DNA of 64,000 nucleotides from an uncultured bacterium (GTDB lineage: Bacteria; Poribacteria; WGA-4E; PCPOR2b): NCBI GenBank assembly GCA_964577695.1, contig CAZOAL010000006.1, forward strand, positions 177,511-241,510, read 5' to 3'. The translations under genes were made by a program, and so were the position numbers. How positions within the stretch are numbered: the first letter of the stretch is position 1; each line of letters starts with the position of its first letter. Below, in pieces: positions 1-64,000 of this stretch. The notes below the pieces were generated by a model. It made no database searches and had not been told where the DNA came from. It worked only from the letters and a program-made list of their open reading frames with translations.

Positions 1-63
1 TTGAGATGACCTCATCCACTCCCTCATCAATCACGTCCCACACGTAAGACCAGATACTAAGAA
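1..63 (-). CDS. 5' end of a gene that runs off the left edge of the window (about 20 N-terminal codons, GTG start, RBS ggaggaat upstream)
   Basis: Minus-strand frame opens VEILSIWSYVWDVIDEGVDEVIS after a GGAGG-like RBS; too short to assign function. Confidence 0.2.
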
Positions 64-126
64 TCTCCACTGTATTCCTCCTCTCCTTTGGGCATAATGA
101 CGTGCCCCGAGCCCCTTGCAAATCGG

Positions 127-254
127 CATGTTTCAGAAAACCGTTTACACTTCGAGAACCCGTAAAACGTAAAACGTAATTCAGCCCACTTTACGTTTTA
201 CGTTTTACGCATCACGCCAAACATCAACACACTTTTTCGGGAATTTGAAACATG
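127..254. mobile_element. MITE-like repeat family A, copy 1 (catgtttcagaaa...aatttgaaacatg ends; internal hairpin of CGTAAAA heptamer arms)
   Basis: Imperfect terminal inverted repeats plus an internal palindrome; three more copies lie elsewhere in the window. Confidence 0.7.
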
Positions 255-279
255 CCCCTGTGAAGGGTGAAATCTGCAA

Positions 280-486
280 CTATGATTGGTGTTTTTCTAG
301 CATCCTTCCCACGAAGAAAATCAAGATGCCGGCGACCAGTGAACCCATCTCAGCCCCCATCGCTCTGCCCTCGCTTAAGCCAGTCGGGTTGGCGAATCCA
401 ACGTATAAACCAACAGCGAGAAATGCCATTCCCATCAATTCTAAGGTTTTACTAATGATAAACACATCTCCTCCGATTTCAGACAT
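280..486 (-). CDS. possible small two-TM membrane protein (68 aa, MSEIGGDVF...). Its ATG lies in the CATG terminus of the MITE copy at 484-602
   Basis: Hydrophobic ORF between two MITE copies; no recognisable family. Confidence 0.25.
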   Translation of the reverse strand: MSEIGGDVFIISKTLELMGMAFLAVGLYVGFANPTGLSEGRAMGAEMGSLVAGILIFFVGRMLEKHQS

Positions 487-602
487 GTTCCAGAAAACTG
501 TTGACACGTCGCGTAATGCGTAATTTCTATTTGCCCTTTACGCATTACGTATTACGCATTACGTAAAAGTATCAACTCCTTTTTGGAGAAATTTGAAACA
601 TG
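484..602. mobile_element. MITE-like repeat family A, copy 2 (contains ttgaca; internal CGCATTA/CGTAAT heptamer hairpin)
   Basis: Same termini as copy 1 (catgttccagaaaactgttgacac ... aaatttgaaacatg). Confidence 0.7.
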
Positions 603-611
603 ACACTCGTA

Positions 612-1325
612 TCAATACAGACTTTTGATGCGTCCCCACTGCACGGCTTTTTGGTTTTCATTTGGCTTAATTTTGGTGACAAATACTAAATCGCCAAGTA
701 AGTCTTCTGATTCCGTGAGCCCTACAGGGCCCCAGCCAATTTTATGGTGCAGGCTTCCGCCATCCGCATCATTATAATAAATGCCAAAGCCAATCCTGTC
801 ATCCTTCCGTGGTGTCTGTCGCAAGTTAAAACTCAACTCACAGGAGCGCCCATCGCTTCCCCATGCAATCGCCATGATGGGTGAATTAGGCGGTGGGAAA
901 TTCTCTCCAACGCGGAGGACATAACGATAAAGGTCGCTTCTGTGGCCCGTATGGTCTATATCGAGATAGAGCTCCAGATGGTCTTGACGAGAGAGTTTTT
1001 CAGGGTGAGTTTCGACCTGATCGTCGGTCAGTTTAATCGCAAGGTAAAGAAACCCATTTCGCCACACAGCCGCGAACGTTCCATCAAAGTCATCTGAGCT
1101 ATGCCAACGTTTGTTTTCTATAACATCCTGCTCCATCTTGCCCAATACCGCTCCTTCCCAGGCGGGGTCATCTAAGAATCCGTCGATCACTGGGGCAACG
1201 ACTGCCACTTCCGCTCTATATTGGAAAGAAAGCCCCGTGTCTGGAGCTATGAGATGGGCGAAACTACTAACCGCTGTCACAAGCAGGAAAACAGCGATCA
1301 GGAAAAACTGTTTTAAGAATTTCAT
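612..1325 (-). CDS. secreted protein with a CBM9-like / DOMON-like carbohydrate-binding domain
   Basis: N-terminal signal peptide; DGxLDDPAW and YLAIKxTDD motifs typical of CBM9-like modules. Confidence 0.5.
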   Translation of the reverse strand: MKFLKQFFLIAVFLLVTAVSSFAHLIAPDTGLSFQYRAEVAVVAPVIDGFLDDPAWEGAVLGKMEQDVIENKRWHSSDDFDGTFAAVWRNGFLYLAIKLTDDQVETHPEKLSRQDHLELYLDIDHTGHRSDLYRYVLRVGENFPPPNSPIMAIAWGSDGRSCELSFNLRQTPRKDDRIGFGIYYNDADGGSLHHKIGWGPVGLTESEDLLGDLVFVTKIKPNENQKAVQWGRIKSLY

Positions 1326-1715
1326 ATAACCTCCTTATATCATCAGGACTGACGCGCAGACGATTTTGCCCACTGAAGTGCGTAAGTCCTGATTATGTAA
1401 AATCAACACAGATGCGAAAAGATCTCTCCTTTTCGCGCCCGGATATATTGTATGAAACGTGAAATGTCAAGAGAGGTTTATAGGTCATGTGCCATTTCTT
1501 TAACGTTACCATTTCTTCGTCGCATCGGAAAAGCCGTTTGTAGTATACTGTCAGGGATAGTGTGTGTCAAGTGAAATAAGGTGGCAGGCGTACCCTACCC
1601 ATACTATTTTCTGTACATTTTCGGCGGATGTAAGGTATAATCGGTGAAAAGTGCGGCAGTTAAACTGGCATTTAAGTGGTCGAACAAAATGATTTCAATA
1701 AGTCCCCATCCAGAC

Positions 1716-1752
1716 TTCCGAAGTCTTTGAGACTTCGGAAGTCTCAAACTAA
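1716..1752. repeat. perfect palindrome tttgagacttcggaagtctcaaa (related to family C repeat termini), just upstream of the RBS of the next gene
   Basis: Seen in sequence; same gacttccgaagt motif as the family C elements. Confidence 0.6.
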
Positions 1753-1763
1753 GGAGGCAAATC

Positions 1764-2864
1764 TTGAATACCAACAAAGCAGATGTTATTGTTATTGGGG
1801 GGGGCGTGATCGGCTGTGCAATTGCCTATAACCTCGCCAAAGCACAGGTGAAAACACGAGTTATCGACAAAGCAGATAGCGTTGGTAGAGAGGCCTCATG
1901 GGCGGGCGCGGGAATCTTGGCCTCTCACGCCTCAACACGAGAGCCTTACGCCGAGCTCTGTCGAGCGAGCCTTGCGCTGTATCCGTCGTTGGCAGAGGAG
2001 TTAAAAGCGCAAACACAGATCGACATTGAGTTTATCCGCTCCGGTTCGATTGCCCTATTTTTCACTGAAGAGGAAAGGCGAGGATTGACAGGATTGGCAG
2101 AGCGACGTCTTGATCGCGGCTTCTCAGCGGAAGTGCTGACCGCCGAACAGGTGTGGGAGGTGGAGCCTGCAATTTCAAGAGAGATTGTCGGTGGTGTTTA
2201 CTTCCCGCACGATGCCCAGGTCAGAAATCCAAAACTGGTCAAAGCGCTGGCGAAAGGCGCGGCGCAGTTGGGGACGGAATTTCTGTTCGGGAATCCGGCC
2301 ACCGCATTTTTGCGAGGGAGCGATCGCGTCATCGGTGTTGAAGTCAACGGGGAAGCCCACTACGCGGATACCATCGTCATCGCCGCGGGGTGTTGGTCCG
2401 GCAAGATTGCGAGCCTCCTTGGCTATGCGCTGCCGATTGAACCGGCGCGCGGGCAGATGGTATTGGCTGAAGCGATGCCGCCGATCTTACGACACACAAT
2501 CGATGGACTCGGTGTCTATCTGGTCCCGAGGGCGGATGGAAAGCTCCTCATCGGTGCCACCGTCGAGTTTGTCGGCTACGACAAACGGACGACGCTAGAA
2601 GGCGTCAGGCAGATGATCGAAGCTGGCCTCACATTGGTGCCGGGGCTCGCCGAGAAGTCGTTCGTACAGGCATGGGCGGGGCTGCGTCCTTATGCAAAAC
2701 ATCCGTATCTTGGGAAGTTGCCCAGCTTCGACAATGTGATTGTGGCATCGGGGCACCACAAAAACGGCATCCTTCTCTCGCCGATTACTGGCAAACTGAT
2801 CTGTGAGCTCATCACGACGGGGAATCCATCAATGTCGCTGGATGCGTTTCGCCTTGAAACATGA
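1764..2864 (+). CDS. FAD-dependent oxidoreductase (glycine oxidase ThiO / D-amino-acid oxidase family)
   Basis: N-terminal VIVIGGGVIGCAIAY dinucleotide-binding motif; DAO-family length and layout. Confidence 0.75.
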   Translation: MNTNKADVIVIGGGVIGCAIAYNLAKAQVKTRVIDKADSVGREASWAGAGILASHASTREPYAELCRASLALYPSLAEELKAQTQIDIEFIRSGSIALFFTEEERRGLTGLAERRLDRGFSAEVLTAEQVWEVEPAISREIVGGVYFPHDAQVRNPKLVKALAKGAAQLGTEFLFGNPATAFLRGSDRVIGVEVNGEAHYADTIVIAAGCWSGKIASLLGYALPIEPARGQMVLAEAMPPILRHTIDGLGVYLVPRADGKLLIGATVEFVGYDKRTTLEGVRQMIEAGLTLVPGLAEKSFVQAWAGLRPYAKHPYLGKLPSFDNVIVASGHHKNGILLSPITGKLICELITTGNPSMSLDAFRLET

Positions 2865-2870
2865 GAGCGA

Positions 2871-2911
2871 GGCTTTAGCCGGTTCTTTTTTCGCTCTACC
2901 CGGCTAAAGCC
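2871..2911. terminator. stem-loop ggctttagccgg...ccggctaaagcc with a T-run in the loop, directly after the oxidoreductase stop
   Basis: 12-bp perfect inverted repeat seen in sequence. Confidence 0.45.
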
Positions 2912-2941
2912 TAAATCCAGGGGGCTATGACTCGCAGACAT

Positions 2942-3247
2942 TTATGCCTTCGCTCCAAGTTCAACTTGCTCCAGTGATTCAGCGCGTATCACTTGTGCCA
3001 ACAGTTGATCCAATGTTTCTATGGAATCGATTTCCTGCACACGTTGTGCAGTGTCAGGTGGCAATTCGCCGAATCTGATTTGTAACTGCCGTGCCAGGAT
3101 TTCGCGCTTCGCTTTCAATTCGCCTCTCAGGACGTAAGGATTTACAATCTGCATCGGGGTCACCTCCTCTGTGAGAAAGCAAATGGGCTTATGCACGCTT
3201 TCTGAGATTAACTTGCTCCAACGATTCAGCGTGTATAGCTTGTTCAA
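2942..3247 (-). CDS. stand-alone DUF4351-like C-terminal module; tandem duplicate of the 3' end of the adjacent Rpn-family gene
   Basis: About 70% identical to the C-terminus of the next ORF (EEVTPMQIVNPY...LPPDT.QRVQEIDSIE.LD...AESLEQV.L); about 250 nt duplicated. Confidence 0.5.
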   Translation of the reverse strand: MNKLYTLNRWSKLISESVHKPICFLTEEVTPMQIVNPYVLRGELKAKREILARQLQIRFGELPPDTAQRVQEIDSIETLDQLLAQVIRAESLEQVELGAKA

Positions 3248-4106
3248 ACAATTTATCTAATTCCTCTATTGAATCGATCTCCTGCACCCGTTGTACTGTG
3301 TCAGGAGGCAATTCACTGAATTTGGCTTGCAATAAACGGGTCAGTGTTCTGTGCATTGCCTTCAATTCGCCTTGAATTTCGCCTCTCCGGATGTAAGGAT
3401 TTACAATCTGCATCGGGGTCACCTCCTCTGTGACGATGCGTTTCTGAACTTCTTCCTCCTCTTCGGGAGTGAGTTTGAGATACGTTTCTAAAAAATGGAA
3501 CAGCAGGGCACTTTGCACTTCATTCAAATTCTGGCATTCACCGATGCCGACGATACACACAGCTTTCAATTCCACCCGGCTCATCTCGTTTTTGAAATTC
3601 ATCAGCGGGGCCAGACCATAAGCCACGGGATTTTTCGTCTTGAGATACTCCGCCGCAGAGAGCTTGGGTAAGCTGATGCAGTGAAAGCGGTAAAGCAAGT
3701 ATTCGTCACCGAAAAGCTCTTCCGAATACGTTTCCCAGCCGAGTCCAACGGGAGCAGATGGGAGGTAAAGCACCCCAGCAAAAAGCCGGGTATCACCTCG
3801 CAAACGAATTTGGCAAAAATATCGAAACATCCGAAGTGGAAAGCCACTTTTGCGATCCGCTTGAAATTCAATATGAATGAGGATTAACTCCGGCTCCCCT
3901 GAAAGGGTTTTGATCTCAACAAGGGTATCAACATAACGATGCGCTCCCTCTGGGAAATCGGTGAACTTCTCCTGTTCCAGAAATTTGACCGTTGTAAAAT
4001 CCAGTTTCGCCGCGTGTTCTGGGAAGAACAGTTGCATGAATTCAGCAAACAACTGGTGTAACAATTCTTTGAAGAGTTGATCGTGGTCGATTGTCTCGTT
4101 ATTCAT
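3189..4106 (-). CDS. Rpn-family recombination-promoting nuclease / putative transposase (PD-(D/E)XK, YhgA-like) with a C-terminal DUF4351 module
   Basis: N-terminal HDQLFKELLHQLF...IHIEFQA motifs; start taken at MNNETIDHDQ. Confidence 0.65.
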   Translation of the reverse strand: MNNETIDHDQLFKELLHQLFAEFMQLFFPEHAAKLDFTTVKFLEQEKFTDFPEGAHRYVDTLVEIKTLSGEPELILIHIEFQADRKSGFPLRMFRYFCQIRLRGDTRLFAGVLYLPSAPVGLGWETYSEELFGDEYLLYRFHCISLPKLSAAEYLKTKNPVAYGLAPLMNFKNEMSRVELKAVCIVGIGECQNLNEVQSALLFHFLETYLKLTPEEEEEVQKRIVTEEVTPMQIVNPYIRRGEIQGELKAMHRTLTRLLQAKFSELPPDTVQRVQEIDSIEELDKLFEQAIHAESLEQVNLRKRA

Positions 4107-4174
4107 GCTCCTTATTTTACAGCGATTTGAGAGCAAAGTCAAGATACAAACCATGTAAAGGCATATAGAACCCA

Positions 4175-6103
4175 ATGAAAAAATCCGAACCTGAACATCT
4201 TCCCGCTCAAGTTACATGGCGGGCCTTACTTCTTGGCGTCCTGTTGATTCCGGTCAATGTTTACTGGATGACAATCGTCGAAGTAAAATACTATTCCCTC
4301 GACGGCTCTTGTCTCCCACTTTTCGTTGAACCTGTTTTTATCCTTTTTGTGATTATCCTTTTCAATTTACCCTTGAAGCGTTTCGCGCCGGGGGCAGTTC
4401 TGACGCAGGCGGAGCTCTTGACTATCTACATCATGGTGGCGATCTCCTGCACCTTCGCCGGACATGACACGCTCCAAAATATGTTTGGTAGCATCGTCCA
4501 CCCCTTCTGGTTTGCAACGCCGGAAAATGAGTGGCAGGAGCTATTCTTCCGCTACATCCCACGCTGGCTGACAGTGACCGACAGCCAAAGCCTCAAAGGG
4601 TTTTACGAAGGGGAATCGACTTTTTATCTGAGCCGAAACCTTTCCCTGTGGGCGAGACCACTCGCATTTTGGGGTCTGTTGTTTTTAGTGATGATGTTCA
4701 TGATGCTCTGCATCAACACGCTCATCCGTAAACGGTGGACTGAACAGGAGAAGCTCGCCTATCCGATTATCCAATTGCCGCTTGGGTTATCTGAAGATAG
4801 CGGCACAAAACTGCTGAAAAATCAGATGATGTGGATGGGGTTCAGCATTGCCGTCATCATCGGTCTCATCAACGGGATTCACTTTCTCGCGCCGCAATTC
4901 CCTGAAATCCCGTATATCAAACGAACGCTTATCTGGGATAACATCTTTACGGAGCGACCCTGGAGCGCGATGCGCGGCGTGCGGGTCTCAATGTACCCCT
5001 TCGCGATCGGATTGGCATTCTTCCTTCCGCTCGATTTGTCGTTTTCATGCTGGTTCTTCTTTGTCGTCCGGCTCATTGAACGGGTAATCGGCGAAGCGCT
5101 CGGTACGCGGTATTTTCCCGCGCTCAACGACCAGGCTTCCGGCGCATGGATTGCGCTGTTCTTCCTTGCGGTGTGGGTTACGCGCCGTCATTTAATCCAG
5201 GTCGGCAAAAAGATCTTTGGGCTTGATACGACGCTGGATGATTCCAACGAACCGATGCCGTATCGATGGGCGGCGATCGGCATTCTGGGTTCGATGCTCT
5301 TCATCGGCGCTTTCGTGTCTATCGCAGGGATGAAGCTATGGGTCGCGGGGATTTTCTTCGGACTGTATTTCATGCTCTCCTTTGCCATCACCCGGGTTCG
5401 AGCGGAGCTTGGCACGCCGCATGAGATCTATTTCGTCAACCCACACGACATCATGGCAACCGTGGGTGGGACTCGGCGCTTCGACCCGTCGAGTTTAACG
5501 ATTGTTTCCATGTTCTACTGGTTCAATCGCGGCTACCGAAACCACCCGATGCCGAACCAGATTGAGGCGTTCAAGATGGCGGAGGTCACCGGAATGGGGA
5601 ATCGACGCCTCTGGCTTGCGATGCTCATCGCTATCGTTGTGGGAATTTTTGCCACCTTTTGGGCGAACCTGGACATTACCTTTCGGAATGGCGCAATTGC
5701 AAAGGCGGGTGGATTCAAAGGGTGGGTCGGCTGGGAGTCCTTCAATCGGCTCCAGCGGTGGCTCATCAATCCATCAGACCCCAACTGGGCGGGGATTTCT
5801 TTCATGGGGGTTGGCGCAGTCCTGACCTTCCTCATGATGTTCATGCGGATGCGATTCTTATGGTGGCCCTTCCACCCTGCCGGATACGCCCTGGCGATCA
5901 GCTTTGCGATGGATTATTTCTGGTTCGCGTTCTTCGTGGCGTGGCTACTCAAGTACCTCATTCTGAGACACGGCGGCATCCAGATGCACCGGCGGGCGGC
6001 CCCCCTGTTTTTAGGGTTGATTCTGGGCGATTATGTGATCGGCAGCATCTGGGCGATTATTGGGCCGTCGTTCGGTATCCGAACCTACAAGATTTTTATA
6101 TGA
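4175..6103 (+). CDS. large polytopic membrane protein (more than 12 predicted TM segments), unknown function
   Basis: Long hydrophobic segments throughout; no family recognised. Confidence 0.6.
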   Translation: MKKSEPEHLPAQVTWRALLLGVLLIPVNVYWMTIVEVKYYSLDGSCLPLFVEPVFILFVIILFNLPLKRFAPGAVLTQAELLTIYIMVAISCTFAGHDTLQNMFGSIVHPFWFATPENEWQELFFRYIPRWLTVTDSQSLKGFYEGESTFYLSRNLSLWARPLAFWGLLFLVMMFMMLCINTLIRKRWTEQEKLAYPIIQLPLGLSEDSGTKLLKNQMMWMGFSIAVIIGLINGIHFLAPQFPEIPYIKRTLIWDNIFTERPWSAMRGVRVSMYPFAIGLAFFLPLDLSFSCWFFFVVRLIERVIGEALGTRYFPALNDQASGAWIALFFLAVWVTRRHLIQVGKKIFGLDTTLDDSNEPMPYRWAAIGILGSMLFIGAFVSIAGMKLWVAGIFFGLYFMLSFAITRVRAELGTPHEIYFVNPHDIMATVGGTRRFDPSSLTIVSMFYWFNRGYRNHPMPNQIEAFKMAEVTGMGNRRLWLAMLIAIVVGIFATFWANLDITFRNGAIAKAGGFKGWVGWESFNRLQRWLINPSDPNWAGISFMGVGAVLTFLMMFMRMRFLWWPFHPAGYALAISFAMDYFWFAFFVAWLLKYLILRHGGIQMHRRAAPLFLGLILGDYVIGSIWAIIGPSFGIRTYKIFI

Positions 6104-6167
6104 TGTCACATAAGTACCTCGTTTTCGTCCAAGCAAATGGGGGTATAATTATACTTTGACAAAAAAC

Positions 6168-6199
6168 GCATTGACAAACTCGTTGGTTTTGAATATACT
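6168..6199 (+). promoter_or_regulatory. sigma70-like promoter TTGACA-17 bp-TATACT upstream of the AbrB-PIN toxin-antitoxin operon. The palindrome acgtaaattacgt at about 6211 is a possible operator
   Basis: Consensus hexamers with 17-bp spacing seen in sequence. Confidence 0.4.
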
Positions 6200-6276
6200 A
6201 ACTACTAACCACGTAAATTACGTCATTTGATTCGATGGAACCAACCCCATTACAACGCACAAGGGAAGATATTGAA

Positions 6277-6558
6277 ATGTCGCTTGTCAAAGTTATCCGA
6301 CATGGTCAAATTACTTTACCCGCAGGATTCCGTAAAGAATTAGCGATTCACGAGGGAGACTACCTGCAAGCTGAAATCCAAAAGGATTGCATCGTTCTCC
6401 GTCCACAAGTGGTGCTTGATCGCAACGATGCGATTTCTGCCTTGCATGCTCTCATGAACACAGTTCAAGATCGAACCGAAGGGATAAACGCAAAGACAAT
6501 CGATCAAGAAGTTGCAGAGGCGATCCAATCCATGCGACAGAAGAAACGCAATGCGTAA
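6277..6558 (+). CDS. AbrB/MazE/SpoVT-type DNA-binding antitoxin
   Basis: MSLVKVIRHGQITLPAGFRKEL looped-hinge-helix motif; overlaps the downstream PIN gene by 8 bp (ATGCGTAA). Confidence 0.65.
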   Translation: MSLVKVIRHGQITLPAGFRKELAIHEGDYLQAEIQKDCIVLRPQVVLDRNDAISALHALMNTVQDRTEGINAKTIDQEVAEAIQSMRQKKRNA

Positions 6559-7042
6559 AGTTGAACGAAGCGAAATCCCGAAAATCGGGGCGGTACTCGA
6601 TACCAACGTTATCATCAGTGCGCTTCTGACCCGTGGACGGACACCGGATCAGGTCGTGCGGCAGGCAGGGCTGACCTATCAGTTTTGTACGAGCCATGAA
6701 CTTTTGGAAGAAATTGAGGGCGTCTTACATGAGCCGAAGATTCAAAAAAGAAGCGGTATGACCGAAGCGGAGATGAGTGCGTTTTTAACGAACCTTCGAT
6801 CTGTTGCTGTTGTCGTTGAAGCGCTTCCGGCACTTCAGGTAATCAAAGACGACCCCGACGATGATTTGATTCTTGCCTGTGCGGTCAAAGCCCAAGCCGA
6901 TTATCTGGTCAGCGGAGACACTCACCTCTTACAACTTCAAACTTACGAAGGAATCCAGATCGTCTCTCCAGCACAGTTTCTCACCATCTTGCAACAATCT
7001 CAGGGGAAGAAAGAGAAAAACAATCCAAGGCACCCCCTATAA
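6551..7042 (+). CDS. PIN-domain toxin (TIGR00305-like toxin-antitoxin PIN family)
   Basis: VLDTNVIISAL N-terminal PIN signature and acidic residues further on. Confidence 0.65.
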   Translation: MRKVERSEIPKIGAVLDTNVIISALLTRGRTPDQVVRQAGLTYQFCTSHELLEEIEGVLHEPKIQKRSGMTEAEMSAFLTNLRSVAVVVEALPALQVIKDDPDDDLILACAVKAQADYLVSGDTHLLQLQTYEGIQIVSPAQFLTILQQSQGKKEKNNPRHPL

Positions 7043-7144
7043 ACCACTTTTTCACATGCTTCAATCTCACTCCCAGCACTCACAAAAAAACTGCGCTTTT
7101 GTGCATCTGAGTATTCCCTCACCCTTGGAAAGGTTGTACCGATA

Positions 7145-7903
7145 ATGCCACGAGTTAAACTGGAAATTTCCAATCGAGTCGCCACGCTCACCCTGACCCG
7201 CCCTGAAGTTCTCAACGCCATCGACCCGGCGATGTTGCGTGAGTTTGAGGCGGCATTGCATCAGGTGCGTCAGTCTTCGGATGTCGTGGTACTTGTGACG
7301 CAAGGCAGTGGGCGAGCGTTCTCAGCAGGCAGCGACCTGAAGGAGTTGGCGAAGTGCTCACCACAGGAGGCGGTTGAGTTCGAGGCTGAACATGGGCGCG
7401 TCTTTGCCCAACTAGAGACCCTGCCACAGATTACCGTGGCGGCGTGGCGCGGGTACGTCCTGGGCGGCGGACTCTTCATGGGTGTCTATCACGACTTCCG
7501 TGTGGCCGCACAAGGAGCGAGCATCGGTTTGCCGGAAGTGGCTCACGGCTGGACGCCTCCCTGGGGGGTTTCACGCCTGGTCGAATTGGTGGGCTGGCAG
7601 GCAGCCAAAAGGCTCATGCTATACGGTGGGCAGTTTGACGGTACAATGGCTCAACGGATGGGGTTAGCCGATGTGGTCTGGCCTGATGAGGTGTTTGAGC
7701 CGCAGTTGTGGGGGTGGGTAGAGGAACTTGCCTCCCGTCCGGCGACCGCCCTGCGCGAGACCAAGGCGTTGCTGCGTGAGATGCGAGCGTTAGACCACGC
7801 CTATTGGGAGCGACGAGCGGTGGAGGCATTTCAGCGTTGCTACGCGACGGATGAAGCGCAAGGTGCGGTGCAGCGGTTCGTTCAAGGTAAGAGTAAGAGG
7901 TGA
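7145..7903 (+). CDS. enoyl-CoA hydratase/isomerase (crotonase family)
   Basis: ATLTLTRPEVLNAI ... AFSAGSDLKE ... GYVLGGG crotonase motifs. Confidence 0.8.
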   Translation: MPRVKLEISNRVATLTLTRPEVLNAIDPAMLREFEAALHQVRQSSDVVVLVTQGSGRAFSAGSDLKELAKCSPQEAVEFEAEHGRVFAQLETLPQITVAAWRGYVLGGGLFMGVYHDFRVAAQGASIGLPEVAHGWTPPWGVSRLVELVGWQAAKRLMLYGGQFDGTMAQRMGLADVVWPDEVFEPQLWGWVEELASRPATALRETKALLREMRALDHAYWERRAVEAFQRCYATDEAQGAVQRFVQGKSKR

Positions 7904-7991
7904 TTGGTTTAATATTTTCATTTTGCGCTTGTTTTTGAGCCCAAATATGAATTTACCCCAACATCTTGTAATGGAGCTTTGAGATTCATTT

Positions 7992-8819
7992 ATGAAGCAA
8001 GAAAAATTCAATTTTCTTCGTTACCCAGGTGGAAAGCAAAGAATATTAAATCACTTAATACCTCACTTGCCGTTGCCAGAATCAATAAAGGGAAGGTTTG
8101 TAGAACCTTTTGTTGGTGGCGGTGCTGTTTTCTTTGCCTTGAATCCCAAACGAGCACTTTTGGCTGATATTAATTCGGAACTTATTGATCTATATCGTGG
8201 CCTACATCGTTATCCAGTCAAAGTTTGGGAAATATTCCAAGCATTTCCTCCAACGAAAAAGGCTTATTATGAAATTCGCGATTCAGATGTTGATGGATTG
8301 GATTTAGCATCACGAGCAGCCAGAACTCTCTATTTAAATAGGACGTGCTTTAAGGGTATGTGGAGACACAATTCAAATGGACAATTTAATGTTGGATATG
8401 GCGGCCAAGACAGGCGTTGGGTCATTAGCAAAGAAACTTTAATTGAGGTTTCTAGGAGGTTAAAGTATACCTCATTGAAAAGTAGTGATTTTGAAGAAGT
8501 GATTGATACTTGTACGGAGAGTGATTTCCTTTTTGCTGATCCTCCATACCGACCTGGTGAACGCGAAATGATTCATGATCATTATGTTTATCGCAGATTT
8601 AGCTATGATGATTATAAACGGTTGGCAAGTGTCTTAGAACGAGCATCTCACAAAGGAGTACAATGGACTATGACTACATCTTCCCACCATGATATATTGG
8701 ATCTGTTCCATGGAAATCGAATTATTTTGCTCCCGAAAGGCACAGGAAAAAAACCTGGCATACTCGCGGACAATCCTGGAGAAGTCTTAATCTGTAACTA
8801 CGAGGAGGCACCACAATGA
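7992..8819 (+). CDS. Dam-like DNA N6-adenine methyltransferase (D12 class)
   Basis: YPGGKQR N-terminal motif, FVEPFVGGGAV and DPPY motifs; AT-rich relative to its neighbours. Confidence 0.8.
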   Translation: MKQEKFNFLRYPGGKQRILNHLIPHLPLPESIKGRFVEPFVGGGAVFFALNPKRALLADINSELIDLYRGLHRYPVKVWEIFQAFPPTKKAYYEIRDSDVDGLDLASRAARTLYLNRTCFKGMWRHNSNGQFNVGYGGQDRRWVISKETLIEVSRRLKYTSLKSSDFEEVIDTCTESDFLFADPPYRPGEREMIHDHYVYRRFSYDDYKRLASVLERASHKGVQWTMTTSSHHDILDLFHGNRIILLPKGTGKKPGILADNPGEVLICNYEEAPQ

Positions 8820-11071
8820 AAGCGTTTTTTGAGAAAGCCGCGATGCAAAATCATCCCCTGCGAGTCTTAGAAACCTTCCTTAAACAGGAGAAGGCAAATG
8901 AGCAGGCGAAGAAGTATGACGATATGAGATTTGTCGGATATGTGCTTGAAATTGGCTACGATACAATTACAATCATCACTTGTGATCCATTTAAGATTGC
9001 TGTGGGTGGAGTTCCTCGGAATTCTTTGCTCATAATGGTGCCTGCAAGTCTTGATTCATTGCCTCTTCATTTTACTTTGCTCAGGGTTCTGGAATCTGCA
9101 CCCACTCCATTATCAAAAGAAGTTCAGCAAACCTACTTTGAGTTACAGAAAAAATCTATGCCTGAACTGGATGTATTCACCCAAAGCGAACTGCAATGGG
9201 GAGCACTTAAAACTGCTGTTCTCGGTATGTTCTATCCCCATCCTGAGAAAATGAATGCCGTCGAGTTTTCAGGTGACTTAAATAACTTCGTAAGTGCACA
9301 CAAATATCATGTGTACTCTCCAAATGATGACCTTTTGAATCTGATAGTTAATTCTATGGTACCTGACGAGAATCGCTTTGAAATAGGTAAACTGCGGCTG
9401 ACCGAGTGCCGTCTTCCTTTGCCCAATAAGCCTCTACCTGACGTTACCGTTCATGTTTCAACAAGAGATTTTATGGGTGCACGGACAGCAATGTTCGGTA
9501 AAACTCGACTTGGTAAAAGTAATGTTGTTAAGCTTATTGCCCAAAGCCTGATTGAGACGACAAATTTACAAAAAACGATTTTTGAGATCACAGAAACAAC
9601 TCTTCAGTCGCTAAAAAATGCTGAAGTACCAGAAGGAGTTATAGCAAAATTAGCAGAAAAAGATCAACACGTACAAGGTGTTAGTAAATTCAAAGAAGAA
9701 GTGTTATCTGTTTTAACTAACATTGAACAAAAAAATCACTCAAACATAATTATTGAGTGCTCGCATATTAAAGTAGGTCAACTCATTTTCGACATCACCG
9801 GTGAATACGCTAACGATAATCCACAGGATGATAGCCGCTCCCTTGCAAGTGGATATCCCGATCGTTGTTTTGTGTACGCTCTGAATCCCAAACCCTCGAC
9901 ACTATCGAAACCTTTGAAATTGAATTTTTATGAACAACCCGAAAGTTCGCACCGTATTATTGGAAGTTTGCTAAAACAAGATGGAAGAGCTTCAGGGTAT
10001 ATACAGAGTTTCATTAGTGTCGAATTACCTTCAATAGATGAAGTTAGACAACTGCCACCGGGAGGCGATCAGGTGGGGGCACTTAGGCAGATTCAGATCT
10101 TTTGGGCTATTCTTAAAAAAGCCGGATATCCCGTTGATGAATCTCGCCTTCGTTCAAAAGCTCCGACTGGCAGGGTAGCAAGTCAATTTAATCCTGGCTT
10201 CAGTAAAGATTTAAGAAAAGCAGTTTATGGGGATGAAAATTCCCCGCAACCGCCAAGTAGTCTTGATGAGTTAGTTAAAGAGTTTGAAAGGATAAACCGT
10301 TTTCGTAAGGAGAACTCAGATCACAAGTGCTTGGTCACTGATTCAAACAAATCCTTGTTTGACCCTGATGACATTGCACTCCTGGAATTTTTAGAACCGC
10401 AATCCGGACGGAGTGGAACAACACTTACCCAACCATACAGAATGTATCATGATAAGAATGCAGGAGATTTTATCAATGAAATCCTTAAACTTTTAGATGA
10501 TGGACAAACCGTGATCTTGGATTTAGGTAATGCGAATGAAGAAGTAAGAGACTACTTTTCTAATGAACTTTCAAAAGCAGTTTTTAATCACCAGAATGAC
10601 AAGTTCACAAATAATCGTTTGGGAAACCATTTTGTACAATTATATTTTGAAGAAGCACACAACCTTTTTCCGCACACCGAGGACGTAACTACTATTTACA
10701 GCCGTTTTTCAAAAGAAGGCGCAAAATACCATATCGGCATGGTATATTCCACTCAATCACCAACAACAGTTAATAAAGATTTACTCGCACAAACTGAGAA
10801 TTTCTTTATTGCTCATCTTTCCTCGCAGGATGAAGTCAATGCACTCGCAAGAGTTAACATTGCTTATGACAGCCTGAAAGACGACATACTTCGAGCAAAA
10901 ACCACTGGATATATCAGAATGTTGACTCGCTCACACCGCTTTGTGGTATCAGTACAAGCCAGAAGATTTACACCACCCACCACGGCAAAGGAAGCGGCTT
11001 ATGAAGCCACAGGCTTCCCCACGGCACATAAAAATACACTACCGCTATTTTCAGAGGAGGAAACGATATAA
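8816..11071 (+). CDS. HerA/FtsK-superfamily ATPase (HerA-like, DUF87): HAS-barrel N-terminus, Walker A GKTRLGKS, Walker B FEEAH
   Basis: Walker A at 9497-9524; Walker B LYFEEAHNLF at about 10641-10665; C-terminal YSTQSPTTVNKDLLAQTENFFIAHL resembles the HerA arginine-finger region. Overlaps the MTase by 4 bp. Confidence 0.7.
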   Translation: MKAFFEKAAMQNHPLRVLETFLKQEKANEQAKKYDDMRFVGYVLEIGYDTITIITCDPFKIAVGGVPRNSLLIMVPASLDSLPLHFTLLRVLESAPTPLSKEVQQTYFELQKKSMPELDVFTQSELQWGALKTAVLGMFYPHPEKMNAVEFSGDLNNFVSAHKYHVYSPNDDLLNLIVNSMVPDENRFEIGKLRLTECRLPLPNKPLPDVTVHVSTRDFMGARTAMFGKTRLGKSNVVKLIAQSLIETTNLQKTIFEITETTLQSLKNAEVPEGVIAKLAEKDQHVQGVSKFKEEVLSVLTNIEQKNHSNIIIECSHIKVGQLIFDITGEYANDNPQDDSRSLASGYPDRCFVYALNPKPSTLSKPLKLNFYEQPESSHRIIGSLLKQDGRASGYIQSFISVELPSIDEVRQLPPGGDQVGALRQIQIFWAILKKAGYPVDESRLRSKAPTGRVASQFNPGFSKDLRKAVYGDENSPQPPSSLDELVKEFERINRFRKENSDHKCLVTDSNKSLFDPDDIALLEFLEPQSGRSGTTLTQPYRMYHDKNAGDFINEILKLLDDGQTVILDLGNANEEVRDYFSNELSKAVFNHQNDKFTNNRLGNHFVQLYFEEAHNLFPHTEDVTTIYSRFSKEGAKYHIGMVYSTQSPTTVNKDLLAQTENFFIAHLSSQDEVNALARVNIAYDSLKDDILRAKTTGYIRMLTRSHRFVVSVQARRFTPPTTAKEAAYEATGFPTAHKNTLPLFSEEETI

Positions 11072-12394
11072 ATGCCATACAGAGCCGGACAACGTCTGCC
11101 AGCAGAAAAAGCAAGTCGCTTAGGACACCTTGATGTTCTAAAGAGCGATCTTGTCAAAGAACTATGCCACAGCTTTGAGGATCCCGAACTATCTATCACT
11201 TCACATAACGTTACGTGGGAACCTATACCTTCCAGCGGGGCTGCTGCCTTGCCATTGGTATTTGGCGTCGATGGTTCAATGCAACCTATCGAATCTGAGA
11301 CTCCACCTCATAAAGCGCTTGCATTTGTGAAAACGGCACTTTTAAGGATTGATTCATATGCTCTTGCAAAAATAGATAGAGATTCACCACACCCGTTTGC
11401 TCTAAGAGATATACTTGCAGATTCGGCGTTGTACCATGCCACGGTATTTCCACTAAGGAATGTGAGTATATCAGGACTAAATACCTATGATGCAATTCGC
11501 CAAATCATCTTTGAATCGGTTAAGGACGCCTCTTTGAAGGGCGAACCAATGGAAACGCTCAAATGGATTGTATATGGAAAATGGGATAATCAGGAAAAAG
11601 AACTTCCAAAGTTTGACTGCCCCCACTGTGAGGAGGAAGTTGCCACCCTACCGTATGATGTTGAAGAAGGGAAATGTCCAAAATGTAGCGAGAAATTATA
11701 TATTACCGATATGCTTGGCTTCCATCTAGAAATGGCTCCAGACTCAGCCCCCGATACCATAGCGACTGCATATATGAACATTCACGAGACGTTGCTCCTT
11801 TTTACTGGCATTCGCTACTTCTGGGAAACGAATAGAGATTTCTTATCTACTGATTGCCTTTTTGTGAAAGATGGTCCTCTCTCAATACGCGCTCAATACT
11901 CAAAACTGGTTGCACCAATTCGCCGCTTCTTGGCTTTTGCCAGGGAACAGGGTTATCCTGTGCATATCATTGGACAGGAAAAAACAGGCAGATTTGCAGA
12001 TTACCTACAATTGATAGGAAAGCACGCCCCTGTTCAGTCAATATTCATCCCCAACAATAAACATATTACAGAACATATTCAACATAGACCCCATCGTGGT
12101 GCCCCTTATGGGAGGGATACCAACTACGGTGCTAAAGTTTTCGTAAAAATCAATGACTATCACCAGATGGTATTGAATATTCCAACAGGTGCTTACAAAG
12201 AAAATCCAAAACAATCTGACCTCATTGGTGCTGATAGAATACTTGCTACATTACCGACGATTCTTAGTAATCGCTACGAAGGAGCACTCTTGCCAATTGA
12301 GCTTGCTCATGGTATTGCATCTCTATCAACCTATCCTTCAGCTCAGATTCTCAAAATTTTCGCCGAAAAAGCAATAAGTAAAAATACCCCATAA
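11072..12394 (+). CDS. putative NurA-like (RNase H-fold) nuclease with an inserted CxxC...CxxC zinc ribbon
   Basis: VFGVDGS (about 11258-11278) and LFVKDGPLS motifs resemble NurA motifs I and II; zinc ribbon CPHCEEE...CPKC; start abuts the HerA stop (TAAATG). Confidence 0.45.
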   Translation: MPYRAGQRLPAEKASRLGHLDVLKSDLVKELCHSFEDPELSITSHNVTWEPIPSSGAAALPLVFGVDGSMQPIESETPPHKALAFVKTALLRIDSYALAKIDRDSPHPFALRDILADSALYHATVFPLRNVSISGLNTYDAIRQIIFESVKDASLKGEPMETLKWIVYGKWDNQEKELPKFDCPHCEEEVATLPYDVEEGKCPKCSEKLYITDMLGFHLEMAPDSAPDTIATAYMNIHETLLLFTGIRYFWETNRDFLSTDCLFVKDGPLSIRAQYSKLVAPIRRFLAFAREQGYPVHIIGQEKTGRFADYLQLIGKHAPVQSIFIPNNKHITEHIQHRPHRGAPYGRDTNYGAKVFVKINDYHQMVLNIPTGAYKENPKQSDLIGADRILATLPTILSNRYEGALLPIELAHGIASLSTYPSAQILKIFAEKAISKNTP

Positions 12395-12440
12395 TTGACA
12401 CAGGACGGTGCATAATACAGGGAAAGAGTCGGAGGGAACC

Positions 12441-13988
12441 ATGGACATCGTCGGTCATCGCACACTATCGAGCATCTTCAGCCAGTTTGCGGCGTACCAC
12501 CCTGACAAGACATACCTGATATTTGAGGACCTGGAAGGAAGGTGCGAGCAATGGAGCTTCGCCCAATTCGAGGCGCGGGTCAATCAGACCGCCCGCTGGT
12601 TGACGGCAATGGGGATTCAGCGGGGCGATGCGTTCGCCTACCATGCCCCCAACTCGCCGACGTTCGTTGCGCTGGCTATCGCCGCCAGCCGTATCGGGGC
12701 GGTCATGGTGCCCACTGATCATCGCGCTACCGTCGAGGAGCTCACCTATATCCTCGACCACTCCGAATCGCGGCTCGTCGTCACCGAGCCTGAACAACTG
12801 AGCGTTGCGCAGGTTGCGGCGTCGGCGACCTCTTGCGTGCAAGACATTGTGCTGTCTCGGTGTGAGCGTCCCAACAGGCATCCGATCTTCGAGCGCGAGA
12901 TTGCTAGACAGGAGACCGCTCCGCCTGCCGTCGAGACCAGCCCCGATGATGTCGTCCATACGCTGTACACCTCCGGCACAACCAGCAAGCCCAAAGGCGT
13001 GTTGCTCACCAACAGGGCGTTGATTTACGGGGCTGAAGTCTTCGTTCGGGCGAGCGGGCTGCGAAACGATGACCGGCACCTCATCACACTGCCTGTCTTT
13101 CACGCCGCCGCCCAGTGCCATGCTTTCTGGCCCTCTCTGGTCTGTGGGGCGAGTATTGTCCTGTCTCCAAGATTCAGCCCCACGCGGTTTTTTGGACTCG
13201 CCATCCGGCATGGTTGCACCATGGCGGCGTTATTCTCATCCCCGTTGCGGTTGTTGCTCGCCCAGCCCCCCAACGAGAGTTGGCGAGCGCATCGGCTGAG
13301 AAACGTCACCTTCGCCATCGCCCTGACTGACGGGCAGTTCGCCGAGTGGGATAGGCGGTTCGGCGCGCCACTTCAGCACCTCTGGGGGATGACCGAAACG
13401 GTGGGACTGCCGCTGATGAGTCCGCTTTATGGCCCCCGGAATCTGGCATCTATGGGCCGACCTGTGCTGGGCTACGAGGTGAAAATCGTTGACAACGATG
13501 GAAACGAAGTGCCCCCCGGACAGATTGGACAAATCGTCGTCGCAGCGAAGCCCGGTCACACCGTCATGAAGGGGTATTTCAAGAACGAGAAGGCGACCCA
13601 TGAGACGATTCGGGATGGCTGGCTATATACCGGCGACAATGCCTATTACGATGAGCACGGGTTCCACTATTTCGTAGACCGCGGCAAAGAGATGATCAAG
13701 CGGGGCGGCGAAAACATCGCTCCCAGCGAAGTCGAGGAGGTCATCAAACTCCTTGAGGGCGTGGCTGACGTCGCAGTTGTCGGCGTCCCCGACCCGCTGT
13801 ACGACGAGGTTCCCAAGGCGTTCGTTATTCTCCATCCGGGAGCCACGCTTAACGCCGAACAGATTCTCGAACAGTGTCGCAGGGCGCTCACGAAGTTCAA
13901 GGTGCCTGTGTCGGTGACGTTCTTGAAGGAATTTCCGAGAACCTCTGTTGGAAAAATTCAGAAGCATTTGTTGCGGAATCAGGAATAA
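12441..13988 (+). CDS. AMP-dependent acyl-CoA synthetase/ligase
   Basis: YTSGTTSKPKGV AMP-binding motif; RBS ggaggg before the ATG at 12441. Confidence 0.8.
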   Translation: MDIVGHRTLSSIFSQFAAYHPDKTYLIFEDLEGRCEQWSFAQFEARVNQTARWLTAMGIQRGDAFAYHAPNSPTFVALAIAASRIGAVMVPTDHRATVEELTYILDHSESRLVVTEPEQLSVAQVAASATSCVQDIVLSRCERPNRHPIFEREIARQETAPPAVETSPDDVVHTLYTSGTTSKPKGVLLTNRALIYGAEVFVRASGLRNDDRHLITLPVFHAAAQCHAFWPSLVCGASIVLSPRFSPTRFFGLAIRHGCTMAALFSSPLRLLLAQPPNESWRAHRLRNVTFAIALTDGQFAEWDRRFGAPLQHLWGMTETVGLPLMSPLYGPRNLASMGRPVLGYEVKIVDNDGNEVPPGQIGQIVVAAKPGHTVMKGYFKNEKATHETIRDGWLYTGDNAYYDEHGFHYFVDRGKEMIKRGGENIAPSEVEEVIKLLEGVADVAVVGVPDPLYDEVPKAFVILHPGATLNAEQILEQCRRALTKFKVPVSVTFLKEFPRTSVGKIQKHLLRNQE

Positions 13989-13998
13989 CTAATTTCAG

Positions 13999-14157
13999 CA
14001 TGTTTCAGAAACCTCTTTACACGCTTTGCCGTTGGAAGAAAGGAAGGAGGGGAAGGAAGGGAAGGAAATGCGCGCTCCCTTCCTTTTCTTCCATTCTTCC
14101 ATCCTTCCATCCTTCCATGCAAAGTATCAACTCATTTTTTCAGGAATTTGAAACATG
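13999..14157. mobile_element. MITE-like repeat family A, copy 3 (internal hairpin made of GGAAGG-type units)
   Basis: catgtttcagaaacctctttacac ... caggaatttgaaacatg ends. Confidence 0.7.
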
Positions 14158-14176
14158 CCTCAATAGGAGGATTTAT

Positions 14177-14653
14177 ATGCGTATGACTTGGCTAATCTTC
14201 GCTCTCATGACTGTTGTATCATGGGGGCTTTACGGTGTCTTTCTTCATACCGGTCAAGTGACGATGAGCGATCCGATCCATGGACGTTACAAAGCTTTTC
14301 TTTTCGTCGGGATTGCCTACTTGCTGACAGCGGTCATCGGGTCTGCGTTCATGCTGATAGTCAACGGCGCGTCATGGAGTTTCCCGGCGAAGGGGATGGT
14401 CTGGTCAACCCTTGCGGGGCTCGTCGGCGCTGTGGGGGCATTTTGCGTCTTATTGGCATTTGGCGCGAAGGGAACGCCCCCTGTGGTCATGTCCATCGTT
14501 TTCGCCGGCGCACCAATCATCAATGCAATCGTTGCGATAGCAATGCATCCGCCTGCGGGAGGGTGGGCGAGTTTGCGGTGGCAGTTTGTCCTCGGTATCT
14601 TCTTAGCGGCTCTGGGCGGGTGCCTTGTGACGCTCTTTCGACCGGGGTCGTAG
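14177..14653 (+). CDS. small membrane protein (about 158 aa, 4-5 TM)
   Basis: RBS aggagg at 14165; hydrophobic throughout. Confidence 0.55.
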   Translation: MRMTWLIFALMTVVSWGLYGVFLHTGQVTMSDPIHGRYKAFLFVGIAYLLTAVIGSAFMLIVNGASWSFPAKGMVWSTLAGLVGAVGAFCVLLAFGAKGTPPVVMSIVFAGAPIINAIVAIAMHPPAGGWASLRWQFVLGIFLAALGGCLVTLFRPGS

Positions 14654-14874
14654 GCTGACTTGTGGAGGTATCGGCTGTACTTAGTGCCTATCCGAATAAT
14701 CGGTTTCTGGTAGCGGAAGTCGCCAGACTTCTTCTCCGAATTCTGGTGAATTCGGCTACGGATGACTTTTAGGATAGGTACTTAGGGGATGGACGCTCGT
14801 GAACGTTAGACTGAGGACGTTTTGCCCGAAACTTCCTCAATCTTAAAATAGACTCGCCAAAGGAAGTCCTTATT

Positions 14875-15105
14875 ATGAAAGCAACCGATTCAAGTCACCA
14901 GCGACGAATTCAAAAGGATTTTGAATGGCTGGGGAGCCATCCCGAAGAGAAGCAAAAATATAAGGGAGAATACATCGCCGTGGTGGGCGAAAAAATCGTG
15001 GCGCATGGTGCCAATCTGACGCAAGTCATGACCGAGGCGAAAAAATTCTCCCCCAAACCGTTAATTGCCGCAGTTCCCGAATGGGAGGGCTCGCTGATTG
15101 TATGA
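14875..15105 (+). CDS. DUF5678-like small protein (putative antitoxin-like)
   Basis: Similar layout to ORF 40772-41074 (W..........IAVVGEKIVAHG). Confidence 0.4.
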   Translation: MKATDSSHQRRIQKDFEWLGSHPEEKQKYKGEYIAVVGEKIVAHGANLTQVMTEAKKFSPKPLIAAVPEWEGSLIV

Positions 15106-15197
15106 TTCGTCTTTTTGATTGACGCTATCCCGAATGTGTGGTAGCATAGGCCTTTGGTAGGGGAGGGTACCCATGCCCATCCCTTTGTTTTGCTTGA

Positions 15198-15521
<324 letters not shown>

Positions 15522-15522
15522 G

Positions 15523-15876
15523 ATGAAACTGCTGATGGATGAAAATATGCCCAGAGAAGCGGCCGACTTGCTACGAAATTCAGGACATGATGTCAAGTCC
15601 ATCCAGGATTTGAACTTACAGGGAACGAAAAATGGCGACATCTATCGACTCATACAGGCGGAAGATCGAATGCTCGTCACATTAGATTTGGATTTTGCCA
15701 ATATTCTGAACTATCCCACGCAGACGCATCCGGGAATCATTGTTTTGCGAGTTCGAGTACAAAATCCACCCTCAATCGTAGCAACCTTGCAACGTTTTCT
15801 CCAACAAGTGACCCCTGATCGACTGAAGGGAAATCTGACGATTGTTGATGAATTTCGCTACCGGATGAGGTCCTGA
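15523..15876 (+). CDS. DUF5615 (PIN-like) protein paired with DUF433
   Basis: MKLLMDENMP N-terminus; overlaps the upstream DUF433 gene. Confidence 0.55.
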   Translation: MKLLMDENMPREAADLLRNSGHDVKSIQDLNLQGTKNGDIYRLIQAEDRMLVTLDLDFANILNYPTQTHPGIIVLRVRVQNPPSIVATLQRFLQQVTPDRLKGNLTIVDEFRYRMRS

Positions 15877-15966
15877 TGATTTTTCATCATCTCCCGAATG
15901 GAAGGGCTTGATGATTGTATGATTTGCAAAGATTAGCAACCTGCCACAAGGAAGGAGGGATAAAAA

Positions 15967-16158
15967 ATGCTCAATACACACCAAGCAATCGTTCACAACG
16001 GCGAAATTAGACTTTTAGAACCCGTCAACCTACCAGAAGGCGCAAAAATTCTCCTGACGGTTCTACAAGACGATCCGAATGATTTCTGGATGGCAGCCAG
16101 TCAATCTTCACTTGAAAAAATTTGGGGCAATGCCGAGGACGATGTTTATGAGCAGTGA
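15967..16158 (+). CDS. small antitoxin-like protein (DUF104-like?)
   Basis: 63 aa, IVHNGEIRLLEPVNLPEGAKILLTV; weak recognition. Confidence 0.3.
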   Translation: MLNTHQAIVHNGEIRLLEPVNLPEGAKILLTVLQDDPNDFWMAASQSSLEKIWGNAEDDVYEQ

Positions 16159-16252
16159 CTCGAAATCAGATGCTCAACAACTCCAGCATTCGATTAAACA
16201 GTGGCTTGGATTTCCTTAACAAGATGATACAAAACTCAAGGAGGTTTTTACC

Positions 16253-19216
16253 ATGAACGCAATTTATTCAAGCAACCTGCAATCCATTCATAGCACCTTT
16301 GATTATCGCGAGAAATCAAGAAAGCAAGAGAACCGACAAACCAGCAGACTGACTTTCCGGCTTTCTGGTTCTCTTGGGCTTGTCCTCCTGCTGACCCTCT
16401 CCTGCCTCTCCGCCGCTTTTGCGGAACTCACCCCCACCACCCTGAAGCATGACGGTTGGGTATATTCAGTCGCCTTCAGCCCCGATGGAAAACTGCTGGC
16501 GACGGGGTCAAATGACAACACCGCCAAGGTGTGGGAGATGCCGTCGGGGGTGCTGTTGGCCACCCTCAAGCATGGCAGTTCTGTCCGGTCAGTCGCCTTC
16601 AGCCCCGATGGAAAGCTGTTGGTGACGGGGTCAGATGACAACACCGCCAAGGTGTGGGAGATGCCCGCTGGGAGGCTGATTGCCATCCTGAAGCATGACG
16701 ATGATGTAAATTCAGTCGCCTTCAGCCCCGATGGGACGCTGTTGGCGACGGGGACACGGCTAGCTGCCAAGGTGTGGGAGATGCCGTCGGGGGTGCTGAT
16801 GGCCACCCTGAAGCATGACGATTGGGTCGGGTCAGTCGCCTTCAGCCCCGATGGAAAGCTGCTGGCGACGGGGTCAGATGACAACACCGCCAAAGTGTGG
16901 GAGATGCCGTCGGGGGTGCTGATGGCCACCCTGAAGCATGACCCTATTGTAGGTTTTGTCTCCGTCGCCTTCAGCCCCGATGGGAAGCTACTAGCGACGG
17001 GGTCAGCGGACAAGACCGCCAAGGTGTGGGAGATGCCGTCGGGGAGGCTGATTGCCACCCTGAAGCATGACAATTATGTAAATTCAGTCACCTTCAGCCC
17101 CGATGGGAAGCTACTGGCGACGGGGTCTTATGACAACACCGCCAAGGTGTGGGAGATGCCGTCGGGGGTGCTGATGGCCACCCTCAAGCATGACGGTGAT
17201 GTCCGTTCAGTCGCCTTCAGCCCCGATGGAACGCTGCTGGCGACGAGGTCAAATCTCTGGAACAGTAATCTACAAAAATATACAATATCTGAAGCCAAAG
17301 TCTGGGAGATGCCGTCGGGGGTGCTGATTGCCACTCTCAAGCATGGTGATGGGGTCAGTTCAGTCGCCTTCAGCCCCGATGGGACGCTGCTGGCGACGGG
17401 GTCTGGTGGCAGTAGTAGGGTGTGGGCATCAAATACTGCTGATATTCCAATCCTCACGCAACCTTCAGATGGAAGCAAATTTGTAAACGCACTCCCCGAA
17501 CTAAAGTGGGGGAGGGTCCCGGATGTTTGGCTGTATCAAGTACAGGTGTCTAAAGACAAGAACTTTTCACAGATGGCAGTGGAGGCTTTCACCGGCGCAG
17601 AATCGTTGCAATCCAATATGGGGCAAATGGGTAGAGGTATTTTCTTTTGGCGTGTACGCCTAGTGGGATGGACTTTCGGAAACTGGTCGGAGGTTTGGAC
17701 ATTTAACATAGACCTGCCCGTTGTCCTCACCAAAATCAGCAATCAAGCAGGCTTGGACATCACCGTAGATATCGTCATCGAAGAGGTGAAAAACCTGTCG
17801 GGATTCCAGTTGAATCTGGGCTTTGATCCAAGCGTGCTGGAAACGGTCGGAGTTACCGAAGGTTCATTCCTCAAAAGCGACGGCAGCGGCACGTTCTGGA
17901 AACCTCCTGAGATTGACAATGTGGGGGGACAAATTCGCAACATCACAGGGGCGCGAATCGCTGCAACAGGCGTGGAGGGCTTGGGTGTGTTGGCGAGCGT
18001 TCAGTTCAAAGCCAAAAAGACCGGAACCTCCAGGTTGACCCTCAGCAGCGTCCAGCTGTCCGATGTGCAGAATAACGCTATTCCGCTGGTCACGGCAAGC
18101 GGCAGCGTGGAAATCGGCGCGACATCGATATTGAAGCCGGTGACAAAGGTGGACAAGTCCATCGTTGTCGAAGTGGTTGCGGGTAACGTCTTCAACCTGC
18201 ACGCCTTCAGCTTTGACCTGGCTTACGATGCGAAGTTGCTGGAAGTGATGGACGTGAGCGAAGGCGATCTGCTCAAACGGGATGGACATCAAACGACCTT
18301 TGGCGCTCCAAAGGTTGACGCTTCAAACGGCATCATCACAGGCATCACTGCGGAGAGGGTCAAGAAAGAGGGCGTGAACGCATCCGGAGTATTGGCGCGA
18401 ATTGAGTTTAAGATCTGGGAAGGCGGTGCTCCCAAATTCAGCATTCGCAACAGCAACCTGCGAGACCCGAACGGAAATGTCGTCTTGGCGACGCCCCAGG
18501 ATGCCAGCGTTACTGTCGTCGCTTCGCCGGAGTGGGACGTGAACAAAGATTACGTGGTGAACATTTTGGATCTGGTCATTATCGGCAGCAACTTCGGCAA
18601 AACGATCAGCGGCAAGCCCCGCCCCAATCCCGATGTCAAACCCGATGGCGTCGTGAATATCTTCGACATCATCCCCGTCGCCACCCATTTCGGTGAGAGT
18701 TACAGTGCCGTGCCGCAGCCCCCCGCCGCGCCTTTCGCTTTGCGCCTGGGGGAGAATAGGAATTATCGCGGTCAAGAGACCGCTCTCACAACGGCTCAAC
18801 GCGCCATTTTGCAATCGCTCTATGAAAAGCTGAAGGCTTATCCCGATACGGACCCTTCGGTGGTCGTCGTCAAGCGGTTGTTGGCGGCATTGCTGTCGAT
18901 AAAATCAGAACCAGCTTTGCCGGAAGTGACGCGACTGGCTCAGAACTATCCCAACCCCTTCAACCCCGAAACATGGATTCCGTACCAGTTAGCTCACGAT
19001 GCAGAGGTGCAGATTACCATCTACGACCTTAAAGGTTCAGTGGTGCGTCGGTTAGATCTGGGGCATCAGAAGGCGGGCTACTACGCTAATCGGGACAGTG
19101 CGGCGTATTGGGACGGCCGGAATGAGGCAGGTGAACGGGTTTCAAGCGGTGTGTATTTCTACACCTTCACCGCGGGAGCGTTCACTGAAACGCGAAGGCT
19201 GATAGTGCTGAAGTAG
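16253..19216 (+). CDS. secreted WD40-repeat protein (about 10 near-identical repeats) with cohesin/dockerin-like regions and a T9SS-type (Por_Secre_tail / FlgD-Ig-like) C-terminal domain
   Basis: Repeats VAFSPDGKLLATGSDDNTAKVWEM; DVNKDYVVNILDLVIIGSNFGK dockerin-like; C-terminal NYPNPFNPETWIPYQL...IYDLKG. Confidence 0.7.
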   Translation: MNAIYSSNLQSIHSTFDYREKSRKQENRQTSRLTFRLSGSLGLVLLLTLSCLSAAFAELTPTTLKHDGWVYSVAFSPDGKLLATGSNDNTAKVWEMPSGVLLATLKHGSSVRSVAFSPDGKLLVTGSDDNTAKVWEMPAGRLIAILKHDDDVNSVAFSPDGTLLATGTRLAAKVWEMPSGVLMATLKHDDWVGSVAFSPDGKLLATGSDDNTAKVWEMPSGVLMATLKHDPIVGFVSVAFSPDGKLLATGSADKTAKVWEMPSGRLIATLKHDNYVNSVTFSPDGKLLATGSYDNTAKVWEMPSGVLMATLKHDGDVRSVAFSPDGTLLATRSNLWNSNLQKYTISEAKVWEMPSGVLIATLKHGDGVSSVAFSPDGTLLATGSGGSSRVWASNTADIPILTQPSDGSKFVNALPELKWGRVPDVWLYQVQVSKDKNFSQMAVEAFTGAESLQSNMGQMGRGIFFWRVRLVGWTFGNWSEVWTFNIDLPVVLTKISNQAGLDITVDIVIEEVKNLSGFQLNLGFDPSVLETVGVTEGSFLKSDGSGTFWKPPEIDNVGGQIRNITGARIAATGVEGLGVLASVQFKAKKTGTSRLTLSSVQLSDVQNNAIPLVTASGSVEIGATSILKPVTKVDKSIVVEVVAGNVFNLHAFSFDLAYDAKLLEVMDVSEGDLLKRDGHQTTFGAPKVDASNGIITGITAERVKKEGVNASGVLARIEFKIWEGGAPKFSIRNSNLRDPNGNVVLATPQDASVTVVASPEWDVNKDYVVNILDLVIIGSNFGKTISGKPRPNPDVKPDGVVNIFDIIPVATHFGESYSAVPQPPAAPFALRLGENRNYRGQETALTTAQRAILQSLYEKLKAYPDTDPSVVVVKRLLAALLSIKSEPALPEVTRLAQNYPNPFNPETWIPYQLAHDAEVQITIYDLKGSVVRRLDLGHQKAGYYANRDSAAYWDGRNEAGERVSSGVYFYTFTAGAFTETRRLIVLK

Positions 19217-19325
19217 AAAACGTGAAACGTGAAACGTGAAACGTGATGAAGAGACCGTTCTTTTTCACGCATCACGCATCATTCTTCTCACGCATCACGC
19301 AGCACGCATCATTCCTTTCACGTTT
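19213..19325. repeat. hairpin-type repeat with tandem heptamer arms (GTGAAAC x3 / CACGCAT units) after the WD40 gene
   Basis: Seen in sequence. Confidence 0.6.
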
Positions 19326-19418
19326 CTGGTCTACATCGGTGACCTTTTAATCGGGCTTCCACTTAATAACGGTCGGTTACGCCCGCGCTTGACAACATAA
19401 AAATACGCCTCACAAATC

Positions 19419-19844
19419 ATGCCACACGAATATCGCACCAAACGAAAAATCGAATTTTCTGACACCGACATGGCGGGAATCGTCCATTTTTCCCAGTTTT
19501 TTATCTTCATGGAAACCGCCGAACACGAATTTATGCGCTCGCTAGGGACAAGCGTCGTCACGGAATGGGACGGAAACGCTATCGGCTGGCCACGGCTGAC
19601 GGCGTCGTGCGAGTACCGTCAGCCCGCGAAATTTGAAGAGGAACTGGACATCCACTTGACAGTTGCCAGAAAAGGCACCAAATCCATCACCTATCAATTC
19701 GTTTTTACAAAAGGGGATGTAGAGGTCGCTCGCGGTCAAATGGCGACTGCGTGCTGCATCTGCAATCCCGGTGAAAAGTTAAGAGCCATTCCGATACCGG
19801 ATTTTATCGCCGAACAAATTGAAGAAACTCCAAATGCAGAATAA
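19419..19844 (+). CDS. acyl-CoA thioesterase (4HBT / YbgC-like hotdog fold)
   Basis: EFSDTDMAGIVHFSQFFIFME motif. Confidence 0.7.
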   Translation: MPHEYRTKRKIEFSDTDMAGIVHFSQFFIFMETAEHEFMRSLGTSVVTEWDGNAIGWPRLTASCEYRQPAKFEEELDIHLTVARKGTKSITYQFVFTKGDVEVARGQMATACCICNPGEKLRAIPIPDFIAEQIEETPNAE

Positions 19845-20583
19845 AATAGAAAATTCACCCTCACCCGATTCAGCAGGGGCACAGCAGACTGCGGCCCTAC
19901 GAGTCACCGATGTCTATAAAAACTTCGGGAGTCCGGCGCATCCCGTGGAAGTGCTGCGCGGCATTTCGTTTGAAATTGCCACAGGCCAAGCCCTTGCCAT
20001 CACCGGCCCCTCCGGGTCTGGGAAAAGTACGATTTTGCACCTGATTGGAACTTTGGACAGACCTTCATCGGGACAGATCGGGATAAACGGCAGCGATCCA
20101 TTTTCCCTCCCCGAACCTGAATTGGCAAGATTTCGGAATCAGGTGATTGGCTTCGTCTTCCAGGAACATCATCTTCTGCCGCAATACTCTGTCCTGGAAA
20201 ATGTCCTCATCCCCACAATGGCTTTTAAAAACAGAAGCAGAGATACGACAGGTCATATCTCTGCTGAAAAACGCGCCCGCGAATTGCTGGAAAAAGTGGG
20301 GCTTACCGATCGGCTTGACCATCGCCCGGCGGAACTTTCCGGCGGTGAACGTCAACGAGTCGCTGTCGCTCGGGCGCTGATCAATCGACCAAGCCTTCTG
20401 CTCTGCGATGAGCCGACAGGGAGTCTTGATCGTTCCACGGCAAATACGGTAGCCTCTCTCTTATTTGAGCTCCACGAAACTGAACAAAACATCCTGATTG
20501 TGGTCACTCACAGCCTGGAACTCGCAGCACACTTTGAACGGCGTTTTGAACTTGTCAATGGGGCCATAGGAGGCTGGCACTGA
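19819..20583 (+). CDS. ABC transporter ATP-binding protein (LolD/MacB-like)
   Basis: GPSGSGKST Walker A; LSGGERQRVAVARAL signature; LLLCDEPTGSLD Walker B. Start may be at 19834. Confidence 0.8.
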   Translation: MKKLQMQNKIENSPSPDSAGAQQTAALRVTDVYKNFGSPAHPVEVLRGISFEIATGQALAITGPSGSGKSTILHLIGTLDRPSSGQIGINGSDPFSLPEPELARFRNQVIGFVFQEHHLLPQYSVLENVLIPTMAFKNRSRDTTGHISAEKRARELLEKVGLTDRLDHRPAELSGGERQRVAVARALINRPSLLLCDEPTGSLDRSTANTVASLLFELHETEQNILIVVTHSLELAAHFERRFELVNGAIGGWH

Positions 20584-20710
20584 CTTGAACAAAACAAGAT
20601 AGGTCATAAACTGCGATTTAATGTGCTGCATCTTGCATCTTGAATCCTGCATTCATCACAGATTCAAGATTCAGGATTCAGGATGCAAGAGTGTCATTTT
20701 GCAGTAGAGG

Positions 20711-21007
20711 TTACTCCTTCTGGTGCCGCTCAAGAAATTCTCTGAGTTTAACAAAACTTTTGATGTTCTTCATAATCCGCCCGCTCTCCCGCTCTTCGAG
20801 ATACAGAAAAAAACCCATCAGATACAAACTAATCAAGAACAGTAGAAAGCCGATGAAACATTGAACGATAGCGGGATAGTTTGCGTGGAAATCCAGTTTC
20901 GGGATACCTCCCTCCCCCGTTAGGGAAACGAAGCCGCGCCACCCCGTTACACCTATCGATAAGAAGGCGATTGAAAGTGCGAAGACGATGAAAAAGGGTA
21001 TACCCAT
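20711..21007 (-). CDS. small membrane protein, hypothetical
   Basis: Two or three hydrophobic helices; no family recognised. Confidence 0.35.
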   Translation of the reverse strand: MGIPFFIVFALSIAFLSIGVTGWRGFVSLTGEGGIPKLDFHANYPAIVQCFIGFLLFLISLYLMGFFLYLEERESGRIMKNIKSFVKLREFLERHQKE

Positions 21008-21100
21008 GACTGACCTCGTGCGTAATTCGTAAGACGTAATGCGTAAAAAGACACTTGCTCTTGTTACGCATTACGCATTACGCATTACGTCTCACGTTTT
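21005..21100. repeat. hairpin repeat with CGTAATG/CGCATTA heptamer arms
   Basis: cgtaagacgtaatgcgtaa ... ttacgcattacgcattacgcattacg. Confidence 0.6.
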
Positions 21101-22181
21101 ATTCCGAGACTTTCACCAACCCCTTGGTGCACTCGTCTTCGCGATTCCGCACCTGAGTGATTCCCTCGACCAGCTCATCCAACGGGAACCGATGACTGAT
21201 AATCTTATCCATGTCGACGGCTCCTGTGGAGATCAACTGAACGGCTTCCTCCCAGGTATTCGGCGCAAGCCAGGAGAAGCGGATGGTTTTGTCCATCAGG
21301 ATGGTGTTGAGAATCGGGACTTGCATCACGTCTTTGTCGCCGGGCAAGCCAAAGAGCACAACCGTCGCGTGACGCCCCGTGACTGCAAGCGCCGTATGAA
21401 TCGCGTCGAGCGAGCTCGTTGCGGTGATCGCCCGATCTGCGAGTTCACCGTTGTTGAGTGACTTAATCTTTTCAGAAAGGTCTTTGACATAGTAAGGCGA
21501 ATGGGGGTCCTTTGTATTGACAACCACATCCGCCCCCAACTCCGCACCGCGTTTGAGGCGGTAGTCGCGCGTGCCAACAAGGATGACGTTGCCTAACCCT
21601 CGGCTTTTGAGGACCTGTACCATCATCAAACCGATTGGGCCAGGTCCGAACACGACGGCTGTCTGTCCCGGCTCGGCATTCAGGTTATTGACTGCGTACA
21701 AGCCGCACGCCAACGGTTCCGTCAGGGCACCTTGATCATAAGTGACGTGGTCTGGAAGTTTTAATGTCCAGTGGTAATCAGAGAGCGTATATTCTGCAAA
21801 GCCCCCATTGACACTCACGCCAAGCACACGTTTTTCAGTACAGAGGTTGGAAAGCCCCTTTTTGCTCCAGTAGGAATTGGGGTTTGACTGCACCGGGTTC
21901 GCAACGACGCGGTCGCCAATCTTAAAGCCCCCTACCCTCGCCGCCTCACTTCCAACCGCGACAACGTCACCGGTAAACTCATGCCCAAGAACGAGCGGAC
22001 CTTTACCGTTAGGTGTCTCAAGAGAACTTTTACCGAAATAGTAAGCGACATCGGAACCGCAAATCCCAACCGAGTGAACTTTAATGAGCACGTCACTAGG
22101 TTTGGGTTCGGGAATATGCTTCTCCTCAATCGCCATCTTTTCGGGTTCATAGAAGATTTGCGCCTTCATGGATTCCGCCAT
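21099..22181 (-). CDS. zinc-dependent alcohol dehydrogenase (MDR family; sorbitol/threonine dehydrogenase-like)
   Basis: GICGSDVAYY zinc motif; GxGxxG; RBS AGGAGG before MAESMKAQ. Confidence 0.8.
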   Translation of the reverse strand: MAESMKAQIFYEPEKMAIEEKHIPEPKPSDVLIKVHSVGICGSDVAYYFGKSSLETPNGKGPLVLGHEFTGDVVAVGSEAARVGGFKIGDRVVANPVQSNPNSYWSKKGLSNLCTEKRVLGVSVNGGFAEYTLSDYHWTLKLPDHVTYDQGALTEPLACGLYAVNNLNAEPGQTAVVFGPGPIGLMMVQVLKSRGLGNVILVGTRDYRLKRGAELGADVVVNTKDPHSPYYVKDLSEKIKSLNNGELADRAITATSSLDAIHTALAVTGRHATVVLFGLPGDKDVMQVPILNTILMDKTIRFSWLAPNTWEEAVQLISTGAVDMDKIISHRFPLDELVEGITQVRNREDECTKGLVKVSE

Positions 22182-22231
22182 GATTTTATCCTCCTTTAGA
22201 TAGAGAGATGTCAAAACTGCTAATTAATGAG

Positions 22232-22360
22232 GCTTGGTCATAATGACTTGGAGATGCAGTTGTAGCCTAAGATTCTATCTTGGCTGCTGGCATGAGAACC
22301 AAGTTAGAAACTTGGGCTACGTAAAGATTTCATCCGAATTATGACCACTCCTCAACTCAT
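22232..22360. mobile_element. MITE-like repeat family B, copy 1 (ends ggcttggtcataat / gaattatgacc; palindromic core gtagcc.aagattctatcttgg)
   Basis: Seen in sequence; shared with copies at 22555 and 40652. Confidence 0.6.
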
Positions 22361-22554
22361 TTTGCATTCTGAATTTGCTGAAGGTCATCAGGGCGTTATG
22401 CGAGTCTCGGATGCCCGAGTCTCGATCTATCGGCGTTCGGGCATCTCGGATCAGCGGTGATAGGGTTTTAGAGAAACTCGCATGAGCCCCTTTAAGATTG
22501 TATTATAGCATATTGAGCCAGTGTTGGTAAACCCTATATTCCCTTAATTAGAAG

Positions 22555-22695
22555 AGGGTTGGTCATTATTCTCAGGGGAGGCAATCGTAGCCCAAGATTT
22601 CGACAAGCTCAACCCGGCGGATTCTATCTTGGCCCCTGGCGCATGGGCCAAGATAGAATCTTGGGCTACAACTCAACCGCCGGCGAATTATGACC
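22555..22695. mobile_element. MITE-like repeat family B, copy 2 (composite). Its terminal ATGACCAAGCC supplies the first ATG of the downstream giant ORF
   Basis: cgtagcccaagatt...ggccaagatagaatcttgggctac core; gaattatgaccaagcc end. Confidence 0.6.
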
Positions 22696-22719
22696 AAGCC
22701 TTACTTACCTAAATTTACA

Positions 22720-25700
22720 ATGGTAAACCGAAAGAAAGCAGCAAAGATGAGAGATTGGAAAAAGAAAAGTTATATCATCTTATCCATCATCGTTGGTAGC
22801 CTGTACATCTTCGCAACGTCTACTGTTGCCCAAGAGATTAAACGTCAGTCTATCCCTGTTGGAATGTTCAATGTGTATGCCACCATTGACAACAACAATA
22901 CCGGTCTGCCAACGCCCGACCTCCGCGATGTCTGGCAGGGCGTGCCGACAAACTGGGAGGGGGGCTACTACCCTTACGAAGCGTGTAACCTTGTGCAGCA
23001 CTACTGGCCGAAGGAACTTCCGACGGATGTGCCACCGGGACAGGATGCGTATGTCGTTTGGTGGACACGGTTTCTCCGGGAGGTTTACGAGCAAGGCAAC
23101 GAGAAGGGCGAGGTTCGATTGCGTGCGATTGTCGGTCCACTTTTCAGCCATTACGAAGCGTTCGGCGAGCAGTGGCTCATCAATTTTATCCAACGGCTCT
23201 GTGAGTGGGAGCGGAGCGGCCCACACGATGGCGTAATTGCCGGATGGTATCTCATCGAAGAGCCAATGGGGTCGGGCTCGCACAACTTCAACGTTGACAC
23301 CTTTGAGGAGATGGCGAAGGTCGTCGATAAAGCGGAAACGGCCGGTGGCTTTCGACACCATGACCGCTATGTTGATGTTTCCCTTGATGGGGCATTTTTC
23401 ACTCCACAGGGGCTGGCGCGTTTCTGCCGCCCAGCCGATGTCGTGATGGTCAGCTCCAGCAGCTATCTCTGGCTGACGAGTGGGACGCAGCCTGTATTTA
23501 ATACGCGTTATCGGGATTTAGCGTTCTCAATGAACCAGGTTCGCCGCACCGTTTTTCCAGACCATGACCAACACGGGCTGCCGCGTCCTAAGATTCATCT
23601 CGTCCTGCAAGCCTACGATCCGATGGGGTTTGGACAACCGACGCATTGGGAGATGCGCCAGCAAATTCGAGAGGCGTTGACCCTTGATTTTGAATTGCTC
23701 GGCAACCAACCGGTTGCACCAGCGGATGGAATCTGGTTTTTCTGGTGGCCGGGGCTGACCTTTGAGAACAAAAACCGTGTGGACGACTGGCTCTACGGAC
23801 GACAGATTGCGGAAGCGATCGAGCTTGAAGTGGCAGAGGTGACGGGTAACGGAGGTGAAACCCGGTCTGTGAATGTGCCGACAGCATCCCGCTTTGCCTT
23901 CCCACCGCTGGTTCCCTTCAACCCGGACGATGGCATCATCCCCTACGAGTTGGCAAAGTCAGGGCTTGTCACAATCGAAATCCTCGACATGAATGGCTCT
24001 AAGGTTCAGGCGTTTGACATGGGGATTCAGAGCGCGGGGCGGCTGCACCGGTTCGGAGGCCCCCGCTGGTTGCCACTCTCAACCCAGCCTGACGGGCGAT
24101 ATATCTTCCGGCAGTTTCTCAACTCCGTCCCCGTTGACAGCGTTGAGGTGGAAGTGCAACGGCAACCACGCCTCTTTAGCCCTTCCCATGTGCCCAACAT
24201 TTGGTCAAACGACAACACCATTGAGGTGACATGGCGTCCACCCGCTCTGGGCGCGGGGTTGGGGGGATTTTCATTTCTGTGGAGCAATTCTCCTTTCAGC
24301 ATTCCGCCTCGCACCGTTGCACTGACGCCATCGGATGTCACGTATACAAGTCCACCGTTGCCGGATGGGAAATCGCACTATTTTCATCTCCTAAGCGTCG
24401 ATGCAAACGGCGAATGGGGGGAGACATCGCATTTAGGCCCATTCTGGATTGATACGATACCCCCAGCTTTACCTACCGATGTTGTCAGCTCCAGTCATAA
24501 GACCGGAATTTGGTCATCGGCAAACGTGATTGATATCAAATGGTCTGCTGCGCCCCCCCCTCAATCCCCCCCGCGGGCAGGGGGTGAAGAGGGGCCTCCC
24601 CCCCTGCCCGCGGGGGGGACAGGGGGGGGGGCGTCTTTGCGCGGCTATTCAATCGTCTGGGACCGTCAGCCGTTCACGCTCCCGCCAGCGGAGATTAACG
24701 TTGGGCCCGCTGTCACTGCACTCTCGACGCCTCCACTTGTGGACGGCATCTGGTATCTGCACTTGCGCCCTGCGGATGTCGCTGGCAACTGGACAAGCGA
24801 TGCTGTGCACCTTGGCCCCTTCCAGATTGACACCCACTCGCCCAATCCACCGTCCGACTTGAGGGGCGTCTCTCATCAGGTCGGCGTCTGGTCAAACCGT
24901 GCCGAGATTGAGTTGGAATGGACAGCCGCTTCGGATGAAACCAGCGGCATCAAAAATTATCTCATCGTTTGGGATACCTCCCCGGACACACATCCAACGC
25001 CTGATGCCAATCCGTCCATCTTCCTTCCGCCCCTACTTGCAGGGGGGGGGGCTGGCAATTCGCCTAAGGTCAGCTACCGTGGCCCTGCCCTCGTTGATGG
25101 CGATACCCATTACGTCCATCTTCGCGCTGTGGATGGTGCCGGGCTGACGACAGATGAAACGCTCCATCTCGGTCCCTTCCGAATCGACGCAACCCCGCCG
25201 GGCGATATTCGTGGCTTTGCCGCGTATGGCGTAGAGCCCCCGCCAACCCCTCCCCTCTCGCCTCTCCCCGCTAGCGGAGAGGTTCCGCTTGACCTCAACA
25301 AGTGGCTGATCTCCCCTCAAATGATCCTTGCGTGGCAGGTAAGCACAGATTCCGGTAGCAGCGTTGCGGTCTACGAAATTACGCGAGTGCGCCCGGAAAC
25401 GGGAGAACAGCAGACCTTCCAAATCAACGCGGATGCGCCATCTCAATGGACCCCGGCAGGTCTGAGCGATGGTGCTTGGGTATTTCGCCTCCGGGCCGGC
25501 GATAACGCTGGTAACTGGAGCGCTTATTCCGACCTGACGCTCAAGATTGATACCACCGTGCCAACGCCTATCCTCAACAGTCCCTCCCACCCGAATAGCG
25601 AACGCTGGTACGCGGATGCGAATCCAATCGTCGAATGGATGATTGAGCGCGATCTATCCGGCATCGCGGGGTATCTTGGAGAATGGAGCGATCAACCGGA

Positions 25701-28700
25701 CACCATTCCTCAAACGCCAATCAATGAATCGACAATCGACAATCGAGGTTCGGTGAATGGAGGAACGGAGGAAGTAGAGCGGGCGGCTCGCCCGTTTGGA
25801 AAGATACGCAATACGCAATACGCAATACGCAATACGAACGACTCACCACTCACCATTCACCCATCACTCCCTGACGGCATCTGGTATTTCCACCTGCGTG
25901 CGATCGACAACGCGGGCAACCGGAGCGAAGTCGCTCACTATAAGGTGCAGATTGAGCACCAAGTCCCTGAAACACCAATCATCCGCTCACAGACCCACCC
26001 CCCGGAGCGTTGGTCAAAGAGCCATATTGTCGATCTGCGTTGGGACGAAGCCCCCACATTGAGCGGCCCCCCCCGCTACAGTTTTGCGCTCGACCACGCC
26101 CCCGACACCCTCCCTGACGATACGCCCGAACCAATTAGGGAGGGTGAAGCTCCCGCTGAACCCCACATTGAGCAAACGCTGGACGATGGGATTTGGTACT
26201 TTCATCTCAAGGCAATTAGCAGAACCGGAATTAGGAGCGAGACCGCCCATTATCGTATACAGATTGATAGCCAGATTGCGACGCCGGTCATCCGCAGCCC
26301 CTCGCACGCGGATAGCACGAGCTGGTATGCGAACCCATCGCCGGTGATCGAATGGACGATTGCGGACGACCTCTCTGGAATTGCCGGCTATTTCGGCGAA
26401 TGGGATTCCCAACCGAACACGATTCCGCAAACGCCTATTTCTCCCTCACCCCCCCTCACCCCCGGCCCCTCTCCCACAGGGGGGAGAGGGGAGCCACTTG
26501 ATAACGAAAACAGGGTGTTCGCACTCCAAAGCGGGGTCTGGTACTTCCACCTGCGCGCGATCGATAACGCCGGCAATCTCAGCGAAACGGCGCACTACCA
26601 GGTTCGCATCGATGCGTCCGCGCCGGCTGTGCCTGTCATCCAGTCCAGCTCCCATCCGGCGGGCGTTTGGCGGTCTCAGTCGGCTGTGGATATCCGCTGG
26701 AACGTTGGCACCCCCACCCCAACCCTTCCCCGCGGACAGGGAGGGGGCTTGAGTGGGATGGCTGGCTATAGCTTCGTGCTAGACCAGAAACCCACCACGT
26801 TGCCTGATGAGCGGATTGACGGCCTTCAGCCTCAAGTGACAACCACGCTTGCGGATGGCATCTGGTACTTCCACCTGCGAGCGCAGAGCAATACGGGACT
26901 GTGGAGCGAAACTGCCCATTACGAGATACGAATTGACACCCACCCTCCCGAAATCACGATTACGCTGCCGCCTAGTGGGGAGCGGGAGCGCGAGGCTCCT
27001 GCCGAGTGGTTCAGGCAAGCCATCAATGAATACGCTGGGGAGATGCGCGATGAGCTATCCGGCATTGACGAGACAACGCTCGAATATCGGTACGCGGGGC
27101 TGGATTGGAAGCCCTTCGTCAACGAGGCGTCAAGCGGTTGGCTTGACACAAACGAATTGCCCCATGTCACCCAGGCAAGCGGCGTGTCGTTGCAAGTGCG
27201 CGTTCGCGATCGCGCGGAGAACGTTGGGCTGTCTGAGGAGCGGCTGATTCGCGTGGATGTCGAACCTCCATCACTGACAGTGACAAGTCCCACGCATCCC
27301 CAGCAGGGAAGATGGTACGCCGATCCGAACCCGGTGGTTGAATGGACGGTTAGTAGCGACCTCTCCGGGATTGCAGATTACTTTTGGGTGTGGGACAACC
27401 AATCGGACACGATTCCCCGGCAGGGCCAGAAAACCGGAGACCCAGAAAGCCAGACAGCCAACGAGAGCAAGTCACAGGTTCGGCGGGAGCCTCACCCTCC
27501 CACCAGTCACAGGTTCGGCGGGAGCCTCACCCTCCCACTCACGGATGGCATCTGGTATTTCCACTTAATCGCCTTTGATAACGCCGGCAACCCAAGCGAG
27601 CCAGTCCACTACCGTTTTCAAATTGACACGCAACCGCCGAAGGGGACGATTCACATTCTCAGACCGGAGGTCATCAAGGGTCGTCCAAAATCTGTTCGCT
27701 ATCTTGAATCAAAGGAGGTTCCGCCGCGCGTCAGCTCAGGAGAAATTCGGATTGTTCTCACGCTATCGGAAGAGATGATTGAGCCCCCGAAACTCTTTTT
27801 CCAGCCGAATAGTCGGCAGGAGATAGCCCTTGCACTCGGCCGGAGCCTCGTGCTCCCACTGGATGGGGCCGAGGGGGCACAAAATCGCTCGCCGCTTCAA
27901 TGGCACGCCACATTACAGGTTTCGCCTCACACAGGCGATGGTGTGGGCAAGTTTCGATTTGTCGGCACTGATGGAGCTGGCAACCTTGGGGGTGAAATTA
28001 CGATGGGCATGGAACTCGTCATCGATACGCTCATCCATGCGGATGAAACGGAAGTCCAGCATCGAATCGGCGATAACGGCGCGATTGCGACAATCCCTCC
28101 CCGAGCGCTCCGCTCCGATGTACGCTTGCACCTTGAGGCGTCCCCCCATACCCCCCCCTCCAGGGGGGGGACGCAAGGTTCTGACCCTGGCTTCCCCCCC
28201 GTGGACGGGGGGGGTACGGGGGGGACCACAGGGGGGGGGACATCCAACCGCTACCGCCTCATCGCCTGGGATGGAACTGGACGTCCCCTTCCGAATCTGA
28301 CGTTTGTCGCGCCGATTGAGTTACAACTGCCAATCGATGCAACGCAGCCGATTGGGGCGGGAGATGCCGCGTATACAGTGCTTTACAACGATGGTGTCAG
28401 GACCCATCGGATCGGCACCGTCGTCGCAGGTGGCCAGGCGATCGCGTCCGTCAGTCAGATCGGCGAATTTCTGATTGCCCCCGCGCCCACGCCCAAGCGG
28501 AAGATTACCGGCGGGTGGGCGGCCCCGAATCCTTTCACGCCCAACCACAGCGGCGATGCCAGCGATCGAACAATCTTCCACGTTCAAACGCGGGGGGACG
28601 ATGTGACCTTCACCATCGAAATCTATGGCCTGACGGGACGACGCATTCGCACGTTGCGCAACGGATTGAATGTGTGGGATGGGTCAGATGAAAGCGGCAG

Positions 28701-28782
28701 GGTTGTCGAAAATGGTGTGTACATCTACCAGATTCATGCGGGGGATGAGGTGATTAGCGGGACCGTTGTCGTGGTGAGGTGA
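22720..28782 (+). CDS. giant secreted modular surface protein (about 2020 aa): N-terminal TIM-barrel-like putative glycosyl-hydrolase-like domain, about 10 tandem ~100-aa beta-sandwich modules (PSHP..RWYA..DLSGIAGY..WD.QPDTIP...DGIWYFHLRA.DNAGN) and a T9SS-type C-terminal sorting domain
   Basis: Repeated modules visible in the translation; C-terminal PNPFTPN...FTIEIYGLTGRRIRTL tail; signal-peptide-like N-terminus after M at 22720 or 22747. Confidence 0.65.
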   Translation: MVNRKKAAKMRDWKKKSYIILSIIVGSLYIFATSTVAQEIKRQSIPVGMFNVYATIDNNNTGLPTPDLRDVWQGVPTNWEGGYYPYEACNLVQHYWPKELPTDVPPGQDAYVVWWTRFLREVYEQGNEKGEVRLRAIVGPLFSHYEAFGEQWLINFIQRLCEWERSGPHDGVIAGWYLIEEPMGSGSHNFNVDTFEEMAKVVDKAETAGGFRHHDRYVDVSLDGAFFTPQGLARFCRPADVVMVSSSSYLWLTSGTQPVFNTRYRDLAFSMNQVRRTVFPDHDQHGLPRPKIHLVLQAYDPMGFGQPTHWEMRQQIREALTLDFELLGNQPVAPADGIWFFWWPGLTFENKNRVDDWLYGRQIAEAIELEVAEVTGNGGETRSVNVPTASRFAFPPLVPFNPDDGIIPYELAKSGLVTIEILDMNGSKVQAFDMGIQSAGRLHRFGGPRWLPLSTQPDGRYIFRQFLNSVPVDSVEVEVQRQPRLFSPSHVPNIWSNDNTIEVTWRPPALGAGLGGFSFLWSNSPFSIPPRTVALTPSDVTYTSPPLPDGKSHYFHLLSVDANGEWGETSHLGPFWIDTIPPALPTDVVSSSHKTGIWSSANVIDIKWSAAPPPQSPPRAGGEEGPPPLPAGGTGGGASLRGYSIVWDRQPFTLPPAEINVGPAVTALSTPPLVDGIWYLHLRPADVAGNWTSDAVHLGPFQIDTHSPNPPSDLRGVSHQVGVWSNRAEIELEWTAASDETSGIKNYLIVWDTSPDTHPTPDANPSIFLPPLLAGGGAGNSPKVSYRGPALVDGDTHYVHLRAVDGAGLTTDETLHLGPFRIDATPPGDIRGFAAYGVEPPPTPPLSPLPASGEVPLDLNKWLISPQMILAWQVSTDSGSSVAVYEITRVRPETGEQQTFQINADAPSQWTPAGLSDGAWVFRLRAGDNAGNWSAYSDLTLKIDTTVPTPILNSPSHPNSERWYADANPIVEWMIERDLSGIAGYLGEWSDQPDTIPQTPINESTIDNRGSVNGGTEEVERAARPFGKIRNTQYAIRNTNDSPLTIHPSLPDGIWYFHLRAIDNAGNRSEVAHYKVQIEHQVPETPIIRSQTHPPERWSKSHIVDLRWDEAPTLSGPPRYSFALDHAPDTLPDDTPEPIREGEAPAEPHIEQTLDDGIWYFHLKAISRTGIRSETAHYRIQIDSQIATPVIRSPSHADSTSWYANPSPVIEWTIADDLSGIAGYFGEWDSQPNTIPQTPISPSPPLTPGPSPTGGRGEPLDNENRVFALQSGVWYFHLRAIDNAGNLSETAHYQVRIDASAPAVPVIQSSSHPAGVWRSQSAVDIRWNVGTPTPTLPRGQGGGLSGMAGYSFVLDQKPTTLPDERIDGLQPQVTTTLADGIWYFHLRAQSNTGLWSETAHYEIRIDTHPPEITITLPPSGEREREAPAEWFRQAINEYAGEMRDELSGIDETTLEYRYAGLDWKPFVNEASSGWLDTNELPHVTQASGVSLQVRVRDRAENVGLSEERLIRVDVEPPSLTVTSPTHPQQGRWYADPNPVVEWTVSSDLSGIADYFWVWDNQSDTIPRQGQKTGDPESQTANESKSQVRREPHPPTSHRFGGSLTLPLTDGIWYFHLIAFDNAGNPSEPVHYRFQIDTQPPKGTIHILRPEVIKGRPKSVRYLESKEVPPRVSSGEIRIVLTLSEEMIEPPKLFFQPNSRQEIALALGRSLVLPLDGAEGAQNRSPLQWHATLQVSPHTGDGVGKFRFVGTDGAGNLGGEITMGMELVIDTLIHADETEVQHRIGDNGAIATIPPRALRSDVRLHLEASPHTPPSRGGTQGSDPGFPPVDGGGTGGTTGGGTSNRYRLIAWDGTGRPLPNLTFVAPIELQLPIDATQPIGAGDAAYTVLYNDGVRTHRIGTVVAGGQAIASVSQIGEFLIAPAPTPKRKITGGWAAPNPFTPNHSGDASDRTIFHVQTRGDDVTFTIEIYGLTGRRIRTLRNGLNVWDGSDESGRVVENGVYIYQIHAGDEVISGTVVVVR
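24553..24633. repeat. G/C mini-palindrome (poly-C-CCGCGGGCAGGGGG ... CCCCCTGCCCGCGGGGGGG) lying in frame inside the giant CDS
   Basis: Encodes PPPQSPPRAGGEEGPPPLPAGGTGGGA; shares the CCGCGG core with similar elements at 26710-26748 and 59992-60060. Confidence 0.6.
25775..25862. repeat. heptamer-arm repeat element ((ACGCAAT)x4 ... (ACTCACC)x3, preceded by palindrome cgggcggctcgcccg) lying in frame in a loop of one module of the giant CDS
   Basis: Translated as ERAARPFGKIRNTQYAIRNTNDSPLTIHPS; same unit type as intergenic hairpin repeats. Confidence 0.6.
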
Positions 28783-28812
28783 AGTGAAATGTGATTAAAC
28801 AGGTCATCTCTT

Positions 28813-29127
28813 TCATCGTTCATACAGGATTGTTCCCTCCTTGACTGCTGGGTAGATAACCGTTCCAACCATCTCTTTATAGGTGTTAAATTCTTCAGGC
28901 GTTTTAACGATAATATCTTTGGCAATCTTCCAGCGACGGAGTATCCTCTTTATTCCCAGGTTTCTTTTGGGGTTGGGGAGATCGGTTTCCAAAACAATCA
29001 GTAAATCTAAATCGCTATCATCTGTTGGATTACCATTGGCGTAAGAGCCAAAAAGGATAATCTTCTCCGGCTGATACGTCTCTACGAGAATGTCCCGGAT
29101 TTCGTCGATGGTCTTTTGATTAATCAT
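28813..29127 (-). CDS. minimal nucleotidyltransferase (MNT) toxin-antitoxin component
   Basis: LFGSYANGNPTDDSDLDLLIV nucleotidyltransferase motif. Confidence 0.7.
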   Translation of the reverse strand: MINQKTIDEIRDILVETYQPEKIILFGSYANGNPTDDSDLDLLIVLETDLPNPKRNLGIKRILRRWKIAKDIIVKTPEEFNTYKEMVGTVIYPAVKEGTILYER

Positions 29128-29159
29128 ATTCCTACCTCAAAATGTAACGCTTCATCTAA

Positions 29160-29255
29160 GCGACGTAGGCTTCCTCAGTGCGGATGGAATCATGCTTGAA
29201 CTGGATAGCTTCACGAACCGGGGCGAGAAATTTTGGGGGTTGTTTGTTCATCGGT
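29160..29255 (-). pseudogene. 31-codon fragment resembling the N-terminus of an integron-type tyrosine recombinase (MNKQPPKFLAPVREAIQFKHDSIRTEEAYVA*)
   Basis: L..VRE.IR.KHYS.RTE.AYV pattern typical of IntI-like N-terminal SAM-like domains; ends in a stop. Confidence 0.35.
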
Positions 29256-29385
29256 TATCTACCTCTTGACAGGTAGGGAATTTTAAGAGTATCATATTGG
29301 ACAGGTTAGGAGTCCGCTGGGTTTAATTCCGTCTAATAGGTAGCCGGATAAAAGCATTGTTTTAACTGCCAGATGAAAGTAAAAG

Positions 29386-32298
29386 ATGTCAAATAAACAA
29401 GCACTCCAAGAATTTGTTGATTACGTCAGACGATTAAAAGGCGATGAGAAAGGAGAGGCACAGTTGTTTTGTGACCGTTTCTTCCGTGCCTTTGGTTATG
29501 GCGGCATATTAGAGGCTCATGGCTCACTTGAGGCACGTATCAAGTTTAGCGACTCGGGTCGCACTAAATTTGCGGATTGCCTTTGGTCGCCGCATGGCAA
29601 AGATGGAGTGTTGATTGAGATGAAAAAGAAGGCGGAAAAGAATCTTGAAACTCATTTTCCGCAAGCCCGCGACTATTGGATTGAAATGAATCCGGAAAAG
29701 GTCATCGGGCCGGGGGCTCAAAAGCCAAAATATATCATTCTTTGCAACTTTGAGCGTTTTTTGCTCTACAGACAATTATCATTCGTTGACGAGATTACAA
29801 TTGACGAGTTTGTGGAGCGAGCCAGCGCCTTTAACTTTATGCTCCCGGAAGATAAAGAACCGATCTTCCACAACAATATTGAAGCTATTTCACAAGACGC
29901 GGCACGAACAATCGGTGAAATATTCAAACACTTAATTTTTGAAAAAGGGGAAGAACGGGAAGTCGCTCAACGTTTTCTTTTACAGTGTGTACTTGCCCTA
30001 TTTTCAGAGGATTTCGGTCTTTTGCCGCCGTTCATTTTTTCTGAGCTCATTCGTGACTGCCAAAGAGGGCAAAGCGCATACGATCTCTTAGGCGGCCTTT
30101 TTAGACAAATGGCGAGCGAGAAACCTGCGAAGGGTGGACGGTTCAAAGATGTCAAATATTTCAACGGCGGCCTTTTTGACGAAGTTGAGCCGCTGGAGCT
30201 CGATTCAACAAGTCTTAACCTTCTCGCTAACGCTGCCGATTTCAACTGGAAAAGTGTTAACCCTTCTATTTTTGGCGCTCTTTTTGAAAGCACGATGAAC
30301 GAAAAGGAGCGTCACCAATTTGGGGCGCATTACACAAGCGAAGCGGATATTTTGAAAATTGTTAATCCAACCATCGTGCGTCCGTGGAAGGAACGCTTAA
30401 ATAAGGCGAAAACACTCCAAGAGTTATCGAATTTACTGGACGAACTTGAAAATTTCAAAGTGCTAGACCCAGCCTGCGGGTGTGGTAATTTTCTTTATGT
30501 TGCCTACCGTGCTTTGAAAGACATTGAGATGCAGATTATTGAGAAAATCGCTGCTAACTTTTCTTCACGTTCGGTCAAACCTTTGAAATTCGGTATCTCC
30601 CGCGTATCTACTAAGCAATTCTACGGGATTGACCTTCTGCCCGTTGCCGTAGAGGTCGCGAAAGTGACCCTAATGCTTGGCAAGGAGTTGGCGGCAGATG
30701 AATGGAACAAACGTATCCGTTTGCTCATGTCAATCCTTGATCTCAATTTTGATGAGGGGTTGCCGTTGGAACGTCTGGACGATTTTATCATCTGTGATGA
30801 CGCCCTTTTCTGTGATTGGCCGGAATTCGATGTGGTTATCGGTAATCCGCCGTATCAATCGAAAAATAAAATGCAGATGGAAATGGACAGGGAATATATT
30901 GACCGGGTGAGAGCCCATTACCCCGATGTTCCAGGTCGAGCCGACTATTGCGTCTATTGGTTCCGACGAGGACACAAAGAGATGAAAGAAGGTCAACGTG
31001 CAGGTTTTGTCGGTACAAACACGATACGTCAAAACTATTCCCGCGAAGGTGGGCTCGACTATATTGTAAATAATGGTGGCACGATTACCGAAGCCGTTTC
31101 TACACAGGTGTGGTCAGGTGACGCTGTCGTTCACGTTTCGATTGTCAACTGGATAAAAGGAGCGGAAAAAGGGGGAAAGTCACTTGTATTACAACGTGGC
31201 GACTCGGTTGACTCGCCTTTTGATTATTATGATTTAGAATACATAAACTCCGCGTTGAGCCTTGCTGTCGATTTGACCTCAGCCAGATCCCTCAAGGTGA
31301 ATGAGAATTCCAATGCGTGTTTTCAAGGCCAAACACATGGGCACGAGAGTTTTTTGCTGGTGAGAGAGGAAGCGGAAAGTTTGCTGAAATCCGATGCAAA
31401 ATGTGGGGAGGTCTTGTTCCCATTTCTTACAGCCAATGAAATGATCGGGGGTGAAAATTCGCTTCCAAGACGATATGTGATTGACTTCCGCAAACACGAC
31501 ATATTTTCAGCCAAGAAATATTCAGAGCTTTTCAATAGAGTCCAGAGTTCCGTTTTGCCAGATCGGAAGGCAAAGGCGAAAGAAGAAGAACGACGAAACA
31601 ACGCTACGCTGGCAAAAAACCCGAATGCCCGTGTCAACCATCACCACGCCAATTTCCTTAAGCAATGGTGGAAGCTATCTTATCCACGAGACGAACTTAT
31701 GGAAATTATTGAGTCTATCCCCCGTTATTGCGTTTGTGGACAGGTTACTAAGCGCCCGATTTTTGAATTCATCTCTTCCGAGATTCATCCGAATGCAGCA
31801 TTGGTAGTTTTCCCCCTTGCTGATGACTACTCCTTTGGTATTTTGCAATCAATAGTACACTGGGAATGGTTCACCGCGCGCTGTTCAACATTGAAAGGTG
31901 ATTTCAGGTATACTTCAAATACTGTTTTTGACTCTTTTCCGTGGACTCAGAAACCAGCAAAGGCACAGGTAAAAGAAATCGCCAAGCGTGCTGTGGAATT
32001 GCGCTCCGTGCGGCGCAGGATAATGGCGGAAAATAAAATGAGTTTGCGTGAACTTTACCGGGTAATGGAAGAAACCGCTGCTAACCCGGTCAGTGAGGTG
32101 CAAGACAAACTAGATGCGGCAGTATTTTCAGCCTATGGGATGAAAAAGAATGATGATATTCTCGCTTTTCTACTTGCGTTAAATCTCGATTTGGCTGCAC
32201 AAGAAGCGAATGCGGAAGAAATATTCGGCCCAGGTCTCCCGCCACATATTGAAAATCCCGCAGAGTTTATTACGGGCGATTGCATTCGTATGCCGTAA
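29386..32298 (+). CDS. MmeI-family Type IIL/IIG restriction-modification enzyme (single-chain nuclease + gamma-class N6A MTase + target-recognition domain)
   Basis: N-terminal AQLFCDRFFRAFGY ... D-x9-EMK nuclease motif; VIGNPPYQSK MTase motif IV; 970 aa; AT-rich. Confidence 0.7.
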   Translation: MSNKQALQEFVDYVRRLKGDEKGEAQLFCDRFFRAFGYGGILEAHGSLEARIKFSDSGRTKFADCLWSPHGKDGVLIEMKKKAEKNLETHFPQARDYWIEMNPEKVIGPGAQKPKYIILCNFERFLLYRQLSFVDEITIDEFVERASAFNFMLPEDKEPIFHNNIEAISQDAARTIGEIFKHLIFEKGEEREVAQRFLLQCVLALFSEDFGLLPPFIFSELIRDCQRGQSAYDLLGGLFRQMASEKPAKGGRFKDVKYFNGGLFDEVEPLELDSTSLNLLANAADFNWKSVNPSIFGALFESTMNEKERHQFGAHYTSEADILKIVNPTIVRPWKERLNKAKTLQELSNLLDELENFKVLDPACGCGNFLYVAYRALKDIEMQIIEKIAANFSSRSVKPLKFGISRVSTKQFYGIDLLPVAVEVAKVTLMLGKELAADEWNKRIRLLMSILDLNFDEGLPLERLDDFIICDDALFCDWPEFDVVIGNPPYQSKNKMQMEMDREYIDRVRAHYPDVPGRADYCVYWFRRGHKEMKEGQRAGFVGTNTIRQNYSREGGLDYIVNNGGTITEAVSTQVWSGDAVVHVSIVNWIKGAEKGGKSLVLQRGDSVDSPFDYYDLEYINSALSLAVDLTSARSLKVNENSNACFQGQTHGHESFLLVREEAESLLKSDAKCGEVLFPFLTANEMIGGENSLPRRYVIDFRKHDIFSAKKYSELFNRVQSSVLPDRKAKAKEEERRNNATLAKNPNARVNHHHANFLKQWWKLSYPRDELMEIIESIPRYCVCGQVTKRPIFEFISSEIHPNAALVVFPLADDYSFGILQSIVHWEWFTARCSTLKGDFRYTSNTVFDSFPWTQKPAKAQVKEIAKRAVELRSVRRRIMAENKMSLRELYRVMEETAANPVSEVQDKLDAAVFSAYGMKKNDDILAFLLALNLDLAAQEANAEEIFGPGLPPHIENPAEFITGDCIRMP

Positions 32299-32340
32299 GG
32301 GGGGAGATAAACTGAGTGGTTGAAAACAAAATCCGGCTAA

Positions 32341-32445
32341 CAAAGCAGGTAGGTCAGGCTGCGCCTGACACCATATAGTCAGGCACAGCCTGACCTACTT
32401 ACTGACACCATATAGTCAGGCACAGCCTGACCTACTTACTCTGAC
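32341..32445. repeat. complex imperfect hairpin (aggtaggtcaggctgcgcctgac...cagcctgacctactt) followed by a 37-bp tandem direct repeat (gacaccatatagtcaggcacagcctgacctacttact x2)
   Basis: Seen in sequence. Confidence 0.6.
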
Positions 32446-32793
32446 TTTGGAGACGCTCTTAGGTTTGGAAGTGATGAGCCCTGTGATCTTGTTGTTGGTA
32501 AGGATGCTATCGATACTAAATACAGGGTGGGTTCTGGAGATTCTGGAACTCTAAAAAAGTTCAAGCAATATGGAAAATTACTTCAAGATGAAGGTTATAC
32601 CCCTGTTCTATTATTGGTTCGAGATGACAACTTGCCTGCTGCAATAACAGCATGCGAGGTCGGCGGATGGACGATTTCCACAGGGAAGGCAACATTTGAC
32701 TACATCGAACAAAAAACGGGTTTCGATTTATTGGGTTGGTTGAGCAATCATAGAGATAGAGGAACATTCTTGATTAATAGGGAGCAGCAATGA
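32431..32793 (+). pseudogene. 5'-truncated ORF (no ATG; opens immediately after the hairpin/direct-repeat region) overlapping the downstream MTase by ATGA; possible remnant of the cognate restriction endonuclease
   Basis: Reading frame DFGDALRFGSDEPCDLVVGKDAIDTKYRVGSGDSGTLKK...; position and 4-bp overlap suggest an R-M operon; function not recognised. Confidence 0.3.
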
Positions 32794-33716
32794 ACTATTT
32801 AGATCAAATTCTTCAAGGTGACTGCATTTCTATTATGTCAGAAATGCCAAAGGATTCTATTGCTGCGTGTATCACCGACCCACCATACAATTATGAATTT
32901 ATTGGTAGAAAATGGGATGACAAGGAAATCAATCGAAGATTAGAGAGAATAAAAGAGAGCAAAACACTTGTGAAAAATATCCCCTATGGGAGTGGGTTGG
33001 CTGGAGGAGTCCGCAATTTTAGATGGTATGAAAGAAATTATGAAAATGTAATTGAGTACACAAACTGGTGCAAAGAGTGGGGTAAGGAGCTTTTTAAGGT
33101 ATGCAAGAACGGATCACCCGTTGCTGTTTTCAATAGCACAAGAACCGTGGCGCATGTACAAGTCGCTCTTGAAGAAGCTGGTTTCTATACACGCGATATT
33201 CTTGTACATCGCCGACGTTCAGGCATACCAAAGGGGTTAAACCTTAAAAGCAAATTAGAAAAAATGCATCATCCGGATGCAGATAAATGGGAGGGCTGGC
33301 ACACTTGCTTTAGAAACGAATGGGAAGCGATAGTGCTTGTTCAGAAGCCTTTAATTAAAAACTATTGGGAGACACTTGAAAAAACAGGTGTTGGAGTCTT
33401 TAAGACTCTCAATGAAGATGGCTCTTTTCAGTCAAACATTCTAGAGGGTTACTATAGTAAGTCTGAGAAAAAGTTTGCGCACTGCACGGTCAAGCCTTTG
33501 GAGCTAATAAAGAAACTTATTCTTACTCTGGTGCCGAAATCGGATGACAACGTAGTTCTAGACCCTTTTGCCGGAAGTGGCACTACTCTAGTAGCGGCAA
33601 AACAGCTCGGTTATCATTTTACAGGAATCGAAATAGAGCCAGAGTATGTACAAATAATTGAAAATAGAATCTTAGAAACCTTTCAGCCTGCACTTGAATT
33701 TGAAAAAAGCACCTAA
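32790..33716 (+). CDS. beta-class DNA methyltransferase (DPPY motif IV near the N-terminus, FAGSGTT motif I near the C-terminus), probably N6-adenine
   Basis: ACITDPPYNY and VLDPFAGSGTTLVAA motifs; AT-rich. Confidence 0.75.
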   Translation: MNYLDQILQGDCISIMSEMPKDSIAACITDPPYNYEFIGRKWDDKEINRRLERIKESKTLVKNIPYGSGLAGGVRNFRWYERNYENVIEYTNWCKEWGKELFKVCKNGSPVAVFNSTRTVAHVQVALEEAGFYTRDILVHRRRSGIPKGLNLKSKLEKMHHPDADKWEGWHTCFRNEWEAIVLVQKPLIKNYWETLEKTGVGVFKTLNEDGSFQSNILEGYYSKSEKKFAHCTVKPLELIKKLILTLVPKSDDNVVLDPFAGSGTTLVAAKQLGYHFTGIEIEPEYVQIIENRILETFQPALEFEKST

Positions 33717-33741
33717 CAAGGCGCTGTAGTTGACGGTCCGA
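33711..33741. repeat. direct repeat copy 1 (cctaacaaggcgctgtagttgacggtccgat) bounding a small TA cassette
   Basis: About 26 of 31 nt identical to the copy at 34880-34910. Confidence 0.55.
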
Positions 33742-33950
33742 TAGATCGGACGAGCACGGGGCTCTTCGGTTTAATAATGTTTTTTGGGTTGCGACGGGTT
33801 TCGGTTTGTTGGACGTTTTCGGCAACCCCCCGCCGTGCTCGTCCGAGAATCGGAAAACTGAACTTTTGTTGTTAAGCACCGAATATACCCGGGCTGAGTT
33901 TTATAACGGACAATGTTTGCCTAACCCGCCGAAAAAAATTAACTGACTGA

Positions 33951-34256
33951 TTGAAAGAGATGCCAAGAAGCAGAATTGAGCGCATCAGAGAGAAGGTTCG
34001 ACGGCGGCAGCACGATATGTCGGCTCATTCGATGGAAGAAATGGCTGAAGACGGCTTAGACATTGAGGATGTTGAGCGAGCCATTCTCAACGGGCGTATT
34101 GCCAGAATTGAAAGAGACGATCCAAGAGGAACGAAATATGTTGTGGAAGGCATTGGAGCAGATGGGTTGACTCCCGTCGGGAGTGTTGGCCGTTTCACCA
34201 GTACCGGACGCTATTTGATTATCACAGTTTATGAGATCTCCACCCTTGAGGATTAA
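33951..34256 (+). CDS. DUF4258-family protein (toxin-like)
   Basis: HA.ERM.ERGI-like N-terminal region; weak recognition; paired with the zinc-finger protein downstream. Confidence 0.4.
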   Translation: MKEMPRSRIERIREKVRRRQHDMSAHSMEEMAEDGLDIEDVERAILNGRIARIERDDPRGTKYVVEGIGADGLTPVGSVGRFTSTGRYLIITVYEISTLED

Positions 34257-34261
34257 AAACT

Positions 34262-34519
34262 ATGTACGGATATCGATGTGAATACTGCGAAGGCAAAGTG
34301 CAACCCCGACAGGTTGAACGTGAGGCATTTAAACATAAAAATGGCTTTGTTATTTTAGAAAATATCATTGTTGGTGTCTGTGATGTATGTGGAAATCGGT
34401 ATTACAGTGCTGACATACTGCACACGGTTCATGAGATTGCCACGGGCAAGCAGAAACCGGAACGAATAGAACAGATTCCTGTTGCTCGTTTGATACCAGC
34501 AAGTCCAGGCGTGAGCTAG
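34262..34519 (+). CDS. YgiT/MqsA-type zinc-finger protein (antitoxin-like)
   Basis: CEYCEG...CDVCGNRYYS two CxxC pairs. Confidence 0.5.
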   Translation: MYGYRCEYCEGKVQPRQVEREAFKHKNGFVILENIIVGVCDVCGNRYYSADILHTVHEIATGKQKPERIEQIPVARLIPASPGVS

Positions 34520-34586
34520 AGCTCGCTGTCCGTTGCACCGGATGTTATTCGCTTCAAACATCACACGTTACCTAAGGAGGTCGTAA

Positions 34587-34877
34587 ATGATGAAACCTGA
34601 AGAAAGAAAAACAACAGCAATAGACAGTGTCATTACATGCGATGACGAGATTCTGAGTGGCACACCTGTGTTCAGGAGAACTCGTGTGCCTATCAAAAAC
34701 CTGATTGATTATTTGGAAGCTGGTGATAGCCTTGACGACTTCTTGGATGACTTCCCTTCAGTCAACCGTGAACAAGCCATCCAAGCGTTGGAACTGGCAA
34801 AAGAGGCCCTCTTAACACAAGCCTATGCGAATTCTTATCGACGAGTGTCTGCCTACTCACCAAATCGTTCTCATTGA
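34587..34877 (+). CDS. DUF433-domain protein (second copy), aberrant C-terminal tail
   Basis: Resembles ORF 15234-15521; paired DUF5615 gene is truncated. Confidence 0.5.
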   Translation: MMKPEERKTTAIDSVITCDDEILSGTPVFRRTRVPIKNLIDYLEAGDSLDDFLDDFPSVNREQAIQALELAKEALLTQAYANSYRRVSAYSPNRSH

Positions 34878-34884
34878 ATCCTAA
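34825..34884 (+). pseudogene. DUF5615 N-terminal remnant (MRILIDECLPTHQIVLIES*), cut off at the direct repeat at 34880
   Basis: Matches the N-terminus MKLLMDENMP of the intact DUF5615 gene at 15523; stop lies inside CCTAACAAGG. Confidence 0.45.
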
Positions 34885-34910
34885 CAAGGCATTGCCGTTG
34901 ACGGTCCGAT
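34880..34910. repeat. direct repeat copy 2 (cctaacaaggcattgccgttgacggtccgat)
   Basis: See copy 1. Confidence 0.55.
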
Positions 34911-34921
34911 TCCCCCCTTCA

Positions 34922-35779
34922 TCACCACCGCGGCGGCGTTTCAACAAACTGCTGATAGTACCCCTCAATATTGGCTTCAGCGGCGTCGCCTTCGTGGATG
35001 AGGATGCGAAACCGTTGCGTCAAGCGTCCACCATGAGGAAGCTCGTACTTTTCCAGCAGCGTGAAATTCGTGAGAAATGTGCCGTAATTCCGCGTAAAAA
35101 AGGGCGATGGCGGATTCGATGGGTGGTTCATCAACGTAATCCCGACCTTTTTCCCTGCAACGACCCCGCTATAGTCCGTCCAATTCGCATACTGCCGCAT
35201 CGCTTCCTCTTCGTTGCGTTGCCCGTTCGAGTTCAGAATGGTCCCGCCATCTTCCACATCAATCGTATCGGCGACGCGCGCGCCCAGAAACGAATGGGTA
35301 TCCTGCCCAAATATCAGATCGGTCTGGCTGGCGATAAGCGTACTGGTCAGATCGATGATATGCGCCGCTTCGCCGGGGATGACCGTGAAGTTGCGCGCCT
35401 CGTCCAGCATATGAACTCCCTTCTTCGTAATCCAGCCGTTATGCGTCATGACGTGGATGCCGTTAGCGTCGATCTCATGCTCACTTCTTTCAAGAACGAT
35501 ATCCCCTTCATTCGGGCGGGTCGGATTGTTGTCGTGAAAAAAGTTAATCCCATTCACGTTGGCGTGCCCGATGAAAATCGATTTGTGGTGGTTGAAACGA
35601 TAGGCACTGGTACACGTCACTTCACATCCGCTGGGTGAATAGACGGGATAGAAGTCAGGACGCGACTTGTACATATCGCCGTAGCGGATACAGCCTTTGT
35701 TATAAGCGAGGAAAAATGTCTCGCCGTTATAGAATTTGAAACGGAGTTCTTCTTCAACAATTCTTGGGTTGATTGCCAT
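34922..35779 (-). CDS. PmoA-family / DUF6807-like protein
   Basis: FYPVYSPSGCEVT...NHHKSIFIGHANVNGINFF pattern. Confidence 0.45.
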   Translation of the reverse strand: MAINPRIVEEELRFKFYNGETFFLAYNKGCIRYGDMYKSRPDFYPVYSPSGCEVTCTSAYRFNHHKSIFIGHANVNGINFFHDNNPTRPNEGDIVLERSEHEIDANGIHVMTHNGWITKKGVHMLDEARNFTVIPGEAAHIIDLTSTLIASQTDLIFGQDTHSFLGARVADTIDVEDGGTILNSNGQRNEEEAMRQYANWTDYSGVVAGKKVGITLMNHPSNPPSPFFTRNYGTFLTNFTLLEKYELPHGGRLTQRFRILIHEGDAAEANIEGYYQQFVETPPRW

Positions 35780-35822
35780 GGGGATACTCCTTATTCAGGT
35801 TCAGGTTGACGCCGTGCTTTTG

Positions 35823-35938
35823 CTCATATTTTGTGAGACTTCCGAAGTTTGATACGATACTTTTGCTGAATCGGTTTTTCATGGTTTCGCATCGTCTGAG
35901 TTCACCTCGCGTATTGAAACTTCGGAAGTCTGGGTCTC
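35823..35938. mobile_element. MITE-like repeat family C, copy 1 (tgagacttccgaagtttga ... ttgaaacttcggaagtctgggtctca)
   Basis: 19-bp terminal inverted repeats; shared core tttgctgaatc.gtttttcatggtttcgcatcgtct with the copy at 49479. Confidence 0.65.
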
Positions 35939-35989
35939 ACTTTTGCTTATAACTGAAAAAGTCGTAAGCATTCATCGTTTTGTCAAAAG

Positions 35990-36313
35990 TCAATCGGGAT
36001 GGGCATCTGACTCCGATTGAGGTTCATCATAGCTAACGATTTCCCCGGTGGTTGGGTCAAAGATGGCCCCGTAACTCCCCGGTGCTGCAAAATCCACATC
36101 GGTCTGCATTGCCAAGTGGGTATTCGCGTCCAGCAAATAGTAGTATCCGCAGTACCGGTGAGCGGCGTCCTCGATCCGTTTGACGTGGTAGCAGTGGCTA
36201 TGAAACTGGATGGTGTTATCGTAGATGATGATAAACCGATCACCGAACAGGCTGTGGGCAATTTGATTGATAAGGAATGGGTCAATTTTGGGGGATAGGG
36301 TCGCGTCCGTCAA
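35990..36313 (-). CDS. hypothetical protein
   Basis: ORF only. Confidence 0.35.
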   Translation of the reverse strand: MTDATLSPKIDPFLINQIAHSLFGDRFIIIYDNTIQFHSHCYHVKRIEDAAHRYCGYYYLLDANTHLAMQTDVDFAAPGSYGAIFDPTTGEIVSYDEPQSESDAHPD

Positions 36314-36314
36314 A

Positions 36315-36425
36315 TCCTACAAACCTCCGTTTTGAGACCAGGAAGGAAGGGAAGAAGGGAAGGATGGAAGGAGGCAATCTTCCATCCTTCCTTTCACGTT
36401 TCACGCATCACGCATCACGTTTCTA
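36315..36425. repeat. hairpin repeat with GGAAGG-unit arms plus CACGTTT/CACGCAT heptamers
   Basis: Seen in sequence. Confidence 0.55.
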
Positions 36426-38132
36426 CTCCCGCGTCAGAATGAGCGTGTCAATCCGGCGATTCTTATCCCTGCCAGCCGGCGTGCTGTTATCTGCAATTGG
36501 GTGTGATTCACCTAAACCGACAGCGGTCATCCGTGACGCCGGCACCCCACATTTTCGGGAGAGGTATTTCATAAAGCCGTTCGCACGCTTCTCCGTCAAT
36601 CTGAGATTCGTATCGGAATCCCCAGAGCTGTCGCTATGCCCCTCAATACGGACTTTGTAATCGGCATACGTTTTGATAATCTCAGCCAATTGCCCCAGCA
36701 TTGGGAAGTATTTGGGGGTAATTTCCGAAGCCCCCGGCGCAAAAAGATTACCGCTGAAACGAATCAATATCCCTTTCGGGTTGCGCTCTGTTTCCGCATC
36801 CGGAATGGCTTTGGCGGCGTTGAGAATACGAGTTTCAATCGTTTCAATCTTTTGGGCTTTCTCAATTGCCTGCGTTATCAGTGCAGCGCTCTGTTCCGCT
36901 AAGGTGATAGCGCGTTCATAGTTCCCATCGGCTAAGGCACTTTTGGCATTCGCCAGCGATGCTTTCGCCTGTTCGTAGGTTCCAGGCATAAAGATTGGGG
37001 CTTGCGTTCTCGCTTCTCGGTTGACCCCTTCTTCAGCCTTAAAGATTGCATCTTTGGCGTGAGCTATCTTTTCCTCCCTTGCTTCCCTTTCGAGACGTTG
37101 CTTTTCTGCGACTTCGGCAATGGCGTAAGCCTCACGCGCACTGGTTCCGGCTTGCGCGGCTAACTGCAATGCCTGGTCATACTGTTCCCCCTTCAATGCC
37201 ATATTTGCCTGTTCCAACGTGGACTTTGCACGTTGAAAAGGGGCCTCAGCATGCTTAAAGGCGTTCACCTTATCCGCCCGATCGATTTCAGCCTGCGCTT
37301 TTGTGACTGCCACTTTTGCGTTGGTGTATGCTTCGAGTTTTGCCGCTTGTACCTGATTGGTTGCGACATTCGTTCCAGCGATCGCCGCAATCCGAGCCGC
37401 AGTTGCCCGCTCTTCGGCTTGCGCCGCCGTCGCTTTGGCTTGATCGAAGTTATCCTGGTTGAGCAGGGACTTTGCTTGATCGATCAGGTTTTCAGCGGCT
37501 TTATAGTCGTTCACGGCATAAATGAGCGCTCTGGCATCCTTGGCGGCGTCGAGTACCAGTTGGGCCTTCCCGATTGCCAATTGCGTCTGAGACCTGAATA
37601 GGGCTTTTTGCGCCTCAACCCTTGCCGCATCCGCTTCGGCTTGAGCAACCATGGCACGCTGATCGGCGCGGGTAGCTCTAGCTACAGCGCGGTTTGCACG
37701 TTCCTCCGCGATGGTCTGACGATTTTGGGAGGCTTGAACCTTATATTCCATCTCCTGAATGATCGCTTTCGATATCTCCTCGTGCGCCAGGTCAATCCGC
37801 TGTTGAGCAATCTGTCGACGTGCCTCTGCTTCTGCAATCTGCGCCTCCATCTGTGACTGAAATGCCAATTCCAAACTTTTAACGCCGTCCCCTGCCTGTT
37901 GGGCTTGCTGCGCCTCCTGTAGCAAGTTGACTGCCTTCGCCATCTGTTCCTTGGCATAGTCTTCGGCTTGTGACCGCCTCGCGTTTGAAATTGCGTTTTG
38001 GGCATCGCGCTGGCTCGGTTCTAGCAGGATTGGATCGATTTTTCCTGCACATCCGATCGATATTCCCAGGAGCGCCAGCAAGCCCGGCACCCATGTCAAT
38101 CGATTCAACTGCATGATATATGTTCCCTTCAA
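36423..38132 (-). CDS. OmpA-family lipoprotein with a long coiled-coil N-terminal region
   Basis: Lipobox LGISIGC; C-terminal OmpA_C motif (GHSDSSGDSDTNLRLTEKRA...). Confidence 0.75.
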   Translation of the reverse strand: MKGTYIMQLNRLTWVPGLLALLGISIGCAGKIDPILLEPSQRDAQNAISNARRSQAEDYAKEQMAKAVNLLQEAQQAQQAGDGVKSLELAFQSQMEAQIAEAEARRQIAQQRIDLAHEEISKAIIQEMEYKVQASQNRQTIAEERANRAVARATRADQRAMVAQAEADAARVEAQKALFRSQTQLAIGKAQLVLDAAKDARALIYAVNDYKAAENLIDQAKSLLNQDNFDQAKATAAQAEERATAARIAAIAGTNVATNQVQAAKLEAYTNAKVAVTKAQAEIDRADKVNAFKHAEAPFQRAKSTLEQANMALKGEQYDQALQLAAQAGTSAREAYAIAEVAEKQRLEREAREEKIAHAKDAIFKAEEGVNREARTQAPIFMPGTYEQAKASLANAKSALADGNYERAITLAEQSAALITQAIEKAQKIETIETRILNAAKAIPDAETERNPKGILIRFSGNLFAPGASEITPKYFPMLGQLAEIIKTYADYKVRIEGHSDSSGDSDTNLRLTEKRANGFMKYLSRKCGVPASRMTAVGLGESHPIADNSTPAGRDKNRRIDTLILTRE

Positions 38133-38561
38133 TTAAGGTTCAGGGGTTGACTTCAATTGTTCCAACTCGCTTTCTGCTTGTTTTAACTCACGGGCTGCCG
38201 CTTCCACAGCCTGCCCTTTTAATTCGAGTTCCTGCTCGACTTTGTGGGCTTGTTCCTCCATTCGACTGGCGGCAGCAACCGCTTCAGCAACTCTGGCTTT
38301 GAGGTAGGAACGCTTACCCAACCGATACGCATCCTTCTCTTTTCCAGCGTTCAGCGCCGTTTCTGCCTGAGAGAGCCACTGTTCAGCATCTGCCATCTCT
38401 GGATTCGCCAGATTGAGGGCATCAGCCGCTTTTGCGGAAGTAATCTTTGCTCTGGCGTCGTCAATGATTCCAGTAGCAAGCTGGCTTGATGTTCCGCACC
38501 CTAGGCTTGTCAGGACGATAATCAAGCTGAAACTTGTAAAGACCAGCCATTTTTTCATCAA
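38133..38561 (-). CDS. DUF4398-like lipoprotein
   Basis: Lipobox LTSLGC; helical Ala/Glu-rich; adjacent to the OmpA gene, as is typical. Confidence 0.5.
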   Translation of the reverse strand: MMKKWLVFTSFSLIIVLTSLGCGTSSQLATGIIDDARAKITSAKAADALNLANPEMADAEQWLSQAETALNAGKEKDAYRLGKRSYLKARVAEAVAAASRMEEQAHKVEQELELKGQAVEAAARELKQAESELEQLKSTPEP

Positions 38562-38719
38562 ACCTCTCCTGAAGATTATTCTGAATGTTTCAAAACCGCT
38601 TCAAATCGCTTGCTTGGAAGTATATCACAGGTTGCAAAATTTTACAACGAAGGAATAGCAGCAAACCACTTTGTAAATTCCCAGATGCTCAGATTCGTTG
38701 AGGAAAAGAGCAGCACGCA

Positions 38720-39406
38720 TCATTTTCTCTCCTGCTCATCGGTCCCCTTTTTCTCTTTTTCCTGCTGTTCCTCCTCATCCATCTGCGCTAACATTCGCTT
38801 GGGCAGGTCATAATCGGGGCGCATGCGTAACGCCTGGTGGAACAATTCTCGCGCTTTCTCATAATCCTTAAGCGCACAATAAACGCAACCGAGGTTGTGG
38901 ATGAGTTCGGGGGGACAATCCTCATCTAACTGGAAGACCATTTCGAGGTCTTCCTTTGCTTTCTCCATCTGTTCGGTGGAAGCATAAGCCGTTCCCCGGA
39001 TGGTGCGAAGTTTGAGATTCTCCTCATCCATCGCTAAACCGATGTCTGCCTCCTTGATTGATTTTTTATACTGCCCCTTCGCCGCAAGTTTCGCAGATTT
39101 CTGGACCTGTTCCTCGACCAAGATTTCGGTTAGTACACTCGCATCCAGCATCAGTACCTGCCCCTTTGGCTGCACGATGGCTTCTTCCATGGAAATAATT
39201 TTGGTTTCAAACCGTAGCTGAAGTTGCATCCGTCGTTCCAACAATTTCGGATTCGCGGTAACAAAAACGCCTTCCCGCTTTTCAAAGGCGCAGGAGATAT
39301 AGCACGCAAGGCTATCCTGGCCATACTTGTCAAGGAATCGACCACGAAACTTTTCGTCAAACTCCTCCTTTGTGAAAAGACCACGCTCAATGGCAGCCTG
39401 GTACAT
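38720..39406 (-). CDS. TPR-repeat protein (start taken at MYQAAIERG; the upstream in-frame stretch overlaps a repeat element)
   Basis: C-terminal TPR-like helices (LGCVYCALKDYEKARELFHQAL). Confidence 0.5.
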   Translation of the reverse strand: MYQAAIERGLFTKEEFDEKFRGRFLDKYGQDSLACYISCAFEKREGVFVTANPKLLERRMQLQLRFETKIISMEEAIVQPKGQVLMLDASVLTEILVEEQVQKSAKLAAKGQYKKSIKEADIGLAMDEENLKLRTIRGTAYASTEQMEKAKEDLEMVFQLDEDCPPELIHNLGCVYCALKDYEKARELFHQALRMRPDYDLPKRMLAQMDEEEQQEKEKKGTDEQERK

Positions 39407-39539
39407 CTCTTCCCTTCGGGCTTCAATCGATAGGTATTGATTGCCGTTACCCGAATGCTTGCCATTTCCAGCAGAGGATATCAAATTTCGTATTACTGAT
39501 AAATTCTTCAATTTGTTTTCTCCTATTCTTGTGTTATCA

Positions 39540-39655
39540 CATGAAACGTAAAACGTAAAACGTGATGGAGGACTGGAAGATTGGAGGCTTGTCTTTACCC
39601 ATCCTTCCGTTCCTTCCATTCTTCCTTCTTTTACATTCTTCCATCTTTTACCCCG
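39540..39655. repeat. hairpin repeat: (ACGTAAA)x2 heptamers followed by GGAAGG-unit arms
   Basis: Seen in sequence. Confidence 0.55.
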
Positions 39656-39667
39656 TCACGGCTGTAC

Positions 39668-40477
39668 CTAATTGTTGAGCGTCCAATCGTAATCGAGATA
39701 CTTCACCTGTATCCCTTCCTGTTTGATAAATGCCGCATCCGCTTGGGACATATAGACTGCAATGAAATCGATTACGTTGTCAGCCCGCTCTTCAAAGTCC
39801 TCCGCATACCACTCAAAAATTTTGGAGAGGTATAGCACGCGGTCGGGGTGCTCTAAACGCACCTTTTCCGGGTTATTGATAAAGTTCCTCGTGGCGTTTT
39901 CCAGTTGTTCCTCAAGGGTATCGGGCAGAAACGCCCGATTCTCCAATTGAGGGCACCCTTTCGACGCACAAACCAGCGCAAAGTGGATACGCGGTTCATA
40001 AAATTTGGCTCTGATGATGCCGTGTTCGATATCATTCAAGGTGTAGCTGTGTCCGCCAACCTGGTATATAATACGTCTAAAGAAACCACCAAGCGGCTTA
40101 ATTCTACGGACACTTGGGGTCGGATAATGATCAATCACGCCCTTGATTGTCAGGGCATTGTAGGCGTTAATCCAGAACGCGAGTTTATCCTGGCGTGTTG
40201 GCAAATTGTCTGGAGATGTCACAGCGAGCTGATCTAAGTAAGATTCTAACGCTTGTGAATCTTTTTTCAGCGCGGCGTAGTTGACCCGCCCTTGTGAATC
40301 GACATATTGTCGCAAGACCTGATCGAACTGGTCGTGACTGAACGCATCAGCAGCAGTAGGGGAAACCGCTCTCCCCACGCGCTCGTCGCGTTCAACCCGA
40401 TTCCAATACAGAAAACTTGCGCCAATCACACATAAGATGAGTAAAATTCCGATGAGTAAACGCATGCCTGATTTCAT
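39668..40477 (-). CDS. DUF547-domain protein
   Basis: KLAFWINAYNALTIKGVIDHYP motif. Confidence 0.65.
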   Translation of the reverse strand: MKSGMRLLIGILLILCVIGASFLYWNRVERDERVGRAVSPTAADAFSHDQFDQVLRQYVDSQGRVNYAALKKDSQALESYLDQLAVTSPDNLPTRQDKLAFWINAYNALTIKGVIDHYPTPSVRRIKPLGGFFRRIIYQVGGHSYTLNDIEHGIIRAKFYEPRIHFALVCASKGCPQLENRAFLPDTLEEQLENATRNFINNPEKVRLEHPDRVLYLSKIFEWYAEDFEERADNVIDFIAVYMSQADAAFIKQEGIQVKYLDYDWTLNN

Positions 40478-40651
40478 GATGAATAAGCCTCTGGTTCGGC
40501 AGAAGCCGAACCCTCGCATCTGAACGGTTACATTTTAACAGCATACGGATCGTGCGCCTGCGAATCAATTCGCAGGCTAAAACAGACGACTTGAGTTTTT
40601 AGCCCCCCGAGGGAGCGGGGCAGGCCGATCTTGAGATAAGGGCTAACGGAG

Positions 40652-40780
40652 GGATGGTCATCATTCGCCGACGGTTGAGTTGTAGCCCAAGATTCTATCT
40701 TGGCCCCTTACGCAAGGGCCAAGTTAGAAACTTGGGCTACGATTGCCTCCCCTGGGAATTATGACCAACCCTCAACTAAC
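40652..40780. mobile_element. MITE-like repeat family B, copy 3
   Basis: ggatggtcatcattcg...gttgtagcccaagattctatcttggcc...ggccaagttagaaacttgggctac...gaattatgaccaacc. Confidence 0.6.
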
Positions 40781-41074
40781 GTTTTGTACATCAACCGGAC
40801 GACGAAACCGGAGGGGGCTCTCGACGAAGTCATAGATACAGGGTCCCCTGCCAACTTCGTCCTCTTTCTGCCCACCCACGCGGTAAACTTCTCCCAAATC
40901 TTTGCTTGCAATCACGACCTCCTTATCCATAATAGCAATCCACATATCGGGATATTTCTGAACCAACTCCGTATAGTTTTCCAACAGCCACCTGGTATCG
41001 TCGGTGTACCGTTTGGGGAAAATGAGCGATTCAGAGGAATTTTTCGGGGGTTTAGTGTCAGGCATCTGATTCAT
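40772..41074 (-). CDS. DUF5678-like small protein (second copy)
   Basis: MWIAIMDKEVVIASKDLGEV resembles the ORF at 14875. Confidence 0.4.
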   Translation of the reverse strand: MNQMPDTKPPKNSSESLIFPKRYTDDTRWLLENYTELVQKYPDMWIAIMDKEVVIASKDLGEVYRVGGQKEDEVGRGPCIYDFVESPLRFRRPVDVQNVS

Positions 41075-41171
41075 CTCCTTTCATTTTCTGGGATTCATTT
41101 TCTTCTTCATCCGTGTCATCACTTCGTGCAACTCAGTGCAGGCTCTAAAGATCCGTGTTCTATAATTCATC

Positions 41172-41927
41172 CTATCGGGAAATACTGGAGGACGAGGCGC
41201 AACGAAAACCAACACTGTCGCTCGCGTCCGAGGGCTCGTCCCAGCCGCGGTAGTCGACGCGCACGGTGCCGAAGATGTGGCGCCACGAGCCGCCGCGAGA
41301 GACACGCACTGTTTTAACGTTAGTGAAATCATTATTAACAAATGATATCCTCCCCCCTGCCACGGGGTTGCTCTGAGGGCTCTTTGAGTAGAAGCCGGAG
41401 TCGTACTCATCTTGGCACCACTCCCAGACGTTCCCCGCCATGTCATACAAGCCGTAGCCATTCGGTGGATATTTGCCAACAGAGGTTGTGTCACGGATCT
41501 TGTCACCGTAGTTCGCTTTGCTGGAATCGATCGCATCCCCCCACGGATACTGTTTGCCGACCAGGCCGCCCCGCGCCGCCTTCTCCCACTCTGCCTCCGT
41601 CGGCAGGCGTTTCCCCACCCACTGGGCGTAGGCGGCGGCTGCGTACCAACTGACATAGACAACAGGGTGATTCCCTTTGCCGCTCGGATAGTCGTTCCAC
41701 TCCCAATGTCTGAGATACCTTCCATCGTGATATTCTCTCGGAATGACATCTTTTCGCCACTGCGGGTTCGCATCAATAAACGCTTTGAACTGGACGTTGG
41801 TGACTTCATATTTATTGATGTAGAACGCATCGAGGTAGACCGTATGTACAGGATTTTCATCGCTACTGCCATGGTTGCTATTTACCGCTGCCCGCGGAGG
41901 TACCTGCGTGGGACTATTGTCTGGGGT
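41172..41927 (-). pseudogene. formylglycine-generating-enzyme (FGE-sulfatase) family domain lacking any in-frame start codon and signal peptide; abuts the upstream DUF1553 gene
   Basis: Frame reads ...HTVYLDAFYINKYEVTNVQF...WYAAAAYAQWVGKRLPTEAEWEKAARGG...; no ATG, GTG or TTG between the upstream stop and the domain. Confidence 0.55.
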
Positions 41928-43705
41928 TCAGTCGCTTTGATTGGTGCCGAGGGTTTGGTGTCGAGGGAGGGAGTTGGCTTGATCGGTTTACCGGTTGCAA
42001 ACTCCTGCGCCACTAACCCAAACTGCTCCTCCCACGCATCGTGCTGTATCGTGCCGCCCTCCGTCAACAGCACCGTCAACCCCGCGTTTTGCAGCGGGCC
42101 ACTGGCGCGTATCTTTTGGACGAACTCCTCCACTTTCAAACCGGCTTCCACCGCCGCGTGGGCGGCATCAAGCGGTGCCTCAAACTGCTTCACTAACCTG
42201 ACGATCGGCTCGCGCCCGCCAACCACACCACCAGTCGCTTTCACCGCTTTCGCAAATCGCCCCTTGTCCTCTTCAACCAGTTGACTCATCCCTTCGGATG
42301 GCACATACAGCCTCAACGCCCGGGTCTGGTCGTAAGGCGGGTTGACAGTCCCCTCCACCGTCGCCCGCACCTGGTCTTTGAACGCCTTGATTCCTTCCGT
42401 ATGGCAGGACATGCAGGTGAGTCCATTGTGAACCACGGGGTCGTTGATAGCATCTTTGTTAAACACAATGCCGATGGGGGCGTCATCCAGCCGTTCGCCT
42501 TTGGCGTTGACGAGGTAGTATGCCTGCAAGCCGTTGGGAAGGTTAAAGATAATCTCGCCGCCCGCCTGCTCAAAGTCCAGCGGGTGCTGGAAAATATTTT
42601 GTTTCTCCACGTTCGCTGAGAAGTCGTAACTCCTCCAGTAGGCACCGTAAGAGGAGCGGTGGCGTTCGACGACGCGGTTGTTCCTTGAGACCCCGGAGTT
42701 GTTAAACCCCGCACGCCACACGCGCCGACCCGGAGAATCCCGCAGGTTCCGTATCACATCTATGTCCAGCTTCTCCTCCAAATCCCGGTCAGTCTTCGGC
42801 AACTCCAGAATCTCATGATACAGCGGAGGCAAGGAGGCGCGAGCAATGAACCAGTCCGCGCGGAGGAACGGCAACTCACACGCGGTGTACTGACACAACT
42901 TCGCGTAGGTGGGGCTGGCAAGTTGCACGCCATAAGGATACGGTCTCTGGGGAGTCTGCCAGAGCTTCTGCCATGTTGTTTCATCCCAATCGTAGTCGCG
43001 TAAGTCGATGCGGAAGATGGTCTTTGTGGTGTCAATCGGCCTGGGGACAATCACCTCGCCTTCCCACGAGAGGCTGTTGATGAGCTTGGACAGCGCCACG
43101 CGATAGGCTTTGAGCTCCTCGTCAGAATTCCCTGCGTTGTAGAGATGGGTCAACGTGAAATAGCGAGCAAAGGGGCGGTTAAATTCGGGAAGGGAGCGCA
43201 CATCCTGTTCAATTGCTGAGAGTACCGCTTCGGTGGGGATGAATTCGTGCCTGGGCTTGGGGAGGTCTTTCCAGTCCGGTGCCCCGGCTTGAATCCATCG
43301 CCTGATGATGTTGTTCTGTTCCTGCGGTACTGCGCCTCGGTCCAAAGGCATCCGTGGGCCCCTCTTTGTATCGCCAAGCAGCCGCTGGTACAACTCCGAC
43401 CCATCAGGGTTTCCAGGGATGACCACTTTCTTCTCAACCACCATCGTTTGGCGATCGATGAACAATTTATCTTTGTACGAACCATACTCGCCGTGGCACT
43501 CAAGGCAGTGCGCTTCAAAGACCTCGAACGCCTCTTGAGCAAGCTGGGCATCGTCCCGTAGGGCTTTATCTTCGATTATTCCAACGGGTCCGGCAAATAG
43601 CTCTTGAGCAAGCTGGGCATCGTCCCGTTGCGCGTCGGTGATGTGAAAGACAAGGAGGATGAATCCACCCAAGGCCAAGATCAGAGATTTGAGTTTGTGA
43701 GTCAT
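41882..43705 (-). CDS. PSCyt (planctomycete-type cytochrome c) / DUF1549 / DUF1553 family protein
   Basis: CLECHG heme motif; in-frame 28-bp tandem duplication near the N-terminus (DDAQLAQE repeated). Confidence 0.65.
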   Translation of the reverse strand: MTHKLKSLILALGGFILLVFHITDAQRDDAQLAQELFAGPVGIIEDKALRDDAQLAQEAFEVFEAHCLECHGEYGSYKDKLFIDRQTMVVEKKVVIPGNPDGSELYQRLLGDTKRGPRMPLDRGAVPQEQNNIIRRWIQAGAPDWKDLPKPRHEFIPTEAVLSAIEQDVRSLPEFNRPFARYFTLTHLYNAGNSDEELKAYRVALSKLINSLSWEGEVIVPRPIDTTKTIFRIDLRDYDWDETTWQKLWQTPQRPYPYGVQLASPTYAKLCQYTACELPFLRADWFIARASLPPLYHEILELPKTDRDLEEKLDIDVIRNLRDSPGRRVWRAGFNNSGVSRNNRVVERHRSSYGAYWRSYDFSANVEKQNIFQHPLDFEQAGGEIIFNLPNGLQAYYLVNAKGERLDDAPIGIVFNKDAINDPVVHNGLTCMSCHTEGIKAFKDQVRATVEGTVNPPYDQTRALRLYVPSEGMSQLVEEDKGRFAKAVKATGGVVGGREPIVRLVKQFEAPLDAAHAAVEAGLKVEEFVQKIRASGPLQNAGLTVLLTEGGTIQHDAWEEQFGLVAQEFATGKPIKPTPSLDTKPSAPIKATEPQTIVPRRYLRGQR

Positions 43706-43775
43706 TGCGTTACCTCCTTCACCCTTGATTTCTAATACAGTTTCACTCCGATTGAATTTTGGAGTGGGAGCTCTT

Positions 43776-43808
43776 AGAAACCGAGTTTTTTAGAAAAACT
43801 CGGTTTCT
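43776..43808. terminator. perfect hairpin repeat family D copy 1 (agaaaccgagttttttagaaaaactcggtttct); bidirectional terminator-like
   Basis: 15-bp stem, T-runs on both strands. Confidence 0.5.
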
Positions 43809-43819
43809 GACCGTTTCTG

Positions 43820-45637
43820 CTACTTTGTGTGAGAAAAGACAAGTTCATCCTTCGGATTTTCAACAGCCAATTGATAGCTCCAACCGTCTGCGTAGTCGGC
43901 ACATTTGACCATCACGGTATTCCACCCTTCGTTTAATGGCAGGTCGATGTAGACGAGTTGACCGGACGCAGACCATTGGGTATAAAGTTCGACCCCGTTC
44001 ACAAACAGGCGCGTGACGTCATCGCCTCGGATGCCAGCGAAAACCGTTCGTTTATCAGGGCTTTTGATATAGGCAACGCCATAGCCGATCGCCCAGTCAG
44101 GTTCGTGAAAGGCCTGGTTCAAGTCAACGGCTTCCCCTTGCGCGTGGTACTCCTGCCAACCGATTTCGCCATCCTTCCCCTGATATTTCTGATCGATCGC
44201 CCCATCAAGCTCAGGACCCAATTTCGCTTTGAAATTGGGGAGACTCGCTTCGGGGTCTTTGGCATCGCCAGCGGGCTTGGTCGTTGTACCGAGCTCAAAG
44301 GGCCCGACAATCATCCAATCCTTCAGCGCGTGCAAATCATCCGGTTTAATCGGATTGAGCGTGACATCTCTGCCGTACAGTTGTTCTCCCCCGTATATGA
44401 TCGCGTAGTGGTAGGTGGGGAAAGGGGTGAGGGTGTTCGATGGACAAGAGAGTTCGACGCTTCCACTGACCTCCCAGCCGGGCGGGATTTCAAGGCTAAT
44501 CTTATCCGGGGTAATCTGCCAGTTGCCTGTCTGATTAAAAGCCACTTCGACCTTCGTCACCTTTTCGAGCTCATTTTTTAACTTGACCGCAACGGTTCCG
44601 GTGGAGCGCGGCTGACTCCTGTCAATGTTGAAAGTGGTTCGATAAGTCAGCAGGTCACGGAGTTTGTCTTTGAATTCAGCGGTGGAGATATTTGCGGGAT
44701 AGACATTCCCCGGCTCAACGAGGGCGACGGTCACATCCGCTCCGTCTATCGTCACAATACTGTAGTGGTCGAATGACCCAAGTTCTTTGGTCTGTTTGGG
44801 GGTAAATCCCGCCCCCGTCGCACCGAGCACGAAATATCGATAGTCGTTTCGCGTGTGCAGTGTGAGATTGTGATAGTGCCCCGCGAAGACCGTGTACTTT
44901 CGGCCGGAGAGCGCGGCTTCAATCCGATTCCAATCCGAATCGCTGTGCAACCATGCGGGCTTGTGCATGAAGACGAACGTGTGCCGCACACCTTTGTTCT
45001 TTTCCAATTCTCCAATGACGTAGGCAATCTGCGTTTCCCCGAACCAGCCATTTGCCCCGCTCCCGATTGCATCGGGACTCAAAGCAGCTTGTTTTTCTGC
45101 CGTATTCAACAGGAGAAAAAGGCACCCTTTATAGGTGAAGGCATAATATGTCAAGCCGATTTTATTGACCCAGTAATCGTACATAATCCGATTGGAGATA
45201 TCGTGGTTCCCCGGCAGGGGCAGGAATGGAATTTGTAACCGCTATTGATGCGCCCAGAACTCCGCCCACTCCTGCTCAATCGTGTCAAGATTCTCGGTGT
45301 AGCCCTGTATCAGGTCTCCGACCATGATGGCGAAATCCGGGTCGAATTCGTTGACCTCAACCATCGCGCGATCAAAGATGGGCCACTTATCCAGCCCCCC
45401 TCCGGTCTTATCACCGATAATCGCAAAGCTAAACTTGTCCGGGTCCTCTGTGAATGGGCGCGGGACAATCGGTGCGCCGGTAGGAAATTCTGGGGCTTGT
45501 GCTCCTGTGATGACAGCTATGGCACAGAATAGCCCCAAACCAATCAACAAGACCAGCAACTTTTGAATCATCAATCGTGAATGTTTGTACATACTGGTCT
45601 CCCTTCGTAAGCGTGAAACGTGAAAAATATTGCGCAT
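43820..45637 (-). pseudogene. calcineurin-like metallophosphoesterase with a signal peptide, interrupted by a single in-frame TAG at 45242-45244
   Basis: The two listed ORFs are in the same frame (...EFWAHQ*RLQIPFLPLPGNHDISNRIMYDYW...); GNHD phosphoesterase motif lies just after the stop. Confidence 0.6.
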
Positions 45638-45667
45638 TAAAAGAAACCGAGTTTTTTCAAAAAACTC
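45632..45667. terminator. hairpin repeat family D copy 2 (agaaaccgagttttttcaaaaaactcggtttct)
   Basis: Seen in sequence; flanks the phosphoesterase gene on the other side from copy 1. Confidence 0.5.
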
Positions 45668-45706
45668 GGTTTCTCGTTACTAAATTTTCAATCTCCATAA
45701 ATCTTT

Positions 45707-46459
45707 TCAAGGGTGAGCCGATGGGGTGCGCAATCGCTCCAATTCCGCTCGCAATCGAGCCAACTCCGCTTCGGCTTGCTGGGCTCTGGCTTTGGCTTGT
45801 CGGGCTTGGGCTCGAGCGCGTCGAACTTGGGCTTGAGCGCGTAGGGCTTCGGCTTTGGCTTGCTCTGCCGGTTTCAACACCCATTTCTTCGTCAGGGGGT
45901 TGTATAACCTTAACCTCCCTCCTTCTTCCCCTAGCTCTAACCCCAAGGTGTCTGAAGGCAATCGACCTTCAACGGCTTGAATCGGAACATAGACTCCCTT
46001 AATGAGACGAAACCCCAGAAGTGGCGACGGGAGATACCTCTTGTCGGGGTCATACAAGTAATACTCCTGAACACCCAGTCTGGAGGCGTACAGGTCTTTC
46101 TTCTCCCCCAAATCGTAGTCACAAGTGCTTTGGCTCGCGACCTCCAAGACAAAATCAGGCCCCTTGCCTTCTTCCCAGAGCCGATAGGTTCGACGCTTCT
46201 TTTTCTCGACCCCAAAGACCACAAACACATCCGGGGCAAGGAACTTTTTGGGCTGTTTCTCCTGATAGTACACTATCAAGTTCCCTGCAACATACACATC
46301 GTGATGCTCCGCGTAGCGTTCTTTGAGGGTATCAATCGTGTCGGTCATTATCTCATAGTGGAAATCGGTTTCTGCCATAGGTTTTCCATCCGATTCGGGA
46401 TACACCACCGTCAGATCGGTGGGAAGAGCGTGAAGTTTTGTATCCATTTTTCTGACCAT
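45707..46459 (-). CDS. Uma2-family (DUF820) putative restriction-endonuclease-like protein with a C-terminal coiled coil
   Basis: PD-(D/E)XK-like core and Ala/Arg/Gln-rich C-terminal tail; weak recognition. Confidence 0.45.
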   Translation of the reverse strand: MVRKMDTKLHALPTDLTVVYPESDGKPMAETDFHYEIMTDTIDTLKERYAEHHDVYVAGNLIVYYQEKQPKKFLAPDVFVVFGVEKKKRRTYRLWEEGKGPDFVLEVASQSTCDYDLGEKKDLYASRLGVQEYYLYDPDKRYLPSPLLGFRLIKGVYVPIQAVEGRLPSDTLGLELGEEGGRLRLYNPLTKKWVLKPAEQAKAEALRAQAQVRRARAQARQAKARAQQAEAELARLRAELERLRTPSAHP

Positions 46460-46486
46460 CAGCCAACATCTCCCTTCCTAATCATT

Positions 46487-46523
46487 CTGCACAACCGTTG
46501 AAAAGGTTCGCAACCTTTTCAAC
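46487..46523. terminator. perfect hairpin aaccgttgaaaaggtt-cgc-aaccttttcaacggtt downstream of the racemase-family gene
   Basis: 16-bp stem seen in sequence. Confidence 0.4.
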
Positions 46524-46542
46524 GGTTCAAACGTTTTACGCC

Positions 46543-47634
46543 TCACGCATACTGCTCCAATACCGCTCGCTCGATCTCAATTCCCAGACCCGGCCCTTGC
46601 GGGACGGGGATGTAGCCTTCCACTGCACGGATGGGTTCTTTGGCAAGATCGGTGCGGAGGCGGTTTTCGGTCATATCAAATTCAAATAACGAAGGGATGG
46701 GATTCAGCACTTGCGGGGAATCGGGAATTGTCGCTTGCCAATGGAGCGTTGCGGCGAGGCGGATGCTGCTTCCCCACATGTGCGGCAGCACGCGGACATA
46801 GTTGGCACTCGCCATCGCGGCGATCTTGCGGCATTCTGTGAATCCGCCAGCGATGCTAATATCGGGCTGCACAATGTCAAGCCCGCGCTTCTGGATGAGA
46901 TCGCGGAATGCCCAGCGTCCCCGGAGCATTTCGCCACCGGCAATTCGGATGTTGAGGGCGTGCCGAATCTCGACATAGCCATCCACATCAGCCGTCGTGA
47001 TTGGTTCCTCATACCAGAACAGGTCGTTCTCGGCGATCTTCCGCCCGATGTCAATCGCTGTTCCGACATCGTAACCGCAGTTGGCATCGACTGCCAGAAG
47101 TATCGAATCCCCGATTGCTTTCCGCACCGCCGCGACATTTGTCACATCATAAGCTTCTCCAAAACCGATTTTCATCTTTACGGCGGGGAAACCTTGATCA
47201 ACGTAACTTTTTGCCTCATCCATGAGGGCTTGCGTGATGTTGGCTTTGTCTTTCTTGAAAAGCCCACTGGCATAAGCAGGGATGCGCTCTCTGAACGCCC
47301 CACCGAGCAGGCGATAAATTGGCAACTCCAACGTTTTCCCCATGATGTCCCACAACGCAATATCCACCGCGCTCAACGCCGCGATGTCGCTCCCACCCTT
47401 TTGATAGATTGCATTCCAGATGACCTCGACATCAAACGGATCTTTCCCAATCAGATGGGCATTGATGACCGATTGGCTCGGTGTCGCTAATCCTTCCCCC
47501 CAGCCCGTGATACCTGCATCGGTGATGACCTCCACAACGCCGGCACTCCTCGACCTTGACCAATCCTGTGAGTTTGCAAACGGTTCGACCAGAGGGTATC
47601 TAAGGTTATAAGTTTTGACTTCAGTGATTTTCAT
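46543..47634 (-). CDS. mandelate racemase / muconate lactonizing enzyme family protein (enolase superfamily)
   Basis: MKITEVKTYNLRYPL...GITGWGEG N-terminal capping-domain pattern. Confidence 0.7.
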   Translation of the reverse strand: MKITEVKTYNLRYPLVEPFANSQDWSRSRSAGVVEVITDAGITGWGEGLATPSQSVINAHLIGKDPFDVEVIWNAIYQKGGSDIAALSAVDIALWDIMGKTLELPIYRLLGGAFRERIPAYASGLFKKDKANITQALMDEAKSYVDQGFPAVKMKIGFGEAYDVTNVAAVRKAIGDSILLAVDANCGYDVGTAIDIGRKIAENDLFWYEEPITTADVDGYVEIRHALNIRIAGGEMLRGRWAFRDLIQKRGLDIVQPDISIAGGFTECRKIAAMASANYVRVLPHMWGSSIRLAATLHWQATIPDSPQVLNPIPSLFEFDMTENRLRTDLAKEPIRAVEGYIPVPQGPGLGIEIERAVLEQYA

Positions 47635-47718
47635 GGAAAATCTTGCGGCGGAACCCCCACGATTCAATGGCGGTGAGGGAGCCGCGCCTCCTTCCCTTTT
47701 TTGAGTTTCCTTCCCCCC

Positions 47719-48792
47719 CTAAGCGGGCCGCAGATTAATCTCGCTCCGTTGTTCGGCGGACTGATACATCGCCTCCGTGATGCGAGCAACAGTCAAACCG
47801 ATTGCGCCGGTGTCGATCAGTTCCACGCGCCCAAGTAAGCCCCAGACGAAGTGCTGCTGAGAGCCATCGAAGCCATTGCCCATGTATCCAAGCGATCGCT
47901 GCCGACGCTCATAAGCGTCGATATTGAAGCTGACATCGGCGTCCATTCCGTACATATCCGTGTAGAATGTGAAAGGCTCTAGCTTGATTCCACCTTTCGA
48001 GCCCATAATGCGGTCCCCTTCGCCGCCATCAATATTGGCAGCCCACGCCTCCTCCACGAACATCGTGATGTTACCGCTGAAGCGCACAAAGCCGGTCCCT
48101 AACTCTTCGACATTGTAGCCGCTTTCCTTCCGGCGTTTTTCGTCCATATCAATCTCCTGGAAGGTTGACGCAGTCACCGTCTCAACTTCTGGGTTATCTA
48201 GCAGATAGACCATACGCGCCATATGATAGACTGCCATGTCTAGCAGTGTGCCACCCCCCGACTTCTCCTTCTGCACGAAATGGGGTGTTGCATAGCCATC
48301 AACGTACACCCGTCCACGGCGGCGATAATGGCTCGTCTTGACATAGTAAACCCGGCCTAACGCCCCTTCTTCGATCAAGCGTTTGGCAGTCCGCGCTTCT
48401 TTGGTAAAAACAGTGCCCATCTGCACCGCCAGTTTTTTCCCGGTCCGCTGTGCGGCATCATACATCGCCTGCGCTTCCGTGCCTGTTTTTGCCATCGGCT
48501 TTTCGCAGTAGACATGCTTCCCTGCCTCAAGTCCGGCGATTGTGACTGGCGCGTGCAGGAAGTTTGGCAGACAGACATCAACGCTGTCAATCTCATCAAT
48601 CTTCAGCAAGTCTCGGTAATCTGAAAATACGTGCGGGATACCGTTCTCTTGAGCCACACGTTGCGCCTCAACCGGATCGACATCCGCCACTGCGATGATC
48701 TCGACATCATCCCTCATCGATTTATAGCCATGAATATGGCTCTTGCCGATGATGCCGGTTCCAATAATACCAACTTTGAGTTTATCTGGCAT
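47719..48792 (-). CDS. Gfo/Idh/MocA-family oxidoreductase
   Basis: KVGIIGTGIIGKSH Rossmann motif; EKPMA motif. Confidence 0.75.
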   Translation of the reverse strand: MPDKLKVGIIGTGIIGKSHIHGYKSMRDDVEIIAVADVDPVEAQRVAQENGIPHVFSDYRDLLKIDEIDSVDVCLPNFLHAPVTIAGLEAGKHVYCEKPMAKTGTEAQAMYDAAQRTGKKLAVQMGTVFTKEARTAKRLIEEGALGRVYYVKTSHYRRRGRVYVDGYATPHFVQKEKSGGGTLLDMAVYHMARMVYLLDNPEVETVTASTFQEIDMDEKRRKESGYNVEELGTGFVRFSGNITMFVEEAWAANIDGGEGDRIMGSKGGIKLEPFTFYTDMYGMDADVSFNIDAYERRQRSLGYMGNGFDGSQQHFVWGLLGRVELIDTGAIGLTVARITEAMYQSAEQRSEINLRPA

Positions 48793-48850
48793 ATCTTTCT
48801 CCTAAAATAAATTGCAATGCGTGAAACGTGAAACAGCAAATGAGCAAAGG

Positions 48851-48985
48851 CATGTTTCAGAAAACGGTTGACACTTCGAGAGCATGATGCGTGAGGCGTA
48901 AAACGTGAAACGTAAGAAGAGCTCCCTTTACGTTTTACGTTTTACGAAAGCAGTTCAACACCTTTTTTCGGAAATTTGAAACATG
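48851..48985. mobile_element. MITE-like repeat family A, copy 4 (contains ttgacac; internal CGTGAAA/CGTAAAA heptamer hairpin)
   Basis: catgtttcagaaaacggttgacac ... cggaaatttgaaacatg. Confidence 0.7.
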
Positions 48986-48997
48986 CCTTTTGTTTTC

Positions 48998-49429
48998 TCA
49001 TTTTCCCGTCTTCAATTTCTCCATTCCACTGGGCTGTAAGTCGATTCGCACGGTTTGTGAAATCCCTTTCCCCGTCACCTCTACAGATTCTGTCCGCTCC
49101 GCATAGCCCTGCTTCTTCAGTGTGATTTGATAGGTCTTCGGAGCAAGGTTAAATAGCATCGCACTGTAGTGGGTGTCAGAAGTCAGCCCCATTGGCTGGC
49201 CGTTAACGGATATCTCAGCGCCACCGACATTGGACTGAATGATGACGTTGACTTTGGGCAGGCGCAATTCCCCTACAGGCTTGGGTGGGCCTTTGCTTCG
49301 ATTCGTCAGTAAAGGAATGAGCACAGCCCCGAGCACGACCAGGATGAGAATCCCGATAACGGCCCACGGCAGGAATCTTTGAATGTTTCGACGATTTCTC
49401 TGAAATTGTCGATTGTTTTGCTGTCGCAT
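48998..49429 (-). CDS. PEGA-domain membrane-anchored protein
   Basis: N-terminal TM helix then GAEISVNGQPMGLT...KKQGYAE PEGA-like pattern. Confidence 0.5.
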   Translation of the reverse strand: MRQQNNRQFQRNRRNIQRFLPWAVIGILILVVLGAVLIPLLTNRSKGPPKPVGELRLPKVNVIIQSNVGGAEISVNGQPMGLTSDTHYSAMLFNLAPKTYQITLKKQGYAERTESVEVTGKGISQTVRIDLQPSGMEKLKTGK

Positions 49430-49478
49430 GACGGCACCGCCTTCTGGTTGAAATCACCTTACTATACGAGTTTTTCAC

Positions 49479-49584
49479 TTAGACTTCCGAAGTTTGAGAC
49501 CAGATGTTTGCTGAATCTGTTTTTCATGGTTTCGCATCGTCTTGGCTCACCTCACCTGTTGAAACTTCGGAAGTCTGGGCCTCA
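49479..49584. mobile_element. MITE-like repeat family C, copy 2
   Basis: gacttccgaagtttgagacc ... ttgaaacttcggaagtctgggcctca. Confidence 0.65.
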
Positions 49585-49668
49585 CTTTTGCCCATAAATG
49601 AAAAAGTTATATTATAATATCAGATTCTACTTTCGCTGTCCATTGTAAAAATTCCTCTGTAGCGGATA

Positions 49669-49700
49669 AGAAACCGAGTTTTTCAGAAAAACCCGTTTTC
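49669..49700. repeat. degenerate copy of hairpin family D (agaaaccgagtttttcagaaaaacccgttttc)
   Basis: Seen in sequence. Confidence 0.4.
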
Positions 49701-49714
49701 GACTCAGTGCTTTT

Positions 49715-50285
49715 TCGCTTCATGAAATATCGCGTTATGCCAACCCCCACCGAAATGAGTGATTTTGCGATGGGGGCCAACAAGCTATTCTTAACAGGGC
49801 GTGTGGCAATGTTCCATTCGGGACTCTAGGAAAACTCGCAGTTGGCAAAATCAAAGGGCCTGGATTACAACGTGGCCTTATTCCCGAAAGGATCCGATGG
49901 GCATCGCGGCTGGGGGTCTGGGGGGACAGCGTGGTGCATCAGCGCCGATGCGGATAAGGAAGCCGCATGGAATCTGATTCGGTTCATGTTAAGCGAACGC
50001 GCATTTGAAATGAGTCAACAGCACGTTGTTGAGCTGGGTGGGGCACCGGCTATTATTGATTGGGCAAAGGGCAGGTTTTTCAGCCTGGATGCACGTCCAC
50101 CCAAAGATAAGGACATCCGGATCGAGGGGATGAAGTACATTCGTTATACGCCATTCCATCCGGATTGGCCGCAGATTCAGGAAACGATTATTGACCCTGC
50201 TATGGAACTGATGATGAATGGCGAAAGAACGATCGCGGAAACCATCCGGGAGATTGTTCCAAAAGTGAATGCTAAACTGAAGTGA
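49715..50285 (+). pseudogene. remnant of an ABC-transporter substrate-binding protein (family 1): N-terminus missing (replaced by C and D repeats) and an in-frame TAG at 49827-49829
   Basis: Frame reads ...MPTPTEMSDFAMGANKLFLTGRVAMFHSGL*ENSQLAKSKGLDYNVALFPKG...; the TAG sits where SBPs usually carry Trp (G.VAM..SG.W). Confidence 0.5.
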
Positions 50286-50351
50286 AAGGTATTTAGGTAT
50301 CAGGTGTTAGGGCTTCAGTATCAGGCGAGGCACAAAGGGGAAAGGTTCACG

Positions 50352-50963
50352 TCATGTCATTTTTTCTTCAAGGATTGTGAACAGGCGATCGCAATGCGGG
50401 GCGGCTTTTCTGACTTTGGAGACATCTAATTGTTCGAGAAGCTTTGGCCCATGATGCGTCTTGTGATATTCCCCTTTCGTTGTTCTTTGGGTCGCCGCTT
50501 TCAGAGTAGATTCGATTCGGTGCTTGGATATCTTTTCCACATTGGGATTCCTCGGGATGGCATTTGCGTTGAAGCCTTGTCCATAGAAACCTTCAAGCGA
50601 ATTGATGTCCGCAATGAACCACGCTTCCATCATTTGGACCATCAGATGGCATTGGGCATCATCTACCCCGTATGAAGTCCAACCATCCCGGCGCTGCAAA
50701 TGTTCCCAAGGCTTTCCACGCACCGGACCCTCTGAATCCACAAGCAACACATTAAAGGCATCAGGATGCTTTTCTAAGGCATTCACAAAATTACGATAAG
50801 TATCATTACGGGAGCCGCACGGGATAATCTGCCATTTGATCCGATGACTTCGCGCTCTGGCAACAAGATCTTTTAGGAAACCGTTAAAGCCATGACGAAC
50901 ATGGATTTTTGTCCTGTTATCATCTCCTCCGCCTTCGACATAGATACGAATCTCGTTCACCAT
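50352..50963 (-). CDS. DUF4276-family protein (TOPRIM/RloB-like partner of an AAA ATPase)
   Basis: MVNEIRIYVEGGGDD N-terminus typical of DUF4276; overlaps the upstream ATPase gene by 7 bp. Confidence 0.55.
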   Translation of the reverse strand: MVNEIRIYVEGGGDDNRTKIHVRHGFNGFLKDLVARARSHRIKWQIIPCGSRNDTYRNFVNALEKHPDAFNVLLVDSEGPVRGKPWEHLQRRDGWTSYGVDDAQCHLMVQMMEAWFIADINSLEGFYGQGFNANAIPRNPNVEKISKHRIESTLKAATQRTTKGEYHKTHHGPKLLEQLDVSKVRKAAPHCDRLFTILEEKMT

Positions 50964-52177
50964 CGGGTTCCTCCGATCTCACCCATCATCCAGAGTTCAC
51001 CCAGGGAATAATCTTTAAGCCAAACTGAAAGCTGCTTTCGATCCAGGCGATGCAAATGACTCCCTGCATCATCACGTTCGCACACCACAACCGACTCGGG
51101 AATTTCCGTCAGTGAAGAGACTATCACATCGGAATAGGTGGTGACAATCAGTTGTGTCCGCTGAGAGGCATCAATCAGCAGGTCGGCGACGGTGGGTAAG
51201 AGATCCGGGTGCAATCCGAGCTCAGGTGCCTCAATACAGATCAGCGGTGGCGGCGTTGGATGGCAAAGCAGTGTGAGCAAGCAAAGATAACGGAGCGTGC
51301 CATCTGACAAGCGAGCCGCGGGGACCGGTTGACCCAGTCCATTTTCATGAACAAAGACCTGGACGGTGCCGCCGTGAATCCTGATGGTGATATCATCCAC
51401 AGCATCGTAGAATTTCCTTAGCTGTTCCAGAAGGAGTTTTCTGGATTTCGGTTGATGTTGCAAGTGGTTCAGAACCAGTCCGAGGTTGCTTGCATCCTCT
51501 AAGAGGAAGTCTTCAGGGAGATCTGCTTGCTGGGGCATCCGCACTGGTGCGTAACGTCCTAAATTCCACTCTCTGTACAATCTCATTTTGGCAAACTGAT
51601 TTGCCAGGTAAGTAATTTCTGGATACAGGTCTGGGTCTTTCCGCTGAGAAAGCACCGATTGTTCGAGGCTCAGATCTTCGCGCCGCAAATAACGGGGCAT
51701 TCTTCCTGAAGCGACACCTGCCTTTTCGTCGATATCCTTCCTCACGTTGAGGACGGGAACACCTTTCTGAAACCTGTAAAAGAAGTAAACATCGTCTGCT
51801 GAAGCCTCCGTAGCTCTCTCGTTCTCAATCACCTCGTCGACACGTTCGAGTCTCTGCCCAACCGAGGTAAAACCGATCCGGTAACGAAGAGGCATGATTC
51901 CTTCAGGGTAATCAACTGTTGCTTCGATCTCCGCGATTGGATCCGTTTCTCCTCCCTTCCAAAGCCACTCGCTAATACCCCCACCCTCGCGAATCGGCAA
52001 TGTGAGATCTCGTGGCGTCGCTCGTAGAAGCCCAATCGCTTCAAGCAGGTTTGACTTACCAGAGGCGTTGGGACCGATCAAAACATTGAGCGGTTCAAGC
52101 CGAATTTCTTCGCTCTCACTTCCAAACGAAAGCAAGTTCCGCAGTCGGAGGGTTCTGATGAATCTTTTGCCTTCCAT
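50957..52177 (-). CDS. AAA/ABC-type ATPase (AAA_21/RecF-like, OLD/AbiLi-like)
   Basis: LIGPNASGKSNLLEAI Walker A; DEPE/LHP Walker B region (LICIEAPELGLHPD). Confidence 0.6.
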   Translation of the reverse strand: MEGKRFIRTLRLRNLLSFGSESEEIRLEPLNVLIGPNASGKSNLLEAIGLLRATPRDLTLPIREGGGISEWLWKGGETDPIAEIEATVDYPEGIMPLRYRIGFTSVGQRLERVDEVIENERATEASADDVYFFYRFQKGVPVLNVRKDIDEKAGVASGRMPRYLRREDLSLEQSVLSQRKDPDLYPEITYLANQFAKMRLYREWNLGRYAPVRMPQQADLPEDFLLEDASNLGLVLNHLQHQPKSRKLLLEQLRKFYDAVDDITIRIHGGTVQVFVHENGLGQPVPAARLSDGTLRYLCLLTLLCHPTPPPLICIEAPELGLHPDLLPTVADLLIDASQRTQLIVTTYSDVIVSSLTEIPESVVVCERDDAGSHLHRLDRKQLSVWLKDYSLGELWMMGEIGGTRW

Positions 52178-52261
52178 TCTACCCACCTCTCGAAGAATTG
52201 AATATTGAAGGAGTTCTTCCAATCCTCAATATACAATATACAATCCTTAATCTTCAATTCC

Positions 52262-53524
52262 TCACATCCGCACCTGCCCATTCCCGTAGATGATGTACTT
52301 ATAGCTCGTCAACCCTTCAAGCCCCATCGGTCCCCGGCAATGCAGTTTCTGCGTACTGATGCCAACCTCCGCGCCGAGTCCAAATTCGTAACCATCCGTG
52401 AAGCAGGTACTCGCGTTGACATAGACGGCAGCCGAGTCAACCGCTTTGAGGAAGCGTTGCGCCGTTGTATAGTTCTCCGTGACAATCGAATCCGAGTGGT
52501 GTGAGCCGTAGGTTTCGATGTGTTCTACTGCTTCGTCGAAGTCTGCGACAACTCGGATGGATAGGATTTTGTCGAGGTACTCCGTTCGCCAATCCTCTTC
52601 AGTGGCGGGGAGAAGATGTGGGCAAACCTGCCGCGTTTTCTCACAGCCGCGCAGTTCTACCCCTTCGGCGGTAAACTTTTCACATAGAGATGGGAGGAAT
52701 TGGGGAGCGACTTTCTCATGGACAAGCAGGGTTTCCATCGCATTGCAGACAGCGACTTTATATCCGATTTTCGCGTTGATACAGATTCGCTCTGCCATGT
52801 CGAGGTCTGCTGCTTCATCCACATAGACATGGCAGATTCCGTCCGCATGCCCAACGACGGGGATGTCCGACGTTTTCATGATGTAACGGATAAACTCCTG
52901 ACTTCCGCGCGGCACAATCAGATCGATGAGGTCAGGCATCGAAATCATTTCCCGAACCGCCTGCCGGTCCGTAACCTCTACGAACTGAATCGCGCCCGGT
53001 ATGCCTTCCCTTTCAGCGGTTTCGCCCAAGATAGTGGCAAGCGTCGTATTCGAGCGAATCGCCTCTGAACCGCCGCGGAGGATGACGCCATTGCCGGACT
53101 TGACGCACAAGGCAGAGACCTCAACGGTGACATCCGGGCGCGATTCATAGATGACGCCGATGACCCCAATCGGGACCCGGACGGTCCCAATTCTCAGCCC
53201 ATTGGGGCGTTCCCACATCCGCGTCACTTCGCCGATTGGGTCCGGCAACGCGGCAACCTGTCTCAAATTATCCGCCATCCTCGAAATCTTCTTCTCATTC
53301 AATGCGAGTCGCTCCATCAGCGGTTGAGCGAGTCCGGTTCTCCGACCATTCTCTAAATCAATCTGATTGGCTTCCTGAATTTTCTCTTTGAATGTCAAAA
53401 TGCTATCCGCCATCGCCAGAAGAGCTCTGTTACGCACATCGGAGGAAGTTCTGGACAATTTTCGCATCGCGGCTTTGGCGGCATGGGCTTTAGAGCGGAT
53501 GGTTTCGTGAATCGTTTGGCTCAT
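52262..53524 (-). CDS. proA: glutamate-5-semialdehyde dehydrogenase
   Basis: Full-length, 420 aa, ProA-like throughout (VPIGVIGVIYESRPDVT...). Confidence 0.8.
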   Translation of the reverse strand: MSQTIHETIRSKAHAAKAAMRKLSRTSSDVRNRALLAMADSILTFKEKIQEANQIDLENGRRTGLAQPLMERLALNEKKISRMADNLRQVAALPDPIGEVTRMWERPNGLRIGTVRVPIGVIGVIYESRPDVTVEVSALCVKSGNGVILRGGSEAIRSNTTLATILGETAEREGIPGAIQFVEVTDRQAVREMISMPDLIDLIVPRGSQEFIRYIMKTSDIPVVGHADGICHVYVDEAADLDMAERICINAKIGYKVAVCNAMETLLVHEKVAPQFLPSLCEKFTAEGVELRGCEKTRQVCPHLLPATEEDWRTEYLDKILSIRVVADFDEAVEHIETYGSHHSDSIVTENYTTAQRFLKAVDSAAVYVNASTCFTDGYEFGLGAEVGISTQKLHCRGPMGLEGLTSYKYIIYGNGQVRM

Positions 53525-53536
53525 GGAATCATCTCC

Positions 53537-53923
53537 TTATGGGATTTTTATAAACAATGTCCGAATTTCAGCAATGACCTCCGCAAGAGTTGGAGCTGTC
53601 GATTCGACGATTTGTCCATCGGCTGTATGTTTATGATGAGGATAGGTTTTCAAAGCCTTCGCTCTGGGATCAGGGGCATTATCGTATCGAAATAGAAATT
53701 TATCTTTCCGCATGAAATGGTAGGAATACTTAATTCGATCAATGTCCCATTCGACATCTACATACTCCGAGAAGTGTAGTCGCGAATCATCGATGAAGTA
53801 GATATCGCCTCGGATATAGCCGATAAAATTTGAACGTTGATCGAATGTGATATTTTGACTGCTAATCTCCGCAACAGTATCCAGATTTGATAGAATCTGG
53901 TCGAAATAATCTGTTATCTGCAT
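53537..53923 (-). CDS. hypothetical protein (AT-rich; possibly the toxin-like member of a two-gene module)
   Basis: ORF; overlaps the upstream 93-aa ORF by 10 bp. Confidence 0.4.
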   Translation of the reverse strand: MQITDYFDQILSNLDTVAEISSQNITFDQRSNFIGYIRGDIYFIDDSRLHFSEYVDVEWDIDRIKYSYHFMRKDKFLFRYDNAPDPRAKALKTYPHHKHTADGQIVESTAPTLAEVIAEIRTLFIKIP

Positions 53924-54195
53924 ATTTTTAATTCATCAATCTGTTTCAACTTCTCCCTCAAACGACGCAGGACTTCGGTTTCACCTTCCCATTCCACCCA
54001 ATCAAAGTCGTCGATTTCTCTGGCAGAACTTTTCAATACTTGGAGCGAACAACCATATTTTTCCTCAAAGTGAGTCATCCGCGCTTCGGTTTTTTCGATG
54101 CCTAAGCGTAAAAAAGCTGCTTCTTTTAATAAAGCCGATTGAATGAGATGTATCGTCTCTTCGACGTTTTTTGCCTCAATTGTCAATGATGCCAT
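53914..54195 (-). CDS. hypothetical small protein (AT-rich; possible antitoxin-like partner)
   Basis: ORF in an operon-like overlap. Confidence 0.35.
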   Translation of the reverse strand: MASLTIEAKNVEETIHLIQSALLKEAAFLRLGIEKTEARMTHFEEKYGCSLQVLKSSAREIDDFDWVEWEGETEVLRRLREKLKQIDELKICR

Positions 54196-54198
54196 AAT

Positions 54199-54564
54199 TC
54201 AGTTCCCCCTTTCATCATGTTTCACAACATGGGGCAGGTCTGCAAGGCGCAATCCCTTCCCTTCGGCAATTTCCTGCTTTGCCTTCTCTATCCGCTTTCG
54301 TGTCCTGGCTGTCGGCACCTCGTCAGCATAGCGAACGGTGAAACCTTGCTCATCAACGAAATACGCTTTGACCTCACTGGGGAGTTTGCCTTTATGCTCG
54401 GCGAGATATGCCGCGTAGTCTTCCTCAAAAAGAAAGATGAGGTTGCCGTCTTTATCAGTGCGCCAACATGAAAAAGCTTCTTCGCGGACGACCTGACGGA
54501 TGATGTCGCGCAGTTCCCGCAACGTCAGATTGCCGATGGGACGGTCTAAGGCCGTCTGGGTCAT
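54199..54564 (-). CDS. hypothetical protein (122 aa)
   Basis: RBS GGAGGT before MTQTALDRPI. Confidence 0.4.
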   Translation of the reverse strand: MTQTALDRPIGNLTLRELRDIIRQVVREEAFSCWRTDKDGNLIFLFEEDYAAYLAEHKGKLPSEVKAYFVDEQGFTVRYADEVPTARTRKRIEKAKQEIAEGKGLRLADLPHVVKHDERGN

Positions 54565-54605
54565 GATACGACCTCCTATATGTGGTTGTAAATTCATCCT
54601 GAAAA

Positions 54606-55445
54606 CTAACGAGGAACACGCGGGGACGAACCACGAAAACCGAGGTTGCTGAACCAGTTGAAGGGGGTGGTCCTGACGCGACGGGCGGCGCGCACATCGT
54701 TTGGATTGCCGTCCCACGAGCTGCTACGCAACACGCGTTCAGCCCCCGACGATGGGCCTTGCGGATTCCGGTCAGGGGCGGAGATGTAGTATTTCTCACC
54801 ATACCAGTCTGCGCACCACTCCCAGACGTTCCCCGCCATGTCCATGACGCCGTAGGGACTTGCCCCCGCGGGGTAACTGCCCACAGGCGCCGTCCGATTC
54901 AGTCCCGCGGCACCGCTGTTGCACTTGCCCGCGACCCATTCATCCCCCCACGGATAAATCCTCCCATCCGTTCCCCTTGCCGCTTTTTCCCACTGCGCTT
55001 CCGTTGGAAGGGTAACTCCTGCCCATTCACAATACGCGACAGCGCCATGCCATGTCACGCCGACAATCGGGTGGTCATCCTGCCAGCCCCAGGAGGGCGC
55101 TGGGGGCATCTGCCTGGGCATCTGCCTCTTTGTCTCATTGCAGAACTTGCGATACTGGGCGACGGTCACCTCGTATTTGTAAATCCAGTAGTCGTCGAGG
55201 TAGACTTTGCGTTGAGGGAGTTCATCGCCCTGAGCCTTGTCGTCTTTGCTTTTGTCGCTGCCCATGAGGAACTCCCCCGCGGGGATGTAGACCATCTCCG
55301 CGCCGTCTTTCGGATTACGGGCGACGTTGGAATTGAGTGTGAGGGTGGTAGGAGGTTGTTTAGGACCACAGCCTCCTACCAACAGCCCTAGCAGTAATCC
55401 AATGAACATTTTGATTTGTGTGGACATAGCAATTTCTCCTTTCAA
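54606..55445 (-). CDS. formylglycine-generating-enzyme family (SUMF1/EgtB/PvdO-type) lipoprotein
   Basis: Lipobox LLVGGC; YLDDYWIYKYEVTVAQY ... GNVWEWCADWY FGE-domain motifs. Confidence 0.75.
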   Translation of the reverse strand: MKGEIAMSTQIKMFIGLLLGLLVGGCGPKQPPTTLTLNSNVARNPKDGAEMVYIPAGEFLMGSDKSKDDKAQGDELPQRKVYLDDYWIYKYEVTVAQYRKFCNETKRQMPRQMPPAPSWGWQDDHPIVGVTWHGAVAYCEWAGVTLPTEAQWEKAARGTDGRIYPWGDEWVAGKCNSGAAGLNRTAPVGSYPAGASPYGVMDMAGNVWEWCADWYGEKYYISAPDRNPQGPSSGAERVLRSSSWDGNPNDVRAARRVRTTPFNWFSNLGFRGSSPRVPR

Positions 55446-55473
55446 TTTTCCTTGTTTCAGTCAATGCCGAATC

Positions 55474-55794
55474 TCACAAACCAAGTTGCACCTTCACAGC
55501 ATCTTCTATTCTGCGCATGTCAGCTACAGACAGCCTACCTATCCGGTTCATTAAGCGCAACTTGCTTACAGTGGTGAGTTGGTCAGCCATAGCTTTGTGC
55601 CGCCTGCCATTCAGCGTCATATAGGCCTCGCTCGGATAGAGCCGATCTACGTTGCTTGTCAGTGGCACGACTTGCACGCGGTTCAAATGTTTATTTGAAG
55701 CATCGTTGCTGATGATAACTGCCGGTCGCTTCTTTCGGATCTCCCCACCAACTGACGGTTCAAAGTTGACCCACCATACTTCACCGCGGTTCAT
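55474..55794 (-). CDS. mazF: MazF/PemK-family endoribonuclease toxin
   Basis: [29 protein letters not shown] motif. Confidence 0.75.
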
Positions 55795-56011
55795 CGCTCA
55801 CATCTCCTATAGTTGCTTCCGACCATTCCAAAGCATCAGCTTCACGCGCTTTATCTTGGGCCATCTCCGCATAGGCAGCCTCAAAATCTTGATGAAGCAC
55901 ATAAGGACGCACCAGGTCTTCAATAAAGCGGCTGATATGGTGACGGCCTATAACCCGGTGCAAACCTTCATAGACTTTCTCGTTGATCGTGATAGTAAGC
56001 TTTTTCTGCAT
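55781..56011 (-). CDS. MazE-like antitoxin
   Basis: 77 aa; overlaps mazF by 14 bp; RBS GGAGGT. Confidence 0.55.
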
Positions 56012-56059
56012 GATACCAGCACCTCCATTAACACAACTCATTTCCCTCCTGCGCTTCGC

Positions 56060-56125
56060 TGTCCTCATTTCCTTTATCCTTACGTTTTACGCAATACGCA
56101 ATACGTTTCACGTTTCACGCTTTCC
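56060..56125. repeat. heptamer-unit repeat (ACGCAAT x2, CACGTTT x2) between the proB start and the TA module
   Basis: Seen in sequence. Confidence 0.5.
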
Positions 56126-57260
56126 GCATCAGCACCAGGTTATCCCGATGAATGACCTCATCGTAATCGTAACGGTAGCTAAGGATCTTTTTGATTTCGC
56201 TGGTTTGTCTACCGATAATTTGAATGACCGCCTGGGTGTCATAATTCGCAAGCCCTCTGGCAAACTCAATCCCATTTTCGTCAAGGCAGGAAACCGTATC
56301 ACCGTACCCAAAGTCCCCTTCAACCTCGCGTACCCCTGATGGCAGAAGACTTTTCCCACGATGAATGAGCGCGTCACGCGCACCGTTATCCACAAACAGG
56401 ATACCTTTGGGGGGGCGAGAATAGGCGATCCAACGCTTGCGAGCTGACATCCGCTTCTGGGGCAGGAACAGGGTCCCAATCTCTTCCCCCGCTAGGATTC
56501 GGTTGACAGCCTGGGGTTCACTTCCGTTGGCGAGCACCATCATTTCACCCGAACCGGTAACAATCTCGGCTGCCCGTAACTTCGTGCTCATCCCGCCGAT
56601 GCCCGTTTCACTGGCGGTGCTTCCGGCTGAACGCTTCATATCTTCCGTAATGTTCGGAACGCGGCTGATGAGTTTCGCATTCGGGTCCTTGCGGGGGTCT
56701 GCTGTGTAAAACCCATCCTGGTCTGATAAGATAATCAGCAAGTCCGCTTCAGCGAGATTGGTCACATAAGCCGCCAGGGTATCGTTGTCACCGACCTTGA
56801 TCTCCTCGACAGCCACGGTGTCATTCTCATTGATAATTGGGATGACGTTCAGCCGCAACAGGGTACGGAGCGTGTTGCTGATATGGATATAGCGCCCGCG
56901 ATGACTGAAGTCCTCTTGTGTGAGAAGTATCATCGCTGTGGTCAGGTGATACTGTTGAAACCGGCTCTCATAAGCGTGCATCAACCAACTCTGCCCAACC
57001 GCCGCTGCTGCCTGCAATTCAGGGAGCGTTTGGGGGCGGTGGGTAAAGCCCAGTTTCCCGGAACCTGCCACGATCGCGCCAGAAGTCACAAGGATGACCT
57101 CTTTGCCTTGACCTTTCACGGTTGCCAGATTACCCACAAGCCCGTCAAGACGTTCAGCGTTGAAAACAAATTTCTGTGCAATGGTGCTCGTGCCAACTTT
57201 GACGACCACTCGCCTGATGCGCGATAACAATTGGCATCGATTATTTTTTGTCAATTCCAT
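56115..57260 (-). CDS. proB: glutamate 5-kinase
   Basis: VVVKVGTS N-terminal motif; AAK-family layout; PUA-like C-terminus; start uncertain. Confidence 0.8.
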   Translation of the reverse strand: MELTKNNRCQLLSRIRRVVVKVGTSTIAQKFVFNAERLDGLVGNLATVKGQGKEVILVTSGAIVAGSGKLGFTHRPQTLPELQAAAAVGQSWLMHAYESRFQQYHLTTAMILLTQEDFSHRGRYIHISNTLRTLLRLNVIPIINENDTVAVEEIKVGDNDTLAAYVTNLAEADLLIILSDQDGFYTADPRKDPNAKLISRVPNITEDMKRSAGSTASETGIGGMSTKLRAAEIVTGSGEMMVLANGSEPQAVNRILAGEEIGTLFLPQKRMSARKRWIAYSRPPKGILFVDNGARDALIHRGKSLLPSGVREVEGDFGYGDTVSCLDENGIEFARGLANYDTQAVIQIIGRQTSEIKKILSYRYDYDEVIHRDNLVLMRKA

Positions 57261-58539
57261 CGGCGGTGAATGTAAACTCGAATTCATCAATTTGAACTGT
57301 ATCTCCCTCTTGGATGCCGGCTTTGATTAGTGCATTGATGACGCCCATTTTTTGGAGTTTGCGGTGCAGCAAAACAAGTGCCTGATCGTTTTCCATATCT
57401 GTCATGAGAACCGCGCGACGCGGCTCTTCCCCATATACGATGAAACGCTTCCCTTTTTTGACCAATTCAAATCGTTCGCGTGGCTTAGGAATTTCAAGTG
57501 GTTGTTGCGCGACATCGGTTTCTTGTTGTTCACGGTGGCGTTGTCGAATGCGTTGCAAGCGTTGGTGCGCCGCTCGGATTAAATGGTCAACCCCTTCACC
57601 CGTCACAGCAGAGATTGGGAAGACCGGACGCTCGCCAAAATAATCCATGAGTTTCGGCAAATAAGTCTGCGCATTGGGCAAATCGATTTTGTTCAGCGCA
57701 ATCAACTGCGGCAAACGAAGCAATTGCGGATTATGCAGTCCGAGTTCCTCCTTGAGGGACTCATAATCCGCGATCGGGTCGCGCCCATCGACAGCGGCGC
57801 TGTCAATCATCAGAATCAGCATTTTCGTGCGTTCGATGTGCCGCAAAAAATCGTGTCCAAGCCCCGCCCCTTCATGTGCTCCTTCGATCAGTCCGGGGAT
57901 ATCCGCAAGCACAAAATTGTGTTCAGCGTCAATTCGGACAACCCCTAAATTGGGCGCAAGCGTTGTAAACGGATAACTTCCGATTTTCGGTTTCGCAGCG
58001 GACGTCCGCGCCAGCAATGTCGATTTCCCCGCGTTCGGGTAGCCAACTAAGCCAATGTCCGCGATTAATTTGACTTCCAGTTCAATGAGGCGTTCCTCGC
58101 CGGGCTCCCCTTTTTCAGCAACACGGGGTGCCCGAAACGTGCTGCTTTTGAAATGGGGATTTCCCCTTCCGCCGATTCCCCCTCGCGCAACGACAACACG
58201 CTGGCCGGGCTGCTTCAAATCAGCAATGATTTCTCCAGTTTCAGCGAGCCGCACAAGGGTGCCGACGGGGACTTTGACAATCCGATTGCCTGCATCCTTC
58301 CCGTGCCTGAGTTTTCCCATGCCGTGCTGTCCATCTTCAGCCTTTTGCTGCGGGTTGTATATCAGATCAATCAGCGTGCTCATTCCCTCTGTCGTTTCCA
58401 GGAGCACACTTCCCCCGCGTCCGCCATCACCACCGTGTGGCCCACCTCTCGGCACATTTTTCTCGCGGCGGAAACTAATGCAGCCGTTCCCGCCCCTGCC
58501 ACCTTTCACATGGATTTCTGCCGTATCGATCGTTATCAT
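57241..58539 (-). CDS. obg: GTPase Obg/CgtA
   Basis: N-terminal glycine-rich Obg fold (GGRGGNGCISFRRE...GGDGGRGGSV); G-domain GLVGYPNAGKST. Confidence 0.85.
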   Translation of the reverse strand: MITIDTAEIHVKGGRGGNGCISFRREKNVPRGGPHGGDGGRGGSVLLETTEGMSTLIDLIYNPQQKAEDGQHGMGKLRHGKDAGNRIVKVPVGTLVRLAETGEIIADLKQPGQRVVVARGGIGGRGNPHFKSSTFRAPRVAEKGEPGEERLIELEVKLIADIGLVGYPNAGKSTLLARTSAAKPKIGSYPFTTLAPNLGVVRIDAEHNFVLADIPGLIEGAHEGAGLGHDFLRHIERTKMLILMIDSAAVDGRDPIADYESLKEELGLHNPQLLRLPQLIALNKIDLPNAQTYLPKLMDYFGERPVFPISAVTGEGVDHLIRAAHQRLQRIRQRHREQQETDVAQQPLEIPKPRERFELVKKGKRFIVYGEEPRRAVLMTDMENDQALVLLHRKLQKMGVINALIKAGIQEGDTVQIDEFEFTFTADGIDKK

Positions 58540-58742
58540 TTTGAATCTAACCCCTCTTCATCAGCGGCGGCGTCGCCGGGCACGTTGATAGATGTTTTCT
58601 CTTGTTCCAGGAGCAGTGACAATTATTTGAGGCTTGGTCATCATGCTGTGGGAGAGTCCTCCCGGACTCGATAGCTCATCCTCGCGACCGGGAGATCGCT
58701 CCCACAGCAAATGTGAACCACTCGCGCAGCAACCTTGACGAA

Positions 58743-59486
58743 TCATTGTTGTTTGATTGCTGCCCAAGTCACCGCTAACTTGCCAACGCTATCGACAGCA
58801 AGTCCCTGTTTCGCTAACTGTTGAATTTCAGCCTGGGTCAGGGTTCTGTTAAAAATCATCACTTCGTCGATTTTCCCTTTGAAGTACCTCGCGCCACAGC
58901 ATTCGTCCCAGCCAAATTTCAAATTCGTTATCGTCTGTTCGATATGGGGAATCTCATTCGCTGCGGCATCCAGCTTGCCGGTAGCCCCGTCATAGATGTA
59001 GCTCATTGCCTTTTTGGGTTCAATGGCAATGCTGACCATCGCCCATTTTTCTTTCGGAATCTTTGGTGCGCCTTTCCAATCCCAAGTATTTGCAGCATCA
59101 TTGTTCCAAACATAAGTCAAGGTGTCATTTGAAGCGACTCCCATCCAGAATGTCGTTCCACTGCGACCCACGACAATTCCGGACCAGTCTATCGTTTTCC
59201 ACCCATTGATCCACGCCACGACGGTCACGGTGCTGGTCGTCAACTTAAATTTATCTGAAACTGTCATATGACCACCAGCGCCATCCAGTTCAATGGCACC
59301 ATTCCGCCACCCATCGTTTACAAACTTCGCCCCTTTCTCCGCCTTCGCGTCGTTTTTGCCAATCGGGTCTGTTCCATCGCCATCCAGTGGCCAATACCCA
59401 ACGAGACCGTCGGTAATGTTAGCAGCGTTGGAATAGCCGATACACACCCATAAGGCGAAAATCAGAATCATGAGTCTGTTATTCAT
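58743..59486 (-). CDS. secreted LamG-like (concanavalin-A-like lectin) domain protein
   Basis: Signal peptide; LVGYWPLDGDG...TVVAWINGW...KGKIDEVMIFNRTLT LamG pattern. Confidence 0.6.
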   Translation of the reverse strand: MNNRLMILIFALWVCIGYSNAANITDGLVGYWPLDGDGTDPIGKNDAKAEKGAKFVNDGWRNGAIELDGAGGHMTVSDKFKLTTSTVTVVAWINGWKTIDWSGIVVGRSGTTFWMGVASNDTLTYVWNNDAANTWDWKGAPKIPKEKWAMVSIAIEPKKAMSYIYDGATGKLDAAANEIPHIEQTITNLKFGWDECCGARYFKGKIDEVMIFNRTLTQAEIQQLAKQGLAVDSVGKLAVTWAAIKQQ

Positions 59487-59694
59487 TTTATTGTCTCCTT
59501 TATTAAAGTAAAACCGTCGAATCAATCATCGACGTTGATAACCGTACACACCATTTCGCTCGCTTATGAAACTGCCGATAAATTTGGTTATTAGACGTTT
59601 TGGCGCGGATTTCGGTTTACTGAACTTGGCATATTGCAATATGTAATCTTTTGAAGGCAAATCAGTGTCAAGACCTCTTAAAAGGTTCTGAAGT

Positions 59695-61281
59695 TCAACG
59701 CTTTGCTCCCAGCTTCAGCTTTTTCAGCGTGAAGGGGGTGTATTGCGACTCGCCTTCAACGATCCGGATGAACTGATCGACCGGCACGTTATGGAAGGTT
59801 TGTGTGAGTCCGGTGGTTGGCCAAAAGACCTCAAGAGTCTCGATTTTTTCCGCCACCCCCAAGCCGATTGTCTGCCTCAAGGGATTGGCACCGAAACTGC
59901 CGCCGCTGTTGACATGCTTGTAGATGGCGCGTCTGGCACCGTTCTCAATGACTTCGGCGCGGATGCGCGCCCCGATGGCCGATCGGTTGCTCCCCCCCCC
60001 CGCCCGCGGGGGGGATTTAAGGGCATCCCCTCGGCCCCCCCCGTGAACGGGGGGGGTGCCGACCAATTGAATGCTGATAAAATGATTGCCGAACCCTGGG
60101 TTTTCATACAGGACGTTGCTGTACCTGTCGCCGGGGAAGGCACCGCCCATCTGCTCGAAAACGTCCGAATCGCCATCGTTGTCAAGGTCAGCAAAGACAA
60201 CGGCATGTCCCTTCTGCAAGTGACCGAAGCCACCCGTGTATGTCACGTCCACGAACCGCCGCCCCCCCTGATTGCGGTACATGACGTTCGGCATCAGTTC
60301 CTGATAGTCCGGGTACCCCGTGCCGAGGTAAAAATCGAGATAGCCATCGTTGTCGAGGTCGCCAAAGTTGGCCCCCATTGGCGCGTTGGGGTGTATCAGG
60401 TTGTATTGTTTGGCAACTTCCTCAAACCCGCCGCTCCCATTTCCACGATATAGACAAGCCAACTCGGTTTGTACGGGCCTCCCAAGGGCGTCTGCCGCGA
60501 TCTCCGCGATGCCAGCGGCATAAGCGGACACATACAGGTCTAAGACGCCATCGTTGTCAAAGTCCCAGAACCAGGCGGGAAAGCTCTCCATCGGAAAGGC
60601 AACATCCAGTTGCCAGGCCATGTCAGTGAAAGTCCCATCGCCGTTGTTGCGATAGAGGCGATTGGGGCCCTTGTAGTTGGACACGTAGATGTCCTGCCAG
60701 CGGTCACCATCATAATCGCCCCAGATGACGGCCTTGGTAAAACCGTTGTTCTGCACACCGGCTATCGCGGCGACATCGGTAAAGCTGCCGTCGCCATTGT
60801 TGTGGAAAAGTTGGCATGGGGCGTTCAACGTCCCGGAGGATTCGTTTCCGATGTACAGATCGAGCGCACCGTCATTGTCATAATCACCCCAGGAGGCGGT
60901 CTGGGTGGGGTAATGCACCAAGCCCAAACCGGCATCGAAGGTCACGTCCGTGAACGTGCCATCCCCGTTGTTACGCAACAGGGAGTTCGGATGCCTCCCA
61001 TTTTGGCCAAGCCAGGCACCCCGTAGCACGAGGATATCGGTATCCCCATCGTTGTCATAGTCCGCTTGAATGAGGTTCAGTCCGCCATACAGCCCCAGCA
61101 GTCCGGCACGTTCCGTTTGTTCGGAGAAGGTGCCGGACTGATTGTTCCTGAAAAAATGAATCTGTCCAGCGGTGTCCGAGGTCGAAACCACGATGTCCAG
61201 ATAGCCGTCGTTGTCGAAATCGTCAGCGATGGCACCGCCCGCCAGATCGAATGTATCAAGCCCCAGACGCGGCTCGATGTT
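59695..61281 (-). pseudogene. CRTAC1/ASPIC-UnbV-family protein with FG-GAP repeats, 5'-truncated (no signal peptide or start) by the adjacent IscB element
   Basis: FG-GAP motifs DFDNDGYLDIV, DYDNDGDTDIL; C-terminal UnbV_ASPIC-like region; the frame opens directly after AT-rich junk at 61285-61344. Confidence 0.6.
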
Positions 61282-61344
61282 CGTAAAACGTGGTATTGAA
61301 TTTGTTTATAAAAATTCTATAAAAATCGTGAAATCTTATGAAAA

Positions 61345-62574
61345 TTATACGGCTTTTTCCCAGATGACGGTTTGCCCTCGCACTAACAATTGACAGTCTT
61401 TTGGTTTTGCGGCATTGGGTTCACCTTTGACTCGTGCAAAGGCTAAGTACCCGTTACTATAAATGGAGTTGATTTGCTTAACCCATTTTCCTTTAACACC
61501 GACTATATCGCCTTTGCGAAAACCATCTAATTCCACATTGACCTGATACCTCACACGTCCCACCCCTTTACGTGGCAAGTCGTGGTAAATCCGCCGTGTT
61601 TGTCGAGGTCTGAACGTGACGATATAAAAGTTTTCACGATTTTCTGGGATAACATCACCCATTTCTAAGGTTGCAACACACAAGGCATCAATCGAGTGGC
61701 TTTTGGCTAAATCGAGTGATTTGCGATAAAAGGAGGTCTGATAACCAAACACTTTTGATAGTTTAGCCATTTGACCTAATGTTTCATAGAGGTATGCTTT
61801 TCCTTGCATGGTTCGTTGGGCGATTCGATCCTCAAACCCGCTGACACCGCTGACATCAAGTTGAAGTTTCCCAAGATGTGTCTTATTGTGACAAGGTTTG
61901 CAAAGCGTTATCAAGTTGGTAATCGTATCTTTACCCCCCTGTGAGCGTGGGACAATGTGGTGTGCTTCAAGAGGAGGGTTCTTTTCCCCGCACGGTGTAC
62001 ATTGGTAGCCATCACGCATCAAGGTTGCAATTCGGAGGTTTTCATCAAGGCGGTTCGATTGTTGATAGGCTTGCCCAATCAAGGTCGGGTTATTCAGACG
62101 GGCAATATCAACCTGCACATCTTCAATGACAATGGAGGTCATTGGCAATGGAATTTGACGCACAACACGAATCACCTCATCGGCATTGGCTTTTATTGAG
62201 GGTGGCAGACGCCCACTGCGCTTTGACGAGGCACGGTTTGAAAAACGTCTCGGGCGATACCATGTTCGGTTACGTCTGTTTCGCCTGTTAGCTCGTCGGG
62301 CGTCCATTTTGTCTTTGATGTCCGTTCGATGATTGATTTCACCTGACATCAAAATTCGTCCGTTTGCCACACAACTCAATCCTGTGATGTGACTCCCTTT
62401 GTCAATACCAACGGTTACCTGTTGGACATTTTCTTCACAATCCCAAAGCAGTTGAATCGTAAACGGACACCGATTCACGACTTTGGCTTTCTGATCTCGC
62501 AACAACTTTCTTGCCTTGGCGGGTTTACATGGCATTAATGGCGTGCCATTTTTATTTCTAACATAAACATTCAT
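61345..62574 (-). mobile_element. iscB: iscB: IS200/IS605-family OMEGA RNA-guided nuclease (no tnpA nearby; non-autonomous element)
   Basis: PLMP motif (TPLMPCKPAKARKLL), RuvC-I GIDKGSHITG, arginine-rich bridge RRANRRNRRNRTWYRPRRF, RuvC-II IVIEDV, HNH (CTPCG...HHIVPRSQGG...CKPCHNKTH), 409 aa. Confidence 0.8.
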
Positions 62575-62870
62575 ATTGTCACTAAGACCTCCTGAATGCG
62601 AGAGTGAAAGACTCCTCGGGGTTGTTAAATCGGCTTTTTACGCCTGACACACCTTCACGTTTCCGCTACCCTTAATGCCAGGCCACAGAGCGACCGACTG
62701 GAATCACATCTGCCGGTGTGATGACCTATCTAACTGCTGCAACGAATCGATGATCCGTTGCCCACTGTTAGTTCCATGTCTACGAATATTTTTCCATAAA
62801 CATTAGGAATATTTTTCAGTAGATTTAGGAACTATCTGTTCCTCAGATTCAAAGGCCTGCGGCGGGATGA
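62575..62870 (-). ncRNA. predicted omega-RNA region upstream of iscB (guide expected at its 5' end, next to the IS left end)
   Basis: Position only: non-coding and GC-balanced, immediately 5' of iscB where omega-RNAs are encoded. Confidence 0.3.
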
Positions 62871-62924
62871 GGTACGGTTCAGGCACCTGCTCCGGGTAGC
62901 CCCCGATGGTCATGTACGCAATGT

Positions 62925-63590
62925 TCAGAGCCATCTCGATCGAAGATCAGGATAACGCCGAATCCCCCCTACCCCCCTTTCCAAAGGGGGGTAGGGGGGA
63001 TTTTCCGACGGATTCTGCAATACCTGAGTAAAACAAGCAATCGCTTGTCGAGCGGCATCCTGCTGGGTGTGGAGACCGCCGCCGCGCAGGGGCAGGATGC
63101 AGCTTTCGGGCATAAGGCGCAGGCAACAGTTTTGTGTTTCACCCAGCCGTAGGTACGCCACACCGAGGCGAAAGAGGGTTTGATTCACCACCGCCGGTAC
63201 TGGACTCCCCCCCTCAATCCCCCCCAAAGTTGTGGGGGAAGGGGGAGGTAGCAACTGGCGCGCCCGTGTAAAGAGATTGATTGCCTCCGCTTCATTCCCC
63301 AGATGAAGTTCCGCCTCCCCCGCTGCCATATACAGTTGCCATCGCTCTGAGGCTGGCGTGTCAGCGGGAGTCGCCGCGAGCCGTTCCCGTAACCGACGCG
63401 CCACGCTATCCCCGATGTAAATGTGTTCTTCTGGAGTTTGGTCAGCAATCTGTTTCAGCACATCCAACATCTTCTGGTGGCCCGGTGAAACTTCACGCGC
63501 GGCTGTCTCGGCAGGTATGGAGGCGACAAAACCCACCGTCCAGAGGGTCAAAAGCACGCCTGCAATGATTGGACGGCATGAGCAAACCAT
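62925..63590 (-). CDS. TPR-like secreted protein; the C-terminal region carries two in-frame G/C mini-palindromes
   Basis: Signal-peptide-like N-terminus; helical repeats; palindromes at 62957-63003 and 63205-63250. Confidence 0.35.
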   Translation of the reverse strand: MVCSCRPIIAGVLLTLWTVGFVASIPAETAAREVSPGHQKMLDVLKQIADQTPEEHIYIGDSVARRLRERLAATPADTPASERWQLYMAAGEAELHLGNEAEAINLFTRARQLLPPPSPTTLGGIEGGSPVPAVVNQTLFRLGVAYLRLGETQNCCLRLMPESCILPLRGGGLHTQQDAARQAIACFTQVLQNPSENPPYPPLERGVGGIRRYPDLRSRWL

Positions 63591-63689
63591 GGATGTCCCC
63601 TTCTCTTGATGATTTCGTGATTCACGAGGAAAGTTAGGTACCTACCTAACCCAAGTTGTCAGTTATTTCAATTTCGTTTCGCCATTCTG

Positions 63690-63770
63690 GAAGGAGAGGA
63701 AGAAAAGGAAGGAAAGGAAGGAGAACCGGCTTGAAGTCGCTTTCTTCCTTTCCTTCCATCCCTCCTTTCT
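63690..63770. repeat. GGAAGG-unit hairpin repeat
   Basis: ggaaggagaggaagaaaaggaaggaaaggaagg ... cttcctttccttccatccctcc. Confidence 0.55.
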
Positions 63771-63805
63771 GTCCGTCATGGGAGAAGGCGTTCCAGCACC
63801 ACAGG

Positions 63806-64000
63806 TTAGTAGATACCTGACAGTTTGGCTTCCTTGGCTTTTCTTTCATCCACAAATGAGAGCAAAATTAAACCCACGATAAAGAAAATCACCAATGAAA
63901 TGATAGCAGGTCGCGCGGTTCCGGCTATCTGTCGTATCGCCGCAAAAACCAACGGTCCCCAAATCGCGGAGAACTTGCTAAATACGGAATAAAATCCATA
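63806..64000 (-). CDS. 3' end of a transporter gene (MFS-like C-terminal TM helices); gene runs off the right edge
   Basis: Frame ...FYSVFSKFSAIWGPLVFAAIRQIAGTARPAIISLVIFFIVGLILLSFVDE...*. Confidence 0.4.
   Translation of the reverse strand, partial: YGFYSVFSKFSAIWGPLVFAAIRQIAGTARPAIISLVIFFIVGLILLSFVDERKAKEAKLSGIY

Follow-up and report, generated by a model that had tools for sequence, protein, structure and literature searches.

The window, i.e., the whole 64-kb stretch of poribacterial DNA analyzed here, contains exactly four copies of a short repeat, family A, all on the + strand (125-256, 482-604, 13997-14159 and 48849-48987); all four were located where the first-pass annotation had placed them and could be aligned over both ends. 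Copy 1 (132 bp; left end GGCATGTTTCAGAAAACCGTTTACAC, right end CATCAACACACTTTTTCGGGAATTTGAAACATGCC) lies 23 nt past the stop codon (280-282) of a small minus-strand ORF, and copy 2 (123 bp; tips slightly degenerate, GACATGTTCCAG...CATGAC; includes GTTGACAC) lies 7 nt past the stop codon (612-614) of a 237-aa minus-strand gene. Copy 3 (163 bp; left-end variant CAGAAACCTCTTTACAC) is located 8 nt past the stop codon of an acyl-CoA ligase gene (12408-13988) and 18 nt from the downstream ATG at 14178, and copy 4 (139 bp; tips perfect, GGCATG...CATGCC; includes GTTGACAC) 10 nt past the stop codon (48998-49000) of a 143-aa minus-strand gene and 56 nt from the start (48792) of a Gfo/Idh/MocA gene. All four copies are thus intergenic and 7-23 nt behind an upstream stop codon, in agreement with the earlier description of elements hugging gene ends. 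ORFs overlapping the copies are read-throughs of flanking frames, and the element is non-coding. The proposal that the CATG terminus donates an ATG holds in part: the CAT at 484-486 (copy 2) is the start picked by the JGI gene caller for a 68-aa minus-strand ORF, but an in-frame GTG, 21 nt downstream of the ATG and 4 nt after a GGAGG, is an equally good start. A fifth copy from the same genome, which has the left-end variant CAGAAACCTCTTTACAC in common with copy 3, is located 8 kb left of the window (L183:16875-17016). As this independent JGI assembly (L183; 99.98% identical) runs across copies 1 and 2, these are not assembly artefacts; two short-read contigs from the same strain (L001 and L002) terminate within copy 4.

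The true ends of family A are GGCATGTTTCA...TGAAACATGCC. The imperfect terminal inverted repeats of about 25 bp described previously are present, but the element extends 2 nt further on each side, and GG-CATG...CATG-CC tips were found at 82-84 of 86 left flanks and 83 of 85 right flanks among the copies listed (approx. 96% GG...CC); in copies 2 and 3 the tips are slightly off (GACATG...CATGAC and AGCATG...CATGCC, respectively). The inverted repeats, a feature shared with prokaryotic miniature inverted-repeat elements (MITEs), consist of a perfect outer 11-mer (GGCATGTTTCA / TGAAACATGCC) and an inner AAAA-N-GTT(G/T)ACA box, with an additional 8-9 nt separating the two at the right end. In the window, the left 13-mer CATGTTTCAGAAA occurs three times exactly and once with one mismatch, and the right 13-mer AATTTGAAACATG four times exactly, while the remaining matches have 1-2 mismatches and numbers near chance. 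Profile HMMs of the ends, built from 87 listed copies, of which 53 served for the left end and all 87 for the right, recovered exactly the four copies from the window (E 1e-10 to 5e-6); no decayed or solo ends were detected there, the next matches having E >= 0.09. Lake-type copies show a consistent mispair between the ends (TTTACA left vs TTGACA right); what is conserved is therefore the sequence of the ends, as expected of a protein-binding site, and not their pairing. Conservation of the right end is in part an ascertainment effect, as copy retrieval demanded an exact right end. Neither Rfam 15 (no family matching at the gathering score over the whole window) nor collections of plasmids and phages yielded a match.

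Between the ends, the core consists of two inverted tandem arrays of 7-8-nt units. The internal units of the first-pass annotation were all confirmed by a tandem-array search, as CGTAAAA, TTACGCA (annotated as CGCATTA), GGAAGG and CGTGAAA. In copy 1, (CGTAAAA)x2.7 at 161-179 and (TTTACGT)x2.9 at 190-209 form a hairpin (161-209) with an 11-nt loop and 19 consecutive pairs, and the RNA folds as a single long hairpin on either strand (z -7.4 and -5.0). Tandem-array search and folding also placed core hairpins at 511-564 in copy 2, where GCGTAAT units pair with (TTACGCA/TTACGTA)x3.7, and at 48897-48946 in copy 4, where CGTAAAA/CGTGAAA units pair with (TTTACGT)x2.9. The core of copy 3 (14034-14118), which represents the GGAAGG-core subfamily, places a GGAAGG/GGAAGGAAG array (14034-14067) opposite a CCTTCC/CTTCCATC array (14078-14118). 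The G-rich arm is 5' in almost all copies, and the stem stands between an A-run and a T-run in the style of a bidirectional terminator. Most cores are unique to their copy. The copies at L141 and L143 are near-identical and differ by exactly one CGTGAAA unit, and the copies listed include five pairs from unrelated loci whose cores match at 85% identity or more. Two further CGTGAAA units (48820-48834) are located outside copy 4, 14 nt off its left tip, and heptamer hairpins without a family-A frame occur at similar post-stop positions elsewhere in the window (19218-19322, 21019-21089, 36340-36423, 39544-39651 and 63689-63771).

A scan of one metagenome returned at least 120 loci, apparently from Poribacteria, and nearly all matches listed carry family A, including partial copies without a left end. 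Among these listed matches were 87 distinct full elements of 64-443 bp (CATG to CATG), which, as the window copies (123-163 bp), remain below the approx. 600 bp of non-coding prokaryotic MITEs. Copies were found in both orientations relative to neighboring genes (16 vs 24; P = 0.27; listed copies), and 40 of the 47 classifiable listed copies lie between co-directional genes. For the latter, the median distance to the upstream stop codon was 17 nt (28 of 40 listed copies within 30 nt), but listed copies were not significantly closer to a stop than to a start (24 vs 16; P = 0.27).

Among 76 listed copies with usable flanks, we observed nine perfect and two one-mismatch target-site duplications of exactly 8 bp, as compared to permutation expectations of 0.15 and 0.19, respectively (approx. 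0.3 in total), and no duplications of 7, 9 or 10 bp. A duplication of fixed length, as in prokaryotic MITEs, is therefore present at the family level and far above chance, but the five copies of the window's own genome (the four window copies and the copy in L183) show no direct repeat at their borders despite intact ends. One copy of only 64 bp (in L125), which has no hairpin, is flanked by the perfect duplication TCACTTCA; the ends alone thus suffice for insertion. In related genomes, the insertion targets are AT-rich spacers. The duplications are bimodal, i.e., perfect or absent, and 32 of the 50 listed lake-type copies without a duplication have a left end with all 20 nt perfect; this combination rules out simple neutral ageing after insertion.

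Comparison with relatives showed insertion polymorphism at imperfectly clean sites. In L085, an element with the duplication CAACATAG separates a CN-hydrolase gene from a radical-SAM gene, while in the orthologous locus of L167-L172 (93% protein identity) the flanks align and the family-A ends are absent; the L167 spacer is occupied by a different hairpin-bearing insert, so this empty site is not clean. Upstream of the Gfo gene, i.e., at the site of copy 4, relatives at 97, 89 and 85% identity have no family-A ends, as the comparison of copy 4 with L182, L179 and L180 showed. In L182 (Gfo protein 97% identical) the heptamer array continues directly into the CGTGAAA units of 48820-48834 with no family-A end between, and in the 85-89% relatives the order of neighboring genes is altered, so that this site is not clean either. 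Moreover, six 21.5-kb pieces from about three relatives (approx. 80-83% identity) contained no family-A copy. According to the first-pass annotation, copies always found at orthologous positions would speak against mobility; orthologous spacers in relatives at 85-97% protein identity are without the ends, which favors mobile DNA.

Overall, we consider it probable (roughly 0.75) that family A, a short non-coding element of Poribacteria, is a foldback-type DNA transposon (MITE) moved in trans with 8-bp staggered cuts. The non-autonomous element mobilized in trans that was proposed from the window sequence is thus supported at the family level, as the 8-bp duplications, the 64-bp copy, the empty orthologous spacers, the occurrence in both orientations and the composite copies with the same core at unrelated loci all indicate mobility. 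A putative DDE-type transposase encoded elsewhere would bind the ends and cut the target with an 8-bp stagger. The core may represent dispensable cargo that diversifies through replication slippage and unit turnover, and subfamilies with different units may stem from different source copies. Copies would persist chiefly where they do least harm, in short co-directional spacers from a few bases to some tens of bases past a stop codon, and there are probably co-transcribed as long stem-loops that could secondarily protect or punctuate mRNA. Counting against the MITE reading are the lack of duplications in the window's genome, the bimodality of the duplications, the mostly unique cores, the unclean empty sites, the ascertainment of the right end and the search for a matching transposase that the first-pass annotation called for: in the window and approx. 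0.9 Mb of loci, pairs of matching ends at distances of 0.45-5 kb neither enclosed nor adjoined a transposase gene. As to the cores, members of a typical MITE family are near-identical over their entire length. The only IS with visible ends in related DNA, in L163 (ends AGAACCTGTTTTAAAA, Pfam DDE_Tnp_1), is a different element.

IS6/IS26, ISL3 and IS256 elements generate 8-bp duplications and have inverted repeats starting with GG, and family A resembles them in its 8-bp duplication and in ends beginning with GGC. What we take to be the IS26 end, GGCACTGTTGCAAATAGT, is alike to GGCATGTTTCAGAAAATAGT at approx. 12 of 19 positions. Replicative or intramolecular events of the IS26 type frequently produce copies that lack duplications, which would agree with the bimodality observed here. 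It is very improbable that family A is a palindrome of the REP/REPIN type whose spread depends on a RAYT (Y1 tyrosine transposase) instead of a DDE enzyme. It is an extragenic palindrome behind stop codons, and a gene with a weak match to PF01797 (Y1_Tnp) is located 1.3 kb from the related locus L169, but family A makes exact 8-bp duplications, and to our knowledge REPINs make no target duplication. The likeness to REP/REPIN and RAYT systems consists of extragenic palindromes that accumulate past stops between co-directional genes; the ends of family A, GGCATG...CATGCC, carry neither the GTAG nor the CGTC tag of REPs, which are moved by a Y1 transposase, and they form true terminal inverted repeats of approx. 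25-35 nt, as compared to REP units of 20-40 nt (PMC3733652).

We also considered whether the TTGACA/TTTACA box of the ends makes the element a portable promoter that drives neighboring genes. Most copies have this -35-like hexamer in both ends, and some bacterial MITEs, e.g., BrickBuilt (PMC4596501), are known to contain promoters. The TTGACA box noted previously in two copies is indeed present in copies 2 and 4, as part of the left end, but it reads inward and not outward, both hexamers facing into the element, and has no -10 partner; the expected -10 position falls in the variable core, and no sigma-70 promoter (-35 and -10 separated by 16-18 nt) was found inside any of the four copies. These data make a promoter function most unlikely. 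One weak minus-strand promoter call has its start at the copy 2 tip and extends away from the element.

It is possible, although in our judgment unlikely, that the copies are domesticated stem-loops, selected by the host after stop codons for operon punctuation (mRNA 3'-end protection, attenuation or termination), with transposition as their origin only. Such a role can coexist with transposition; as a pure alternative, it would mean that the window copies are no longer mobile. Consistent with it are the distances to stop codons (7-23 nt in the window; 30 nt or less in 28 of 40 listed metagenome cases), the intact ends despite missing duplications, the lack of decayed copies in the window, the five frame-less heptamer hairpins of the window at the same kind of position, the hairpin that persists in L182 where the family-A end is missing, and the resemblance of the A-run and T-run around the stem to bidirectional terminators. 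However, a terminator scan (GC-rich stem directly followed by a T-run) found no site inside any of the four copies, in which more than 10 nt separate the T-run from the strong stem, whose base is AT-rich; the terminator modules suggested earlier were thus not detected in canonical form. Moreover, the ends are kept as sequence with a fixed mispair and not as structure, the element is missing from orthologous spacers of close relatives, and the preference for stops over starts is not significant among listed copies. A more doubtful variant takes the tandem-heptamer palindrome, and not the ends, as the important unit: hypervariable, G-arm-first stem-loops after stop codons would punctuate operons, family A would be one vehicle that seeds them, hairpins would outlive ends, as in L182 and in the window's frame-less hairpins, and an active process would keep ends and arm complementarity while units turn over. 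Template switching within the hairpin, gene conversion and replicative IS26-like transposition are candidates for this process, which would explain intact ends without target duplications.

Family A, found so far in uncultivated Poribacteria, adds a new family to a familiar kind of element, the bacterial MITE, and combines tightly conserved ends with a rapidly changing hairpin and some odd features. Correia and RUP elements have a TA duplication. Family A, with its 8-bp duplication, has no sequence similarity to Correia/NEMIS, RUP or ERIC, and whereas copies of those families are similar over their full length, it is conserved only in its approx. 30-nt ends, with a nearly unique middle. It is otherwise like the bacterial MITEs Correia/NEMIS of Neisseria, RUP and ERIC, i.e., approx. 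60-450 bp, non-coding, with terminal inverted repeats, a duplication of fixed length, many dispersed intergenic copies and a long stem-loop fold, often co-transcribed with neighboring genes (PMC2229807). BrickBuilt of Porphyromonas gingivalis is likewise always intergenic, with a tandem-repeat interior of variable copy number between a conserved leader and tail and small inverted-repeat ends; its array is direct, with a single 23-nt unit, and it has promoter activity (PMC4596501), whereas family A has two inverted arrays of 7-8-nt units forming a hairpin, many unit types and no promoter signal. Eukaryotic Foldback elements (FB, Galileo, Tetris) show conserved tips, inverted short-tandem-repeat arms and strong variability in length and sequence, but they are kilobases in size and associated with P or other eukaryotic transposases, so that the likeness is an analogy of architecture that implies no homology (PMC3573991, PMC4079207).

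Poribacteria, which are known only from metagenomes and single cells, thereby gain a defined and apparently active family of small transposons, for which the 11-bp tips together with the 8-bp duplication provide a usable signature. Short-read assemblies break at the element (L001, L002 and L182 end within it); recognizing it helps to reconstruct genomes, and it could provide a strain marker. With conserved ends of approx. 30 nt that enclose a nearly unique palindrome of 7-8-nt units, family A represents a bacterial counterpart of eukaryotic foldback elements and a natural system in which to study what length of a MITE movement requires (64 bp here) and how hairpins of tandem repeats diversify; should the hairpins behind stop codons prove functional, it would also exemplify operon punctuation seeded by a transposon.

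The heptamer STRR and small dispersed repeats of cyanobacteria reportedly comprise intergenic tandem heptamers and tiny modules that nest in other repeats, and we know of no description of STRR arrays as framed by transposon ends. They belong to another phylum, have other units and provide only a lead. Within family A, the copies at L074 and L135 have a nested G-run module in common, as seen by eye.

Family A is a previously undescribed family within the known MITE type, with unusual features. Its four copies in the window, all on the forward strand, lie where the first-pass annotation had placed them, with approx. 30 nt alignable at each end and unrelated middles. The borders required correction, as the real element extends 2 nt further at both ends (copy 1, 125-256; copy 2, 482-604; copy 3, 13997-14159; copy 4, 48849-48987); GG-CATG...CATG-CC borders were found in approx. 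96% of family-A elements (87 distinct copies). A census of the termini across the window yielded three exact occurrences and one with a single mismatch for the left 13-mer, and four exact occurrences for the right 13-mer; the remaining matches, with 1-2 mismatches each, were at approximately the chance level. Profile HMMs of the ends were built from the family-A copies, of which 53 could be used for the left end and all 87 for the right end; they matched the four window copies alone (E 1e-10 to 5e-6), with no further match until E ~0.1, and the search thus revealed no decayed or solo family-A ends in the window. An independent assembly of the same genome (JGI contig L183, 99.98% identical) covers copies 1 and 2 and carries a fifth copy (L183:16875-17016), approx. 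8 kb left of the window and on the same strand, which has a GGAAGG core (i.e., palindromic interior), starts 2 nt past a stop codon and is followed by a run of TTTACG/TTTCACG units that lacks family-A ends. All five copies in this genome thus occupy a single strand (chance probability 1/16). The interior of copy 4 is a break point of short-read contigs from the same strain.

The ends are bipartite. The outer part is an 11-mer repeated perfectly in inverted orientation (GGCATGTTTCA / TGAAACATGCC), the inner part is the box AAAA-N-GTT(G/T)ACA, and 8-9 extra nt lie between the two parts at the right end. The TTGACA motif, previously described as a box facing outward, is part of this inner box and does not face outward; it points inward at the left end, and so does the same box, located on the opposite strand, at the right end. 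Neither a -10 partner for this motif nor a terminator-like site was detected inside any of the four window copies, and no Rfam match was found anywhere in the window; identity of family A with a sigma-70 promoter, an intrinsic terminator, a REP/REPIN or an Rfam family was rejected, as each test failed. The internal palindrome is, as proposed, built from tandem units that differ from copy to copy (CGTAAAA in copy 1, GCGTAAT/TTACGCA in copy 2, GGAAGG in copy 3 and CGTAAAA/CGTGAAA in copy 4). RNA folding of copies 1, 2 and 4 (copy 3 was too long to be included) gave a single long stem-loop for each of the two strands (z, -4.9 to -7.4).

In addition to the window-type ends (...GAAAAC.GTTGACACTTCGAG / GTGTCAAC.), a second end type (...GAAAATAGTTTACATTTCGG / TGTCAACTAATTTTTGAG) was common in one lake metagenome contig set (Ga01941xx). 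Comparison of the copies shows the ends to be conserved as sequence; lake-type copies carry a constant mispair (TTTACA on the left versus TTGACA on the right), and pairing is therefore not the conserved property. Copy 3 and the fifth copy have in common not only the GGAAGG core but also the left-end variant CAGAAACCTCTT, which indicates that subfamilies arise by descent. Some family-A copies of metagenome loci harbour tiny nested palindromic modules at recurring positions, either after AATAGT at the left end or before TCAACTAA at the right end. One of these (CCCCGTTA.AAAA...TTTT.TAACGGGG; e.g., loci L060, L076, L137 and L167) is absent from the window, and another (CCCCCTTACCAAAGGGGGTAGGGGGTTGT) occurs in loci L066, L070, L077, L144 and L152; one case shows a possible TCA duplication at the nested module.

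Target-site duplications, which the first-pass annotation had proposed as a check on mobility, were found. Copies were considered if they had GG/CC tips and a 20-nt flank; of the 76 that did, a perfect 8-bp direct repeat abuts the tips in 9 and a repeat with one mismatch in 2, as compared to 0.15 and 0.19 expected from permutation of the flanks, which are AT-rich; no signal was present at 7, 9 or 10 bp in the same copies. The nine perfect duplications belong to the copies of loci L070, L085, L086, L092, L103, L113, L123, L125 and L150. In metagenome locus L125, a 64-bp copy (CATG to CATG) consists of the two ends only and is bordered by the perfect duplication TCACTTCA; the core is therefore dispensable for insertion. 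Both 8-bp duplication and insertion by the ends alone are thus shown. Pre-existing heptamer arrays do not represent a general target, as tandem 7-8-mers occur within 70 nt outside the element in only 3 of 80 copies.

In locus L085, the spacer between a CN-hydrolase gene and a radical-SAM gene contains an element flanked by the duplication CAACATAG; the corresponding spacer of loci L167-L172 (93% protein identity) lacks any family-A end but is not clean. The flanks are alignable to GACAACA and again from AACATAGGGTGAAT, and a different insert of approx. 250 nt with GGCAAGAT arms takes the place of family A. The ends of this insert have no second occurrence in the other loci examined; it is possibly a second MITE family, and with an end sequence unique among these loci we make no such claim. 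Upstream of the Gfo/Idh/MocA gene that flanks copy 4, loci L182, L179 and L180 (97, 89 and 85% identity, respectively) retain the promoter-proximal sequence and lack the family-A end. Three further candidates were discarded; acyl-CoA ligase orthologues (79-83% identity) have other downstream neighbours and are uninformative for copy 3, and neither locus L159, which matches window 56595-57262 at 94% DNA identity, nor the L057/L139 pair was informative, as synteny is interrupted beside the element. Core identity reached at least 85% in five pairs of copies at unrelated loci, and the copies of loci L141 and L143 differ by exactly one CGTGAAA unit. Loci L074 and L135 have a nested G-run module in common (by eye), and this composite was therefore apparently copied after nesting.

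We infer that a transposase acting in trans would bind the two-part ends and make 8-bp staggered cuts, that the core may be cargo diversified by slippage and unit turnover, and that insertions would persist where coding sequence and ribosome-binding sites are spared. Overall, 40 of 47 classifiable copies are located between co-directional genes (convergent, 3/47; divergent, 4/47), and their orientation shows no bias with respect to transcription (16 versus 24). The description of the copies as hugging gene ends held; gaps after the upstream stop codon are 23, 7, 8 and 10 nt for copies 1 to 4, respectively, and the median for the copies between co-directional genes is 17 nt, with 28 of 40 copies at 30 nt or less. 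With crude start calls, the copies showed no significant tendency to lie closer to the stop codon than to the start codon. The ATG at 484-486, suggested to be donated by the CATG tip, is the start of a 68-aa ORF according to the JGI gene caller, and such donation is possible; an in-frame GTG located 21 nt downstream, 4 nt past GGAGG, is an alternative start. Of 40 cases, 8 have a predicted ORF that begins at the terminal ATG, approximately the open-frame chance under the ORF caller used.

At the family level, family A has the features that define prokaryotic MITEs, except that no cognate autonomous element was found. Pairs of family-A ends 0.45-5 kb apart in the window and the metagenome loci enclose only ordinary genes and no transposase. 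An IS in locus L163 was rejected as partner because its ends differ. A 184-nt direct repeat in the window (2942-3125 and 3189-3372; 74% identical) lies inside or beside genes whose JGI annotation includes a faint Transposase_31 (YhgA-like) and a weak DUF4351 assignment; these look like paralogous fragments rather than a family-A transposase. The 8-bp duplication and GGC-starting ends presumably recall the IS6, ISL3 and IS256 families. Among known designs, one of the closest is the P. gingivalis MITE BrickBuilt, whose interior holds a tandem array (PMC4596501), and the eukaryotic Foldback, Galileo and Tetris elements are close by architecture only (PMC3573991, PMC4079207). Neither these end sequences in a relevant context nor Poribacteria MITEs are described in the literature searched.

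A metagenome scan with a 21-base right-end pattern retrieved at least 120 loci, and nearly all matches listed were family A, including partial copies without a left end; as retrieval required an exact right end, the apparent conservation is biased for the right end and less so for the left end. The closest named relatives of the flanking proteins are from 'Candidatus Poribacteria bacterium' (79-89% identity). Six 21.5-kb pieces from approx. three relatives (~80-83% protein identity) contain no copy, and distribution among Poribacteria is therefore patchy. Plasmid and phage collections gave no family-A match. In a genome-contig scan with a loose pattern (18 specified bases), the matches listed were chance only, with no left end nearby, mostly in ATG contexts and one within a Poribacteria coding gene.

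Some observations do not fit. None of the five copies in the window's genome has a target-site duplication, and across the family duplications are bimodal, i.e., perfect or absent, with none showing two mismatches; of 50 lake-type copies without a duplication, 32 have a left end free of mismatches over 20 nt. Neutral ageing would be expected to erode ends and duplications together, at odds with intact ends and missing duplications. Selection or gene conversion at the ends may account for this, as may transposition of a replicative or intramolecular kind, or recombination between copies. Cores show a polarity (G-rich 5' half and C-rich 3' half, 67/84 copies; opposite arrangement, 3/84) and, unlike those of ordinary MITE families, are mostly unique in this sample. 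The same G-first polarity was seen by eye in 5 of 6 window hairpins without family-A ends. Heptamer hairpins of this kind follow stop codons at 19218-19322, 21019-21089, 36340-36423, 39544-39651 and 63689-63771, with further hairpins or arrays at 20627-20690 and 56068-56120; their units are CGTGAAA, TTACGCA and GGAAGGA, and most lie a few nt from a stop codon between co-directional genes. In addition, locus L182 has a hairpin alignable with the core of copy 4 and no adjacent family-A end. Hairpins may therefore outlive the ends, and a host function, as raised in the first-pass annotation, thus remains a live reading.

The window also contains other repeats. Poly-C/poly-G palindromic modules (e.g., CCCCCCCCGTGAACGGGGGGGG) lie within long ORFs and leave the reading frames open; they occur at 24553-24631, 25042-25051, 26067-26074, 26449-26455 and 28151-28239 in ORF 22690..28782 (+), at 59992-60056 in ORF 59695..61191 (-) and at 63207-63225 in ORF 62925..63590 (-). 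These presumably resemble the palindromic elements that lie in frame within genes of, e.g., Rickettsia, and similar G-run modules are nested within family-A copies of metagenome loci. A second MITE-like family (D6 and D19) has three copies of approx. 125-150 nt (22229-22352, 22554-22701 and 40649-40772), with ends GAGG.TTGGTCAT.AT ... ATTATGACCA..CCT and the internal palindrome GATTCTATCTTGGCC...GGCCAAGATAGAATC. The copies of a 127-nt dispersed repeat (family D9; 35836-35962 and 49481-49607) are 87% identical, and one is near the 143-aa gene adjoining copy 4. Two further sequences, of 35 nt and 37 nt, are duplicated in tandem (two copies each, 100% identity) at 27470-27538 and 32365-32440, respectively. 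At approx. 35000-36500, a positive GC skew turns negative and gene orientation shifts from mostly + to mostly -, so that genes converge, as at a replication terminus.

Follow-up and report, generated by a model that had tools for sequence, protein, structure and literature searches.

Among described systems, the nearest to the locus discussed here is TdpABC, reportedly a phosphorothioate (PT)-based R-M-like system of thermophiles (the account is attributed to An et al. 2025, Nat Chem Biol, with structures under PDB 8wet, 8wfd and 8y1k). Another paper calls TdpABC a PT-based R-M system whose consensus is GATC (PMC12914056). The locus also bears on a long-standing debate about HerA-NurA complexes, which may serve either to resect DNA ends or to destroy invading DNA; work published in 2026 on the complex from T. 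kodakarensis favours the second role (PMC12977600). The Aravind-lab papers on HerA/FtsK capture systems present other architectures and no trio of methyltransferase (MTase), HerA and NurA (PMC10853773, PMC12839542). The sequence-only reading of this DNA had known of no described system that joins HerA-NurA to a Dam-like methylase, and a literature search, outside which lay the original Tdp report and Iyer et al. 2004, likewise turned up no MTase+HerA+NurA system.

The locus is a block of three genes (g1, g2 and g3; Table 1) that spans 7992-12394 of the window, i.e., of the whole 64,000-nucleotide stretch of poribacterial DNA that was analysed. All three are read from the + strand according to the ORF list, in which g2 and g3 are the only ORFs of the island besides g1. 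The block is probably a horizontally mobile R-M-like cassette, in which methylation marks self and HerA-NurA destroys unmarked DNA. Most likely, it represents an uncharacterised methylation-based relative of the anti-phage system TdpABC.

Table 1. Features of the three-gene island and its flanks (window coordinates).
Feature	Position	Strand	Remarks
Left flank, enoyl-CoA hydratase (ECH_1)	7145..7903	+	PF00378 E=1e-44; host gene, outside cassette
AT-rich leader, 88 bp, ECH stop to g1 start	7904..7991	+	Sequence reading; left boundary of island, presumed promoter region
g1, Dam-family (D12 class) N6-adenine DNA methyltransferase, 275 aa	7992..8819	+	PF02086, TIGR00571
g2, HerA/FtsK-superfamily ATPase, TdpA type, 751 aa	8816..11071	+	
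g2 Walker A (G228-KTRLGK-S235)	9497..9520	+	Invariant in 45 homologs; aligns with TdpA FGKTGFGKSN
g2 insertion, ~66 residues (aa ~250-318), after Walker A helix	9563..9769	+	Predicted helical
g2 Walker B (F611-EEAHN-616)	10646..10663	+	Invariant in 45 homologs; aligns with TdpA EEAHN
g3, NurA-fold (RNase H-like) nuclease, TdpB type, inserted zinc ribbon, 440 aa	11072..12394	+	
g3 motif D67-G68-S69 (VDGS)	11270..11278	+	Presumed first catalytic aspartate, strand 1
g3 four-cysteine zinc ribbon (C183, C186 ... C202, C205)	11618..11686	+	Each Cys at least 90% conserved
g3 stretch with acidic core: D213, E239, D267-G268 (KDGPL), G301-x-E303-K304-x-G306	11708..11983	+	
Right flank, acyl-CoA ligase (AMP-binding)	12441..13988 (alternative start 12408)	+	PF00501 E=2e-76, PF13193; start at 12441 in the JGI gene call; host gene, outside cassette

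The GC content is 0.37-0.45 over 8001-12500 and 0.55-0.62 in the two flanks (7001-8000 and 12501-13500), which bears out the AT-rich island noticed in the sequence-only reading. Its placement between a crotonase gene and an acyl-CoA ligase gene was confirmed by the ECH_1 and AMP-binding matches on either side. Empty sites in relatives support the proposal that the two flanking genes go together: at one such site (L030; ligase 70% identical, ECH 63%) the ECH gene ends ~20 bp upstream of the ligase gene, and in ~30 further, more distant ECH-ligase pairs the genes are likewise adjacent. Neither terminal inverted or direct repeats nor a target-site duplication was found at the island ends. The promoter scan returned a single and weak sigma-70-like match at 7979-8007, and promoter-like and terminator matches in the region were no commoner than in shuffled sequence. 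TA modules lie nearby within the window. The claimed translational coupling of the three genes was found in the sequence, as a 4-bp ATGA overlap at the g1/g2 junction and TAAATG at the g2/g3 junction. All motifs quoted earlier occur in the translations (YPGGK and DPPY in g1; GKTRLGKS and FEEAH in g2; VDGS, KDG and CPHC...CPKC in g3).

The product of g1 matched PF02086 (E=6.8e-45, 154 bits, cut-off 22) and the dam subfamily model TIGR00571 (180.9 bits, cutoff 114.85), both above the curated cut-offs, as well as PADLOC MTase_II (E=5e-61). Its best relatives in the PDB were DpnM/M.DpnII (2dpm, 1.3e-36) and then E. coli Dam (2e-23), and its translation, aligned with both, carries the catalytic FADPPYRP and, for the N-terminal SAM-binding motif, EPFVGGGAV and YPGGK. 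Thus, g1 is a Dam-family N6-adenine methyltransferase, as had been proposed. In the alignment, the equivalents of R124 and K9 of E. coli Dam are conserved in g1 (R125 and R10), whereas g1 differs from E. coli Dam by L122M, P134G and N120K; these positions have roles in the E. coli Dam-DNA structure. The target of g1 is probably GATC or a site much like it. GATC is rarer than expected in the window (O/E 0.48), but GGCC and CTAG are depleted still more, so that the support from this is weak.

The identification of g2 as a HerA/FtsK-type ATPase held: the protein scored 34.3 bits against PF01935 (gathering score 23.2) and carries both Walker motifs. An AF2 model showed a beta-rich N-domain, a candidate for the HAS-barrel of the sequence-only reading, and aligned over 369 residues with TdpA, the subunit of TdpAB (8wet/8wfd) that was the best structural match. 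This makes g2 a HerA-type ATPase with TdpA as its nearest relative. The insertion after the Walker A helix is restricted to the clade of the window (proteins of 745-760 aa) and is missing from the majority of 654-673 aa.

For g3, searches of Pfam, NCBIfam, PADLOC, PHROGs and PDB sequences gave no match, and nothing was returned by Pfam NurA (PF09376) even at E<=1. This model was matched by 14/62 full-length members of the g3 family (best 8.5e-26), which links g3 to Pfam NurA transitively. The best structural match of g3 was TdpB, the other subunit of the same complex (8wet/8wfd). Thus, g3 is a NurA-fold nuclease nearest to TdpB; the RNase H-like NurA fold was found, with its acidic residues conserved, and the case in which g3 would lack such a fold did not arise. 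The suggested profile searches were borne out by PF02086 for g1 and PF01935 for g2, but not by PF09376 for g3 itself. Likewise, PADLOC recovered g1 as MTase_II and gave g2 a weak mad8 match to its C-terminal part alone, but did not match g3. Across 62 sequences, some of them as low as 23% identity, D67 and G68 are kept in at least 90%, and the NurA fold suggests by analogy that D67 is catalytic; TkNurA D49A serves as a nuclease-dead control (PMC12977600). In the same 62 sequences (23-66% identity), D213, D267 and G268 are invariant, while at least 90% share E239, E303, K304 and G306. The acidic residues among them are putative metal ligands. By profile, the zinc ribbon resembles those of the ribosomal and eRF1 type; TdpB/NurA probably lack it, which would make it an insertion in g3. 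When the 62-sequence profile was compared with the PDB, zinc-ribbon matches dominated, and TdpB reached just E=1.1 in a sole match that spans profile positions 236-290.

The family is large: it forms about 2,000 clusters when grouped at 90% identity and 585 at 50%, drawn from bacteria and archaea as well as from plasmids and prophages. The MTase, HerA, NurA order was seen at 18/18 genome and metagenome loci and on 3/3 viral contigs, i.e., at 21/21 near-clade loci examined, so that the trio does co-occur elsewhere, in many phyla and in prophages. The divergences of MTase and nuclease are correlated (r=0.88, 16 loci). In bacteria, archaea and prophages alike, the trio is passed on as a single unit. 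At 72-82% identity, g3 proteins are spread over Poribacteria, Spirochaetota, Ignavibacteriota, WOR-3, Methanophagales and Nitrososphaeraceae. An integrase fragment adjoins the cassette at one locus (L001); at another (L109) it lies in a lambdoid prophage, flanked by the CI repressor and the integrase, in a Vibrio prophage element it lies between int and xis, and further copies are found on plasmids. Mobility is supported by the low GC, the empty sites, the high cross-phylum identity and the L001 integrase fragment, and the placement is of a defence type since prophage integrase/repressor sites and plasmids host the cassette. Relatives at ~25% identity retain the HerA-NurA pair, and their MTase is D12, N6_N4 or absent; in some, g2 and g3 accompany an N6_N4 MTase of the beta class and the genes stand in another order. 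This retention of g2 and g3 with a swapped MTase class indicates an R-M-like modularity. The D12-class MTase itself has been exchanged between loci (33-38% identity, while HerA is 52-60% identical). Decayed copies were also seen: in Deferribacter, an IS splits HerA and leaves the MTase intact, and one locus (L007) has IS elements in both genes. An intact HerA-NurA beside a dead MTase was not seen among the loci examined.

In the mechanism we propose, g1 would methylate host DNA. The g2 protein would be a hexameric, ATP-driven dsDNA translocase with a g3 dimer as its cap, like the TdpAB and HerA-NurA structures, and this machine would load on DNA and degrade it processively. Methylated self sites would stop or exclude g2-g3, so that unmethylated phage or plasmid DNA alone would be destroyed. 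The cassette would double as an addiction module for its carrier element, like other R-M modules. The earlier R-M-like reading, with a host-protecting methylase and a HerA-NurA machine that degrades unmodified DNA, is thus supported by linkage, mobility, defence-type placement, MTase modularity, the decay pattern and the resemblance to TdpAB.

The defence might instead be triggered by something other than methylation status, for instance a phage protein or free DNA ends, or it might act by abortive infection; the MTase would then have another use, for example to shield the mobile element from restriction by the host or a competitor, or to regulate epigenetically. SIR2-HerA and DUF4297-HerA operate without modification, HTH+HerA+NurA loci without an MTase exist on three cyanobacterial plasmids, and the swaps of MTase class and subfamily imply that the core is not bound to one recognition site. 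Canonical HerA-NurA, moreover, is loaded onto DNA at its ends and breaks down both strands (PMC12977600). However, the MTase is strictly linked and translationally coupled in all 21 near-clade loci and has been linked recurrently and independently in distant clades, which is hard to explain if methylation is irrelevant to the nuclease, and TdpAB, the closest solved relative, is modification-controlled. We therefore consider another trigger unlikely. With the same mechanism, the cassette might be chiefly a selfish addiction module (post-segregational killing), of which phage defence is a by-product. Its very wide transfer at high sequence conservation, the copies on plasmids and prophages and the nearby TA modules would fit, but addiction and defence are compatible and not mutually exclusive, and the chromosomal copy of the window persists at the same site in L002 despite ~20% divergence, with no other mobile-element genes around; a chiefly selfish role seems improbable. 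It is very improbable that the locus is a housekeeping pair for double-strand-break resection beside an unrelated orphan Dam. In PGAP annotation, distant relatives bear the name 'DNA double-strand break repair nuclease NurA', and g2 weakly matches the repair-type HerA equivalog models of NCBIfam, but these matches miss the cut-offs by far (26-28 vs 800-970 bits). Furthermore, no Mre11/Rad50 neighbours were found in the window or at any annotated locus, the distribution is patchy across domains at high identity, the island is an insertion with empty sites elsewhere and copies in prophages and plasmids, and the trio shows both translational coupling and joint divergence. The housekeeping explanation was rejected on these grounds. 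Even less credible is a nuclease recruited or oriented by the MTase marks, MutH-like (hemimethylation) or Type IV-like: Dam methylation directs MutH in E. coli and the g3 zinc ribbon could act as a DNA reader, but attacking the marks of its own co-translated MTase would be suicidal, and no methyl-reader domain (SRA, wH of DpnI type, YTH or ASCH) was detected in g2/g3 with Pfam, NCBIfam and PADLOC.

If the R-M-like cassette is confirmed, it would be a methylation-based branch of HerA-NurA/TdpAB defence that is far more widespread than the PT version of thermophiles. It would also pose a mechanistic puzzle, namely how a methyl in the major groove is sensed by a ring motor that tracks the backbone and works with a NurA nuclease. 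The nuclease subunit is wholly missed by current defence-finder libraries (g3 has no PADLOC match), so that annotation shows just an orphan Dam next to a DUF87 protein and a hypothetical protein at these loci. A broader and more doubtful proposition is that these loci form a large, pan-prokaryotic, unnamed R-M class, in which a sequence-independent HerA-NurA ring translocase-exonuclease might read base methylation (m6A or the marks of swapped MTases) as a stop or 'self' signal. If so, methyl groups would arrest the machine in the way that Chi or PT does, and the ancestral role of HerA-NurA would be the destruction of invader DNA and not recombinational end resection.

Several known systems resemble the cassette in part. 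The DndFGH and HerA/FtsK capture systems have a REase-fold nuclease in a multi-domain architecture and no NurA partner (PMC10853773, PMC12839542). SIR2-HerA (Nezha) and DUF4297-HerA (Gao_Her) have no modification gene and use a SIR2 or DUF4297 effector; the effector of the cassette is a NurA-fold nuclease that PADLOC does not match. Canonical HerA-NurA, as in the archaeal Mre11-Rad50-HerA-NurA operon and in Deinococcus, differs in that the cassette lacks Mre11/Rad50 and is MTase-linked, mobile and patchy; g3 misses the Pfam NurA model and g2 the repair HerA cut-offs. With the Type II R-M systems DpnII/MboI (GATC), the cassette shares an operon of methylase and nuclease, a g1 nearest to M.DpnII and PADLOC Type II MTase matches. 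However, no Type II endonuclease lies beside g1, g2/g3 matched no REase family in Pfam, NCBIfam or PADLOC, and the nuclease of the cassette would be a two-protein ATP-dependent translocase-nuclease. The likeness to TdpABC lies in the TdpA-like ATPase and the TdpB-like nuclease, although g3 has 440 aa (375 in TdpB), a zinc ribbon and no detectable sequence similarity to TdpB (E=1.1). Unlike TdpABC, the cassette occurs beyond thermophiles (soil, marine and gut-type MAGs, Vibrio prophages). It is not a Tdp system, since TdpC is missing and the sole modification gene at the 21/21 near-clade loci is a D12 MTase. Because this Dam-family MTase replaces the PT-forming TdpC, the mark would be a major-groove base methyl and not a backbone sulfur. 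The cassette nonetheless probably works like a Tdp system.

The cassette consists of a Dam-type methyltransferase gene (g1), a HerA/FtsK-superfamily ATPase gene of the TdpA type (g2) and a NurA-fold nuclease gene of the TdpB type (g3). The sequence-only reading had described three coupled ORFs in a low-GC island. This was borne out by the ORF coordinates, by the junctions (an ATGA overlap between g1 and g2, TAAATG between g2 and g3) and by the GC profile, which is 0.37-0.45 over 8001-12500 against 0.55-0.62 in the flanks; all of the motifs it quoted were found in the g1-g3 translations.

Features of the window around and within the cassette
Feature	Position	Strand	Basis
YhgA-like Transposase_31 protein	3189-4175	-	
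MazE-type antitoxin	6235-6558		
PIN toxin	6512-7042		
Enoyl-CoA hydratase (ECH), left flank	7145-7903	+	domain search
g1 ORF, 275 aa	7992-8819	+	ORF reading
g2 ORF, 751 aa	8816-11071	+	ORF reading
g2 insertion (aa ~250-318)	9563-9769		
g3 ORF, 440 aa	11072-12394	+	ORF reading
g3 N-terminal peptide (aa 1-19)	11072-11130		
AMP-dependent ligase, right flank	12408/12441-13988	+	domain search
DUF433	15234-15521		
DUF5615/PIN-like	15502-15876		
987-aa WD40 beta-propeller + cohesin-domain protein	16253-19216	+	
2030-aa ORF	22690-28782	+	

The same reading held that the island splits a natural ECH-ligase pair, and empty sites in relatives support this. These were found by a metagenome scan with the ligase as query, followed by tblastn. 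At one related locus, L030 (ligase 70%, ECH 63% identical), the ECH gene ends ~20 bp before the ligase, and in ~30 more distant orthologous pairs the two genes are also adjacent. The cassette is therefore an insertion between ECH and ligase. At another related locus, L002, this cassette occupies the identical site, with flanks 73% and 80% and cassette 77-81% identical; since the flanks have diverged about as much as the cassette, the insertion is, judged by divergence, old in the window lineage. No terminal repeats or target duplication were found at the island ends, and promoter-like sites across the cassette region were no commoner than chance. A toxin-antitoxin-like pair lies on either side of the region (MazE-type with PIN; DUF433 with DUF5615/PIN-like). 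Over the whole 64 kb, palindromes are strongly under-represented (GGCC O/E 0.40, CTAG 0.42, GATC 0.48), as might be expected if more than one restriction pressure had acted on the window lineage.

The Dam/D12 identity first proposed for g1 was upheld by PF02086 (E=7e-45) and TIGR00571 (181 bits vs a 115-bit cut-off). Its closest solved relatives, DpnM/M.DpnII (1.3e-36) and E. coli Dam (2e-23), are both GATC enzymes. Thermodesulfovibrio yellowstonii and Rosettibacter firmus are among the organisms with g1 homologs. GATC is a likely rather than a firm target for g1, because the equivalents of R124 and K9 of E. coli Dam are retained but L122, P134 and N120 are altered.

For g3, the sequence evidence for the proposed NurA identity comes through its family. 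By sequence, g3 had no match in Pfam, NCBIfam, PADLOC, PHROGs or PDB, and PADLOC-DB v2 has no model for it; however, an exhaustive search gathered a family of 585 clusters at 50% identity, and 14 of 62 full-length members match Pfam NurA directly (best E=8.5e-26). Some relatives are labelled NurA in UniRef and PGAP. In the alignment of these 62 members (23-66% identity), D213, D267 and G268 are invariant, and conservation is 90% or higher at D67, G68, E239, E303, K304, G306 and four cysteines. A near-invariant N-terminal peptide, M1-x-Y3...E12-x-A14-S-K...H19, is kept down to 23% identity. Its structure is predicted with low confidence; a possible role is that of a tail through which g3 docks onto HerA.

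The g2 N-terminal region is strongly invariant and contains the conserved block TPLS...QQTYFELQKKSMPELD.... In the window clade, g2 also has a ~66-residue insertion, predicted to be helical, directly after the Walker A helix and an extra C-terminal tail of ~25 residues; both are missing from most homologs (654-673 aa). One HerA homolog of alignment A3, P0399 (771 aa, on a 1.6-Mb contig), runs into ~100 residues resembling the NurA-partner N-terminus (MPFQAGRRLPGERASKIGHLEV...VDGS...). This could reflect a genuine fusion of HerA with NurA, or else a frameshift or assembly artefact.

The expected conservation of gene order was seen at every near locus with enough sequence. The order MTase, HerA, NurA was found in 6/6 contexts from an exact-protein look-up, in all 18 loci with sufficient upstream DNA among the first 20 and in 3/3 IMG/VR viral contigs. 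The loci range over Acidobacteriota, Chloroflexota, Cyanobacteria, Deinococcota, Campylobacterota, Ignavibacteriota, WOR-3 and Methanophagales, and the trio is also present in an Aerophobetes-type candidate lineage (Candidatus Aerophobus). The best 120 g3 homologs are 72-96% identical and come from both bacteria and archaea, which indicates that horizontal transfer has been frequent. MTase divergence tracks nuclease divergence across loci (r=0.88), except where the MTase has been swapped for another D12 subfamily (33-38% identity; HerA 52-60%).

The trio lies between a CI-type repressor and an integrase in a lambdoid prophage (L109), and a Vibrio prophage element has it flanked by int and xis; in Rosettibacter, an integrase fragment and an HNH gene precede the cassette. 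Relatives of ~25% identity are found on plasmids. In these distant relatives, a full-length g2 homolog adjoins the g3 homolog and the third partner varies: Deferribacter has a beta-class N6_N4 MTase upstream of the pair, Halorarius has one downstream, and Vibrio has a D12 MTase encoded on the other strand. Three cyanobacterial plasmids (L022 Tolypothrix, L026 Calothrix, L027 Nostoc) carry, in this order, an XRE-type HTH gene, HerA and NurA without an MTase, and may represent a distinct non-modification defence subtype. In Tolypothrix, an 816-aa RNase_T exonuclease/STAND-NTPase protein follows NurA. To judge from the exchanges of MTase and from the clade that lacks one, the HerA-NurA core is probably not bound to one recognition sequence.

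Decay was evident in two copies. In Deferribacter desulfuricans pDF308 (L023, 3126-6924), an IS200/IS605 tnpA-tnpB insertion divides the HerA homolog, while the adjacent N6_N4 MTase and NurA are intact; in a Blastocatellia MAG (L007; 1797-3161, 4489-5712), an IS66-family transposase breaks the MTase and a DDE transposase breaks HerA. In this small sample, no locus was seen in which the MTase was dead but both HerA and NurA were intact; such an absence is what restriction-modification (R-M) logic predicts. In a WOR-3 MAG (L004, 1521-4893), the trio has directly upstream of it a second N6_N4 MTase, which is encoded on the other strand together with two unannotated ORFs of 409 and 338 aa that have no Pfam match. 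This is possibly another R-M-like module, in which case the region would be a small defence island.

The analysis establishes the identities and predicted folds of the three proteins, their coupling in an operon, their inheritance as a unit, the mobility of the cassette and its presence in prophages and on plasmids. A HerA hexamer with a NurA dimer translocates along and degrades dsDNA (PDB 7f6d, 9x1l-n; PMC12977600). By analogy, g1 would methylate host DNA and a g2(6)-g3(2) complex would degrade unmethylated DNA, the methyl mark blocking the complex. The g3 zinc ribbon, the invariant g2 N-terminal region and the NurA single-strand channels are candidate readers of a major-groove methyl, and the g3 N-terminal peptide is a further candidate. 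In TdpABC (TdpA ATPase, TdpB nuclease, TdpC modification enzyme), phosphorothioate (PT) sulfur reportedly upsets TdpA-backbone contacts, so that self DNA is neither translocated nor cleaved any further. In PMC12914056, TdpABC is classed as an R-M system based on PT, its consensus being GATC and its modification the work of tdpC alone.

Full-text literature searching turned up no paper that describes an MTase+HerA+NurA system; the primary Tdp publication and REBASE lay outside its scope, and an earlier mention is possible. The cassette occurs widely, its annotation is poor and its mechanism is intriguing, yet Tdp and the broader theme of HerA in defence foreshadow it. A repair operon was ruled out, as Mre11/Rad50 are lacking and g2 falls far below the NCBIfam repair HerA equivalog cut-offs. 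Without SIR2 and DUF4297 the cassette is not Gao_Her, without a restriction endonuclease it is not Type II R-M, and the absence of TdpC sets it apart from Tdp systems. Its nearest likeness is to Tdp, with a methylase in place of the modification module.

Follow-up and report, generated by a model that had tools for sequence, protein, structure and literature searches.

Mosaic palindromic repeats with microsatellite-like stems, and a dispersed element that frames some of them, in a relative of Candidatus Poribacteria

What are the short tandem repeats that recur near gene ends in this DNA, and do they belong to a single system? The window, by which is meant the whole analyzed stretch of 64,000 nt, contains 32 non-overlapping arrays of period 6 to 9 (TRF score of at least 30), versus 4.1±1.5 (maximum 7) in 40 dinucleotide-preserving shuffles of the window. 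Arrays of period 7 alone number 19, versus 1.15 (maximum 3) in the shuffles. A sequence-only reading had cited eleven loci, and the described repeats are present at all 11. Its estimate of roughly one repeat per 5 kb is close to the measured density of about one per 4.5 kb, and its view of them as lineage-specific palindromic repeats, mostly intergenic and close to gene ends, that are not CRISPR arrays also holds. Its single superfamily, by contrast, lumps together at least four unrelated families of units found in the hairpin cores (RCGTNAW 7-mers, TGGAAGRW 8-mers, GGTKGTTN 8-mers and GATGCAA), and its GGAAGG hexamer is actually the imperfect purine unit TGGAAGRW of 8-9 nt. Three further loci were absent from that list: a GATGCAA-type hairpin at 20626-20690, arrays in coding sequence at 25727-25861, and the core, at 48897-48946, of the fourth framed element described below.

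Four of the window's hairpins (127-254, 484-602, 13999-14157 and 48851-48985) are variable cores that belong to a single dispersed element of some 130 bases (about 120-160 nt), which had previously gone unnoticed. The four copies align, with conserved flanks of ~25-30 nt around variable cores. The frame reads GG/CATGTTTCAGAAAACnGTTGACAC … GTGTCAACAC-T6-GRAATTTGAAACATG/CC, and its fixed termini are GG-CATGTTTCA and TGAAACATG-CC, with terminal inverted repeats of 11 nt. An inner clamp of GTTGACAC and GTGTCAAC closes the stem, and the central hairpin varies. A run of T5-7 directly follows the closing GTGTCAAC stem on the plus strand, and GTTTTCT is found on the minus strand. The edges are sharply defined, with conservation of 92-97% at GG and CC and no similarity outside them. 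No target-site duplication was detected at these boundaries, which gives no support to classical MITE transposition.

All four window copies are on the plus strand. E1 (127-254) belongs to frame subfamily A, and its core of CGTAAAA (x2.7), a loop and TTTACGT (x2.9) folds as DNA at -23.8 kcal/mol (z -5.2). E2 (484-602), also of subfamily A, has CGTAATG units, two in the left arm and four in the right, and is kept with 2 substitutions in another strain (L103) that matches the flanks at 94% identity. E3 (13999-14157) belongs to subfamily B, which has a AAACCTCTT frame, and has GGAAG-type 8-9-mers forming the hairpin of its core; the stop of an AMP-binding gene (13988) lies before it, and the ribosome-binding site and ATG (14177) of the next gene lie after it. 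E4 (48851-48985) is again of subfamily A with a core of CGTAAAA and CGTGAAA units, and is flanked by the stop of a PEGA gene and the start of a GFO gene, both on the minus strand.

A metagenome scan with the left-end pattern of the element returned 115 further stretches. These yielded 81 complete elements after removal of redundancy, with lengths of 43-325 nt and a median of 142, and the element is borne by more than 100 independent metagenome contigs. There are 33 pairs of elements that are at least 88% identical yet have unrelated flanks, and they form clusters of 7, 4, 3, 3, 3 and smaller. The frame subfamily tracks the core type, with subfamily A carrying 7-mers or GGTKGTT and subfamily B carrying GGAAG; coreless frames of 43-80 nt also exist (L028/L066, L112, L058). 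Elements sit 2-30 nt past stop codons in either orientation, with gene starts more distant, and some are only 8-30 nt before the ribosome-binding site of the next gene, within apparent operons. The frames were not found in seven samples, of ~4-21 kb each, from related genomes. No clean filled-versus-empty orthologous site was recovered; where strains differ at a site, the difference falls at a synteny break or a contig end.

Other hairpins in the window are unframed and are without T runs. The one at 19217-19325 (plus strand; z -3.7) pairs (AAACGTG)x4.1 with a 3' arm of CACGCAT units whose complementarity is only 5/7, and begins directly past the TAG stop (19214-19216) of a WD40/cohesin gene. 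The hairpin at 20626-20690 (z -3.6), between convergent genes, is built from TGCATCT/AGATTCA heptamers of the GATGCAA family, whose units also form the core of a framed element elsewhere (L053). At 21019-21098 (minus strand; z -7.5), CGTAATG units adjoin the TAA stop (21099-21101) of a minus-strand ADH gene. A composite unit at 36340-36422 (minus strand; z -5.0) joins a GGAAG-type hairpin to (TTTCACG/CATCACG)x4.6 and, on the gene strand, reads TAG-AAACGTGATGCGTGATG, immediately past the stop of an OmpA-family gene (36423-36425). A second composite, at 39544-39651, consists of (AAACGTA)x2.9 and imperfect CCTTCC-type arrays in a weak hairpin, and begins 17 nt past the stop of a minus-strand DUF547 gene. 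An imperfect hairpin of GGAAG-type units at 63688-63758, upstream of a minus-strand TPR gene, is also present in contig L119. As single-stranded DNA, 8 of 10 loci fold better than 199-200 of 200 shuffles (z -2.75 to -7.5); the weak folders are 39540-39655 (z -1.8) and 63685-63765 (z -1.5).

The two-arm architecture described for all of the cited loci stands for most of them, but three are direct arrays without a complementary arm. One is CGTAAGCGTGAAACGTGAAAA at 45606-45626, which lies in a 5' leader and adjoins a canonical terminator hairpin at 45642-45674. Another is (CGTGAAA)x2.1 at 48818-48834, in the leader of the GFO gene, which ends 16 nt before the left end of E4 (48851). The third, at 56080-56120 on the minus strand, reads GCGTGAAACGTGAAACGTATTGCGTATTGCGTAAAACGTAAGG on the gene strand and includes the proB stop codon (56115-56117). 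In all, the stop codons of four window genes are adjoined by arrays or lie within them. When the window and seven relatives are compared, arrays occur at the proB stop in five of the eight genomes, among them the window itself and Mb-scale contigs of relatives. The units there are RCGTNAW in four genomes (the window, L121, L124 and L125) and GGAAG in L127; no array was found at this stop in L123, L126 or L128.

The stems vary in both unit number and sequence. The arms have unequal numbers of units in 27 of 41 elements, and the same majority unit in both arms in 27 of 37, over four unit types. One copy (L070) differs by ±1 unit from the others of its cluster. In another (L091), three left-arm units carry an A-to-C change and two right-arm units the complementary T-to-G change. 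Such patterns suggest slippage and template switching. According to PMC4679880, which summarizes Mrázek 2007, heptanucleotide repeats are the most common of the long simple-sequence repeats in the majority of prokaryotic genomes, and polymerase slippage has been proposed as the cause.

Mini-modules of 20-24 nt are inserted within cores. M1 (20 nt) occurs in 8 contexts. M3 (GATTTCGACAAGCTCAACCCGGCG; 24 nt) is inserted at 22596-22620, on the plus strand, in a palindromic element at 22555-22701 and is missing from the paralogous palindrome at 40649-40773; it is also found inside a heptamer core in L073. Arrays extend into coding sequence as well: AATCGAC (x2.9), ATACGCA (x4.7) and ACTCACC (x3) lie in frame at 25727-25861 (plus strand) inside a 2030-aa ORF (22690-28782), where they occupy a variable loop of one ~100-aa module. 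This ORF also holds poly-C/G hairpins. The sequence-only reading mentions neither a conserved frame with terminal inverted repeats, nor nested mini-modules, nor arrays that reach into stop codons and coding sequence.

These repeats are read here as mosaic palindromic DNA similar to MITEs, REPINs, ERICs and BIMEs, with microsatellite-like stems. With a probability of roughly 0.6, they are non-coding, lineage-specific palindromic DNA in two layers, a copied element and microsatellite-like stems, in a freshwater or groundwater relative of Candidatus Poribacteria. They look like selfish or structural "junk" DNA of the lineage rather than a new gene system. The first layer would be a non-autonomous element of about 120-160 nt that resembles MITEs, REPINs or ERICs and is probably mobilized by copying to many loci without target duplication. 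The second would comprise the stems of framed elements, the frameless hairpins and the lone arrays, whose 7-8-nt tandem units may behave like microsatellites. Replication slippage would add and remove units, variants would spread within one arm, and the complementary variant seen on the opposite arm of at least one copy may stem from template switching within the hairpin or from selection for pairing. Modules of 20-24 nt could then insert into arrays and create mosaic, nested structures.

Such repeats probably persist where they are harmless, as in the short spacer just past a stop codon. Because RCGTNAW units contain TGA or TAA and have a period of 7, an array provides a stop in every frame and can extend over the final codons of a gene. 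The tolerant loops of the giant repeat protein may have been invaded likewise. Alternatively, the recurrence of RCGTNAW at many independent loci and the arrays that start exactly at stops could reflect a sequence-specific function or targeting. Possible consequences for the host are a stable hairpin at transcript 3' ends and elements that serve as sites of ectopic recombination, to which short-read assemblies that break at the elements may be added.

Several known systems share parts of this organization. ERIC/IRU elements, which lie in transcribed intergenic DNA, are imperfect palindromes of about 127 nt that vary in size through internal insertions, and Rickettsia palindromic elements (RPE) are inserted in frame into protein-coding genes, as are the arrays and poly-C/G hairpins of ORF 22690-28782. 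The present repeats differ from both in having no sequence relationship to them, in their phylum and in their microsatellite-like stems. Cyanobacterial STRR repeats are reportedly tandem heptanucleotide arrays in intergenic DNA, and the small dispersed repeats (SDR) of Elhai (Genome Res 2008; mentioned in PMC5861425) are reportedly near-identical modules of ~20-27 nt nested in heptamer arrays and MITE-like elements. M1 and M3 behave like SDR modules, but here the phylum and sequences are different, and the heptamer arrays are paired inverted arms in a conserved frame.

With MITEs the element shares its small size, lack of coding capacity, terminal inverted repeats, dispersed near-identical copies and an internal tandem repeat of varying copy number, but no target-site duplication was detected and no partner insertion sequence is known. 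A MITE of Porphyromonas gingivalis contains a minisatellite (PMC4596501), which is one-directional, whereas the tandem units here make both arms of a hairpin. REP, REPIN and BIME sequences of proteobacteria, as described in PMC2817692, PMC3116915 and PMC3733652, are abundant extragenic palindromes mobilized by RAYTs; they often lie just past stops, leave no target duplication, and give rise to rearrangements and assembly breaks. A REPIN is one long hairpin made up of two halves in inverted orientation, and a BIME combines several motifs in a mosaic. The position near stops, absence of target duplication, mosaic make-up and assembly breaks are shared. The BIME half of the REP/BIME analogy drawn earlier is fair because the elements are mosaics of modules. 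They are not REPs: they lack both the 20-40-nt REP unit and the GTAG/CGTC tag, they end in inverted repeats of GGCATGTTTCA, and the stems are tandem 7-8-nt units of several unrelated families. The RAYT gene that this analogy anticipated was not seen; a search of the window's ORFs, about 60 in number, found neither a RAYT/Y1 nor a DDE transposase, and no transposase family is among the 25 most frequent Pfam families listed for 150 ORFs beside elements elsewhere, a list too short to reveal an infrequent one. The TAACTGA arrays of Beggiatoaceae and other long simple-sequence repeats (Mrázek 2007; PMC4679880) share the heptanucleotide unit, an intergenic location beside gene ends and slippage-type changes in copy number. 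Those arrays are one-directional and mostly upstream of start codons, whereas the arrays here are mostly paired into hairpins and lie past stop codons.

A different explanation is that the hairpins function at the 3' ends of RNAs, either as bidirectional intrinsic terminators or as stabilizers against exonucleases, like E. coli REP elements. Selection on hairpin stability would explain how arms still pair while their sequence drifts, and the location of elements just past stop codons, the T5-7 and GTTTTCT runs beside the closing stem, the compensatory changes between arms, and the array position past proB that is kept across genomes all agree with such a function. Moreover, the window shows no enrichment of canonical terminator-like sites, with 22 present versus 23 expected, so something else may end transcription. 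However, the strand bias relative to gene ends that the sequence-only reading had raised is not apparent. Across 81 elements, mean RNA fold energies are nearly equal on the plus and minus strands (-57.9 versus -58.2 kcal/mol; Wilcoxon p=0.78), with no asymmetry of the G·U/A·C kind, and between co-directional genes 10 elements are sense and 16 antisense to the upstream gene, with no bias toward the strand with the strong U tract. The one-armed arrays at 45606, 48818 and 56080 cannot fold, unframed hairpins have no T runs, some arrays lie within coding sequence, and some elements lie shortly before the next ribosome-binding site in apparent operons. The elements also have no Rfam matches. A role as 3'-end RNA structures is unlikely, and the elements are read as DNA-level repeats, not as strand-specific RNA.

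It is also conceivable that the arrays are cooperative sites for putative DNA- or RNA-binding proteins, perhaps a nucleoid, regulatory or translational factor for RCGTNAW and another for GGAAG, with hairpin geometry being secondary. The CGT-A core is conserved over heptamer variants at many independent loci, arrays recur at the proB stop in different genomes, and a precedent exists in the TAACTGA arrays before start codons in Beggiatoaceae, which were proposed to be regulator sites (PMC4679880). Against this, equivalent positions are taken by units of at least four unrelated families, with both RCGTNAW and GGAAG at the proB site itself, unit numbers and variants are highly unstable, and arrays occur past stops, before starts and in coding sequence alike. 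No candidate binding protein was identified, and we consider this explanation quite improbable.

Still less probable is that the frame is a recombination site at which cores are swapped, as exchangeable cassettes at a fixed locus, by site-specific or homologous exchange. Two contigs (L018 and L037) share the E1 and E4 frames and match the window's flanks at 97-99% identity, but run on into a GGTTGTTAG-type core where the window has its heptamer core. The coreless frames would fit this idea, as would orthologous genes in L040 and L077 that are followed by different elements. However, L018 and L037 end 24-40 nt into the core, so they may be chimeric assemblies across the shared frame of 33-36 nt. 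The fully spanned cases (L103 versus E1, and L040 versus L077) differ in the far flank too, which is accounted for if dispersed copies underwent ordinary ectopic recombination or rearrangement with one another. The strong linkage between frame subfamily and core type argues against free exchange of cores, and no recombinase was found.

That the repeats are artefacts of short-read assembly is scarcely credible: although the source is a metagenome-assembled contig and contigs frequently end in elements, the Logan and JGI assemblies are 99.96-100% identical across the repeats and agree base for base except for a single 1-nt indel, E2 is retained in a different strain, array families of the same kind occur in Mb-scale contigs of related genomes, and the element is borne by the many independent contigs noted above. 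The repeats do trouble assembly, as had been predicted, with 19% of elements cut by a contig end versus about 6% expected. Two independent contigs, L001 and L002, terminate within E4, and L119 crosses it with the one 1-nt indel.

The hairpin repeats are lineage-specific: they belong to a family of mosaic palindromes in intergenic DNA, the stems of which behave as paired microsatellites. The repeat system is real, statistically solid and richer than a sequence-only reading of the window had described. On inspection, the loci cited in that reading do contain a run of units, usually a short spacer, and then a complementary or related run. The runs comprise two to six copies of CGTAAAA, CGTGAAA, CGTAATG, CGTGATG or purine-rich GGAAG-type units; CGTAATG is the complement of CGCATTA, and CGTGATG is the complement of CGCATCA. 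The supposed GGAAGG hexamer is a purine-rich array as claimed, but its unit is an imperfect one of 8-9 nt. Paired arms were likewise correctly described for most loci, whereas 45606-45626, 48818-48834 and 56080-56120 are one-armed direct arrays. Loci at 20626-20690 and 25727-25861 and a core at 48897-48946 are additions to the earlier list. The 64 kb hold four copies of a framed element, in which conserved ends (the frame) enclose a variable core hairpin, and about 10 unframed loci.

Arrays are far more frequent than expected by chance. With TRF at a score of at least 30, 32 non-overlapping arrays of period 6-9 are found in the window, versus 4.1±1.5 (maximum 7) in forty dinucleotide-preserving shuffles, and arrays of period 7 number 19 versus 1.15 (maximum 3). 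Except for a single cluster at 25727-25861, the period-7 arrays are intergenic or straddle a stop codon. Head-to-tail 7-nt units that exceed chance expectation and lie mostly in noncoding DNA are what characterizes heptanucleotide simple-sequence repeats (STRRs), and the arrays have all of these properties. As folded single-stranded DNA, most loci greatly exceed their shuffles in stability (z from -3.6 to -7.5), and the hairpins at 39540-39655 (z -1.8) and 63685-63765 (z -1.5) are weak.

The four framed copies, E1 (127-254), E2 (484-602), E3 (13999-14157) and E4 (48851-48985), share conserved flanks, CATGTTTCAGAAA[A/C]C..TT[G/T]ACAC on the left and TCAAC.C-T5-7-..G[A/G]AATTTGAAACATG on the right, and all lie on the + strand. 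Their outermost 11 nt form the inverted repeats GGCATGTTTCA and TGAAACATGCC. Because GTTGACAC pairs with GTGTCAAC, the entire framed element is a single elongated, rod-like hairpin whose centre varies. Searching public metagenome contigs for the left end returned 115 stretches, and all loci together provide 81 complete, non-redundant elements of 43-325 nt (median 142). Their cores consist of RCGTNAN 7-mers (39 elements), GGAAG-type 8-mers (21), GGTKGTT 8-mers (6) or composites (2), with none or another type in 13; frames that lack a core are 43-80 nt long. The subfamily A frame (…AAAAC.GTT…TTCGAGAAC) pairs with 7-mer and GGTKGTT cores, and the subfamily B frame (…AAACCTCTT…CTTTG) pairs with GGAAG cores. 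The unit families of framed cores recur in the window as frameless hairpins. GATGCAA units, for example, form the frameless hairpin at 20626-20690 and also the core of one framed element from a metagenome contig (L053). Elements abut or interrupt one another at two of the compared loci (L051 and L055), and at a third (L077, 345-575) a truncated subfamily B element is followed head-to-tail by a complete one, a partial tandem duplication.

In a collection of species-representative genomes, the left-end scan found only one match, on the 1.5-kb contig L003 (CAYVZN010000121.1). Although binned as Candidatus Saccharibacteria, this contig has both a framed element and a GGAAG hairpin, so it is probably Poribacteria-like DNA placed in the wrong bin. 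A scan of viral contigs gave a single chance match inside a coding sequence, and a plasmid search gave no match.

Thirty-three pairs of elements are at least 88% identical and yet have unrelated flanks, forming clusters of 7, 4, 3, 3 and 3 members and smaller ones, so whole elements have been copied to new sites. Members of each near-identical cluster have their loop in common. One copy (L070) differs from the others of its cluster by one unit. Another (L091) has A-to-C substitutions in three left-arm units and the complementary T-to-G substitutions in two right-arm units, with loop and frame unaltered, which is concerted, compensatory change. The two arms have unequal numbers of units in 27 of 41 elements, and in 27 of 37, covering four unit types, the left and right arms share their majority unit. 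At 19217-19325 in the window, each arm is uniform for its own variant (CGTGAAA versus the complement of CGTGATG), which implies that homogenization is faster within an arm than between arms. Covariation of G/T with C/A at the clamp (35 G-C, 6 T-A, 15 T·C and 2 G·A; p=0.02) is weak and confounded by subfamily descent. Replication slippage together with template switching in quasi-palindromes would give the observed unit patterns. In most prokaryotic genomes, the commonest class of long simple-sequence repeat is the heptanucleotide, for which slippage is a proposed cause (Mrázek 2007, as summarized in PMC4679880).

The repeats themselves are not assembly artefacts to judge by Logan and JGI contigs, which are 99.96-100% identical to the window across them; the sole difference within a repeat is one 1-nt indel in E4. 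A strain from another contig (L103) retains E2 with two substitutions. The expectation that the repeats would trouble short-read assembly was borne out, in that 19% of elements are cut by a contig end versus 6% expected, three times more. Two contigs (L018 and L037) carry the flanks and frames of the window followed by a different core, as though cores had been swapped. These apparent swaps may instead reflect chimeric assembly, because both contigs end within 40 nt, inside the core.

Four genes in the window end against or inside an array. The WD40 gene ends in TAG-AAAACGTGAAACGTG, the OmpA-family gene in TAG-AAACGTGATGCG and the ADH gene in TAA-AACGTGAGACGTAATG, and the proB stop TGA lies within GCGTGAAACGTGAAACG. 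Because the units hold TGA or TAA and have a period of 7, three units suffice to place a stop in every frame. An ORF stop near the start of an array is found 43 times in the sense and 9 times in the antisense orientation, but this count is biased, because the units carry stops only in the sense reading, and it shows only that stops fall in phase with units. We also compared the 3' end of proB in seven related genomes, whose Obg proteins are 69-80% identical. An RCGTNAW array runs through the stop in L121 and lies directly 3' of a TAA stop in L125. Complement-type units follow the stop in L124, and 6.9 copies of GGAAG 8-mers follow it in L127. L123 and L126 have only a single unit-like GAAACGTGA, and nothing follows the stop in the more distant L128. 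The last three to seven residues of ProB vary in line with what follows or overlaps the stop. The arrays are thus old, evolving in place and bounded by coding constraint. The names and sizes of the Mb-scale contigs of L121, L125 and L127 suggest that these are long-read assemblies. The frame was not found in the samples of any of the seven relatives, and the range of the framed element is thus narrower than that of the arrays.

Repeats also occur within coding sequences. The ORF at 22690-28782 (+) encodes 2030 amino acids with Big_13 domains, a CHU_C/T9SS signal and modules of ~100 amino acids (…SGIAGY…DGIWYFHLRA…), and its variable loops contain translated in-frame DNA repeats. These include heptamer arrays at 25727-25861, an 8-mer array at 27425-27460, a perfect 35-nt duplication at 27470-27538, and poly-C/poly-G hairpins. 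They resemble Rickettsia palindromic elements, which insert in frame. The C-run/G-run hairpins (for example, AATCCCCCCTACCCCCCTTT/AAAGGGGGGTAGGGGGGATT) are a second family, found at 24551-24633, 28142-28223, 59994-60056 and 62961-63002. All four are inside coding sequences and encode Pro-rich and then Gly-rich stretches.

A side effect of the palindromic elements as terminators or RNA stabilizers is plausible, because framed elements have a run of T5-7 3' of the stem on their + strand and elements lie 2-30 nt downstream of stop codons. Unframed hairpins have no T runs, and a simple promoter and terminator scan did not flag the elements. We argue that such an effect is not what maintains the elements, because they have no orientation bias, some arrays are one-armed, and some copies lie inside coding sequences. 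Between co-directional genes, 10 elements are in the sense and 16 in the antisense orientation; 5 lie between convergent and 2 between divergent genes. Mean RNA folding energies of the two strands are -57.9 and -58.2 kcal/mol (n=81, p=0.78), and neither strand of the 81 elements has an excess of G·U over A·C. Rfam 15 has no match in the window at the gathering score, and at permissive thresholds E1 and E2 matched nothing but, by chance, a miRNA hairpin (E=0.31). At 45642-45674, a perfect 16-bp hairpin stands between runs of A and T (AGAAACCGAGTTTTTT/AAAAAACTCGGTTTCT); as a canonical bidirectional terminator, it shows that the organism uses ordinary terminators too.

Two mini-modules are nested in the palindromic elements. 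M1 (GAGAGCAGGAAACCTGCACG, 20 nt) is present in eight distinct contexts with zero or one substitution, in seven of them at the edge of a GGAAG array. M3 (24 nt) is inside the heptamer core of L073, a compared locus, and at 22596-22620 in the window, inside the palindrome at 22555-22701; the paralogous palindrome at 40649-40773 lacks it. Both are thus near-identical modules in the size range of ~20-27 nt that are nested in repeats, and M3 is present or absent between paralogous copies, as small dispersed repeats (SDRs) are. In this pattern of nesting, they recall the SDRs known from Nostocaceae. Beyond that family, HIP1-enriched cyanobacterial genomes yielded no SDR-like repeats (PMC5861425). 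The palindromes at 22555-22701 and 40649-40773 are a third palindromic family, of 125-147 nt, with ends GAGGGTTGGTCAT…ATGACCAACCCTC and opposite orientations.

Perhaps the stems are more than passive microsatellites and are built and edited by an active, transposase-free process that adds units in register on both arms and copies variants from arm to arm, with M1 and M3 inserting autonomously and the frame serving as an entry or exchange site, but we consider this improbable. The process would be a non-cyanobacterial counterpart of the "very small mobile elements" that Elhai reportedly described in 2008, which are small dispersed repeats of unexplained mobility. If it existed, the many recent near-identical copies would make these organisms tractable for learning how DNA of less than 30 nt moves.

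The family works like REPIN, MITE, ERIC and BIME sequences, yet it departs from what defines REPs and classical MITEs. The sequence-only reading had proposed a REP/BIME-like system. BIMEs combine regularly spaced REPs in alternating orientation with other conserved motifs; the elements share only their mosaic, nested character and have no REP units. REP units are imperfect palindromes of 20-40 nt with a GTAG/CGTC tag at one end, whereas the framed elements are 43-325 nt long and have the conserved ends GGCATGTTTCA/TGAAACATGCC and no conserved tag. High copy number, extragenic location and lack of target duplication are shared with REPs and REPINs. Terminal inverted repeats are shared with MITEs; the boundary GG and CC are conserved at 92-97%, with no conservation outside them. 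Unlike classical DDE-derived MITEs, the elements have no detectable target-site duplication, because flanking direct repeats of 2-8 nt at offsets of 0-3 did not exceed expectation among 78 framed copies. A palindromic CATG duplication within a GGCATGCC target may exist. In REP systems, the RAYT gene, which encodes a Y1 HUH transposase, is typically flanked by the repeats. Pfam scans of about 60 ORFs in the window found no RAYT/Y1 or DDE transposase, and no transposase is among the 25 most frequent families of the 150 longest element-adjacent ORFs from metagenome loci, which are typical Poribacteria-like genes. Neither the window nor the 118 fetched loci contain an autonomous insertion sequence bounded by the termini of the framed element, and contig L003 gave no such partner.

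The palindromic elements constitute a new element type in an uncultured candidate phylum, in which palindrome stems of tandem 7-8-nt units change in step on both arms. They join traits of MITEs or REPINs, microsatellites and nested mini-insertions; the concerted evolution of two arms and the nested mini-modules are the unusual features. They could serve as natural material for work on template switching at quasi-palindromes and on the unexplained mobility that very small repeats show. In practice, they break up the short-read assemblies and genome bins of these organisms, mark rearrangement junctions, alter the final codons of genes including proB, and add peptide stretches to a giant surface protein. 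No new gene system or biochemical function is indicated.

Other classes fit poorly. As the sequence-only reading held, these are not CRISPR arrays, for their 7-9-nt units run head-to-tail without spacers, whereas CRISPR repeats are 23-50 nt and alternate with unique spacers of similar length. Inspection shows that the TTGACA of the frame lacks a usable -10 box at a spacing of 16-18 nt; motif spacing or orientation is wrong for a sigma-54 promoter, an integron attC site or a retron, and no reverse transcriptase or integrase is present.

Breaks in synteny often coincide with elements (L103 versus E1; L040 versus L077). In the strain represented by L037, which is 95-98% identical to the window, the counterpart of position 40928 is about 11 nt from that of 45546. 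The intervening ~4.6 kb (40929-45545), with three or four genes including one for a PSCyt1 protein, is present in the window and absent from L037, and one junction adjoins the palindrome at 40649-40773.

The window ORFs encode ordinary metabolism, many toxin-antitoxin and restriction-modification proteins and one IscB-like protein. The Obg protein is 100% identical to one encoded on a 243-kb contig in the NCBI, JGI and Logan collections, and some of its more distant matches, about 68-69% identical, carry the label Candidatus Poribacteria. The ORF at 61345-62574 (-) encodes 409 amino acids with RRXRR (Pfam, 2.7e-53) and HNH domains, and by these domains its predicted product looks like an IscB-type (OMEGA, IS200/IS605-related) nuclease. 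It does not adjoin a framed element, and no tnpA gene lies beside it. Toxin-antitoxin pairs (MazE/PIN, DUF433/DUF5615, TumE and PemK) and DNA-modification genes (a Dam-like methylase, an MmeI-type enzyme and an N6_N4 methylase) are unusually dense, at 6235-7042, 15234-15876, 34587-34877, 53537-54195 and 55474-56068, and at 7992-8819 and 29386-33716. A HerA-like ATPase and an AAA_21/DUF4276 pair are encoded in the same stretches. The interval that separates the MmeI-type restriction-modification gene from the next methylase operon holds, at 32341-32443, a perfect 37-nt tandem duplication (32365-32440) that overlaps an inverted repeat of 26-42 nt.
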